DNA of 64,000 bases from Octopus vulgaris. Its lineage: Eukaryota. The notes beneath the pieces were generated by a model, which did no database searches, was not told the origin of the DNA, and worked only from the letters and a program-made list of their open reading frames with translations. Made by a program: the position numbers and the translations under genes. Shown here in pieces: positions 1 through 64,000 of this stretch. The stretch is taken from positions 25,296,001-25,360,000 of the forward strand of contig OX597816.1 in assembly GCA_951406725.2 (NCBI GenBank), in the 5' to 3' direction. Within the stretch, counting starts at the first letter, position 1. Each line of letters begins with the position of its first letter.

Positions 1-373
1 AACTGCAGAATTCCTTCTCGAGGAGGCTTCCCTCCTAGAGTTGTATAGGGCTAAAAGCGACGGAAGAGTATCAATAGCTGTGGAAACGTCCCAGCAATGT
101 TGGTAAAATTGCGAAATCCCGATCTTTGCTGGTTTCTCGGTAGCTAATTTTGGATAAAATTTTATGCTTTACTTATCGATGTTATAGCAAATTATTATTT
201 AAAAAACAAATCCAATAATTTTTCTTACTCTGAGAGATGATGACAAAGAAAATAAATATATACAGAGATAAACAATGGCAAATAGAACTTTCGTTAAAGG
301 ATATTCTATCGTTATATCCTTATAAATATATAAACCACTGTGGAATAAGGCTCATATTTATTTTATACACTAG

Positions 374-484
374 TCAATCCATGCCATAGGAGACCATGTA
401 AGAACGGTGGTTTGTGTATCAGGAAAGGACGTAGTTTCACCTGTAAATGCAGACCTGGTTACTCTGGAAGATACTGTAATATAT
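374..484 (+). CDS. EGF exon 1, (F)[36 protein letters not shown]
   Basis: CACTAG|TCAAT...AATATAT|GTAAGT; 111 bp, phase 1-1, 6-Cys EGF spacing. Confidence 0.9.
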
Positions 485-3400
485 GTAAGTATAACATAAC
501 AAATAGCCATAATTTATAGACATAGATTTATCATAGACTTTGTTTTACAAGTATATTTAAAGAGCGAAGACAGGTTTCTCATGAATACATATTAAGAAAG
601 GTGCTTGGTTGAATGGCTTGGTTAATGAAAATATATTGGGAGAAACTTCGCCTGTTAATCCACGTAATGAATCCCCATCCCTCTGTCGCCCCTCTCTCTA
701 ATATACATGTATATATACACATACTCGCATTTACTGAATCTCCCGTAGTTGCCGTGTAAATTTTCGCAATTGGGTGACTTGGCGGACTTTCAGCATAGTA
801 CACCGAAAAAGGTTGGATTTTCTCAATTGCGACGGTTATTCTTCAGTTTTCTTCCTTACACCCTTTCAAATGATGATTTGGGGAACTTTTCATTGGAAGA
901 AAATGTTTGAAAATTTATTAATCTCGGCTCCCAGCCTCAGAACAGATTTTTTTGTCCAATTTTCTTTTTGCATCCCGCACTTAAAAACAAAGAGCGACGC
1001 TTTTGCTTAAGAAAAAGATTTTGAAAAGTTACAAATTGTTTTGAAACCCGTAGCTAATATTTTTTATTTAAAGAAAAAAATTCAGAGCACACATACATAT
1101 ACACACTCACACTCACATACACCACACATACCGAAACATAGCCATACGCATACACATATACATATATGTAAGCATAATCGTTATTAGCCACGAAAGCTGT
1201 ATGGCTTCATAATAGCATTCTGCATATATTCCTTAACATGGGCATAACGTATAAGCCACAAAACTGCAGAATTCCTTCTCGAGGAGGCTTCCCTCCTAGA
1301 GTTGTATAGGGCTAAAAGCGACGGAAGAGTATCAATAGCTGTGGAAACGTCCCAGCAATGTTGGTAAAATTGCGAAATCCCGATCTTTGCTGGTTTCTCG
1401 GTAGCTAATTTTGGATAAAATTTTATGCTTTACTTATCGATGTTATAGCAAATTATTATTTAAAAAACAAATCCAATAATTTTTCTTACTCTGAGAGATG
1501 ATGACAAAGAAAATAAATATATACAGAGATAAACAATGGCAAATAGAACTTTCGTTAAAGGATATTCTATCGTTATATCCTTATAAATATATAAACCACT
1601 GTGGAATAAGGCTCATATTTATTTTATACACTAGTCAATCCATGCCATAGGAGACCATGTAAGAACGGTGGTTTGTGTATCAGGAAAGGACGTAGTTTCA
1701 CCTGTAAATGCAGACCTGGTTACTCTGGAAGATACTGTAATATATGTAAGTATAACATAACAAATAGCCATAATTTATAGACATAGATTTATCATAGACT
1801 TTGTTTTACAAGTATATTTAAAGAGCGAAGACAGGTTTCTCATGAATACATATTAAGAAAGGTGCTTGGTTGAATGGCTTGGTTAATGAAAATATATTGG
1901 GAGAAACTTCGCCTGTTAATCCACGTAATGAATCCCCATCCCTCTGTCGCCCCTCTCTCTAATATACATGTATATATACACATACTCGCATTTACTGAAT
2001 CTCCCGTAGTTGCCGTGTAATTTTCGCAATTGGGTGACTTGGCGGACTTTCAGCATAGTACACCGAAAAAGGTTGGATTTTCTCAATTGCGACGGTTATT
2101 CTTCAGTTTTCTTCCTTACACCCTTTCAAATGATGATTTGGGGAACTTTTCATTGGAAGAAAATGTTTGAAAATTTATTAATCTCGGCTCCCAGCCTCAG
2201 AACAGATTTTTTTGTCCAATTTTCTTTTTGCATCCCGCACTTAAAAACAAAGAGCGACGCTTTTGCTAAAGAAAAAGATTTTGAAAAGTTACAAATTGTT
2301 TTGAAACCCGAAGCTCATATTTTTTTTTAAAGAAAAAATTCAGAGCACACATACATATTCACACTCACACTCACATACACCACACATACCGAAACATAGC
2401 CATACGCATACACATATACATATATGTAAGTATAATCGTTATTAGCCACGTAAGCTGTATGGCTTCATAATAGCATTTTGCATATATTCCTTAACATGGG
2501 CATAACGTATAAGCCACAAAACTGCAGAATTCCTTCTTGAGGAGGCTTCCCTCCTAGAGTTGTATAGGGCTAAAAGCGACGGAAGAGTATCAATAGCTGT
2601 GGAAACGTCCCAGCAATGTTGGTAAAATTGCGAAATCCCGATCTTTACTGGTTTCTCGGTAGCTAATTTTGGATAAAATTTTATGCTTTACTTATCGATG
2701 TTATAGCAAATTATTATTTAAAAAACAAATCCAATAATTTTTCTTACTCTGAGAGATGATGACAAAGAAAATAAATATATACAGAGATAAACAATGGCAA
2801 ATAGAACTTTCGTTAAAGGATATTCTATCGTTATATCCTTATAAATATATAAACCACTGTGGAATAAGGCTCATATTTATTTTATACACTAGTCAATCCA
2901 TGCCATAGGAGACCATGTAAGAACGGTGGTTTGTGTATCAGGAAAGGACGTAGTTTCACCTGTAAATGCAGACCTGGTTACTCTGGAAGATACTGTAATA
3001 TATGTAAGTATAACATAACAAATAGCTATAATTTATAGACATAGATTTATCATAGACTTTGTTTTACAAGTATATTTAAAGAGCCAAGACAGGTTTCTCA
3101 TGAATACATATTAAGAAAGGTGCTTGGTTGAATGGCTTGGTTAATGAAAATATATTGGGAGAAACTTCGCCTGTTAATCCACGTAATGAATCCCCATCCC
3201 TCTGTCGCCCCTCTCTCTAATATACATGTATATATACACATACTCGCATTTACTGAATCTCCCGTAGTTGCCGTGTAATTTTCGCAATTGGGTGACTTGG
3301 CGGACTTTCAGCATAGTACACCGAAAAAGGTTGGATTTTCTCAATTGCGACGGTTATTCTTCAGTTTTCTTCCTTACACCCTTTCAAATGATGATTTGGG

Positions 3401-6400
3401 GAACTTTTCATTGGAAGAAAATGTTTGAAAATTTATTAATCTCGGCTCCCAGCCTCAGAACAGATTTTTTTGTCCAATTTTCTTTTTGCATCCCGCACTT
3501 AAAAACAAAGAGCGACGCTTTTGCTTAAGAAAAAGATTTTGAAAAGTTACAAATTGTTTTGAAACCCGTAGCTAATATTTTTTATTTAAAGAAAAAAATT
3601 CAGAGCACACATACATATACACACTCACACTCACATACACCACACATACCGAAACATAGCCATACGCATACACATATACATATATGTAAGCATAATCGTT
3701 ATTAGCCACGAAAGCTGTATGGCTTCATAATAGCATTCTGCATATATTCCTTAACATGGGCATAACGTATAAGCCACAAAACTGCAGAATTCCTTCTCGA
3801 GGAGGCTTCCCTCCTAGAGTTGTATAGGGCTAAAAGCGACGGAAGAGTATCAATAGCTGTGGAAACGTCCCAGCAATGTTGGTAAAATTGCGAAATCCCG
3901 ATCTTTGCTGGTTTCTCGGTAGCTAATTTTGGATAAAATTTTATGCTTTACTTATCGATGTTATAGCAAATTATTATTTAAAAAACAAATCCAATAATTT
4001 TTCTTACTCTGAGAGATGATGACAAAGAAAATAAATATATACAGAGATAAACAATGGCAAATAGAACTTTCGTTAAAGGATATTCTATCGTTATATCCTT
4101 ATAAATATATAAACCACTGTGGAATAAGGCTCATATTTATTTTATACACTAGTCAATCCATGCCAAAGGAGACCATGTAAGAACGGTGGTTTGTGTATCA
4201 GGAAAGGACGTAGTTTCACCTGTAAATGCAGACCTGGTTACTCTGGAAGTTACTGTAATATATGTAAGTATAACATAACAAATAGCCATAATTTATAGAC
4301 ATAGATTTATCATAGATTTTTTTTTACAAGTATAATTAAAGAGCGAAGACAGGTTTCTCATGAATACATATTAAGAAAGGTGCTTGGTTGAATGGCTTGG
4401 TTAATGAAAATATATTGGGAGAAACTTCGCCTGTTAATCCACGTAATGAATCCCCATCCCTCTGTCGCCCCTCTCTCTAATATACATGTATATATACACA
4501 TACTCGCATTTACTGAATCTCCCGTAGTTGCCGTGTAAATTTCGCAATTGGGTGACTTGGCGGACTTTCAGCATAGTACACCGAAAAAGGTTGGATTTTC
4601 TCAATTGCGACGGTTATTCTTCAGTTTTCTTCCTTACACCCTTTCAAATGATGATTTGGGGAACTTTTCATTGGAAGAAAATGTTTGAAAATTTATTAAT
4701 CTCGGCTCCCAGCCTCAGAACAGATTTTTTTGTCCAATTTTCTTTTTGCATCCCGCACTTAAAAACAAAGAGCGACGCTTTTGCTTAAGAAAAAGATTTT
4801 GAAAAGTTACAAATTGTTTTGAAACCCGTAGCTAATATTTTTTATTTAAAGAAAAAAATTCAGAGCACACATACATATACACACTCACACTCACATACAC
4901 CACACATACCGAAACATAGCCATACGCATACACATATACATATATGTAAGCATAATCGTTATTAGCCACGAAAGCTGTATGGCTTCATAATAGCATTCTG
5001 CATATATTCCTTAACATGGGCATAACGTATAAGCCACAAAACTGCAGAATTCCTTCTCGAGGAGGCTTCCCTCCTAGAGTTGTATAGGGCTAAAAGCGAC
5101 GGAAGAGTATCAATAGCTGTGGAAACGTCCCAGCAATGTTGGTAAAATTGCGAAATCCCGATCTTTGCTGGTTTCTCGGTAGTTAATTTTGGATAAAATT
5201 TTATACTTTACTTATCGATGTTATAGCAAATTATTATTTAAAAAACAAATCCAATAATTTTTCTTACTCTGAGAGATGATGACAAAGAAAATAAATATAT
5301 ACAGAGATAAACAATGGCAAATAGAACTTTCGTTAAAGGATATTCTATCGTTATATCCTTATAAATATATAAACCACTGTGGAATAAGGCTCATATTTAT
5401 TTTATACACTAGTCAATCCATGCCATAGGAGACCATGTAAGAACGGTGGTTTGTGTATCAGGAAAGGACGTAGTTTCACCTGTAAATGCAGACCTGGTTA
5501 CTCTGGAAGATACTGTAATATATGTAAGTATAACATAACAAATAGCTATCATTTATAGACATAGATTTATCATAGACTTTGTTTTACAAGTATATTTAAA
5601 GAGCCAAGACAGGTTTCTCATGAATACATATTAAGAAAGGTGCTTGGTTGAATGGCTTGGTTAATGAAAATATATTGGGAGAAACTTCGCCTGTTAATCC
5701 ACGTAATGAATCCCCATCCCTCTGTCGCCCCTCTCTCTAATATACATGTATATATACACATACTCGCATTTACTGAATCTCCCGTAGTTGCCGTGTAAAT
5801 TTCGCAATTGGGTGACTTGGCGGACTTTCAGCATAGTACACCGAAAAAGGTTGGATTTTCTCAATTGCGACGGTTATTCTTCAGTTTTCTTCCTTACACC
5901 CTTTCAAATGATGATTTGGGGAACTTTTCATTGGAAGAAAATGTTTGAAAATTTATTAATCTCGGCTCCCAGCCTCAGAACAGATTTTTTTGTCCAATTT
6001 TCTTTTTGCATCCCGCACTTAAAAACAAAGAGCGACGCTTTTGCTTAAGAAAAAGATTTTGAAAAGTTACAAATTGTTTTGAAACCCGTAGCTAATATTT
6101 TTTATTTAAAGAAAAAAATTCAGAGCACACATACATATACACACTCACACTCACATACACCACACATACCGAAACATAGCCATACGCATACACATATACA
6201 TATATGTAAGCATAATCGTTATTAGCCACGAAAGCTGTATGGCTTCATAATAGCATTCTGCATATATTCCTTAACATGGGCATAACGTATAAGCCACAAA
6301 ACTGCAGAATTCCTTCTCGAGGAGGCTCCCTCCTAGAGTTGTATAGGGCTAAAAGCGACGGAAGAGTATCAATAGCTGTGGAAACGTCCCAGCAATGTTG

Positions 6401-9400
6401 GTAAAATTGCGAAATCCCGATCTTTGCTGGTTTCTCGGTAGCTAATTTTGGATAAAATTTTATGCTTTACTTATCGATGTTATAGCAAATTATTATTTAA
6501 AAAACAAATCCAATAATTTTTCTTACTCTGAGAGATGATGACAAAGAAAATAAATATATACAGAGATAAACAATGGCAAATAGAACTTTCGTTAAAGGAT
6601 ATTCTATCGTTATATCCTTATAAATATATAAACCACTGTGGAATAAGGCTCATATTTATTTTATACACTAGTCAATCCATGCCATAGGAGACCATGTAAG
6701 AACGGTGGTTTGTGTATCAGGAAAGGACGTAGTTTCACCTGTAAATGCAGACCTGGTTACTCTGGAAGATACTGTAATATATGTAAGTATAACATAACAA
6801 ATAGCTATCATTTATAGACATAGATTTATCATAGACTTTGTTTTACAAGTATATTTAAAGAGCGAAGACAGGTTTCTCATGAATACATATTAAGAAAGGT
6901 GCTTGGTTGAATGGCTTGGTTAATGAAAATATATTGGGAGAAACTTCGCCTGTTAATCCACGTAATGAATCCCCATCCCTCTGTCGCCCCTCTCTCTAAT
7001 ATACATGTATATATACACATACTCGCATTTACTGAATCTCCCGTAGTTGCCGTGTAATTTTCGCAATTGGGTGACTTGGCGGACTTTCAGCATAGTACAC
7101 CGAAAAAGGTTGGATTTTCTCAATTGCGACGGTTATTCTTCAGTTTTCTTCCTTACACACTTTCAAATGATGATTTGGGGAACTTTTCATTGGCAGAAAA
7201 TGTTTGAAAATTTATTAATCTCGGCTCCCAGCCTCAGAACAGATTTTTTTGTCCAATTTTCTTTTTGCATCCCGCACTTAAAAACAAAGAGCGACGCTTT
7301 TGCTTAAGAAAAAGATTTTGAAAAGTTACAAATTGTTTTGAAACCCGTAGCTAATATTTTTTATTTAAAGAAAAAAATTCAGAGCACACATACATATACA
7401 CACTCACACTCACATACACCACACATACCGAAACATAGCCATACGCATACACATATACATATATGTAAGCATAATCGTTATTAGCCACGAAAGCTGTATG
7501 GCTTCATAATAGCATTCTGCATATATTCCTTAACATGGGCATAACGTATAAGCCACAAAACTGCAGAATTCCTTCTCGAGGAGGCTTCCCTCCTAGAGTT
7601 GTATAGGGCTAAAAGCGACGGAAGAGTATCAATAGCTGTGGAAACGTCCCAGCAATGTTGGTAAAATTGCGAAATCCCGATCTTTGCTGGTTTCTCGGTA
7701 GCTAATTTTGGATAAAATTTTATGCTTTACTTATCGATGTTATAGCAAATTATTATTTAAAAAACAAATCCAATAATTTTTCTTACTCTGAGAGATGATG
7801 ACAAAGAAAATAAATATATACAGAGATAAACAATGGCAAATAGAACTTTCGTTAAAGGATATTCTATCGTTATATCCTTATAAATATATAAACCACTGTG
7901 GAATAAGGCTCATATTTATTTTATACACTAGTCAATCCATGCCATAGGAGACCATGTAAGAACGGTGGTTTGTGTATCAGGAAAGGACGTAGTTTCACCT
8001 GTAAATGCAGACCTGGTTACTCTGGAAGATACTGTAATATATGTAAGTATAACATAACAAATAGCTATCATTTATAGACATAGATTTATCATAGACTTTG
8101 TTTTACAAGTATATTTAAAGAGCCAAGACAGGTTTCTCATGAATACATATTAAGAAAGGTGCTTGGTTGAATGGCTTGGTTAATGAAAATATATTGGGAG
8201 AAACTTCGCCTGTTAATCCACGTAATGAATCCCCATCCCTCTGTCGCCCCTCTCTCTAATATACATGTATATATACACATACTCGCATTTACTGAATCTC
8301 CCGTAGTTGCCGTGTAATTTTCGCAATTGGGTGACTTGGCGGACTTTCTGCATAGTACACCGAAAAAGGTTGGATTTTCTCAATTGCGACGGTTATTCTT
8401 CAGTTTTCTTCCTTACACCCTTTCAAATGATGATTTGGGGAACTTTTCATTGGAAGAAAATGTTTGAAAATTTATTAATCTCGGCTCCCAGCCTCAGAAC
8501 AGATTTTTTTGTCCAATTTTCTTTTTGCATCCCGCACTTAAAAACAAAGAGCGACGCTTTTGCTTAAGAAAAAGATTTTGAAAAGTTACAAATTGTTTTG
8601 AAACCCGTAGCTAATATTTTTTATTTAAAGAAAAAAATTCAGAGCACACATACATATACACACTCACACTCACATACACCACACATACCGAAACATAGCC
8701 ATACGCATACACATATACATATATGTAAGCATAATCGTTATTAGCCACGAAAGCTGTATGGCTTCATAATAGCATTCTGCATATATTCCTTAACATGGGC
8801 ATAACGTATAAGCCACAAAACTGCAGAATTCCTTCTCGAGGAGGCTTCCTCCTAGAGTTGTATAGGGCTAAAAGCGACGGAAGAGTATCAATAGCTGTGG
8901 AAACGTCCCAGCAATGTTGGTAAAATTGTGAAATCCCGATCTTTGCTGGTTTCTCGGTAGTTAATTTTGGATAAAATTTTATACTTTACTTATCGATGTT
9001 ATAGCAAATTATTATTTAAAAAACAAATCCAATAATTTTTCTTACTCTGAGAGATGATGACAAAGAAAATAAATATATACAGAGATAAACAATGGCAAAT
9101 AGAACTTTCGTTAAAGGATATTCTATCGTTATATCCTTATAAATATATAAACCACTGTGGAATAAGGCTCATATTTATTTTATACACTAGTCAATCCATG
9201 CCATAGGAGACCATGTAAGAACGGTGGTTTGTGTATCAGGAAAGGACGTAGTTTCACCTGTAAATGCAGACCTGGTTACTCTGGAAGATACTGTAATATA
9301 TGTAAGTATAACATAACAAATAGCTATCATTTATAGACATAGATTTATCATAGACTTTGTTTTACAAGTATATTTAAAGAGCGAAGACAGGTTTCTCATG

Positions 9401-12400
9401 AATACATATTAAGAAAGGTGCTTGGTTGAATGGCTTGGTTAATGAAAATATATTGGGAGAAACTTCGCCTGTTAATCCACGTAATGAATCCCCATCCCTC
9501 TGTCGCCCCTCTCCCTAATATACATGTATATATACACATACTCGCATTTACTGAATCTCCCGTAGTTGCCGTGTAATTTTCGCAATTGGGTGACTTGGCG
9601 GACTTTCAGCATAGTACACCGAAAAAGGTTGGATTTTCTCAATTGCGACGGTTATTCTTCAGTTTTCTTCCTTACACCCTTTCAAATGATGATTTGGGGA
9701 ACTTTTCATTGGAAGAAAATGTTTGAAAATTTATTAATCTCGGCTCCCAGCCTCAGAACAGATTTTTTTGTCCAATTTTCTTTTTGCATCCCGCACTTAA
9801 AAACAAAGAGCGACGCTTTTGCTTAAGAAAAAGATTTTGAAAAGTTACAAATTGTTTTGAAACCCGTAGCTAATATTTTTTATTTAAAGAAAAAAATTCA
9901 GAGCACACATACATATACACACTCACACTCACATACACCACACATACCGAAACATAGCCATACGCATACACATATACATATATGTAAGCATAATCGTTAT
10001 TAGCCACGAAAGCTGTATGGCTTCATAATAGCATTCTGCATATATTCCTTAACATGGGCATAACGTATAAGCCACAAAACTGCAGAATTCCTTCTCGAGG
10101 AGGCTTCCCTCCTAGAGTTGTATAGGGCTAAAAGCGACGGAAGAGTATCAATAGCTGTGGAAACGTCCCAGCAATGTTGGTAAAATTGCGAAATCCCGAT
10201 CTTTGCTGGTTTCTCGGTAGTTAATTTTGGATAAAATTTTATACTTTACTTATCGATGTTATAGCAAATTATTATTTAAAAAACAAATCCAATAATTTTT
10301 CTTACTCTGAGAGATGATGACAAAGAAAATAAATATATACAGAGATAAACAATGGCAAATAGAACTTTCGTTAAAGGATATTCTATCGTTATATCCTTAT
10401 AAATATATAAACCACTGTGGAATAAGGCTCATATTTATTTTATACACTAGTCAATCCATGCCATAGGAGACCATGTAAGAACGGTGGTTTGTGTATCAGG
10501 AAAGGACGTAGTTTCACCTGTAAATGCAGACCTGGTTACTCTGGAAGATACTGTAATATATGTAAGTATAACATAACAAATAGCTATCATTTATAGACAT
10601 AGATTTATCATAGACTTTGTTTTACAAGTATATTTAAAGAGCGAAGACAGGTTTCTCATGAATACATATTAAGAAAGGTGCTTGGTTGAATGGCTTGGTT
10701 AATGAAAATATATTGGGAGAAACTTCGCCTGTTAATCCACGTAATGAATCCCCATCCCTCTGTCGCCCCTCTCTCTAATATACATGTATATATACACATA
10801 CTCGCATTTACTGAATCTCCCGTAGTTGCCGTGTAATTTTCGCAATTGGGTGACTTGGCGGACTTTCAGCATAGTACACCGAAAAAGGTTGGATTTTCTC
10901 AATTGCGACGGTTATTCTTCAGTTTTCTTCCTTACACCCTTTCAAATGATGATTTGGGGAACTTTTCATTGGAAGAAAATGTTTGAAAATTTATTAATCT
11001 CGGCTCCCAGCCTCAGAACAGATTTTTTTGTCCAATTTTCTTTTTGCATCCCGCACTTAAAAACAAAGAGCGACGCTTTTGCTTAAGAAAAAGATTTTGA
11101 AAAGTTACAAATTGTTTTGAAACCCGAGCTAATATTTTTTTTTAAAGAAAAAAATTCAGAGCACACATACATATACACACTCACACTCACATACACCACA
11201 CATACCGAAACATAGCCATACGCATACACATATACATATATGTAAGCATAATCGTTATTAGCCACGAAAGCTGTATGGCTTCATAATAGCATTCTGCATA
11301 AAATCCTTAACATGGGCATAACGTATAAGCCACAAAACTGCAGAATTCCTTCTCGAGGAGGCTTCCCTCCTAGAGTTGTATAGGGCTAAAAGCGACGGAA
11401 GAGTATCAATAGCTGTGGAAACGTCCCAGCAATGTTGGTAAAATTGCGAAATCCCGATCTTTGCTGGTTTCTCGGTAGCTAATTTTGGATAAAATTTTAT
11501 GCTTTACTTATCGATGTTATAGCAAATTATTATTTAAAAAACAAATCCAATAATTTTTCTTACTCTGAGAGATGATGACAAAGAAAATAAATATATACAG
11601 AGATAAACAATAAGCAAATAGAACTTTCGTTAAAGGATATTCTATCGTTATATCCTTATAAATATATAAACCATTGTGGAATAAGGCTCATATTTATTTT
11701 ATACACTAGTCAATCCATGCCATAGGAGACCATGTAAGAACGGTGGTTTGTGTATCAGGAAAGGACGTAGTTTCACCTGTAAATGCAGACCTGGTTACTC
11801 TGGAAGATACTGTAATATATGTAAGTATAACATAACAAATAGCTATAATTTATAGACATAGATTTATCATAGACTTTGTTTTACAAGTATATTTAAAGAG
11901 CCAAGACAGGTTTCTCATGAATACATATTAAGAAAGGTGCTTGGTTGAATGGCTTGGTTAATGAAAATATCTTGGGAGAAACTTCGCGTGTTAATCCAGG
12001 TAATGAATCCCCATCCCTCTGTCGCTACTCTCTCTAATATACATGTATATATACACATACTCGCATTTACTGAATCTCCCGCAGTTGCCGTGTAAGTTTC
12101 GCAATTGGGTGACTTGGCGGACTTTCAGCATAGTACACCGAAACCGGTTGGATTTTCTCAACTGCGACGGTTATTTTTCAGTTTTCTTCCTTACACCCTT
12201 TCAAATGATGATTTGGGGAACATTTTATTGGAAGAAAATGTTTGAAAATTTATTAATCTCGGCTCCCAGCCTCAGGACAGACCTATTTGTCCAATTTTGT
12301 TTTTGCAGTACGCACTTAAAAACAAAGAGTGACGCTTTTGCTTAAGAAAAAGATTTTTAAAATTTACAAATTGCTTTGAAACCCGAAGCTCAGATTTTTT

Positions 12401-14342
12401 TTTTAAAGAAAAAATTCAGAGCACACATACATATACACACTCACACTCACATACACCACACATACCGAAACATAGCCATACGCATACACATATACATATA
12501 TGTAAGCATAATCGTTATTAACCACGAAAGCTGTATGGCTTCATAATAGCATTCTGCATATATTCCTTAACATGGGCATAACGTATAAGCCACAAAACTG
12601 CAGAATTCCTTCTTGAGGAGGCTTCTCCTCCTAGAGTTGTATAGGGCTAAAAGCGACGGAAGAGTATCAATAGCTGTGGAAACGTCCGAGCAATGTTGGT
12701 AAAATTGCGAAATCCGGATTTTTGCTGGTTTGTCGGTAGATAATTTTGGATAAAATTTTATGCTTTAACTTTCGATGTTATAGCAAATTATTATTTAAAA
12801 AACAAATCCAATAATTTTTCTTACTCAGAGAGATGAAGAGAAAGAAAATAAATATATACAGAGATAAACATTCGTTACAGGATATTCTATCGTTATATCC
12901 ATATGAATATATAGAAGACAGCGAAATAAGACTCATATTTCTTTTATACAGTGATAAATCCATGTCTTAGGAGATCGTTTAAGAACCGCAGGACATGTTT
13001 CAGGAGAGGTCGTAAATTCTTCTGTACATGCAGACCTGGTTACTCCGGAATATGCTGTACTGTATGTAAGTATAATATTAGCAGCCTTGAAGCTGCCAAT
13101 CGGGCGTCTTTCTAGCCAACCTTGCGACGTATAACTTCTGTACTGTAGTGGTCCCGGACACGTTCATTGTGTATGTTTTTTCCTGGTATTAATTATTCGA
13201 GGCTCCATTCCAAACTCCCTACCTACAAAAGTTGCGGGTGTCAGAAATTGAAACTCTTTAGGATACTCACTGGGAGTTCATGGTATGAAATTCATTGTTG
13301 GTACTGCTTGAGAACAGTAGTTCCTGTGCGAGCACTCGCGTACTCGCGCATCCGCGCTAGCTAGTCGTGACTAGTCGATCCTTACTTTGTGTTTTTGTGT
13401 GTTATTTACTTTGTTTGAAAAAATTATTTACTTTGTGTTTTTGTGTTTTTTTTACTTTGTTTAACAATAATTATTTACTTTGTGTAAAAAATTATTTATT
13501 TTGTGTTTTATTTACTTTGCTAGGTAGTCGTTGTAGTACCTTCATTGTTATTGCTCCGATTAGGTCGCCAATAATTTGTATTTAGTTTAGCAGGCAGTAA
13601 AAATAGGGTGTGAGTGGGGACCAAATTTGGCGGCCCTGAAAATTATAGATCCCCTTGGGACATTCATTGGGATTAGGGGAGCTGCTGGTTTTAATTTTGT
13701 TGACCTTGCATCATACTGTTATTTTCTGCTTCTGAAAAGGATGAAAATGAATCTTGTAAAATTATGTAAAATATATTCATTTCATAGCAATAATAAATAT
13801 CTGAACGAGATGTAAACAGTAACTGCACGACAATGTGATTTTTACCTTTTAAATTCAATTTAATTGGAAAATATGAATGAAGGTAGGAATTGAAACCTGC
13901 ATAGGAGACATGAAATTGACTGCTATTATGTAAATAAATTGATTTTTACTTTCCATTTTCTTCATACTATATATATATATATATATCTACAACTTAGCAC
14001 GCCGAACGAAATGCTAAGAGGATTTTCGTCTGTCTTTTCGTTGCACCGAGGTTGACTCTGCTTTTCAACCTTTCGAGGTCAATAAATTAAGTACCAGTTG
14101 CGTACTGGTGTGGATGTAATCGACTAGAACCACTCCCTCAAAATTTCGTGCCTTGTACCTAGACGAGAAAAGTATACATATATATATACAAATATGTATA
14201 TATATATATATATATAAAAAATATTTAAAAATTGAGGGAGATAAATTAATATTAATTTTAATATCAATTTAAAACCAGTAGTCCAGCATTCAAAAAATCT
14301 GAGGAGTCAGAGAAAATTCAAATATATGTGTATATTGGCAAT

Positions 14343-14424
<82 letters not shown>

Positions 14425-14706
14425 TAATAATAATATTAGGGAGTATAACTCCAAATTTACAGGGAAAAATTCATTTTAATATTAAATCAAATTTCACAGT
14501 ATAAATATATAAAATATGAATTAGAGATAAAACCACTATTATGCAACTCAAACAGTAATAATATTTATCATTCATTTTATACCTTTTGAGATCTAGTTAT
14601 AAGTTATATATTTAAACAAAAATTATATATATATATATTGGTTATTTATGTATTGGTTTATGTCTATTACTGTTTGAGTTGCATAATAGTGGTTTTATCT
14701 CTATTT

Positions 14707-14777
<71 letters not shown>

Positions 14778-15136
14778 TATATAAAGAGAAAGTTTTCGAA
14801 AGTAAACAAAAGACGAAGGCAGGTGGAGTACAAACAAACAAATGTATTAGTATAGCGCTCAGGAATAGAAAAAGTATTTTACGTTTCGAGCCTGCGCTCT
14901 TCGACAGAAAGATACACAGAAAAAAAAGGAGAGAAAAAATGTGTGTAGGAGCTAACGATCTATCATGGTGTCCTGACTTATATACACACACACAGACATA
15001 GAAATTCCTGGTTTGACAACGTTAAGGACTGGACAGTCCACATCACAGCGAACCTACTACGAAGTGGCGATGGCTGAAAATAAAAGTTTCTTTAGTGGCA
15101 CCCCAATGACTGGCTACATCATTTAACGCATCTGGC

Positions 15137-15181
<45 letters not shown>

Positions 15182-16153
15182 AAAATTAATTTCTCTTGCT
15201 ACAAATCAGGAAGAATACGGGAGAAAATGATTTAAAAAGTAAAGAGAAAACGAGAAAATATGTAAAAGTTTTAGACAGGAAATTCAAAATGCGAATTCTA
15301 TTATATTCCGTTGTAAATAAAGATGTGATTGTGAAATAAAACTTCTATTTCTTTTATACACTAGTCGATCCATGCCATACGAAACCATGTAAGAACGGCG
15401 GTACATGTATCAGGAAAGGACATAGTTTCACCTGTAAATGTAAACCTGGTTATTCTGGAAGTTACTGTAATACATGTAAGTATAACATATAGCCATAATT
15501 TATAGGCATAGATTTATCATAAATTTTGTTTTACAAGTATATTTAAAGAGCCAAGGTAGGTTCCTCATGAATGCATATTGAGAAAGGCGCGATTGGTTGA
15601 ATGGCTTGGTTAGGAATTTAGGAGAATGTTTGCATGATATTCCTCAAAATACCCCCTCTTTCTTTCTTTCTTTCTTTCTCTCTTTCTCTCTCTCTTTCTA
15701 CACACACACACACACAAACACACAAATTAACTGAGTATCCCGTCGTTGCCCGGTTATATTCACAATAGTATGCCTTGGCGAACTTTCGGAATAGTACATC
15801 CTAACAGGTTGGATATTCTCCATTGTTACGGGGTACTGTACCATTTTCCCTCCACCCACCCTTGCAAATTATGATTAGACAGCCCTTAAGTAAATCTCCT
15901 TAGGACATTCCTTGGGATTAGGGGAGTTTCTGGTTTGAGTATCGTTGTCCTTGAATAATAACATTATTTTCTGCCCCTGAAAAGGATGAAAATGAGGGTC
16001 TTGTAAAATTATGAAAAGTATATTCATTTTATAATTCTACAAGACTCTCATTTTCATCTTTTTCAGATGCAGAAAACATTGGTATGATGATACTTTTATC
16101 TAGTTTATTTCTAACGCCATTGACGCTACAAATGCATATGTATACATTATTGA

Positions 16154-16219
<66 letters not shown>

Positions 16220-16563
16220 TACACGCACGCACAAAAAGACACACACAAACACACTGGCATACACACCCACACACATAAATACACACACACAAGCACACAT
16301 AGCACACACATACACTCACACACAAACACACACAAACATACACACAAGCTAGTATGTCTGTTTGTAAGGAACTCTATCCTTTAGGATGTACATGAATTTA
16401 CGTCAATTTTGCTTTGAAGAGACTTTTACCTTTTAAATTCAATTTAATATTAATATATGAATGAAGGTAGGAATTGAAACGTGCATCGGCGACATGAAAT
16501 CGAGAAGTATTATGTAAATAAATTGATTTTCTTTGTTCACACACACCATTTTCTTTATATCAA

Positions 16564-16631
<68 letters not shown>

Positions 16632-17767
16632 TTGATATAAAGAAAATGGTGTGTGTGAACAAAGAAAATCAATTTATTTACATAATACTTCTCGATATAT
16701 ATATATTACTATTGTAATACATTTTTATTTCATTTTAGTTTCAGCGTGTGGAAATGCTGTGGCAGATATCATGTTTGTATTAGACGACTCTGGAAGCATT
16801 TCTAAAAAGGATTTTCTAGTGATGAAAACTTTTGTCAAGAAACTTGTCTCAACTTTTCCAATATCATCAAATGCTGTCCAAGTTGGTATTATCACATTTA
16901 GCACCAATGTAAAGAACCAATTTAATTTGAATAAATTCAGGAATATCCTTGATTTAAACACAGCGATTGACAGAATAGCTCACATCGGAGGCTGGACACA
17001 CACCTATGCCGCTTTAAATTACCTTAAAGATTCTTCGTTCACTGCAATGTCTGGTGACCGAAAAGATGTGTTGAATATTGCAGTTGTCATCACAGACGGA
17101 AACTCAAATAATCAGGTCTTGACAGTAAAAGCAGCTGAAAAGGTGAAAAAGAGTGGAACAATGATATTCGCAATTGGAGTCGGGAAAAAAATTTCGAATA
17201 CCGAACTCAAAGCAATTGGTAGCGAGCCGAGTTCGAAATACGTATTTTCAGTGAATAGTTTTGATGTCTTACAGAGTATATCATCGACATTCTCAGCTAA
17301 AGCATGCAATGGTAAGTATTTATATAAGTATTTATATAAGGCGGCGAGCTGGCAGAAACGCTAGCAAGTCGGGCGAAATGCTTATCGGTATTTCGTCTGC
17401 CGCTACGTTCTGAGTTCAAATTCCGCCGAGGCCGACTTTGCCTTTCATCCTTTCGAGGTCGATAAATTAAGTACCAGTTACGCACTGGGGTCGATATAAT
17501 CGACTTAATCCGTTTGTTTGTCCTTGTTTGTCCCCTCTATGTTTGGCCCCTTGTGGGTAGTAAAGAAATAGATAGGTATTTATATAAACTTAACATAAAA
17601 TGCACTGGAAGCTGGGATAGATAAAACGCATGACAAAATGAATTGAGTTAGCAGTTACGGCCATTTGAATTTAATTCAAATTATTCAAATCTGCTTTGAA
17701 GCTATATAAATATATTTGTTCCACGTCCTCACGTTGTTGTGTTTTTTTGTGCTTTCTTGTTTGGATG

Positions 17768-17826
<59 letters not shown>

Positions 17827-17907
17827 TATATAAATATATATGATGATTTCATTTGAATGAAACAGTTCTAGTCCTGTAGAACCTCCTTCTATAAAATAAA
17901 TAAATAA

Positions 17908-17963
<56 letters not shown>

Positions 17964-20476
17964 GAAATATGTTACAAAAAGAAAATATAAAATACACGTG
18001 GAAATGTAAGAGTAAAATATGAAAAATCAACGAAAATGCACATTGCATATAAAAAAAGGCTATTTCTGACAGGTAACAACAAATATATACATTTAGATTG
18101 ACTGAGGTAGTAATAAAAGTCATACAAGTCATTATTATAATCGGGCAAAGGATGGGCAGAATTGGTAGAACGCTCAACTTCATGCAGCATTTAGTTGCTG
18201 TCTCCATTCTGAATCCAAATACGGGCAGAGTAAATATTACCTTTCTTTATTATGTTGTGGATTAAATAAAGTATCAACCACATACAGGATCCACGAAATT
18301 ATCTCCGCTCTTCTTTTAAATGTGTAGCACTAGGCATATAGCAGTAAATACTGAGTGGGATAAAAATTTTATGGTTTTAAGTTATTTCCCTTTGCATCTT
18401 CAGAGTATTAAATCTCCTTCCGAGTTATCTAAGCTTTTCATACCCTAGCAGTCAATAAAATGAACAACTGTGGTCAGTTTTATTTGCCATTGTCTGTGCT
18501 ATAAGTCTCCATTGACATAATTGGTTTCTTTCTCCAGTTCTGCGGCCCTGTAGATGTGGAGTATCTGGTGACCCTCATTACAGAACGTTCGGTGGACAAA
18601 TGCTACATTTCATGGGCACATGAAAATATACACTGGCTACTATTAAGAACGGATCGAATAATACCTACTTTTCTGTTGTAGTACACATCTTATGTAAAAC
18701 ACTTTCAATACAGTAAGAATAAGAGCATCACAGCAAACCACAGCACATACCCAAGGCACACAAAGCTGCGCTCGATAGTGAAGTGAAAGCACGCTATAAA
18801 AATAAGACTACTGAATAATAATAATAGAAACATGTTACGTGGTGAGGATGATAATGGGTATGAGGTAGATGATGGTGGTGAGAGTAACGACGACGACGAC
18901 GATGATAATAAACGAATATTTTAAATATACATTTCACCTATTTTGTCATTTCGAAGCATTATTCAGGGGCTTATATTATAATGTTTACAAGTTTATATAA
19001 TGAATATTTTCAGCTTCGAAACCATGTATATGTAAAGTGTCTGGTGACCCTCACTATGGAACGTTCGATGGACAAATGATACATTTCATGGGCACATGCA
19101 AATATACACTGGCTACTATTAAGAACGGATCGAATAATACCTACTTTTCTGTTGAAGTAAAGAACGAACACCGAAGGAATAACCGTGTATCTTACACACG
19201 TTTAGTGGATGTCAAACTCACTGGTTTCACAATTCGTCTGTTGCCAGCTAACAAAATCTTGGTACGTACGTTTTGTCTCTCTTTACCCTATAGTTATGTA
19301 AATGTATAAGAATCCAAAAGATTATTCTGCTTGATACGTTGTATTTTCGAATGCCACGCACTTAACAACTGGAACCAAGGAACGAATCGAAGATAATCGA
19401 AATCTTGGACTTAATGAAAGAAATTTAAGCCTTAAACTTCTTAAAAGAAAGAATTATGGAAAGAAATAGACGACATATTTTTAATATTGAACATAACGAA
19501 GCAATAGTATAATGTTGTATAAATTTAGAGTCGGGAAAAAGATTTCGAATACCGAACTCAAAGCAATTGGTAGCGAGCCGAGTTCGAAATACGTATTTTC
19601 AGTGAATAGTTTTGATGTCTTACAGAGTATATCATCGACATTCTCAGCTAAAGCATGCAATGGTAAGTATTTATATAAACTTAACATAAAAGGCACTGGA
19701 AGCTGGGATAGATAAAACGCAAGACAAAATGAATTGAGTTAGCAGATACGGCTATTTGAATTTAGTTCAAATTAGCACAAAGTAGATGTAGGGGTTTTTA
19801 AATCAAAGCTTGACCTCTTCCTGTCGAGAGTCCCAGATGAGCCTACCTCACGGCAAGAGGAGCAAATGGTGGTAGCTATATCAAACTTCATTCTTCATCA
19901 AGTGCCACATATTAGAGGAGGCCCCTAGTAATAACAGTGTAGCGCAAGACGCCGATGCATCAGCATGGCCGTAGCTCTGAGCTGAAGCTTTTTTTAAAAA
20001 ATGCATTAAAATAGATATAAAATAATTTATAGAATGTGGAATTAATCATAGTATGTATGATAGGATTTATGACGGTTTATAGGATTTGCCATACAAAAAA
20101 TAATACAAGAGATGATAACCAGATGATCTCCAACCGTTGGAATAGTAACAAAATATTTTTCAGTTTGTAGTTTGGTAAACACGTCAGCAACTGACACAGA
20201 GTCCACTTATTTCAAAAAGGTGTCATTTTCCCAAAATGGTGTGAGTAATTCATATGCACTGGATGTTTATTCTAAATTTATAGACACATGTAATATTAGG
20301 TAGATTTCTGTTCCTCTTGTTTCACAGAATACATCACGGATGTAAATCTCAGACAGGCGTATTTTTGCAAGGGCGTGAAAATTCCTGTATGATAGCGAAC
20401 CCTTGAATTATACCCAAAGATGATCAAATCATAAAGAGAGCAAAATGTAGTGTAGCAGTGATATATACATATATAC

Positions 20477-20557
<81 letters not shown>

Positions 20558-23500
20558 TATATGGCATTTTCTGTGGCTCCTTCGCCGTTCTCAAAAATAG
20601 CGTTCGTAATATTTTATCTCGTTCGGCTTAACAGCCCTTCGTGTCTGTGTTACTGTTATTCTCCTTGTCCTGTCTTTTACTGTTTATATTTTGTTCTGTC
20701 GTTACTGTCCTGTTTCTGTTACCATTTTTACCCCTCCGCAAAAAAATCTCAAATGATAATTAATTTGCTTTTCGCGGGAAGGAATGTTTCAATAAAGTCG
20801 TGTCTCGCCTTGACCATCGGAACGCGGAGTAGATGAAACAAAGGCGACTGGAGATGGGGAATTTTCCTTGTATTGCATGTCCTGTATTCTTTTCTGCGTT
20901 GTTTTGTGTTTATGTTTTCGTTTCTCATTGTGTTCAACGTTTTTTTGGTGCCCTGTACACATATATGCATGTATATATACATGTAGAGGTAGGTACGTAC
21001 ATATATGTATGTATATATGCATATGTTTTATTTTATTTATTAATTTATATATAAATACTGCTGAGATTTGTTTACGCCCCCGTAAAAAAGCAATCAATTG
21101 AATAAGTACTAGACATAAAAAACAAATAGGGATTTGCGATTTGTTCGGCTAAACTTCTCAAGCATGGGCAAAGTCCAATGACTAAATCAAGTAAAGTATT
21201 AAAAATAATACATGCATTATATATAAAAAAATAATACTTGATTTGCATACCTGTCCTATTTTCTTGAATTTAATTTTCAGATAAATTCAGAAGAGAAATC
21301 GTTACCTGTAAATTATAAAGAGTTTTCAGCCACGTACTCTGTCGGGTGGATTACAGTTACCACTGAATGGGGTTTGAAGGTGATGTTTGATGGTAGACAC
21401 AGAGTCACTGTTACATTACCACCAATATTTGCCGATCAACTGACTGGAATCTGTGGAGATTGTAACGGAGAAAAAGATGACTTCCGTACAAAATCTGGTG
21501 AAGATGTTTCTCAGAAAGCAAATAAATTTTCTTTAATTGGTGCCAGTTACCAAGTTGAAGATGACAGTGATAAACCCGAAACAAAGTAAGGATTATTTTC
21601 TTTCTCAAACTCCAAAATCAAGAATAAATATTACGTAAATTGTTGATAGTATGTTAAATGCCACAAGAAATAAATAACAGTATTATGTTTAAATATGAAG
21701 CTTTAGCTGTTTTCACGTCAATCTGTGATTATTCACATTATTTACATTGGACGGATATGTGTCCTGATTTTGTTTGTTCTTACCAGAACGTTTCCGTAGA
21801 ATTGTGAACCCTGGGTTCTCATTACAAAAGGATTTTTTGCTGATGTTGTTGTTATTATCATTATTAGTATTATTATTCAAAGGAATTGAACTCAGAACTT
21901 GGAGTTAGTAGAGTAGCCCGCGCTCTGAACCATTACGCTATATGCCCATGGGCAGTTATTGAGTCAGTTTTAGGGGTTATAAAACTAATATAGAACAGTT
22001 AATGAGTGAGCTGGCAGAATGTTTAGAGCGTGGTAAAAATGATTAGCGGCGTTCCCTTGGGTTCCTTACGTTCTGATTTCGGGGTCGATAAAATTACCAG
22101 TCAAAAACTAGGTCGATGTTATCGATTAGCCCCCATACCGATAAACTGCTGGTATTGTGCTGAAATTTTGAAGCATGGTTATTTAAGGTGGTCAGCCATA
22201 AATAAAAATAGTTTCCGTTACGGCACACATCAAAATGTTTAGTCGGCTTTTTGCGTTCTGCGTTGAAACGTTGACGAAGATATCTTTGCTTTTCATCTGT
22301 GCAGACTCGATAAAGGAAGTAGAAATCGAGATGAAACCGACTTACTCCATCCTCTCAAACCTCAGATTTTGCGCCTGTCGTAGAAAGAATTATTTATGTT
22401 TTAACTTTGAAAGTTTTCAGTCAAAGCGGAGGAAATGTGTTACGGAATTTCCGCCGGGGTCAACTTTGCCTTTCATCCTTTCAGGGTCGATACATTAAGT
22501 ACCAGTTGCATAATGGAGTTGATCTAATCGATTGGCTCCTCGTCCAAAAATTTCGGGACTTGTGCCTAGAGTAGAGAAAGAAATGGATTGTTCTGATCGA
22601 GCTGGCCTACGATCAAAGAATGCGCGCATGTGTGATTTACATATGGTTTGTTTATCTGTTTCTGTTTTTATATATACGGCAAGAAATGAGTTAACAATCT
22701 TAGATGATTTGATAAGATTTTAGATGTAGGGAATATTTGACATCTGGAATTTTGTTGTACATCAGACGCTAACGAAAGTAGAGAGATGTGAATCATAACT
22801 GATTAACTTACCAGTAAGTTTTTACTCAGAAAATACGCATGGTTTCTAGTTAGCAAATGAGAAATCATACATCATAACAATTATTCTTAACTTCATCATT
22901 TCGCTTTCTATTTTTATTTTCAGATGCAAAGTGAATGATGTTAATTCGACTTGTTCAAAGGAAGATACAAAAGAATGTGATTTAATGAAGGACAAAATCT
23001 TTGAAGCCTGCATTGAAAAGATCGGAGCTTCGCATCTAGAAGAATACTTGAGTCTTGTAGAATCGATGTCTGTAGTTATCACAATGATCCTACGAACAAC
23101 CACTCTGTTTTCTGTCGAATCATTGAAGGTTTTGCTACAGAATGCGAAAGTGTGGGAATTTTCGTTAATTGGAGAGGAATATCACAATGCCGTAAGATTT
23201 ACTGATTCTTAACATTCCTCTAAGAACAGGATAAATGGCGTATTACATCTTGATGTGTCTGAGATGAAATTTTGTCGAATTATGTTTTAGTTCTTTTAGA
23301 GACTATAAAATAATAGTTGCTAAATCCTTCGACTGTATATTGTTCGACTGTAGGAATCGTGTTTGGGCTTTTAGATAACACTAATTCATGAACTCAAGAA
23401 ATAAAGTTTCGATGTCTGATCAGTGAGTATCCGGATTGTTGCTATAGTAACGAAGCAAAAGCAAATATCTGGACCACTCGTACATTTGGGTGCGGTCCGT

Positions 23501-25206
23501 ACACTTTCTGCAACTTTCCGTCGACCTCGGACCTGGTATCACTATGACAACTTTCTCTGGCATGGTCAATGCGACAATCATATGTTTCACGCGTCCATTC
23601 CGAGAACTGCTGTAAACAGCAGAAGTGAGAGGGAACTTTAAAACTTCATGCGCATGCACAACCGAGTTGAAGGTGAATTCTTGCCAAGCGGCTTCAGTCT
23701 ACGTGGTTTAGCTTCGTTACAATCGGAGCAGTCCGGATACTTATTGATCAGATCTAGTATTCCTGCATGTATATATGTCGAAATATAGAATTCTGAAATG
23801 CCTCCAAGTGCATTGCTTAAGAAATTTGCGAATAGCTTTCAGCCCTTTTTTAAACAAACCTTACTGAATACGCGACACAATTCTTCCTCGATATATTGTA
23901 GAGACTTGGTAGATTTGATATGTATTTATTAGTATTTAAGTTGATTATTACTTTCGAATTAGATCCATCCCTGTTTCTTGTCTTATACATAAATTTTTAG
24001 ACAAATATTTGATATTTTGATTGATTCTCAAAACATTGCACTGAAGGTTTACATATTCTCGACATAGTTATTGTGTTCCTTGTAAATATTTTGCTATTTA
24101 TAAGAAAATACCTGTTTGTTATGATTCTCCATTGTATTTTATTCCAGCGATGAATTGCAAAGTAAATGAAGAGTTCCAATACAAGACTAGCAGCTGTCAA
24201 CCTTCGTGCGCTAATAGATCACCGAATTGCACAGGTTCCAGTCAAGGTTGTGTTTGTAGACAAGGCTTTATTCTGAGTGGTGAACAGTGTGTACCTGAAA
24301 CAGAATGCGGCTGTATCGACAACAAGATATATATGAAGGTAAAATACTATATGAAAACTTCTATACATAAACATACACGCACGCGGTCACACACACAGAC
24401 ACATACATACACAGATAGAAACACATTGGGCTGTATAATAAATACCATTATGCATAAAAGATATAGATAGGTTATTGCTTATTAAATTGATTACTGGACA
24501 TTTTTGTTGGTGTTTACTTTCGAACCGATCATCTGGTCACGACGTATACTTCCCATATATAAAAGCTCTCTGTCTTCTACTAACAGAAATTCAACTAGGA
24601 ATATCAGTGATAGCGTATTCTAATGTATTACCATCCGTGATAAAGTAAGGCTTTGAGCTTCAGTCTTAGAAACACCATCAATATTCTACTGTATAATAAG
24701 GTTCTAATTTATTGAATTTTACCTGCAGGTTAATGAGGAAATTATATCAGCAGATTGTAAAACAAAGAAAATATGTAAACCTGGTAACGAAATCGTAACA
24801 GAAGATATCACTCCTTGTGGTGAAAACAGCCACTGCAGAATTCAAAGAGGGAAATATGCCTGTGTTTGTAAGGAAAATTTCATTCTTCACAAGGGAAAGT
24901 GTGTTCACACTGGTGAGTAAAGATTTTCTCATTATCATTAATGCATTTTCATTGAACTGGTAATTTTAGACAAAAAATTTGCTTTCAAGTATAATTGTAA
25001 TACAGGGTTGTATTACCCCTAATTTTTATGGTTATAGAACCTAGCTGTTCTTTCTAGCGTGTAGAATTTCTATAAGTGGATTCCTTATGTGTTTAAATAT
25101 ACGCTATATCGTATGACTAATATATAGTATCTTTGACTAAATTTTTTACACGTTAGACCACTGGAAATGTAAATTTTAATTAATTTCCATTTCCCTTTGA
25201 TATGAT

Positions 25207-25253
<47 letters not shown>

Positions 25254-25697
25254 TTACGCACACACACAAACGCATACACACACACATACACACACACATA
25301 CACACACATATATATACGTACATACACTTACACAACCACCTACGCATATGCATACGTACAGAGTCACATGTATATATTCTCTAATGTCTCTCGAATCCGA
25401 AATTATTCCTCGTATTTATACATTGACTTCACGTTTGTGCATCCCCTTAGTCACATCCCCCGAATTATGGGAGCCTGCAAATGTCCTGCGTCCTGGAAGT
25501 TATAGTCTTCGAATTTTGAATGCACCGAAATTGCGCGTGCAGTCTTGTCTGCATTGTTGAGGAAAAGATTTCCCCGTGTCTTTGTCTTCTGTTCTTATGT
25601 ATTTAATTGTTTACATTTTCTGTTTTGAAGTTTTGCACACACACACATACACACACACACACACACACATACACACACACACACACACACACGCACG

Positions 25698-25743
<46 letters not shown>

Positions 25744-28700
25744 TATATATATATACACACACACACATATATATATACACATACATACCCACATAAGTAC
25801 CTACATACGTACATGCATACGTACGTACATAGATAAATGCATACATGCATGCATGCATACATACATACAACATACATACATACATACATACATACATACA
25901 TACATACATACATACATACAAAATGCATACATACATATGTATGTACATATATATAAATACACACTCATATGGACATTCACTCAAATACACACAAACTCAC
26001 ATTCTAGCGCACACATACGCAAATATAAAATTTTATTTCAATATCAACAGATGCTTGTCATGGCGGACCTTGCAGAAATGGTGCCACATGTCTGAAAGTT
26101 GGCAGAGATTACCAATGTATTTGCGCCCCAGGTTTCCGTGGTAAAACCTGTTCCGAATGTATGTGTACTCTTCTCTTTACAATTTCGTTACTAAATGTCT
26201 TATTGTAAATAAGATCAATATGTTTTCAGGACAGAAGGAATAGAATAAAAAAGGATAGAAACATTGTGTTTCGTAAAAGTATTAAAGAAATAGTGCAGCA
26301 AAAGTGAAACACGAACCGGCGTAGTTACCAACTTTATCACTAGATAAGTTGACTAGAGAAATTTAATTAACAATATGTCTTTACATATATAAGTACTAAA
26401 GTCTTTAAGAGAGCAAAAATTCATTTATGTAATCACTGATAATTGCGTGAATCATAATATGATGTGAATAAGTATTACATTATTAGGTATATATATATAT
26501 ATATACACAAAATTTATAGGACTGGCCACTAAAAGTGGACAGCATATATGTTTTCTTTATTCACAAGTAGTAAACACGTGGCACCGTAGTAATCTCCAGC
26601 ATTAGAATCTGTGCAAAGACAATACATAAGAATAAAAGAAATAAATATGAAATTTGGCTCAGAAAAATGTGCCAAAGCAACCTGAAGAAGAGAAAAACTA
26701 GTCAAGAATAGCAACAACACACTAGACAAAGGAAATTAAATAAGAGAATTAGACCAAAGTCAGACATACAAATATTTAGGAATCGACGAACTAGATGCCA
26801 TACAACATACACAAATGAAAGGGAAGATAAAAAAAAGAATACTATAGACGAGTTAGATTCATACTGAAAACAGAGCTCAATGCGAAAAACAAGCTAATAG
26901 GTATCAATACTTTAGCCGTTCTAGTTATAATCTTCAGCTACAATATAGTTAACTGGACACTAAATGAACTAATCAAAATAGACAGGAAAACGAGAAAAAT
27001 AACGATCAAATTTAGGATGCACCCCTCGAAGTCTGACATGGAAGAAGTCGTACTACCTAACAACTATGAAGAAAAAGAAGAAACAACATAAGCTGTAAAA
27101 GAAATGAAATCCAAACTAAAACTAGAACAGCAAGGGATCTTCATAAAACGATGGCCCTCATGGCAAATACAGACAAACGAACTAGACAAAGCAAAATTCC
27201 AGCAATGGTTGAGAAGCTCAGGACTCAAAGCAGAGACTGAAGGATTTTTAATTGCTGCACAAGACCAAAGCCTCCCCGCCAGAAATTACCAAAGACATAT
27301 AATGAAGAGAAACATAACAAGTAACTGCAGAATATGTGGAGAAGGACGAGAAGCAATGAATCGTATCGTCTCTGGCTATCCAGTCCTGGCTAAGAAAGAA
27401 TATATTCACAGACACGACAGAGTTGGGATCTACATACTGTTACGAGGGGGACCTCCGAAAACTGTACGGAATCCCTCAGACAGGCCCGATTCGATCAGCG
27501 AATATTCCCGCCACGGAAACTCGTCGGAGAGAGGAGAGGAGAGACACTGCAACAACAACCGCAGCAGCACAGAGAGATACAGAGGCACAAAGGCACAACA
27601 CGAGAGAGACACCAAAAGAGGCAAGGCAAAACGGCAACACTGGCTTACATTCAACAACTAGTTTATATGACAATCAATGGTTACAACATCAAAGCATTTA
27701 AGGCAAACAACAAATCAATACATCATACGGGTATACCACAGATCAAAGCATTTAACAACATGCATGTAACAATATAACAGTCCGGAGACACAACAAGTCA
27801 TATACAGTATTTCAAAGGTACACGTCCGAAGACACAGTTCTTTTTCTACACATATCAACACAATTCTGAACATAAATACCACAATCGACATATCGACAAA
27901 TCCTTGACTGTTCTTTTCACTGTTCATTTCTTTTCACTGTCTCTTTACATCGTGACACGCATCAATACACAATCACATACCTTAATTCCCAACTGAATCG
28001 CCAGTGTCCCATTCTGCACCTCATCTCTCCGTACCGCTAATTCCCCTGTACATATTCTCTTCTGCGCCGCCAAGTTCTCTCGCATGCCAACTTGCTCCTA
28101 AGATTCCACCGCTTGCTCCTAACTTCCAAGAATCCGACTGTGTTCTTCGAGGACCGACCACCGACTGCCCAAAACCTCACTTCGTCTCTCTCCTTCCCAC
28201 TGCCCTCTACCGCCTATACTCTCTCTATTTGCTCTCTGATTCCCTACTCTATCTCTATCGCCCGCTGCCTATCACCCTCTCATGACAGCTCTACCATACT
28301 CTCTGCCTGTCCTTCTCTGCCCCCTCATCCTCTCTCACTGCTAATTCTTCCTCACATCTGTCCCTTAGCCTTATACTCTATCTCTCTCACTACTTTTCTT
28401 CCTCTTCTTCAAGGGATGTCTAGAACGACCCCTAATCGACCGCACAAGGCCAGAAAGGTCCCATTAATCTCCCATTAAACAAAGGACTGTCACTTTTTAC
28501 TCCAGGCCTGCCGGCGCCATTATTCCAAAGTGGGTCACCAATACTGCACTAGCCAAAATCCATAACACTACCCCCTACCTAAGCTTTGTCGACCCGACAA
28601 AAGCATAACAAACCCGCACCTCCGAGGGCGAGCTCCAGCAGACGTTCCAGGAACTGGAGGTCCCCTTGGGTGGTTTCTCCTCCGGGGGTCTCACCTCCCA

Positions 28701-31700
28701 CGGCCACCACTTCAGCACCAGCCACAGGTTGACACCTTCCCTCTGCGGCTTGGGTAACACCTCTGCCAAGGCCGCCAGGCTTCCTACTAGCCGCCTACAA
28801 TAGGCACACCGTCCGAGGAAGTTCCTCAAATCCCTTACACAGGCAGGGTCCGGCCAATTCTTCACAGTGGCCACCTTCCTCAGGGCCCTATAACCCACGT
28901 AGCACCTCGCTGTGCCACCCTCATTCCGCGCAATTATCGCCGACGACCAGGGACCATTCCGCTTTTCCACTGTTCCCCGTCGCCGATATCTCCTCTTGCG
29001 CTGCTGTACTGTGACCTTCCTCCGGCCTCGCTGCTTCCTCAAGCGACGACCGCCTTGGCCGACGAAGCACTCCGCCAAGTTCGCGCGACCAACATCTGAC
29101 AACCTTCGCGACCAACGTCCTGCACTCCTCACCAACGGTTGCTTCTTCCGCAACTGCATCAGTGGACCACGATCACCTTTAACTGCATCACTGCACCGGC
29201 AGAACTGACCCCGCCGCTGGTTTACCGTCCGGCGCAGTTCCACGATTTGCCCTCTGCAAATCGCCTGCGCAGCCTTCAATAAATCGGCCGACCCAACCAG
29301 CGCTCTGTCAGCCTCTGCCTCCACCAGGGTCCAGCCGCCCCTCAATTGAGCTCTTGCTCCGCACTGCCTGTCGGGCTCCACCGGCCCCACGCAACCATCG
29401 AATACAGAGCTCACCCAAGTGCCAATCAAGCACCAGCGACTCCTTGCGGACCGCTTCCTCAACTGCATCAGTGGGCCACCAACTCCTTCAACTGCGTTGC
29501 CGTATCGGCAGGACTGGCCCCACCACTGGTTCGCCATCAGGCACGATTCCTCGATTTGCCTTCCACAAATCGCCTGTGCCACTTCCAAAAGATCGGCCGA
29601 CCCAGCCAGCGCTCCGCCAGCTTCTGCTTCCACTAGGGTCCACCCGACCCTCAATCGAGCTTTTACTATGCACTGCCTGTCGGGCTCCACCGGCCCCAAG
29701 CAGCCATCAACCACAAAGCTCACCCAACGCTGAAGCAGTCTTCCTGGTCTTGGTGGACCCACCACCGTTCGTAGCCGTCTCGCCTCGTCAACGGGCCTGG
29801 TCCTTTTCCTCTCCAGCCTCTGCACCGAAGGCCTCACAACACGGACGCTCGGCCGCCACTCCATCCACGCCTGTGGCCTCTCCACAGTGGGAACCATACA
29901 GTCATTCTGGGCCCCAAGAGACAGGGGCCCAGACACCAAAGGACCCGCACACTGCACAACACCTGCCGCGACCATCACACACAGAGCCGGAACCCCGGAT
30001 TCAGCGACATCCGCCCCAGACCTCGCCAGCTCTTCGTCCCGAGCTCCGAGAGACAGGGGTCGAGATGCCAAGGGCTCCAGACACGGAACAACAGCATCAG
30101 CCATAACACCTTCAACAGGCCTTTTGGTTACTTCAACCTCTACGGGTTCCAAATCACAAGATTTCTTGGGTACAGCGTCACAAATTTCGGCAACCAACCC
30201 AGGTTCCTCAACACTTCCTTCACTATCTGTTTCACTCGATGCTTCGTTCGACGGGCAATCTCTGCCCACAAGACCGTCGCTATCCCCTGTCCAACACCGA
30301 TCCTCCAAAGCTGACCCATCCGCAACCTCAAGCTCCCGCTGATCTGCCCACAGGCCCTGTCGCCTCTTGTCCATTCTTTCCATGAACGCGTCCGTCTGCG
30401 CCATCTGGCCCCTCAACATCTTCACAGTCAGGGCAAGCGAAATCTCCCCGTCTTCGGTCTGACAACCAGACAAATCCATAGCGAAAAAGCCGATCGAAAC
30501 GCAGCAATCAGGACAATCCCACTTCTGACACCAGTTGTTACGAGGGTGGGACCTCCGAAAACTGTACGGAATCCCTCAGACAGGCCCGATTCGATCAGCG
30601 AATATTCCCGCCACGGAAACTCGTCGGAGAGAGGAGAGGAGAGACACTGCAACAACAACCGCAGCAGCACAGAGAGATACAGAGGCACAGAGGCACAACC
30701 CGAGAGAGACACCAAAAGAGGCAAGGCAAAACGGCAACACTGGCTTACATTCAACAACTAGTTTATATGACAATCAATGGTTACAACATCAAAGCATTTA
30801 AGGCAAACAACAAATCAATACATCATACGGGTATACCACAGATCAAAGCATTTAACAACATGCATGTAACAATATAACAGTCCGGAGACAACAGTATTTC
30901 AAAGGTACACGTCCGAAGACACAGTTCTTTTCCCAAATCACATCAACAGATAACGTTCACAGTTCTTTATAATCTTTTTCTACACATATCAACACAATTC
31001 TGAACATAAATACCACAATCGACATATCGACAAGTCCTTGACTGTTCTTTTCACTGTTCATTTCTTTTCACTGTCTCTTTACATCGTGACACGCATCAAT
31101 ACACAATCACATACCTTAATTCCCAACTGAATCGCCAGTGTCCCATTCTGCACCTCATCTCTCCGTACCGCTAATTCCCCTGTACATATTCCCTTCTGTG
31201 CCGCCAAGTTCTCTCGCATGCCAACTTGCTCCTAAGATTCCACCGCTTGCTCCTAACTTCCAAGAATCCGACTGTGTTCTTCGAGGACCGACCACCGACT
31301 GCCCAAAACCTCACTTCGTCTCTCTCCTTCCCACTGCCCTCTACCGCCTATACCCTCTCTATTTGCTCTCTGATTCCCTACTCTATCTCTATCGCCCGCT
31401 GCATATCACCCTCTCATGACAGCTCTACCATACTCTCTGCCTGTCCTTCTCTGCCCCCTCATCCTCTCTCACTGCTAATTCTTCCTCACATCTGTCCCTT
31501 AGCTTTATACTCTATCTCTCTCACTACTTTTCTTCCTCTTCTTCAAGGGATGTCTAGAACGACCCCTAATCGACCGCACAAGGCCAGAAAGGTCCCATTA
31601 ATCTCCCATTAAACAAAGGACTGTCACTTTTTACTCCAGGCCTGCCGGCGCCATTATTCCAAAGTGTGTCACCAATACTGCACTAGCCAAAATCCATAAC

Positions 31701-34700
31701 AATACACTGGAAGCTATGCCAACACTATGGAATAACAACAGAAAGAAGATGGCATAGGCACACGCCGGAACAGGTCACAAAAAATGAGAATGCGATCATG
31801 AAGAAAAAAATGCTTTCTAATTGATGTATCAATATCAACAGATGACAATGTTTCTCGAAAGGTAATAGTGAAACTTTCAAAATGCAAAGACCTGGAAACA
31901 GAGGAAACTCGAATGTGGAACCTAGAAACAGAAACAATTGCTATCATAGTAGGCGCATTAGGGCAGGTACTAGATAATAATCATAAAAATTACTCAGACA
32001 AATACATAACAAAAACACCAGGACTAACAAATATATATAACATACAGAAAATAGCACTACTGGACACTGTATACATCCATGTAAAACACTTTCAATAGAG
32101 TAACCATAAGAGAATAACAGCAAACCACAGCACATACCCAAGGCACAAAGAGCTGCGCTCGATAGTGAAGTGAAAGGACGCTATAAAAATAAGACTACTG
32201 TATAATAATAATAGAAACGTGTCACGTGATGAGGATGATAATGGGTATGGTAATAGGTATGAGGGAGATGATGGTGGTGGGGGTAACGACGACGATGATG
32301 ATGATAGACGAATACTTAAAATATAGATTTCACATATGTTGTTATTTTCGAAGCATTATTCAGGCGCTTATAATATAATGTTTACAAGTTTATATAATGA
32401 ATATTTTCAGCTTTGAAACCATGTATATGTGAAGTGTCTGGTGACCCTCACTATAGAACTTTCGATGGACAAATGATACATTTCATGGGCACATGCAAAT
32501 ATACACTGGCTACTATTAAGAACGGATCGAATAATACCTACTTTTCTGTTGAAGTAAAGAACGAACACCGAGGGAATAACCGTGTATCTTACACACGTTT
32601 AGTGGATGTCAAACTCACTGGTTTCACAATTCGTCTGTTGCCAGCTAACAAAATCTTGGTACGTACATTTTTTTCTCTCTTCACTCTATACTTGTGTAAA
32701 TGTGTAATAACCATCCATAATATTATTTTGCATGCCAAGTTGTATTTTCGAATGCCACAATTTTAACCATTGAAACAAAGAAACGAAACGAAGATATAAT
32801 GTAAGGAAAAAAATTTAAATCGTAGACTTTGAAAAAAATTGAAAATGAAACTAAATCGAAGACGTAATCGTAATATTTAACGTATCGAATCAATAACATA
32901 ATACTGAATATATTCACGTGTTAAAATAGATATAAAATCATTCATGAAATGTGATATTAATCACGATTAATACAATATGATTAAGGACGGATTATAACGT
33001 TTGTCAAACAAATGAACGTAAGAGACCCTCCTTTACTCGGCGAGATGCTAACAAACTGCCTTTCAGCGGGTGGGATATAAACTCGTCAGTAGCTGAAAAA
33101 AGGGCCTCTTATTTTCAATTGTCATCACTTCCAAAAGACAGTGTGAGTAATTCATAGACATTTGAGTGTTTTACTTTAAAGTTCTCAAAGCCCTTCAAGT
33201 GTGATACAGGAAGGGATCTATCAACATCTATTACATAACATCATAAACGACGGGTGTAAACATTAGCGATAGGGAGTTTTGGCTTTCAGAAGATGCTGAC
33301 ACGAAGGCGTGTCAATTGCATTATAATTCCCATCCCCTTAAGTATATTCAAAGGTGACCAAATTATAAAGAGAGCCAAACGTGTTGTAGTAGTGACACTT
33401 TCCACCTTTGTCGCTCCAAAGATTTGGCACCAATCTCAAATCATTCCAATACCCAAAAAAGGCGATTTGTCCCTCGTCACCAACTACAGGGGCGTATCTC
33501 TAATGTCAATTGCTGCAAAACTGTACAACAAACTGATCCTAAATCGTCTTGTCCTTTTTGTTGAACCTTTGCTCCGAAAGAACCAAAATGGATTCAGACA
33601 TGGGCGCTCAACGCTGAACCAGATACTATGCCTGCGCAGACTTATTGAAGAATCAAAAGCATTTAATCGCGATCTTGCAATGGTATTTGTAAACTTTTCT
33701 AAAGCGTTCGATTCTGTAGAAAGGTACGAGATGTTTGAAATCCTTAAGCTCTATGGGATACCAGACAAAATTATTTCTGCCATCAAGGTCCTCTACACAG
33801 ATACGTCTTCAACCATCTTAACCCCTGATGGAGAAACATCATCTTTCTCAATCAAAGCCGGAATACTACAGGGAGACACACTCGCCCCATTTCTTTTCAT
33901 CATTGTTGTTGATTATGTGCTACGTATGTCAGTTGATAACATCTCTGGCAAGGGCTTTGAAATAAAACTAAGAAGAAGTTCCAGACACCCAGGTGAGTAC
34001 TTGACAGACACTGACTTTGCTGACGACATCGCTCTTATCAGTGATTCTCTCTCCAATGCCCAGTCTCTTTTACAATCTCTTGAACAAGCCTCAAATTATG
34101 TAGGTCTTTACCTCAATGAGGCCAAAACTGAATACATAAACAAGTGCCTGTCCAACAGTGATTGCATCATCCACACTCTCAACAGTGCGCCTTTAAATAT
34201 GGTTTCTGATTATAAATATCTTGGGTCATACATATCATCATCTGGAAAAGACTTTCTAACTAGAAAGGGTATGGCCTGGTCAGCCTGTAATGACATGCAT
34301 AAGATCTGGTCATCAAATCTAAGTAGAGACTTCAAACTTGAAATCTTCAAAGCCACAGTCGAACCAATTCTACTATATGGCTCAGAAACCTGGACGTTAT
34401 CAAAGAAGCTTGAGATGCGGTTGGATGGAACCTACACTCGCCTCCTTATGAGAGCTCAAAATCTCTCGTGGAAGCGCCATCCAACCAAAATGCAAATATA
34501 TGGGAAATTACCACCTGTGTCATCTCTTGTGAAAGGTAGGAGAGTCCAGTTTGCTGGACATTGTTGTAGAGCTGAAAAAGAAGTAATTTCTACTCTTCTC
34601 CTCTGGAAGCCATCTACTCGCAATACGAGAGGGCGCACACTCTCCTACCCTGATGTAATCTCCAGGGATACAGGCATCCAGCAACAGGACCTCCGTAATG

Positions 34701-37700
34701 CTATGATGGACCGTGAAGTCTGGCGTAACATAGTAAATTCCATTGTCTCGACCACGGTCGAACAATGATGATGATGATATATATATATATATATATATAC
34801 TGGTGAGAATTGTTTATGTCGACGTTCAGCTTAAAGGTTCAGCAAAGACAGCCAATAGGGCAGGTACAAGATAAAAAATAATACTTGATTTGCATACCTG
34901 TCCTATTTTCTTGAATTTAATTTTCAGATAAACTCAGAAGAGAAATCGTTACCTGTAAATTATGAAGAGTTTTCAGCCACGTACTCTGTCGGGTGGATTA
35001 CAGTTACCACTATATGGGGTTTGAAGGTGATGTTTGATGGTAGACACAGAGTCACTGTTACATTACAACCAATATTTGCCGATCAACTGACTGGAATCTG
35101 TGGAGATTGTAACGGACAAAAAGATGACTTCCGTACAAAATCTGGTGAAGATGTTTCTCAGAAAGCAAATAAATTTTCTTTAATTGGTGCCAGTTACCAA
35201 GTTGAAGATGACAGTGATAAACCCGAAACAAAGTAATGATTATTTTCTTTCTCAAAATCCAAAATCAAGAATAAATATTATGTAAACTGTTGATAGTATG
35301 TTAAATGCCACAAGAAATATGTAACAGTATTATGTTTAAACATCAAGATTTAGCAGTTTTCACGTTAACCTGTGAGTTCGCAGAATATTTAGAGGGTGGT
35401 AAAATGATTAGCGGCGTTCCCTTGGGTTCCTTACGTTCTGATTTCGGGGTCGATAAAATTAGCAGGTCGATATTATCGATTAGCCCCATACCGATAAACT
35501 GCTGGTATTGTGCTGAAATTTTGAAGTATGGTTATTTAAGGCGGTGAACCATAAATAGAAATAGTTTCCGTTACGGCACACATCAAAATGTTTAGTATTA
35601 TTTCTGTCGGCTTTTTGCGCTCTGCGTTGAAACGTTGACGAAGACATCTTTGCTTTTCATCCGTGCAGATTCGATAAAGGAAGTAGAAATCGAGCTGGAA
35701 CCGACTTACTCCATCCTCTCAAACCTCAGATTTTGTGTCTGTCGTAGAAAGAATGATTTATGCTTTAACTTTGAAAGTTTTCAGTCAAAGCGGAGGAAAT
35801 GTGTTACGGAATTTCGGCCGATGTCGTCTGTGCCTTTCGTCCTTTCAGGGTTGATACATTAAGTACCAGTTGCATAATGGAGTCGATCTAATCGATTGGC
35901 CCTTGTCCAAAAATTTCGGGCCTTGTGCCTAGAGTAGAGAAAGAAATGGATTGTTCTGATCGAGCTGACCTACGATCAAAGAATGCAGGCATGTGTGATT
36001 TACATATGGTTTGTTTATCTGTTTGTGTTTTTATATATAAGGCAAGAAATGAGTTAACAATCTTAGATGATTTGGTAGGATTTTAGATGTAGGGAATATT
36101 TGACTTCTAGAATTTTGTTGTACATCAGACCTTAATTAAAGTAGAGAGATGTGAATCATAATTGATTAACTTACCAGTAAGGTTTTACTCAGAAAATACG
36201 CATGGTTTATAGTTAGCAAATGAGAAATCATACATCATAACAATTATTCTTAACTTCATCATTTCGCTTTCTATTTTCATTTTCAGATGCAAAGTGAATG
36301 ATGTTAATTCGACTTGTTCAAAGGAAGAGACAAAAGAATGTGATTTAATGAAGGACAAAATCTTTGAAGCCTGCATTGAAAAGATCGGAGCTTCGCATCT
36401 AGAAGAATACTTGGAGTCTTGTAGAGTCGATGTCTGTAGTTATCACAATGATCCTACGAACCACCACTCTGTTTTCTGTCGAATCATTGAAGGTTTTGCT
36501 ACAGAATGCGAAAGTGTGGGAATTTTCGTTAATTGGAGAGAAATATCACAATGCCGTAAGATTTACTGATTCTTTACATTCCTCTAAGAACATGATAAAT
36601 GGCGCATTACATCTTGATGTGTCCGAGATGAAATTTTGTCGAATTATGTTTTAGTTCTTTTATAGATTATGAAATAATAGTTGCTAAATCCTTCGAATAT
36701 ATTGTTCGACTGTAGGAATCGAGTTTGGACTTTTAGATAACACTAATTCATAAACTCAAGAAAAAAAACTTTCGATGTCTGATTAGTGAGTATCCGGACT
36801 GTTGCTATAGTACCGAAGCAAAAGCAAATATCTGGACCACTCGTACATTTGTGTGCGGTCCGTACACTTTCCGCAACTTTCCGTCGACCTCTGACCTGGT
36901 ATCACTATGACAACTTTCTCTGGCATGGTCAATGCGACAATCATATGTTACATGCGTCCATTCCGAGAACTGCTGTAAACAGCAGAAGTGAGGTAGAACT
37001 TTAAAACTTCATGCGCATGCACAACCGAGTCGAAGGTGAATTCTTGCCAAACGGCTTCAATCTACGTGGTTTAGATTCGTTACAATCGGAGCAGTCCGGA
37101 TACTTATTGATCAGATCTAGTATTTCTTCATGTATAGAACGAAGCATAGAATTCTGAAATGCCTCCAAGTATTTAAGTTGATTATTACTTTCGAATTAGA
37201 TAAATCCCTGTTTCTTGTCTTATACATAAATTTTCAGACAAATATTTGATATTTTGATTGATTCTCAAAACATTGCACTGAAGGTTTACATATTATCGAC
37301 ATAGTTATTGTGTTCCTCGTAAATATTTTGCTATTTATAAGAAAATACCTGTTTGTTATGATTCTCCATTGTATTTTCTTCCAGCAACGAAATGCAAAGA
37401 AAATGAAGAGTTCCAATACAAGACTAGCAGCTGCCAACCTTCGTGCGCTAATAGATCACCGAATTGCACAGGTTCCAGTCAAGGTTGTGTTTGTAGACAA
37501 GGCTTTATTCTGAGTGGTGAACAGTGTGTACCTGAAACAGAATGCGGCTGTATCGACAACAATATATATATGAAGGTAAAATACCGTATGAAAATTTGTA
37601 TACATAAACATACACGCACGCGGTCACACACACAGACACACACATACACAGATAGAAACATATTGGGCTGTATAATAAATACCATTATGCATAAAAGATA

Positions 37701-38561
37701 TAGATAGGTTATTGTTTATTGAATTGATTACTGGACATTTTTGTTGGTGTTTACTTCCGAACCGATCATCTGGTCACGACGTATACTTCCCTTATATAAA
37801 AGCTCTCTGTGTTCTACTAACAGAAATTAAACTAGGAATATCAGTGATAGCGTATTCTAATGTATTACCATCCGTGATAAAATAAGGCTTTGAGCTTCAG
37901 TCTTAGAAACACCATCATTATTCTACTGGAATATTTTAAAGTTTCATCAAATGTTCAGTCCATAAATATACACTGGTATAATAAGGTTCTAATTTATTGA
38001 ATTTTACCTACAGGTTAATGAGGAAATTATATCAGCAGATTGTAAAACAAAGAAAATATGTAAACCTGGTAACGAAATCGTAACAGAAGATATCACTCCT
38101 TGTGGTGAAAACAGCCACTGCAGAATTGAAAGAGGGAAATATGCCTGTGTTTGTAACGAAAATTTCATTCTTCATAAGGGAAAGTGTGTTCACACTGGTG
38201 AGTAAAGGTTTTGTAATTATTATTAATGCATTTTCATTGAACTGGTAATTTTAGACAAATAATTTGTTTTCAAGTATAATTGTAATACAGGATTGTATTA
38301 CCCCTAATTTTTATGGTTATAGAACCTAGCTGTTCTTTCTAGCGTGTAGGATTTCTATAAGTGGATTCCTTATATGCTTAAATATACGCTATATCGTATG
38401 ACTAATATATAGACTTTTTGACTAAATTTTTTACACGTTAGACCACTGGAAATGTAAATTTTATTTAATTTCCATTTCCCTTTGACATGATGAAATATAT
38501 ATATATATATATATATGTATATACATAATTACGCGCACACACAAACGCACACACACACACA

Positions 38562-38592
<31 letters not shown>

Positions 38593-40564
38593 CGTACATA
38601 CACTTACACAACCACCTACGCATATTCATACGTACAGAGACACATGTATATACACTTGTGTCGGAAATTAATTAGTACTTCTCAAATTTCTACATTTTCT
38701 TACATTTTCTTAATTTAATTAACTTATTATCAGAAACGAACTCGTTTATAATCAAAAATTTATTAAAACATATCCCCGCACACCACATAATTTTTATTAA
38801 TCGTGAAATTAAGTCAATATCTTGTTGCTCCTCTTTTGGCAGCAATGACAGCGGCTACGCGGGTCGGCATGCTGTCTATGAGTGCCTGCAGGTACTGTGC
38901 AGGGATGGCCCTCCATGCAGCAAGAAGTGCCCCAAACACCTTGTGTCGGTTCAGGTCAGGTGACTGGCCAGGCCAGTCCATGACCGTCACCCCATGGTCT
39001 TTGAAGAAACCGGTTGTGAGCTTGGCTGTGTGGGAAGGCACGTTGTCCTGCTGGAGCACGTACTCCTCGCCACCAAAGAGGTATCCCGTACTATCTCAAC
39101 GTACTTTGCTGCGTTGATGTTGCCTTCGACGGCATAGAGCCGCCCAACACCACTGTAGCTGAACGCCCCTAACACCATCAGACCACCCCCACCATGCTTC
39201 ATTGTGAGAGCAATGCAGTCTTTGTTGAAGCGCTCACCCCTGCGGCGTCGCACATGGACAGGCTTGTCACTGACGAGACTGAATCGCGACTCGTCAGTGA
39301 CAAGCCTGTCCACCACTGCTGCACGGTCCATGTCTTGTGGGCACGGGCCCAGAGCAGCCGCCTCTTCCAGTTTTGGGCTGTAAGGAACGGCTTATGGGCG
39401 GCCCTACAGGATTTTAGACCAGCTTCTAGTAATCTGGTCTTGACGGTGGTTGTGGACAACTGCTTCCCTGTCATCTTTTGCATCTCCTCCGCCAGTTTCC
39501 GGCTCGTTGCCCTTCGGTTGTACAGCGACTTTCGGATCAGCATCCGGTCCTCCCGCTGGGTCGTCAGCCTCTTCCGTCCCCTACCCTTTTTGTCAGCTGC
39601 TGATCCGGTTTCCTCGTATTTCTTAAATAAGCACTGAATTGTGCGCCTGGCTACACCAAGTTTTCTGGCTATTGCAGCCTCCGACAGCTTCCCACGCCAC
39701 GAGAGAGCCTCGTACCGTCTCTCCAAGGTCATGCGAGGTCTTGGGCCATCTAGGAATGAACGATAAAAACCAGTTATTTTCATTAAAACTATTCATTTGA
39801 ATAATGTTATGCTATAACAAAACTGCTATGAGTTATTATTCATTAAACAAAAAAGAAAGAAAGCAGAATTTCTCACCTTATTTGATGTATAACAGAAAGT
39901 TTTGTGAACCAGAAGTGACGTCATCAAGCAGAGTGTAGGAGAATTTGTGAGGAAAAAAATCTTGCAAATACACAAATCAATTAACCTACGAGCTGTTCAA
40001 AACGTCTTACGCGATGAGAAAACTTAGTACGGTGTGATTTCGGTTATTGCGAGGCGCTACCTATATCTATTAAACAAAGGAAGATTTGTCTGCATCCGCA
40101 CTCCAAGTTGTTGTTGCACTGCTATGTCAACATCATTAGGCTGTAGACTCTCAAACTGCTCTGCAAACAAAGTTACGTCATCGTTCTGCGCAACAGTGAA
40201 CTCACAACAAAGCAATAGTTCGAGATATGGCCACTAGGTGACAGCAAATACCTTGAGTGAAGAGAAAATCAAGGGTGCTAATTAATTTCTGACCGTATTA
40301 GTGTATTCTCTAATGTGTTTCGTTTCCGAAATTATTTATACATTGACGTCACGTTTGTGCATCACCTTAGTAACATCCCCCGTATTATGGGAGCCTGCAA
40401 ATGTCCTGCGTCGTGGAAGTTATAGTCTCCGAATTTTAAACGCACCGAAATTGCGCGTGCAGTCTTGTCTGCATTGTTGAGGAAAAGATTTCCCTGTGTC
40501 TTTGTTGCCTGTTCCTATGTCTTTAATCGTTTTCATTTTCCGTTTTGAAGTTTTGCACACACAC

Positions 40565-40605
<41 letters not shown>

Positions 40606-40838
40606 CACATGCATACATACCTACATACCCACATAATTACATACATACATACATATATACATACATTCATACATACATACATACATACGTACGCACATAC
40701 ATACATACATACATACATACGTACGTAAATACATACATACATAAGTAAAAAGTTTTTCTTAGGCACGTGACTTAGTCTTCTGTTCCTTTTCTTTAATCGG
40801 TTCCATTTTGAAGTTTTATATTTATACACACACGTAGA

Positions 40839-40872
<34 letters not shown>

Positions 40873-42992
40873 CATACATGCATACATGCATACATGCATC
40901 CATGCATACATGCATACATGCATCCATGCATACATGCTTACATACATACATACTTACATACATACATACACACATACATACATACATACATAAAACATGC
41001 ATACATACATACATACAAAATGCATACATAGATATTTATGTCCATATATACAAATACACACTTATATAGACATTCACTCAAATACACACAAGCTCAAATT
41101 CTAGCGCACACATACGCAAATATAAAATTTTATTTCAATATCAACAGATGCTTGTCATGGCGGACCTTGCAGAAATGGTGCCACATGTCTGAAAGTTGGC
41201 AGAGATTTCCAATGTATCTGCGCTCCAGGTTTCCGTGGTAAAACCTGTTCCGAAAGTATGTGTACTCTTCTCTTTACAATCTCGTTTCTAAATGTCTTAT
41301 TGTAACTAAGATAAACATGTTTTCAGGACAGTAGGAATAGAATGAAAAAGGATAGAAACATTGTGTTTCGTAAAACTATTAAAGAAATAGTGCAATAAAA
41401 GAGAAACATGAACCGGCGTAGTTACCAACTTTATCACTAGATAAGTTGACTAAGGAAAATGAATTACAATATGTCTTATGATTTCTGAAATATCGAAATA
41501 TATGAGTACTAAATTGTTTATTAAGAAGGCGAGAATTCAAGTATGCATTCGCTGATAAGAGCGTGAGTCATAATATGATGTGAATAACTATTACATTATT
41601 ACGTATATATATATATACAAAACTTAGAGGACTGGCCACTAAAAGCGGACAGCTTATATGCTAGATATAGACAGCAAAATCGCAATTTTTACGGCTATAG
41701 CCCTGGGAAAAGTGAATAAAAATCTTGCGATGTACATGGAGCAAATAACGACCGCAATAAATGAGGAGCACTTGCAGAAAACAGCATTGCTTGGAACTGC
41801 TCGAATACTCCGGATGTCGCTGGAAAAGTAAGAAAGTGAGGTGGATGGTAATGGGTATGAGGTAGATGATGGTGGTGGGTGTAACGACGACGATGATGAT
41901 GATAGACGAATATTCTAAATATACATTTCATATATGTTGTTGTTTTCGAAGCGTTATTCAGGCGCTTGTAATATAATGTTTACAAGTTTACATAATGAAT
42001 ATTTTCAGCTTCGAAACCATGTATATGTAAAGTGTCTGGTGACCCTCACTATGGAACGTTCGATGGACAAATGATACATTTCATGGGCACATGCAAATAT
42101 ACACTGGCTACTACTAAGAACGGATCGAATAATACCTACTTTTCTGTTGAAGTAAAGAACGAACACCGAGGGAATAACCGTGTATCTTACACACGTTTAG
42201 TGGATGTCAAACTCACTGGTTTCACAATTCGTCTGTTGCCAGCTAACAAAATCTTGGTACGTATATTTTGTCTCTCTTCACTCTATACTTGTGTAAATGT
42301 GTAATAACCACCCATAATATTATTTTGCAGGTTGAGTTGTATTTTCGAATGTCACGCATTCATGATTAAAAAATCACTGTTACCAAGAAATCAATCGAAG
42401 ATATAATGCTATGAAACAAATTTAAATTGTAGATTTTGAATAAAAATTGAATATGGAAGTAAATCAAAGACGTAATCGTAGTATTTAACATTTGAAATCA
42501 ATAACGTAATACTGAATATATTTACGTATTAAAATAAGTATAAAATCATTAATAAACTGTAGAATTAATCACTGTTAGTAAAATATGATTAATGACGGAT
42601 TTTAGCGTTTGTCAAACAAATGAACATAAGAGACCCTCTTCAATCGGTGAGATGCTAACAAACTGTTTTTCAGCGGGTCGGATGTAAACTCGTCAGTAGC
42701 TGAAAAAAAAGGGCTTCTTATTTCCAATTGTTATCACTCCCACAAGAGTAATTCATAGACATTTGAGTGTTTTACTTTAAAGTTCTCAAAGCCCTTCAAG
42801 TGTGATACATGAAAGGATCTATCAACATCTATTACGTAACATCATAAACGAAGGGTGTAAACATTAGCGATAGGCATTTTTGTCTTTCAGAAGATGTTGA
42901 CACGAAGGCGTGTCAATTGTATTATAATTCCTATCCCCTTAAGTATATTCAAAGGTGACCAAATTATAAAGAGAGCCAAATGTGTTGTAGCA

Positions 42993-43035
<43 letters not shown>

Positions 43036-46000
43036 TGGTGAGAATTGTTTATGTCGACGCTCAGCTTAACGGTTCAGCAAAGACAGCCAATAGGGCAGGT
43101 ACTAGATAATAAGTAGATGTACGTGGGTGGATTTGCTCCGGTAAACTTTTCAAGGAGGTGTCCCAGCATAGCTAAAGTCCAATGAGGGAAACAAGTAAAA
43201 TATTAAAAATAATACATGCATTATATATAAAAAAATAATACTTGATTTGCATACCTGTCCTATTTTCTTGAATTTAATTTTCAGATAAATTCAGAAGAGA
43301 AATCGTTACCTGTAAATTATAAAGAGTTTTCAGCCACGTACTCTGTCGGGTGGATTACAGTTACCACTAAATGGGGTTTGAAGATCATGTTTGATTGTAG
43401 ACACAGAGTCACTGTTACATTACCACCAATATTTGCCGATCAACTGACTGGAATCTGTGGAGATTGTAACGGAGAAAAAGATGACTTCCGTACAAAATCT
43501 GGTGAAGATGTTTCTCAGAAAGCAAATAAATTTTCTTTAATTGGTGCCAGTTACCAAGTTGAAGATGACAGTGATAAACCCGAAACAAAGTAATGATTAA
43601 TTTCTTTCTCAAACTCCAAAATCAAGAATAAATATTATGTAAATTGTTGATAGTATTTTAAATGCCACAAGAAATATGTAACAGTATTATGTTTAAATAT
43701 GAAGCTTTAGCTGTTTTCACGTTAATCTGTGATTATTCACATTATTTACATTGGACGGATATGTGTCCTGATTTTGTTTGTTGTTACCACAACGTTTCCG
43801 TAGAAGTTTAAACCTTGGTATCTCGTTACAAAGATATTTTTTGCTGATGTTGTTGTTGTTATCATTATTAGTATTATTATTCAAATGAATTGAACTCGCA
43901 ACTTGGAGGTAGTAGCCCTCGCTCTTAACCATTACGCTATATGCCCATGGGCAGTTATTGTTGTTGATTATGTGCTACGTATGTCAGTTGATACCATCTC
44001 TGGCAAGGGCTTGAAATAAAACCAAGAAGAAGTTCCAGACACCCAGCTGAGTACTTGACAGACACTGACTTTGCTGACGACATCGCTCTTATCAGTGATT
44101 CTCTCTCCAATGCCCAGTCTCTTTTACAATCTCTTGAACAAGCCTCAAATTGTGTACGTCTTTACCTCAATGAGGCCAAAACTGAATACATAAACAAGTG
44201 CCTGTCCAACAGTAATTGCATCATCCATACTCTCAACAACGCGCCCTTAAATATGGTTTCTGATTATAAATATCTTGGGTCATACATATCATCATCTGGA
44301 AAAGATTTCTAACTATAAAGGGTATGGCCTGGTCAGCCTGTAATGACATGCATAAGAACTGGTCATCAAATATAAGTAGAGACTTCAAACTTGAAATATT
44401 CAAAGCCACAGTCGAACCAATTCTACTATATGGCTCAGAAACCTGGACGTTATCAAAGAAGCTTGAGAAGCGGTTGGATGGAACCTACACACGCCTCCTT
44501 ATGAGAGCTCAAAATCTCTCGTGGAAGCGCCATCCAACCAAAATGCAAATATATGGGAAATTACCACCTGTGTCATCTCTTGTGAAAGGTAGGAGAGTCC
44601 AGTTTGCTGGACATTGTTGTAGAGCTGAAAAAGAAGTAATTTCTACTCTTCTCCTCTGGAAGCCATCTACTCGCAATACGAGAGGGCGCACACTCTCCTA
44701 CCCTGATGTAATCTCCAGGGATACAGGCATCCAGCAACAGGACCTCCGTAATGCCATGATGGACCGTGAAGTCTGGCGTAGCATGGTAAATTCCATTGTC
44801 TCGACCACGGTCGAACAATGATGATGATGATGAGTTATTGAGTCAGTTTTAGGGGTTATAAAACTAATATAGAACAGCTAATGAGTGAGCTGGCAGAATG
44901 TTTAGAACGTGGCAAAAATGATTAGCGGCATTCCCTTAGGTTCCTTATGTTCTGATTTCGGGATCGATAACATTACCAGTTAAATACGAGATCGATGTTA
45001 TTGATTAGCCCCCCATACCGATAAACGGCTGGTAATATGCCAAAATTTGAAACTATGGTTATTTAAGGTGGTCAGCCATAAATAAAAATAGTTTCCTTTA
45101 CGGCACACATCAAAATGTTTAGTATTATTTCTGTCGGCTTTTTGCGCTCTGCGTTGAAACGTTGACGAAAACATCTTTGATTTTCATCCGTGCAGACTCG
45201 ATAAAGGAAGTAGAAATTGAGCTGGAACCGACTCACTCCATCCTCCCAAACCTCAGATTTTGTGTCTGTCGTAGAAAGAATTATTTATGTTTTAACTTTG
45301 AAAGTTTTCAGTCAAAGGGGAGGAAATGTGTTAAGGAATTTTCGCCGAGGTCGACTTTGCCTTTCATACTTTCAGGGTCGATACATTAAGTACCAGTTGC
45401 ATAATGGAGTCGATTTAATCGATTGGCCCCTTGTCCAAATATTTCGGGCCTTGTACCTAGAGTAGAGAAAGAATTGGATTGTTCTGATCGAGCTGACCTA
45501 CGATCAAAGAATGCGCGCATGTGTGATTTACATATGGTTTGTTTATCTGTTTCTGTTTTTATATATAAGGCAAGAAATGAGTTAACAATCTTAGATGATT
45601 TGGTAAGATTTTAGATGTAGGGAATATTTGACATCTGAAATTTTGTTGTACATCAGACCTTAATTAAAGTAGAGAGATGTGAATCATAATTGATTAACTC
45701 ACCAGTAAGTTTTTACTCAGAAAATACGCATGGTTTATAGTTAGCAAATGAGAAATCATACATCATAACAATTATTCTTACCTTCATCATTTCGCTTTCT
45801 ATTTTTATTTTCAGATGCAAAGTGAATGATGTTAATTCGACTTGTTCAAAGGAGCAGACAAAAGAATGTGATTTCATGAATGACAAAATCTTTGAAGCCT
45901 GCATTGAAAAGATCGGAGCTTCGCATCTAGAAGAATACTTGGAGTCTTGTAGAATCGATGTCTGTAGTTATCACAATGATCCTACGAACAGTTACTCTGT

Positions 46001-49000
46001 TTTCTGTCGAATCATTGAAGGTTTTGCTACAGAATGTGAAAGTGTGGGAATTTTCGTTAATTGGAGAGAAATATCACAATGCCGTAAGATTTACTGATTC
46101 TTTACATTCCTCTAAGAACATGATAAATGGCGCATTACATCTTGATGTGTCCGAGATGAAATTTTGTCGAATTATGTTTTAGTTCTTTTAGAGAACTATG
46201 AAACAATAGTTGCTAAATCCTTCGAATATATATTGTTCGACTGTAGGAATCGAGTTTGGACTTTTAGATAACACTAATTCATAAACTCAAGAAAAAAACT
46301 TTCGATGTCTGATCAGTGAGTATCCGGACTGCTGGTATAGTAACGAAGCCAAAGCAAATATCTGGACCACTCTTACATTTGTGTGCGGTCCGTATACTTT
46401 CTGCAACTTTCCGTCGACCTCGGACCTGGTATCACTATAACAACTTTCTCCGGCATGGTCAATGCGACAATCATATGTTTTCTTACGTCCATTCCGAGAA
46501 CTGCTGTAAACAGCGGAAGTGAGCTAGAACTTTAAAACTTCATGCGCATGCACAACCGAGTCGAAAGTGAATTCTTGCCAGCGGCTTCAGTCTACGTGGT
46601 TTAGCTTCGTTACAATCGGAGCTGTCCGGATACTTATTGATCAGATCTAGTATTTCTGCATGTATATAACGAAGCATAGAATTCTGAAATGCCTCCAAGT
46701 GCATAGTTTAAGAAATTTGCGAATAGATTTCAGCCCTTTGTTAAACAAACCTTACTGAATACGCGACAATTCTTCCTCGATATATTGTAGAGACTTGGTA
46801 GACTTGATTTGTATTTATTAGTATTTAAGTTGAATATTACTTTCGAATTAGATCTATCCCTGTTTCTTGTCTTATACATAAATTTTCAGACAAATATTTG
46901 ATATTTTGATTGATTCTCAAAACATTGCACTGAAGGTTTACATATTATCGTCAGAGTTATTGTGTTCCTCGTAAATATTTTGCTATTTATAAGAAAATAC
47001 CTGTTTGTTATGATTCTCCAATGTATTTTCTTCCAGCAACGAAATGCAAAGAAAATGAAGAGTTCCAATACAAGACTAGCAGCTGTCAACCTTCGTGCGC
47101 TAATAGGTCACCGAATTGCACAGGTTCCAGTCAAGGTTGTGTTTGTAGACAAGGCTTTATTCTGAGTGGTGAACAGTGTGTACCTGAAACAGAATGCGGC
47201 TGTATCGACAACAAGATATATATGAAGGTAAAATATTGTATGAAAACTTGTATACATAAACATACACGCGCGCGGTCACACACACAGACACACACATACA
47301 CAGATAGAAACACATTGGGCTGTATAATAAATACCATTATGCATAAAAGATATAGATAGGTTATTGTTTATTAAATTGATTACTGGACATTTTTGTTGGT
47401 GTTTACTTTCGACCCGATCATCTGGTTACGACGTATACTTCCCTTATATAAAAGCTCTCTGTGTTCTACTAACAGAAATTAAACTAGGAATATCAGTGAT
47501 AGCGTATTCTAATGTATTACCATCCGTGATAAAATAAGGTTTTGAGCTTCAGTCTTAGAAACACCATCAATATTCTACTGGAATATTTTAAAGTTTCATC
47601 AAATGTTCAGTCCATAAATATACACTGGTATAATAAGGTTCTAATTTATTGAATTTTACCTACAGGTTAATGAGGAAATTATATCAGCAGATTGTAAAAC
47701 AAAGAAAATATGTAAACCTGGTAACGAAATCGTAACAGAAGATATCACTCCTTGTGGTGAAAACAGCCACTGCGGAATTGAAAGAGGGAAATATGCCTGT
47801 ATTTGTAACGATAATTTCATTCTTCATAAGGGAAAGTGTGTTCACACTGGTGAGTAAAGATTTTGTAATTATTATTAATGCATTTTCATTGAACTGGTAA
47901 TTCTAGACAAATAATTTGTCTTCAAGTATAATTGTAATATAGGATTATATTACCTCTAATTTTTATGGTTATAGAACGTAGCTGTTCTTTCTAGCGTGTA
48001 GAATTTCTATAAGTGGATTCCTTATGTGTTTAAATATACGCTATATCGTATGACTAATATATAGTCTATTTGACTAAATTTTTTACACGTTAGACCACTG
48101 GAAATGTAAATTTTAATTAATTTCCATTTCCCTTTGTTATGATTAAATATATATATATATATTTACGCACACACGCTAACGCACACACACACACACATAC
48201 CCACATATATATATATACATACATACACTTACACAACAACCTAAGCATTTCCCCGTGTCTTTGTTGCCTGTTCCTATGTCTTTAATCGTTTTCATTTTCC
48301 GTTTTGAAGTTTTGCAAACAGACAAACATTTATATATATATATGCATACACATGCATACACACATACCCACATAAGTACATATATACATACATACATACA
48401 TATATGCCTACATACATACATACATACATACGTACGTACACACATTCATACATACATACACACATACATACATACATACATACATACATACATACATACA
48501 TACGTACGTAAATACATACATACATACACACACACATAGATACATACATGAATACATACATACATACATACATACATACATACATACATACATGCATAGA
48601 TACATACATACATAAATACATACATACATAAGTAAAAAGTTTTTCTTAGGCATGTGACTTAGTCTTCTGTTTTCTTTTCGTTAATCGTTTCCGTATGCCA
48701 TTTTGAAGTTTTATATTTATACACATACATACATTCATACATATCTGCAAATGTCGACATTTTAAAACAAAAAGCGGAATTTTATAACGCCGCCTTGTCA
48801 AAGGCCGGTTATAGGGATAAGGTATCATATATCGATCCGGCCCATGCTAAACTAATATTTACCCATCAAGATAAGATAACTACTAATAATAATATAAATA
48901 ACATAATTAGTGATTTCAGCTCTAGCAACGTCGACACTAATATATTTAAGAAAAATAATTTGCGGACCAGGGGAGGCCATCGTAAACCAAAACCCATTCT

Positions 49001-52000
49001 ACTACACAGAAATACGCCCTTTAATGTAAATGTTAACACTCTGAGCCATTCCAGGAACAAAAAAAAAACTATATCTGGTTTGTGATTCCTTTCGGGAAAC
49101 AAATCAGGTCTAACATCCCTTTACAATTCCGTGAAGCTGTAGCTAAGAATTTTCCTAGGAATTCTAGATATTACTCCAATATAAATTCGCATAAAGTAAG
49201 GATTGCATTCTCAAATACTAAAAATCTATCGCAGATAATAGCCTCCCACAATAATAAGCAGCTAAATAAGGTCTCATCACCCATGAGTAGCGACACCGCC
49301 CTTACCTATTCCAACGTAACATACAATAATAATAATGATAGAAGTAGTATGGATGTTAGCAACATTCATAGCAGCATTGGCGTTAGCAATAGTAATAATG
49401 ATAATAACATTAACCAGATTATTAACAGTGGTGGTGTTAGTGGTAATAGTAACAGCATTCTTAATAACAGTTATATTATTGATGATAGCAATCGCAGCAT
49501 TCCTATAGCCAGGCAATTTGCCGACGATATTACAACTAATAGTAATGATAATAAGATAAATAGTATCATGGCCAAAGCCAGCAACAATTTTTACACCTAT
49601 CACAACAATAAAAACTCTCTCTTAGTATCGGAAACACATACGCAAATATAAAATTTTATTTCAATATCAACAGATGCTTGTCATGGCGGACCTTGCAGAA
49701 ATGGTGCCACATGTCTGAAAGTTGGCAGAGATTTCCAATGTAACTGCGCTCCAGGTTTCCGTGGTAAAACCTGTTCCGAATGTATGTGTACTCTTCTCTT
49801 TACAATTTCGTTACTAAATGTCTTATTGTAAATAAGATAAACAAGTTTTCAGGACAGTAGGATTAGAATAAAAAAGGATAGAAACATTGTGTTTCGCAAA
49901 ACTATTAAAGAAATAGTGCAGTAAAAGAGAAACATGAACCGGCGTAGTTATCAATTTATCATTAACTAAGTTGACTAAGGAAATTGAATTAACAATATGT
50001 CTTATGATTTCTGAAACATCGAAATATATATACTAAATAGTTTATTAAGAAAGCGAGAAGTCATTTATGCATTCACTGATAAAAGCGTAAGTCATAATAT
50101 GATGTGAATAAATATTACATTATTACGTATATATATACAAAATTTAGAGGACTGGTCACTAAAAGTGGACAGCCGATATGCTAGATATAGACAGCATAAT
50201 CGCCATTTTGACGTCTATAGCCCTGAGAAAAGTGAGTAAAAATCTTGAGAAGTACATGGAATAAACGACCGCAATAAATGAGGAGCACTTGCAGAAATCG
50301 GCACTGCTTGGAACTGCTCGAATACTCCGGTTGTCGCTGGAAAAGTAAGAAAGTGAGGTGGATGGTAATGGGTATGAGGTAGATGATGGTGGTGGGGGTA
50401 ACGACGACGATGATGATGATAGACGAATATTTTAAATATACATTTCACGTATGCTGTCATTTCGAAGCATTATTCAGGGGCTTATATTATAATGTTCACA
50501 AGTTTATATAATGAATATTTTCAGCTTCGAAACCATGTATATGTAAAGTGTCTGGTGACCCTCACTACAGAACGTACGATGGACAAATGATACATTTCAT
50601 GGGCACATGCAAATATACACTGGCTACTAATATGGACGGATCGAATAATACCTACTTTTCTGTTGAAGTAAAGAACGAACACCGAGGGAATAACCGTGTA
50701 TCTTACACACGTTTAGTGGATGTCAAACTCACTGGTTTCACAATTCGTCTGTTGCCAGCTAACAAAATCTTGGTACGTACATTTCGTCTCTCTTCACTCT
50801 ATACTTGTGTAAATGTGTAATAACCATCCATAATATTATTTTGCAGGTCGAGTTGTATTTTCGAATGTCACGCTTGTAATAACTGTAACCAAGAAATAAA
50901 TCGAAGATATAATGCAATGAAACAAATTTAAATTGTAGATTTATAATGAAAATTGAATATGGAAGTAAATCAAAGACATAATCGTAGTATTTAACATATG
51001 AAATCAATAACATAATAATGAATATATTTACGTATTAAATTAGATATAAACTCATTCATAGAATGTGGAATTAATCCTCGTTAATACAATATGATTAATG
51101 ACGGATTTTAGCGTTTGCCAAACAAATGAACATAAGAGACCCTCTTCAATTGGTGAGATGCTAACAAACTGTTTTTCAGCGTATCGTATGTAAGCACGTC
51201 ACTAGCTGACATAACGGCTTCTTATTTTCAATAGTCGTCGCTTCCACAAGACACTGTGAGTAATTTATAGATATTTGGCTTTCAGAAGATCTTGATATGT
51301 TATATTTTTTAATGAAAGGAGCGAGGGCTTGTCAATTGCATTATAATCTCCATCCTCTTAAGTATATTCTAAGGTGACCAAATTATAAAGAAAGCCAAAA
51401 GTATTATAGAAGTGATATATTTATTCTGTTCAGATGAGTTTACGTCTACGTAACTTAGCGGTTCGGCAAAAGGTGGACTTACTCTAGTAATCTCTTGAAG
51501 GTGGTGCCCCAGCATGGCCAGAGTCCAATGACTGAAACAAGTAAAATTTTGAAAATAATCCATGATTTATATATAAAGAAAATTACTTGATTTGCATACC
51601 TGTCCTATTTTCTTAAATTTAATTTTCAGATAAATTCCGAAGAGAAATCGTTACCCGTAAGAAATTATAAAGAGTTTTCAACCACATACTCTGTCGGGTG
51701 GATTACAGTTACCACTGAATGGGGTTTGAAGGTGATGTTTGATGGTAGCCACAGAGTCACTGTTACATTACCACCAATATTTGCCGATCAACTGACTGGA
51801 ATCTGTGGAGATTGTAACGGAGAAAAAGATGACTTTCGTACGAAAACTGGTGAAGATGTTTCTCAGAAAGCAAATAAATTTTCTTTAATTGGTGTCAGTT
51901 ATCAAGTTGAAGATGACAGTGATAAACCCGAAACAAAGTAAGTGTTGTTTTAATATCAAGATTTAGCTGTTTTCACGTTAATCTGTAAGCTGGCAGAATA

Positions 52001-55000
52001 TTTGGAGCGTGACAAAAATGAATTGCGGCATTTTCTTGGGCACATAACAATGTGAATTCGGGGTCGATAAAATTACCAGTCAAATAATATGTCGAGGTTA
52101 TCGATTAACCCCTATAAACTAATGGTATGGTGCCAAAATTTGAGAGTATGGTTATTTAAGGAGGTGAGCCTTAAATGATAATAGTTTCAGTTACCGCACA
52201 CATCAAAATGCTTAGAATTATTTCTGTCGGCCCTTTGTGTTCTGCAATGAAACGTCGACGAAACCATCTTTGCTTTTCATCGTTGCAGACTCGATAAAGG
52301 AAGTAGAAATTAAGCTGGAACCGACTTAATGCTCTAAAACCTCAGATTTTGTGCCTGTCGTTTCTGTTTTTATATATAAGGCAAGAAATGAGTTAACAAT
52401 GTTAGATGATTTGGTAACGTTTTAGATGTAGGGAATATTTGACATCTGGAAATAATTAAAGTAAAGAGATTGAATTATAATTGATTAACTCACCAGTAAG
52501 TTTTTACTCAGAAAATACGCATGGTTTCTAGTTAGCAAATGAGAAATCATACATCATAACAATTATTCTTAACTTCATCATTTCGCTTTCTATTTTCATT
52601 TTCAGATGCAAAGTGAATGATGTTAATTCGACTTGTTCAAAGGAAGATACAAACGAATGTGATGTAATGAAGGACAAAATCTTTGAAGCCTGCATTGAAA
52701 AGATCGGAGCTTCGGATCTAGAAGAATACTTGGAGTCTTGTAGAATCGATGTCTGTAGTTATCACAATGATCCTACGAACAGTTACTCTGTTTTCTGTCG
52801 AATCATTGAAGGTTTTGCTACAGAATGCGAAAGTGTGGGAATTTTCGTTAACTGGAGAGAAATATCACAATGCCGTAAGATTTACTGATTCTTTACATTC
52901 CTCTAAGAACAGGATAAATGGCGCATTACATCTTGATGTGTCCGAGATGAAATTTTGTCGAATTATGTTTTAGTTCTGATAGAGATTATAAAATAATAGT
53001 TGCTAAATCCTTCGAATATATATTGTTTGACTGTAGGAATCGAGTTTGGGCTTTTAGATAACACTAATTCATAAACTCAAGGAAAAAAATTTTGATGTCT
53101 GATCAGTGAGTATCCGGACTGTTGCAATAGTAACAAAGCCAAAGCAAATATCTGGACCACTCGTACATTTATGTGCGGTCCGTACACTTTCTGCAACTTT
53201 CCGTCGACCTCTGAGCTGGTATCACTATGACAACTTTCTCTGGCATGGTCAATGCGACAATCATATGTTTCACGCGTCCATTCCGAGAACTGCTGTAAAC
53301 AGAAGAAGTGAGCTAGAACTTTAAAACTTCATGCGCATGCACAACCGAGTCGAAGGTGAATTCTTGCCAAGCGGCTTCAGTCTACGTGGTTTAGCTTCGT
53401 TACAATCGGAGCAGTCCGGATACTTATTGATCAGATCTAGTATTACTGCATGTATATAACGAAGCATAGAATTCTGAAATGCCTCATTCTGAAGTGCATA
53501 GCGTAAGAAATTTGCGTATAGATTTCAGCCCTTTTTTAAACAAACCTTACAGAATACGCGACACAATTCTTCCTCGATATATTGTAGAGACTTGGTAGAC
53601 TTGATTTGTATTTATTAGTATTTAAGTTGATTATTACTTTCGAATTAGATCCATACCTGTTTCTTGTCCTATACATAAATTTTCAGATAAATATTTGATA
53701 CTTTGATTGATTCTCAAAACATTGCACTGAAGGTTTTCATATTATCGACATAGTTATTGTGTTCCTTGTAAATATTTTGCTATTTATAAGAAAATACCTG
53801 TTTGTTATGATTCTCCACTCTATTTTCTTCCAGCGACGAAATGCAAAGAAAATGAAGAGTTCCAATACAAGACTAGCAGCTGCCAACCTTCGTGCGCTGA
53901 TAGAACACCGAATTGCACAGGTTCCAGTCAAGGCTGTGTTTGTAGACAAGGCTTTATTCTGAGTGGTGAACAGTGTGTACCTGAAACAGAATGCGGCTGT
54001 ATCGACAACAAGATATATATGAAGGTAAAATAGTGTATGAAAACTTGTATACATAAACATACACGCGTGCGGTCACACACACAGACACACACATACACAG
54101 ATAGAAATACATTGGGCTGTATAATAAATAGCATTATGCATAAAAGATATAGATAGGTTATTGTTTATTGAATTGATTACTGGACATTTTTGTTGGTGTT
54201 TACTTCCGAACCGATCATCTGGTCACGACGTATACTTCCCTTATATAAAAGCTCTCTGTCTTCTACTAACAGAACTTAAACTAGGAATATCAGTGATAGC
54301 GTATTCTAATGTATTACCATCCGTGATAAAATAAGGTTTTGAGCTTCAGTCTTAGAAACACCATCAATATTCTACTGGAATATTTTAACGTTTCATCAAA
54401 TGTTCAGTCCATAAATATACACTGGTATAATAAGGTTCTAATTTATTGAATTTTACCTACAGGTTAATGAGGAAATTATATCAGCAGATTGTAAAACAAA
54501 GAAAATATGTAAACCTGGTAACGAAATCGTAACAGAAGATATCACTCCTTGTGGTGAAAACAGCCACTGCAGAATTGAAAGAGGGAAATATGCCTGTGTT
54601 TGTAACGAAAATTTCATTCTTCATAAGGGAAAGTGTGTTCACACTGGTGAGTAAAGATTTTGTAATTATTATTAATGCATTTTCATTGAACTGGTAATTT
54701 TAGACAATTAATTTGTTTTCAAGTATAATTGTAATACAGGATTGTATTACCCCTAATTTTTATGGTTATAGAACCTAGCTGTTCTTTCTAGCGTGTAGGA
54801 TTTCTATAAGTGGATTCCTTATATGCTTAAATATACGCTATATCGTATGACTAATATATAGACTTTTTGACTAAATTTTTTACACGTTAGACCACTGGAA
54901 ATGTAAATTTTATTTAATTTCCATTTCCCTTTGACATGATGAAATATATATATATATATATATGTATATACATAATTACGCGCACACACAAACGCACACA

Positions 55001-55008
55001 CACTCACA

Positions 55009-55043
<35 letters not shown>

Positions 55044-57014
55044 CGTACATACACTTACACAACCACCTACGCATATTCATACGTACAGAGATACATGTAT
55101 ATACACTTGCGTCCGAAATTAATTAGCACTTCTCAAATTTCTACATTTTCTTACATTTTCTTAATTTAATTAACTTATTATCAGAAACGAACTCGTTTAT
55201 AATCAAAAATTTATTAAAACATATCCCCGCACACCACATAATTTTTATTAATCGTGAAATTTAGTCAATATCTTGTTGCTCCTCCTTTGGCAGCAATGAC
55301 AGCTGCTACGCGGGTCGGCATGCTGTCTATGAGTGCCTGCAGGTACTGTGCAGGGATGGCCCTCCATGCAGCAAGAAGTGCCCCAAACACCTTGTGTCGG
55401 TTCAGGTCAGGTGACTGGCCAGGCCAGTCCATGACCGTCACCCCATGGTCTTTGAAGAAACCGGTTGTGACCTTGGCTGTGTGGGAAGGCACGTTGTCCT
55501 GCTGGAGCACGTACTCCTCGCCACCAAAGAGGTATCCCGTACTATCTCAACGTACTTTGCTGCGTTGATGTTGCCTTCGACGGCATAGAGCCGCCCAACA
55601 CCACTGTAGCTGAACGCCCCTAACACCATCAGACCACCCCCACCATGCTTCATTGTGAGAGCAATGCAGTCTTTGTTGAAGCGCTCACCCCTGCGGCGTC
55701 GCACATGGACAGGCTTGTCACTGACGAGACTGAATCGCGACTCGTCAGTGACAAGCCTGTCCACCACTGCTGCACGGTCCATGTCTTGTGGGCACGGGCC
55801 CAGAGCAGCCGCCTCTTCCAGTTTTGGGCTGTAAGGAGCGGCTTATGGGCGGCCCTACAGGATTTTAGACCAGCTTCCAGTAATCTGGTCTTGACGGTGG
55901 TTGTGGACAACTGCTTCCCTGTCATCTTTTGCATCTCCTCCGCCAGTTGCCGGCTCGTTGCCCTTCGGTTGTACAGCGACTTTCGGATCAGCATCCGGTC
56001 CTCCCGCTGGGTCGTCAGCCTCTTCCGTCCCCTACCCTTTTTGTCAGCTGCTGATCCGATTTCCTCGTATTTCTTAAATAAGCACTGAATTGTGCGCCTT
56101 GCTACACCAAGTTTTCTGGCTATTGCAGCCTCCGACAGCTTCCCACGCCACGAGAGAGCCTCGTACCGTCTCTCCAAGGTCATGCGAGGTCTTGAGCCAT
56201 CTAGGAATGAACGATAAAAACCAGTTATTTTCATTAAAACTATTCATTTGAATAATGTTATGCTATAACAAAACTGCTATGAGTTATTATTCATTAAACA
56301 AAAAAGAAAGAAAGCAGAATTTCTCACCTTATTTGATGTATAACAGAAAGTTTTGTGAACCAGAAGTGACGTCATCAAGCAGAGTGTAGGAGAATTTGTG
56401 AGGAAAAAAAAATCTTGCAAATACACAAATCAATTAACCTACGAGCTGTTCAAAACGTCTTACGCGATGAGAAAACTTAGTACGGTGTGATTTCGGTCAT
56501 TGCGAGGCGCTACCTATATCTATTAAACAAAGGAAGATTTGTCTGCATCCGCACTCCAAGTTGTTGTTGCACTGCTATGTCAACATCATTAAGCTGTAGA
56601 CTCTCAAACTGCTCTGCAAACAAAGTTACGTCATCGTTCTGCGCAACAGTGAACTCACAACAAAGCAATAGTTCGAGATATGGCCACTAGGTGACAGCAA
56701 ATACCTTGAGTGAAGAGAAAATCAAGGGTGCTAATTAATTTCTGACAGCAGTGTATTCTCTAATGTGTTTCGTTTCCGAAATTATTTATACATTGACGTC
56801 ACATTTGTGCATCACCTTAGTAACATCCCCCGTATTATGGGAGCCTGCAAATGTCCTGCGTCGTGGAAGTTATAGTCTCCGAATTTTAAACGCACCGAAA
56901 TTGCGCGTGCAGTCTTGTCTGCATTGTTGAGGAAAAGATTTCCCCGTGTCTTTGTCTTCGGTTCCTACGTCTTTAATCGTTTTCATTTTCCGTTTTGAAG
57001 TTTTGCACACACAC

Positions 57015-57065
<51 letters not shown>

Positions 57066-57358
57066 CACATGCATACATACCTACATACCCACATAAGTAC
57101 ATACATACATACCCACATAATTACATACATACATACATATATACATACATTCATACATACATACATACATACGTACGCACATACATACATACATACATAC
57201 ATACGTAAATACATACATAGATACATAAGTAAAAAGTTTTTCTTAGGCACGTGACTTAGTCTTCTGTTCCTTTTCTTTAATCGGTTCCATTTTGAAGTTT
57301 TATATTTATACACACACGTAGATACATACATACATACATACATACATACATACATACA

Positions 57359-57392
<34 letters not shown>

Positions 57393-59545
57393 CATACATA
57401 CATGCATACATGCATCCATGCATACATGCATCCATGCATACATGCATCCATGCATACATGCATACATGCATGCATCCATGCATACATGCTTACATACATA
57501 CATACTTACATACATACATACACACATACATACATACATACATAAAACATGCATACATACATACATACAAAATGCATACATAGATATATTTATGTCCATA
57601 TATACAAATACACACTTATATAGACATTCACTCAAATACACACAAGCTCAAATTCTAGCGCACACATACGCAAATATAAAATTTTATTTCAATATCAACA
57701 GATGCTTGTCATGGCCAACCTTGCAGAAATGGTGCCACATGTCTGAAAGTTGGCAGAGATTTCCAATGTATCTGCGCTCCAGGTTTCCGTGGTAAAACCT
57801 GTTCCGAATGTATGTGTACTCTTCTCTTTACAATCTCGTTTCTAAATGTCTTATTGTAACTAAGATAAACATGTTTTCAGGACAGAAGAAATAGAATGAA
57901 AAAGGATAGAAACATTGTGTTTCGTAAAACTATTAAAGAAATCGTGCAATAAAAGAGAAACATGAACCGGCGTAGTTACCAACTTTATCACTAGATAAGT
58001 TGACTAAGGAAAATGAATTATAATATGTCTTATGATTTCTGAAATATCGAAATATATGAGTACTAAATTGTTTATTAAGAAGGCGAGAATTCAAGTATGC
58101 ATTCGCTGATAAGAGCGTGAGTCATAATATGATGTGAATAACTATTACATTATTACGTATATATATATATACAAAACTTAGAGGACTGGCCACTAAAAGC
58201 GGACAGCTTATATGCTAGATATAGACAGCAAAATCGCAATTTTTACGGCTATAGCCCTGGGAAAAGTGAATAAAAATCTTGCGATGTACATGGAGCAAAT
58301 AACGACCGCAATAAATGAGGAACACTTGCAGAAAACAGCATTGCTTGGAACTGCTCGAATACTCCGGATGTCGCTGGAAAAGTAAGAAAGTGAGGTGGAT
58401 GGTAATGGGTATGAGGTAGATGATGGTGGTGGGTGTAACGACGACGATGATGATGATAGACGAATATTCTAAATATACATTTCACATATGTTGTTGTTTT
58501 CGAAGCATTATTCAGGCGCTTATAATATAATGTTTACAAGTTTACATAATGAATATTTTCAGCTTCGAAACCATGTATATGTAAAGTGTCTGGTGACCCT
58601 CACTATGGAACGTTCGATGGACAAATGATACATTTCATGGGCACATGCAAATATACACTGGCTACTACTAAGAACGGATCGAATAATACCTACTTTTCTG
58701 TTGAAGTAAAGAACGAACACCGAGCGAATAACCGTGTATCTTACACACGTTTAGTGGATGTCAAACTCACTGGTTTCACAATTCGTCTGTTGCCAGCTAA
58801 CAAAATCTTGGTACGTATATTTTGTCTCTCTTCACTCTATACTTGTGTAAATGTGTAATAACCACCCATAATATTATTTTGCAGGTTGAGTTGTATTTTC
58901 GAATGTCACGCATTCATGATTAAAAAATCACTGTTACCAAGAAATCAATCGAAGATATAATGCTATGAAACAAATTTAAATTGTAGATTTTGAATAAAAA
59001 TTGAATATGGAAGTAAATCAAAGACGTAATCGTAGTATTTAACATTTGAAATCAATAACGTAATACTGAATATATTTACGTATTAAAATAAGTATAAAAT
59101 CATTAATAAATTGTAGAATTAATCACTGTTAGTAAAATATGATTAATGACGGATTTTAACGTTTGTCAAACAAATGAACATAAGAGACCCTCTTCAATCG
59201 GTGAGATGCTAACAAACTGTTTTTCAGCGTGTCGGATGTAAACTCGTCAGTAGCTGAAAAAAAGGGCTTCTTATTTCCAATTGTTATCACTCCCACAAGA
59301 GTAATTCATAGACATTTGAGTGTTTTACTTTAAAGTTCTCAAAGCCCTTCAAGTGTGATACATGAAAGGATCTATCAACATCTATTACGTAACATCATAA
59401 ACGAAGGGTGTAAACATTAGCGATAGGCATTTTTGTCTTTCAGAAGATGTTGACACGAAGGCGTGTCAATTGCATTATAATTCCTATCCCCTTAAGTATA
59501 TTCAAAGGTGACCAAATTATAAAGAGAGCCAAATGTGTTGTAGCA

Positions 59546-59596
<51 letters not shown>

Positions 59597-62500
59597 TGGT
59601 GAGAGTTGTTTATGTCGACGCTCAGCTAAACGGTTCAGCAAAGACAGCCAATAGGGCAGGTACTAGATAATAAGTAGATGTACGTGGGTGGATTTGCTCC
59701 GGTAAACTTTTCAAGGAGGTGTCCCAGCATAGCTAAAGTCCAATGAGGGAAACAAGTAAAATACTAAAAATAATACATGCATTATATATAAAAAAATAAT
59801 ACTTGATTTGCATACCTGTCCTATTTTCTTGAATTTAATTTTCAGATAAATTCAGAAGAGAAATCGTTACCTGTAAATTATAAAGAGTTTTCAGCCACGT
59901 ACTCTGTCGGGTGGATTACAGTTACCACTAAATGGGGTTTGAAGATCATGTTTGATGGTAGACACAGAGTCACTGTTACATTACCACCAATATTTGCCGA
60001 TCAACTGACTGGAATCTGTGGAGATTGTAACGGAGAAAAAGATGACTTCCGTACAAAATCTGGTGAAGATGTTTCTCAGAAAGCAAATAAATTTTCTTTA
60101 ATTGGTGCCAGTTACCAAGTTGAAGATGACAGTGATAAACCCGAAACAAAGTAATGATTATTTTCTTTCTCAAACTCCAAAATCAAGAATAAAAAATATG
60201 TAAATTGTTGATAGTATTTTAAATGCCACAAGAAATATGTAAAAGTATTATGTTTAAATATGAAGCTTTAGCTGTTTTCACGTTAATCTGTGATTATTCA
60301 CATTATTTACATTGGACGGATATGTGTCCTGATTTTGTTTGTTGTTACCACAACGTTTCCGTAGAAGTTTAAACCTTGGTATCTCGTTACAAAGATATCT
60401 TTTGCTGATGTTGTTGTTGTTATCATTATTAGTATTATTATTCAAATGAATTGAACTCGCAACTTGGAGGTAGTAGCCCTCGCTCTTAACCATTACGCTA
60501 TATGCCCATGGGCAGTTATTGTTGTTGATTATGTGCTACGTATGTCAGTTGATACCATCTCTGGCAAGGGCTTGAAATAAAACCAAGAAGAAGTTCCAGA
60601 CACCCAGCTGAGTACTTGACAGACACAGACTTTGCTGACGACAATGCTCTTATCAGTGATTCTCTCTCCAATGCCCAGTCTCTTTTACAATCTCTTGAAC
60701 AAGCCTCAAATTGTGTAGGTCTTTACCTCAATGAGGCCAAAACTGAATACATAAACAAGTGCCTGTCCAACAGTGATTGCATCATCCATACTCTCAACAA
60801 CGCGCCCTTAAATATGGTCTCTGATTATAAATATCTTGGGTCATACATATCATCATCTGGAAAAGATTTCCAACTATAAAGGGTATGGCCTGGTCAGCCT
60901 GTAATGACATGCATAAGATCTGGTCATCAAATCTAAGTAGAGACTTCAAACTTGAAATATTCAAAGCCACAGTCGAACAAATTCTAATATATGGCTCAGA
61001 AACCTGGACGTTATCAAAGAAGCTTGAGAGGCGGTTGGATGGAACCTACACTCGCCTCCTTATGAGAGCTCAAAATCTCTCGTGGAAGCGCCATCCAACC
61101 AAAATGCAAATATATGGGAAATTACCACCTGTGTCATCTCTTGTGAAAGGTAGGAGAGTCTAGTTTGCTGGACATTGTTGTAGAGCTGAAAAAGAAGTAA
61201 TTTCTACTCTTCTCCTCTGGAAGCCATCTACTCGCAATACCAGAGGGCGCACACTCTCCTACCCTGATGTAATCTCCAGGGATACAGGCATCCAGCAACA
61301 GGACCTCCGTAATGCCATGATGGACCGTGAAGTCTGGCGTAGCATGGTAAATTCCATTGTCTCGACCACGGTCGAACAATGATGATGATGATGAGTTATT
61401 GAGTCAGTTTTAGGGGTTATAAAACTAATATAGAACAGTTAATGAGTGAGCTGGCAGAATGTTTAGAGCGTGGCAAAAATGATTAGCGGCATTCCCTTGG
61501 GTTCCTTATGTTCTGAATTCGGGGTCGATAAAATTACCAGTCAAATACTAGGTCGATGTAATCGATTAGCGCCCCATACCGATAAACGGCTGGTAATATT
61601 TGAAAGTATGGTTATGTAAGGTGGTCAGCCATAAATAAAAATAGTTTCCTTTACGGCACACATCAAAATGTTTAGTATTATTTCTGTCGGCTTTTTGCGC
61701 TCTGCGTTGAAACGTTGACGAAAACATCTTTGATTTTCATCCGTGCAGACTCGATAAAGGAAGTAGAAATTGAGCTGGAACCGACTTACTCCATCCTCTC
61801 AAACCTCAGATTTTGTGTCTGTCGTAGAAAGAATTATTTATGCTTTAACTTTGAAAGTTTTCAGTCAAAGCGGAAGAGATGTGTTACGGAATTTCGGCCG
61901 AGGTCGACTTTGCCTTTCATACTTTCAGGGTCGATACATTAAGTACCAGTTGCATAATGGAGTCGATTTAATCGATTGGCCCCTTGTCCAAATATTTCGG
62001 GCCTTGTACCTAGAGTAGAGAAAGAATTGGATTGTTCTGAACGAGCTGACCTACGATCAAAGAATGCGCGCATGTGTGATTTACATATGGTTTGTATATC
62101 TGTATCTGTTTTTATATATAAGGCAAGAAATGAGTTAACAATTTTAGATGATTTGGTAAGATTTTAGATGTAGGGAATATTTGACATCTGAAATTTTGTT
62201 GTACATCAGACCTTAATTAAAGTAGAGAGATGTGAATCATAATTGATTAACTCCCCAGTAAGTTTTTACTCAGAAAATACGCATGGTTTCTAGTCATACA
62301 TCATAACAATTATTCTTAACTTCATCATTTCGCTTTCTATTTTTATTTTCAGATGCAAAGTGAATGATGTTAATTCGACTTGTTCAAAGGAGCAGACAAA
62401 AGAATGTGATTTCATGAATGACAAAATCTTTGAAGCCTGCATTGAAAAGATCGGAGCTTCGCATCTAGAAGAATACTTGGAGTCTTGTAGAATCGATGTC

Positions 62501-63758
62501 TGTAGTTATCACAATGATCCTACGAACCACCACTCTGTTTTCTGTCGAATCATTGAAGGTTTTGCTACAGAATGCGAAACTGTGGGAATTTTCGTTAATT
62601 GGAGAGAAATATCACAATGCCGTAAGATTTACTGATTGTTTACATTCCTCTAAGAACATGATAAATGGCGCATTACATCTTGATGTATCAGAGATGAAAT
62701 TTTGTCGAATTACATCTCAGTTCTTTGAGAGACTATAAAATAATATTTGGTAAATTCTTCGAATATATTGTTCGACTGTAGGATTCGAATTTGGACTTTT
62801 AGATAACACTAATTCATAAACTCAAGGAAAAACTTTCGATGTCTGATCAGTGAGTATACGGACTATTGCTATAGTAACGAAGCCAAAGCAAATATCTGGA
62901 CCACTCGTACATTTATGTGAAGTCCGTACACATTCTGCAACTTTCCGTCGACCTCTGACCTGGTATCACTATGACAACTTTCTCCGGCATGGTCAATGCG
63001 ACAATCATATGTTACACGCGTCCATTCCGAGAACTGCTGTAAACAGCAGAAGTTAGCTAGAACTTTAAGACTTCATGCGCATGCACAACCGAGTCGAACA
63101 CGTATTCTTGCCAAGCGGCTTCAGTCTACGTGGTTTAGCTTCGTTACAATCGGAGCAGTCCAGATACTTATTGATCAGATCTAGTATTACTGCATGTATA
63201 TAACGAAGCATAGAATTCTGAAATGCCTCCAAGTGCATAGCGTAAGAAATTTGCGAATATATTTAAGCCCTTTTTTAAACAAACCTTACTGAATACGCGA
63301 CAAAATTCTTCCTCGATATATTGTAGAGACTTGGTAGATTTGATTTGTATTTATTAGTATTTAAGTTGATTATTACTTTCGAATTAGATCCATCCCTGTT
63401 TCTTATACATAAATTTTCAGACAAATATTTGATATGTTGATTGATTCTCAAAACATTGCACTGAAGGTTTTCATATTATCGACATAGTTATTGTGTTCCT
63501 TGTAAATATTTTGCTATTTATAAGAAAATACCTGTTTGTTATGATTCTCCATTGTATTTTCTTCCAGCAACGAAATGCAAAGAAAATGAAGAATTCCAAT
63601 ACAAGACTAGCAGCTGCCAACCTTCGTGCGCTAATAGATCACCGAATTGCACAGGTTCCAGTCAAGGTTGTGTTTGTAGACAAGGCTTTATTCTGAGTGG
63701 TGAACAGTGTGTACCTGAAACAGAATGCGGCTGTATGGACAACAAGATATATATGAAG
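374..63758 (+). CDS. Multi-exon gene (partial at both ends): secreted mosaic protein (EGF)n>=12 - VWA - (VWD-C8-TIL-TILa-EGF)n>=5, FCGBP/zonadhesin/mucin-like
   Basis: All exons listed below have AG/GT borders and phase-compatible junctions (EGF 1-1, VWA 1-1, VWD-a 1-0, VWD-b 0-2, C8 2-1, TIL 1-0, TILa 0-1, EGF 1-1). Domain motifs were read by eye. No start or stop codon lies in the window. Confidence 0.88.
1635..1745 (+). CDS. EGF exon 2 (identical to exon 1)
   Basis: Same splice sites and sequence, 111 bp. Confidence 0.9.
2893..3003 (+). CDS. EGF exon 3
   Basis: Same splice sites and sequence, 111 bp. Confidence 0.9.
4153..4263 (+). CDS. EGF exon 4 (variant H5Q, R33S)
   Basis: CAT>CAA and AGA>AGT relative to the other copies; splice sites intact. 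Confidence 0.9.
5413..5523 (+). CDS. EGF exon 5
   Basis: Same splice sites and sequence. Confidence 0.9.
6672..6782 (+). CDS. EGF exon 6
   Basis: Same splice sites and sequence. Confidence 0.9.
7932..8042 (+). CDS. EGF exon 7
   Basis: Same splice sites and sequence. Confidence 0.9.
9191..9301 (+). CDS. EGF exon 8
   Basis: Same splice sites and sequence. Confidence 0.9.
10451..10561 (+). CDS. EGF exon 9
   Basis: Same splice sites and sequence. Confidence 0.9.
11710..11820 (+). CDS. EGF exon 10
   Basis: Same splice sites and sequence. Confidence 0.9.
12952..13065 (+). CDS. Diverged EGF exon 11, (L)[37 protein letters not shown]
   Basis: Acceptor shifted 3 nt upstream (ATACAG|TGATA) and donor GTAAGT; 114 bp, in frame. 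Cys2>Phe and a new Cys before Cys6; may be degenerate or skipped. Confidence 0.55.
13993..14172 (+). mobile_element. tRNA-derived SINE fragment (same family as 17340-17575)
   Basis: TTAGCACGCCGAACGAAATGC...GAGGTCAATAAATTAAGTACCAGTTG shared with the 17340 copy. Confidence 0.7.
14424..14960. mobile_element. Probable Penelope-like element terminal fragments between (TA)n runs
   Basis: 39-bp inverted repeat (14522-14560/14665-14703) and a hammerhead-like motif at 14874-14915 on the minus strand; family assignment is inference. Confidence 0.4.
15008..15181 (+). mobile_element. Degenerate RTE-type LINE 3' end with (GAT)n tail
   Basis: WFDNVKDWT-like remnant followed by ~15 GAT units. Confidence 0.5.
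15365..15475 (+). CDS. EGF exon 12, (F)[36 protein letters not shown]
   Basis: CACTAG|TCGAT...ACAT|GTAAGT; 111 bp, all 6 Cys present. Confidence 0.9.
16499..16696. repeat. Perfect 198-bp palindrome centred on (TA)n
   Basis: ATCGAGAAGTATTATG...CATAATACTTCTCGAT; C16571 pairs with G16624, and the arms match base by base. Confidence 0.93.
16739..17311 (+). CDS. VWA (von Willebrand A / I-domain) exon
   Basis: TTTTAG|TTTCA...AATG|GTAAGT; 573 bp, phase 1-1. [12 protein letters not shown] (DxSxS MIDAS), GGWTHT, VVITDG, IFAIGVG, with flanking Cys pair. Confidence 0.93.
17340..17575 (+). mobile_element. Full-length tRNA-derived SINE with 12-bp TSD GTATTTATATAA
   Basis: GGCGGCGAGCTGGCAGAA head (A-box-like), GAGTTCAAATTCC (B-box-like); TSD at 17328-17339 and 17576-17587; empty site preserved at ~19667-19690. 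Confidence 0.85.
18538..18683 (+). pseudogene. Truncated dead VWD-a exon ([28 protein letters not shown])
   Basis: Own acceptor TTTCTTTCTCCAG; TGC>TGA at 18621-18623. Homology to the VWD-a exons stops at ~18683, where the sequence joins a LINE 3' end; no donor. Confidence 0.8.
18684..18826 (+). mobile_element. 3' end of the R4/Dong-like LINE, copy of 32068-32213
   Basis: CAGCAAACCACAGCACATACCCAAGGCAC...AAGACTACTG(AAT)n matches 32118-32213. Confidence 0.75.
19014..19261 (+). CDS. Module 1 VWD exon a ([14 protein letters not shown]...NKIL)
   Basis: TTTCAG|CT...TTG|GTACGT; 248 bp; SGDPHYxTFDG...[12 protein letters not shown] signature. Confidence 0.88.
19528..19773 (+). pseudogene. Intronic duplicate of the VWA exon 3' end and its downstream intron
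   Basis: Near-identical to 17177-17327 joined to 17588-17685, i.e. without the SINE. Confidence 0.85.
19778..19990 (+). mobile_element. 3' fragment of a CR1/L2/Jockey-type LINE
   Basis: Translates [21 protein letters not shown], a typical LINE C-terminus; absent from the other modules. Confidence 0.5.
21281..21585 (+). CDS. Module 1 VWD exon b
   Basis: TTTCAG|ATA...ACAAA|GTAAG; 305 bp; [18 protein letters not shown]. Confidence 0.88.
22004..22580 (+). mobile_element. Cluster of old tRNA-SINE remnants (paralogs in the same intron of modules 2-5)
   Basis: GAGCTGGCAGAAT, GGGTCGATAAAATTACCAGT and TTGCCTTTCATCCTTTCAGGGTCGATACATTAAGTACCAGTTG resemble the 17340 SINE. Confidence 0.6.
22924..23191 (+). 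CDS. Module 1 C8-domain exon with a 1-bp deletion (frameshift near 23050)
   Basis: 268 bp versus 269 bp in modules 2-5; TACTTGAGTCTT versus TACTTGGAGTCTT. Confidence 0.7.
23410..23757. mobile_element. Tc1/mariner-type MITE (~348 bp); paralogs at 36773-37120, 46303-46650, ~53093-53440 and 62837-63184
   Basis: TIRs TCTGATCAGTGAGTATCCGGA / TCCGGATACTTATTGATCAGA, subterminal GTAACGAAGC / GCTTCGTTAC, TA on the right flank, no coding capacity. Confidence 0.75.
24148..24338 (+). CDS. Module 1 TIL exon
   Basis: TTCCAG|CG...AAG|GTAAAA; 191 bp; [28 protein letters not shown]. Confidence 0.87.
24729..24912 (+). CDS. Module 1 TILa/EGF-like exon ([16 protein letters not shown]...CGENSHC...CVC...KCVHT)
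   Basis: CTGCAG|GTT...ACTG|GTGAGT; 184 bp. Missed by the ORF track. Confidence 0.85.
25640..25960. repeat. Compound (CA)n/(TA)n/(CATA)n microsatellites (also 14342-14422, 16155-16345, 17771-17960, 20461-20561, 40556-41030, 48330-48630, 57005-57585)
   Basis: Direct reading of the sequence. Confidence 0.95.
26051..26158 (+). CDS. Module 1 EGF exon ([36 protein letters not shown])
   Basis: CAACAG|AT...GAAT|GTATGT; 108 bp, phase 1-1. Confidence 0.87.
28575..30479 (-). CDS. 634-aa ORF of the LTR element with remnant pol motifs and no RT catalytic core
   Basis: [24 protein letters not shown] resembles SPW..RFCVDYR.LN; [24 protein letters not shown] resembles WP.P.T.KELRSFLG...YYRR. No YxDD, RNase H or integrase is recognisable. 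Confidence 0.6.
   Translation of the reverse strand: MDLSGCQTEDGEISLALTVKMLRGQMAQTDAFMERMDKRRQGLWADQRELEVADGSALEDRCWTGDSDGLVGRDCPSNEASSETDSEGSVEEPGLVAEICDAVPKKSCDLEPVEVEVTKRPVEGVMADAVVPCLEPLASRPLSLGARDEELARSGADVAESGVPALCVMVAAGVVQCAGPLVSGPLSLGAQNDCMVPTVERPQAWMEWRPSVRVVRPSVQRLERKRTRPVDEARRLRTVVGPPRPGRLLQRWVSFVVDGCLGPVEPDRQCIVKARLRVGWTLVEAEAGGALAGSADLLEVAQAICGRQIEESCLMANQWWGQSCRYGNAVEGVGGPLMQLRKRSARSRWCLIGTWVSSVFDGCVGPVEPDRQCGARAQLRGGWTLVEAEADRALVGSADLLKAAQAICRGQIVELRRTVNQRRGQFCRCSDAVKGDRGPLMQLRKKQPLVRSAGRWSRRLSDVGRANLAECFVGQGGRRLRKQRGRRKVTVQQRKRRYRRRGTVEKRNGPWSSAIIARNEGGTARCYVGYRALRKVATVKNWPDPACVRDLRNFLGRCAYCRRLVGSLAALAEVLPKPQREGVNLWLVLKWWPWEVRPPEEKPPKGTSSSWNVCWSSPSEVRVCYAFVGSTKLR
30516..30533 (-). 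promoter_or_regulatory. Primer-binding site complementary to the tRNA-Leu 3' end
   Basis: Minus strand TGGTGTCAGAAGTGGGAT, 2 nt from the 5' LTR; complement of ...AUCCCACUUCUGACACCA. Confidence 0.88.
32411..32658 (+). CDS. Module 2 VWD exon a
   Basis: Paralog of 19014-19261, 248 bp, GDPH intact. Confidence 0.88.
33396..34778 (+). mobile_element. 5'-truncated RTE-clade LINE with an open RT ORF and (TGA)n tail
   Basis: [50 protein letters not shown]; empty site GTGATATATA at ~42994 in module 3. Confidence 0.92.
34928..35232 (+). CDS. Module 2 VWD exon b
   Basis: 305 bp, AG/GT intact. Confidence 0.88.
36287..36555 (+). CDS. Module 2 C8 exon
   Basis: 269 bp, open: [10 protein letters not shown]...[12 protein letters not shown]...WREISQC. 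Confidence 0.88.
37385..37575 (+). CDS. Module 2 TIL exon
   Basis: 191 bp, AG/GT intact. Confidence 0.88.
38014..38197 (+). CDS. Module 2 TILa/EGF-like exon
   Basis: 184 bp, AG/GT intact. Confidence 0.85.
38653..40303 (-). mobile_element. Tc1 transposon with a frameshifted transposase
   Basis: TA flanks; TIRs CACT..GTCGGAAATTAATTAG / CTAATTAATTTCTGAC..AGTG; HTH, GRKR, TDESRF, QQDN and SPDLN motifs; empty site at ~25370. Confidence 0.92.
41148..41255 (+). CDS. Module 2 EGF exon
   Basis: 108 bp, AG/GT intact. Confidence 0.87.
41735..41831 (+). mobile_element. Short old R4/Dong-like LINE C-terminal remnant (also ~50255-50349 and ~58290-58385)
   Basis: Translates [21 protein letters not shown]. 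Confidence 0.55.
42009..42256 (+). CDS. Module 3 VWD exon a
   Basis: 248 bp, GDPH intact. Confidence 0.88.
43285..43589 (+). CDS. Module 3 VWD exon b (G>C substitution: MFDCRH)
   Basis: 305 bp, AG/GT intact. Confidence 0.88.
43961..44832 (+). mobile_element. Shorter 5'-truncated RTE LINE copy with TSD AGTTATTG
   Basis: Matches ~33905-34778; TSD at 43953-43960 and 44833-44840; frameshifts present; empty site at ~21954. Confidence 0.92.
45815..46083 (+). CDS. Module 3 C8 exon
   Basis: 269 bp, open. Confidence 0.88.
47037..47227 (+). CDS. Module 3 TIL exon
   Basis: 191 bp. Confidence 0.88.
47666..47849 (+). CDS. Module 3 TILa/EGF-like exon
   Basis: 184 bp. Confidence 0.85.
48748..49633 (+). 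mobile_element. Penelope-like element fragment (RT thumb/linker region)
   Basis: [49 protein letters not shown] motifs with Asn-rich spacers; unique to module 3. Confidence 0.7.
49674..49781 (+). CDS. Module 3 EGF exon
   Basis: 108 bp. Confidence 0.85.
50525..50772 (+). CDS. Module 4 VWD exon a
   Basis: 248 bp, [11 protein letters not shown]. Confidence 0.88.
51630..51937 (+). CDS. Module 4 VWD exon b (in-frame +3 nt, LPVRNY)
   Basis: 308 bp, frame preserved. Confidence 0.88.
52606..52874 (+). CDS. Module 4 C8 exon
   Basis: 269 bp, open. Confidence 0.88.
53834..54024 (+). CDS. Module 4 TIL exon
   Basis: 191 bp. Confidence 0.88.
54463..54646 (+). CDS. Module 4 TILa/EGF-like exon
   Basis: 184 bp. 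Confidence 0.85.
55104..56753 (-). mobile_element. Tc1 copy 2 at the paralogous site in module 4
   Basis: Nearly identical to 38653-40303 with the same lesions. Confidence 0.92.
57702..57809 (+). CDS. Module 4 EGF exon (DACHGQPC...)
   Basis: 108 bp. Confidence 0.87.
58563..58810 (+). CDS. Module 5 VWD exon a
   Basis: 248 bp, GDPH intact. Confidence 0.88.
59846..60150 (+). CDS. Module 5 VWD exon b
   Basis: 305 bp. Confidence 0.88.
60522..61393 (+). mobile_element. RTE copy at the paralogous site in module 5
   Basis: Same truncation point and TSD as 43961-44832; extra stop (CAG>TAG at ~61161). Confidence 0.92.
62353..62621 (+). CDS. Module 5 C8 exon
   Basis: 269 bp, open. Confidence 0.88.
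63568..63758 (+). CDS. Module 5 TIL exon (module continues past the window)
   Basis: 191 bp. Confidence 0.88.
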
Positions 63759-64000
63759 GTAAAATAGTGTATGAAAATTGTATACATAAACATACACGCG
63801 CGCGGTCACACACACAGACACACACATACACAGATAAAAATACATTGGGCTGTATAATAAATACTATTATGCATAAAAGATATAGATAGGTTATTGTTTA
63901 TTAAATTGATTAGTGGACATTTTTGTTGGTGTTTACTTTCGAACCGATCATCTGGTCACGACGTATACCTCCGTTATATAAAAGCTCTCTGTGTTCTACT

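Follow-up and report, generated by a model that had tools for sequence, protein, structure and literature searches.

A large octopus gene with two tandem exon arrays encodes a candidate charge-based cross-linker of skin mucus

A stretch of 64,000 nucleotides of Octopus vulgaris contig OX597816.1 (the window, to which all positions refer) carries a plus-strand gene in which an array of strongly cationic EGF exons, a single VWA exon and an array of VWD-containing D modules follow one another. The module exons are spliced, and module peptides place the product in skin mucus in the accessible part of a published peptide table. On balance, we favour the view that this product is a secreted cross-linker of the mucus gel that would act non-covalently, through charge.

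Exon mapping by blastn on the raw sequence placed 41 exons on the plus strand, every one with an AG acceptor, a GT donor and a compatible phase. Their coding total is 8,143 nt, corresponding to about 2,714 aa in the window, in agreement with the original prediction of phase-compatible exons giving about 2,700 aa. The product consists, in order, of ten near-identical cationic EGFs, a degenerate EGF, a divergent EGF, a VWA with a MIDAS and the D modules. On single exons, Pfam scored EGF, VWA (E 2e-43), VWD (both halves), C8 and TIL above cut-off. The array of ten 111-nt EGF exons of phase 1-1 (374..11820, starting at 374, 1635, 2893, 4153, 5413, 6672, 7932, 9191, 10451 and 11710) has a tandem unit of about 1,260 bp including the intron and is open at its 5' end. 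EGF exon 11 (12952..13065, 114 nt, net +10), which is present in both models from O. sinensis as well, is degenerate: its second Cys is changed to Phe, and the acceptor AG used lies 3 nt upstream. EGF exon 12 (15365..15475) is divergent, with a net charge of +5 and an O-fucose consensus. Twelve EGF exons thus precede the VWA, as predicted, although only 11 of the units are canonical.

The VWA domain is encoded by one exon (16739..17311, 573 nt, phase 1-1) with a complete set of MIDAS residues (DDSGS, T and D), matching the claim of a single MIDAS-bearing VWA. The joins from EGF 12 to VWA and from VWA to VWD are drawn from phase compatibility and predicted RefSeq models only, and none of the four proteins retrieved was a shorter, transcript-derived one bridging EGF, VWA and VWD. 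Downstream of the VWA exon lie two plus-strand relics with approximate ends, namely the 5' half of a VWD exon with GDPH and an in-frame stop (18538..18690) and the 3' end of a VWA exon within the first VWD intron (19529..19663); they are read as what remains of an abortive duplication spanning the VWA/VWD junction.

Each complete D module is encoded by six exons (248 + 305 + 269 + 191 + 184 + 108 = 1,305 nt, or 435 aa). In module 1 (19014..26158) these are 19014-19261, 21281-21585 (VWD), 22924-23191 (C8, 1 nt short), 24148-24338 (TIL), 24729-24912 (E and EGF-like) and 26051-26158 (EGF). The exons of module 2 (32411..41255) are 32411-32658, 34928-35232, 36287-36555, 37385-37575, 38014-38197 and 41148-41255; those of module 3 (42009..49781) are 42009-42256, 43285-43589, 45815-46083, 47037-47227, 47666-47849 and 49674-49781; and those of module 4 (50525..57809, 436 aa) are 50525-50772, 51630-51937, 52606-52874, 53834-54024, 54463-54646 and 57702-57809. 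Module 5 (58563..63758), with exons 58563-58810, 59846-60150, 62353-62621 and 63568-63758, is cut after the TIL exon by the window end, and of the at least five modules of 435 aa that had been predicted, four are complete (435, 435, 435 and 436 aa) whereas the fifth amounts to only 337 aa. GDPH, another predicted feature, and the tethering Cys are both found in five of five modules, and all four complete modules have 36 Cys. A 37th Cys in the module 3 VWD (43285-43589) is probably unpaired; it may serve as a disulfide handle, or reflect a variant or an error of the assembly. The module content is GDPH-VWD-C8-TIL-E-EGF-like-EGF, which retains the TIL and EGF of the predicted TIL-TILa-EGF tail but not the TILa: Pfam TILa did not match the exon given that name, which instead comprises an E-type segment and a 5-Cys EGF-like unit with a Pfam score below cut-off, so that every module has two EGF-like units and not one.

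The two arrays differ in their degree of homogeneity. EGF units 1-9 differ by 0.2-1.6%, introns included, and unit 10 by 4.4-5.1%; just two exon columns vary among units 1-9, both in unit 4, and one block of changes is private to unit 2. The ten copies in the window are of one type (the upstream array lies beyond it), in contrast to the mixed higher-order EGF repeat of O. sinensis. The modules are 93-98% identical in protein. Introns of modules 2 and 4, and likewise of 3 and 5, are 95-99% identical and have Tc1 and LINE insertions in common, pointing to a two-module, higher-order duplication of 16.5 kb (37168..64000, offset about 16.5 kb). Since both cassettes are of phase 1-1, a gain of copies keeps the reading frame, and the duplication pattern suggests growth by unequal crossing-over. 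Changes among modules comprise 49 non-synonymous and 20 synonymous ones (pN/pS 0.36-1.00, pooled 0.63, p = 0.10), so that purifying selection among modules is not demonstrated.

Several transposable elements occupy the module region. In the intron between modules 1 and 2, an LTR element (27438-31702) with TG...CA ends and a 4-bp target-site duplication has two LTRs about 3.1 kb apart that are 95-99% alike; its 666-codon minus-strand frame had no Pfam match, and the element is therefore probably non-autonomous. A LINE in a module 2 intron (33260-34778) retains an intact 502-codon reverse transcriptase frame (RVT_1), and 97%-identical 5'-truncated LINE copies lie at the same intronic position of modules 3 and 5 (43957-44831 and 60518-61392). 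The same intron of modules 2 and 4 contains a broken Tc1-type transposase (about 38800-39800 and 55250-56250). Intronic fragments at 26831-27430 and 48663-49651 resemble other non-LTR elements, and the one scanned gave no Pfam match.

The VWA exon matches O. sinensis XP_036355134.1 with 100% identity and O. vulgaris CAI9719089.1 with 99%, in line with the suspected cephalopod origin. Because the latter model reads through the same frameshift in module 1, the window is very likely its locus. CAI9719089.1 passes from a signal peptide straight to the VWA, has none of the 12 EGF exons and none of the GDPH-bearing exons, and stops at module 3; automated annotation has thus, as foreseen, dropped the EGF array and fragmented the gene. 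Two O. sinensis models contain a signal peptide, a WSC domain, 7 or 11 EGFs (including the degenerate one), a VWA and one D assembly, and both have GDLH, not GDPH, in the first module. The orthologue WSC was recognized by Pfam (E 2e-10), and the N-terminus is signal-like. The first exon of another O. sinensis protein, P0247, is the same E/EGF-like one (52-53 of 61 aa identical); an EGF, a divergent D and PAN follow, and the protein is likely to be the 3' end of the gene, D-PAN-PAN with a non-GDPH terminal D. Extrapolated from the O. sinensis models, the full order is likely SP-WSC-(cationic EGF)n-VWA-(GDPH D-EGF-EGF)n-D-PAN-PAN; tblastn found neither WSC nor PAN within the window.

The EGF exons (374-484 and its copies) have a second stop-free frame, and the deposited paralogue models P0022, P0023 and P0028 translate EGF arrays in it, at the N-termini of P0022 and P0028. 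This frame was rejected as a real product, as it has no Pfam support in the models using it and is out of phase with the VWA. An interpretation of the EGF array as a satellite was dismissed on account of its canonical splice sites, Pfam EGF matches and orthologues, and the labels Notch, mua-3 and matrilin were set aside as automatic names for proteins with a different domain order. Omitted exons and wrong-frame EGF arrays in deposited models mean that proteomic searches under-report the family, and the locus exposes a systematic annotation error in which array and GDPH exons are skipped and paralogue arrays are misframed.

Splicing was assessed over 20570-25200 in contigs of four of 21 candidate runs; of these four, three were guessed to be RNA (RNA-like) and one was DNA-like. 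The contigs with module-exon splicing come from three studies, and none of the 21 runs is recorded as RNA. The joint 21585>22924, with a GT..AG intron and ends as predicted, was observed in three of three RNA-like runs, as was 24338>24729, and the joint 23191>24148 in one of the three; the DNA-like run had no splice joints in this interval. The same contigs bear on a frameshift in the assembly which the original prediction did not mention: the C8 exon of module 1 has 268 nt versus 269 in the other modules, the shortfall lying at 23047..23050 on the plus strand. The missing base is likely an assembly error. Contigs from all four runs have an extra base at 23049, but they carry letters typical of other modules, and module 1 itself is therefore not cleared. 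The other 40 exons are stop-free.

Peptide evidence was sought in 3,654 of the 5,937 rows of the O. vulgaris skin-mucus PSM table of PMC10138644. These rows contain three module peptides (3 PSMs), in keeping with the suggestion of a mucus component: one of 11 residues matching modules 1-4, one of 20 residues matching modules 1, 2, 3 and 5, and one of 19 residues matching modules 3 and 4 exactly. Two of the three are common to 5-6 database entries. One transcript ORF in the part of the table covered has a length of exactly 435 aa, as would be expected if a module had been collapsed. A search of the 3,654 rows for six motifs, taken from the EGF array, the VWA, GDPH and the spacer EGF, gave no match; the EGF tryptic peptides are mostly very short, which bears on their absence. 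A paralogue, LOC115209496, accounts for eight PSM rows of the same part. With only 3 PSMs in 3,654 rows, the product is a minor mucus component and could represent carry-over from scraped skin. According to the accessible text, the mucus was sampled by scraping arms, and much collagen was reported (PMC10138644).

The charge of the EGF array is extreme, with 105 K/R versus 1 D/E in the 444 aa of the twelve EGFs. Each array EGF has 36 aa, a net charge of +8 or +9, three disulfides, a pI of about 10 and 2 Tyr, and no calcium-binding or O-glycan consensus was found in the ten array units. Of 1,651 non-octopod EGFs (64 proteins), 34 had a net charge of at least +6, all in one Haliotis VWA-EGF protein. 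This protein (P0043, Haliotis rufescens XP_048237149.1), with the order VWA x7 - EGF x34 - VWA and a net charge of +15 for each EGF, is the sole non-octopod cationic EGF array among the matches. The charge of the head, taken as the part before the first D, was compared in 27 hand-picked proteins, two of which were dropped for want of an anchor motif. It was at least +9 per 100 aa in 17 of 20 molluscan rows and between -6 and +4.6 per 100 aa in five non-molluscan controls, figures that are a lead only since the rows are kin and not an unbiased sample. The molluscan exceptions without a cationic head are P0245, P0246 and P0103, one of which is the paralogue with more mucus PSMs. The scaffold carrying the charge differs: it consists of EGFs in this gene and of VWA in other octopus paralogues, of WSC in Saccostrea, and of Lys-rich repeats in both Mytilus and Ylistrum. 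The comparison gives a lead that molluscan relatives may have built polycationic N-terminal heads from unrelated scaffolds. A far-reaching and quite tentative extension is that molluscs might have a class of mucus proteins defined by physics and not by domain, a polycationic head rebuilt from EGF, VWA, WSC or Lys-rich repeats on a self-cleaving D rod, with head charge and rod length tuned in octopus by two independent exon arrays of variable copy number. If true, this would provide heritable control over how stiff or sticky the mucus is, or how it traps microbes, and annotation has kept it hidden.

In the proposed cross-linker, the cationic EGF head would bind polyanionic mucus glycans and surfaces, and the VWA, through its MIDAS, would contribute metal-dependent binding of proteins. 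The D assemblies would each cleave themselves at GDPH yet stay disulfide-tethered, as in FCGBP, and together would form a long, near-neutral spacer rod, with WSC and PAN at the ends binding glycans or partners. Unequal crossing-over of the phase 1-1 cassettes would add EGFs or modules in frame. In FCGBP, all GDPH sites are cleaved and the products remain disulfide-linked, without covalent cross-linking to MUC2 (PMC8267560, accessible sections), and the protein dimerises via its last VWD, as stated in the accessible part of PMC11796319. Cleavage requires the Asp and the His and is helped by Gln4094, according to the portion of PMC10880436 available. The modules keep the Asp, the His and the tethering Cys, and have Met at the Gln4094 position, as do some mouse FCGBP domains and 98 of 228 GDPH VWDs. 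VWA/VWF-type proteins also occur in mollusc mucus (PMC10475054 and PMC11431876, accessible sections). The gene would thereby offer a testable candidate for the organisation of cephalopod skin mucus without a PTS mucin backbone, and a natural folded polycationic protein polymer of relevance to wet adhesives and antimicrobial coatings.

Other roles were weighed against this one. The protein might be a mucosal innate-defence trap, in which WSC sees microbial glucans, the cationic, disulfide-stapled EGFs bind or damage bacteria and the D rod anchors the assembly in mucus. We regard this as unlikely, though worth keeping in mind: the EGF (36 aa, net +9, three disulfides, pI about 10), the WSC of the orthologue, the occurrence in the skin-mucus rows covered and the bivalve relatives with lectin domains at the same end all speak for it, but the repeats are homogenised and not diversified, with two variable exon columns in nine units. 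Such a trap and an electrostatic cross-linker are not mutually exclusive. A function in a wet adhesive or cohesive matrix (sucker lining or egg-string cement), like that of mussel mfp-2, scallop sbp9 and sea star Sfp1, is improbable. Tandem EGFs, VWA and cleaved, disulfide-linked multidomain proteins do recur in marine adhesives, as far as the accessible part of PMC12817120 goes, and the mucus was scraped from arms; there are, however, only 2 Tyr per EGF, and in the accessible text of PMC10336842 the egg tether of O. bimaculoides is at least 80% octovafibrin, a protein of another architecture (CTL-EGF29-CTL), which also leaves the egg-coat role once suggested for this gene without support.

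The product could alternatively be an epidermal structural matrix or cuticle protein (matrilin- or tectorin-like) that scraping alone brought into the mucus samples. VWA and EGF together are a combination found in matrix proteins, the top VWA-exon matches are collagen VI-like, and the PSM count is low in a mucus proteome described as rich in collagen; yet the D assemblies are closest to FCGBP, itself a mucus protein, and the paralogue appears in the covered rows of the mucus table as well, and we hold a purely structural role to be quite improbable. Very little credence, finally, attaches to the idea that the long product is not made, the locus being a duplicate in decay, cut short by the frameshift of module 1, or the arrays being over-expansions of the assembly. 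The 1-nt shortfall, the relic exons, the degenerate EGF 11, the several transposon insertions and the weak selection signal would fit decay. Against it stand the stop-free state of the other 40 exons, the 36 Cys of the four complete modules, the spliced contigs and the peptide specific to modules 3 and 4 in the table rows covered, and units whose differences fall in patterned blocks and whose nested insertions are shared, the picture expected of real duplications.

The proposed electrostatic cross-linker has likenesses to several known systems. A phmmer search with the orthologue P0011 returned 2,450 matches at E 1e-30, of which the 150 listed were analysed with home-made HMMs; 20 proteins were named from this set, and a word search added 36. 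FCGBP is the nearest in kind, with tandem VWD-C8-TIL-E units bearing GDPH and tethering Cys, no PTS domain and a location in mucus, and it was the best PDB match by sequence (8rde, residues 5-387 of a 401-aa query). It differs in having FCGBP_N where a cationic EGF array, a VWA, EGF spacers and, in the orthologue, a WSC are present here. The AlphaFold model of P0011 is weak (pLDDT 59, pTM 0.39, residues 1-116 below 50) and its fold search again gave VWF, FCGBP and mucin matches at a TM of about 0.2, results that carry little weight. FCGBP_N marks FCGBP, MAM marks zonadhesin and PTS marks mucins, in the accessible part of PMC4948705. FCGBP_N (PF17517) had no match on the orthologues P0011 and P0026, while the control P0047 matched at E 1e-64, and together with the separate molluscan clade of the VWDs this led us to reject membership of FCGBP. 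Zonadhesin was likewise excluded, MAM domains having no match on P0011 or P0026. Zonadhesin also has a C-terminal transmembrane anchor. Gel-forming mucins share the D assemblies but have a PTS domain, a C-terminal cystine knot and three N-terminal D units. No PTS domain was found in the sequence covered (P+T+S 18-20% in modules, at most 25% per 100 aa in P0026), at least five D units follow EGF-VWA, and P0247, the likely 3' end, has PAN and no knot; the differing D count and order complete the grounds on which a gel-forming mucin was rejected. Von Willebrand factor has the order D1-D2-D'D3 followed by three VWA domains. D assemblies and VWA occur in both proteins, but the octopus gene has a single VWA upstream of all D units, which excludes it from von Willebrand factor, and at least five near-identical D units set it apart from that protein and from gel-forming mucins alike.

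Octovafibrin, as described in the accessible part of its report, resembles the product in that it is secreted in octopus and has many consecutive EGFs that do not bind calcium, and differs in having no VWA or VWD and many D/N residues, the EGFs here having virtually no acidic residues; it was rejected because the EGF array is flanked here by WSC (in the orthologue) and VWA, not by C-type lectin domains. Among the adhesive proteins, mfp-2 is cationic and DOPA-bearing, and Sfp1 has VWD domains. These two and sbp9 are tandem EGF cohesion proteins, of which Sfp1 undergoes cleavage to subunits joined by disulfides and has been put forward as a scaffold (PMC12817120, accessible sections). Compared by that description, their domain orders differ from that of the octopus gene.

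The original prediction had held an EGF spacer after every D assembly and the order EGF-VWA-D to be unrecognised elsewhere, which does not stand. Among the proteins examined, D arrays with EGF spacers are found in Ylistrum, Mytilus, Magallana (14 D units), Liolophura, Lingula, Glandiceps, Styela and Branchiostoma, so that the architecture class is not new. The spacer has 13 Cys both here and in the scallop Ylistrum; EGF-type spacers in chiton, mussel and oyster include those of Liolophura (7 Cys) and Magallana (10 Cys), and a Lingula protein has the order EGF-VWA-EGF2-(D)n. Mytilus, Saccostrea and Tegillarca have a WSC ahead of the first D. In at least six octopod paralogues (P0063, P0235, P0236, P0245-P0248, P0254), VWA, EGF and D units occur in varying combinations in front of a PAN end, and tandem cationic VWAs are present in some. 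A midpoint-rooted VWD tree (64 rows, at most four domains per protein from 26 chosen proteins plus three window modules) nests the window VWDs in an octopod clade (99/92) within a molluscan clade (99/90) within a mollusc plus Lingula clade (99/98), apart from the FCGBP-like rows (of which only P0047 is Pfam-confirmed) and zonadhesin rows. No account of this gene, its accessions or its architecture, and no functional study of the molluscan EGF-spaced D family, turned up in searches of open-licence PMC papers and bioRxiv. The closest known systems are molluscan proteins labelled, automatically, 'zonadhesin-like' or 'IgGFc-binding-protein-like' (Mytilus, Ylistrum, Magallana, Saccostrea, Pinctada, Liolophura), which have the VWD clade, EGF-type spacers and a cationic N-terminal part in common with it, and the octopod paralogues, which share the VWD clade and end in PAN domains. 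Of the proteins examined, this gene and its O. sinensis orthologues alone bring together WSC, an array of cationic EGFs, a single VWA and a homogenised array of several modules; judged by its sequence, the gene belongs to a wider molluscan family, as a poorly annotated variant and not as a new kind of protein.
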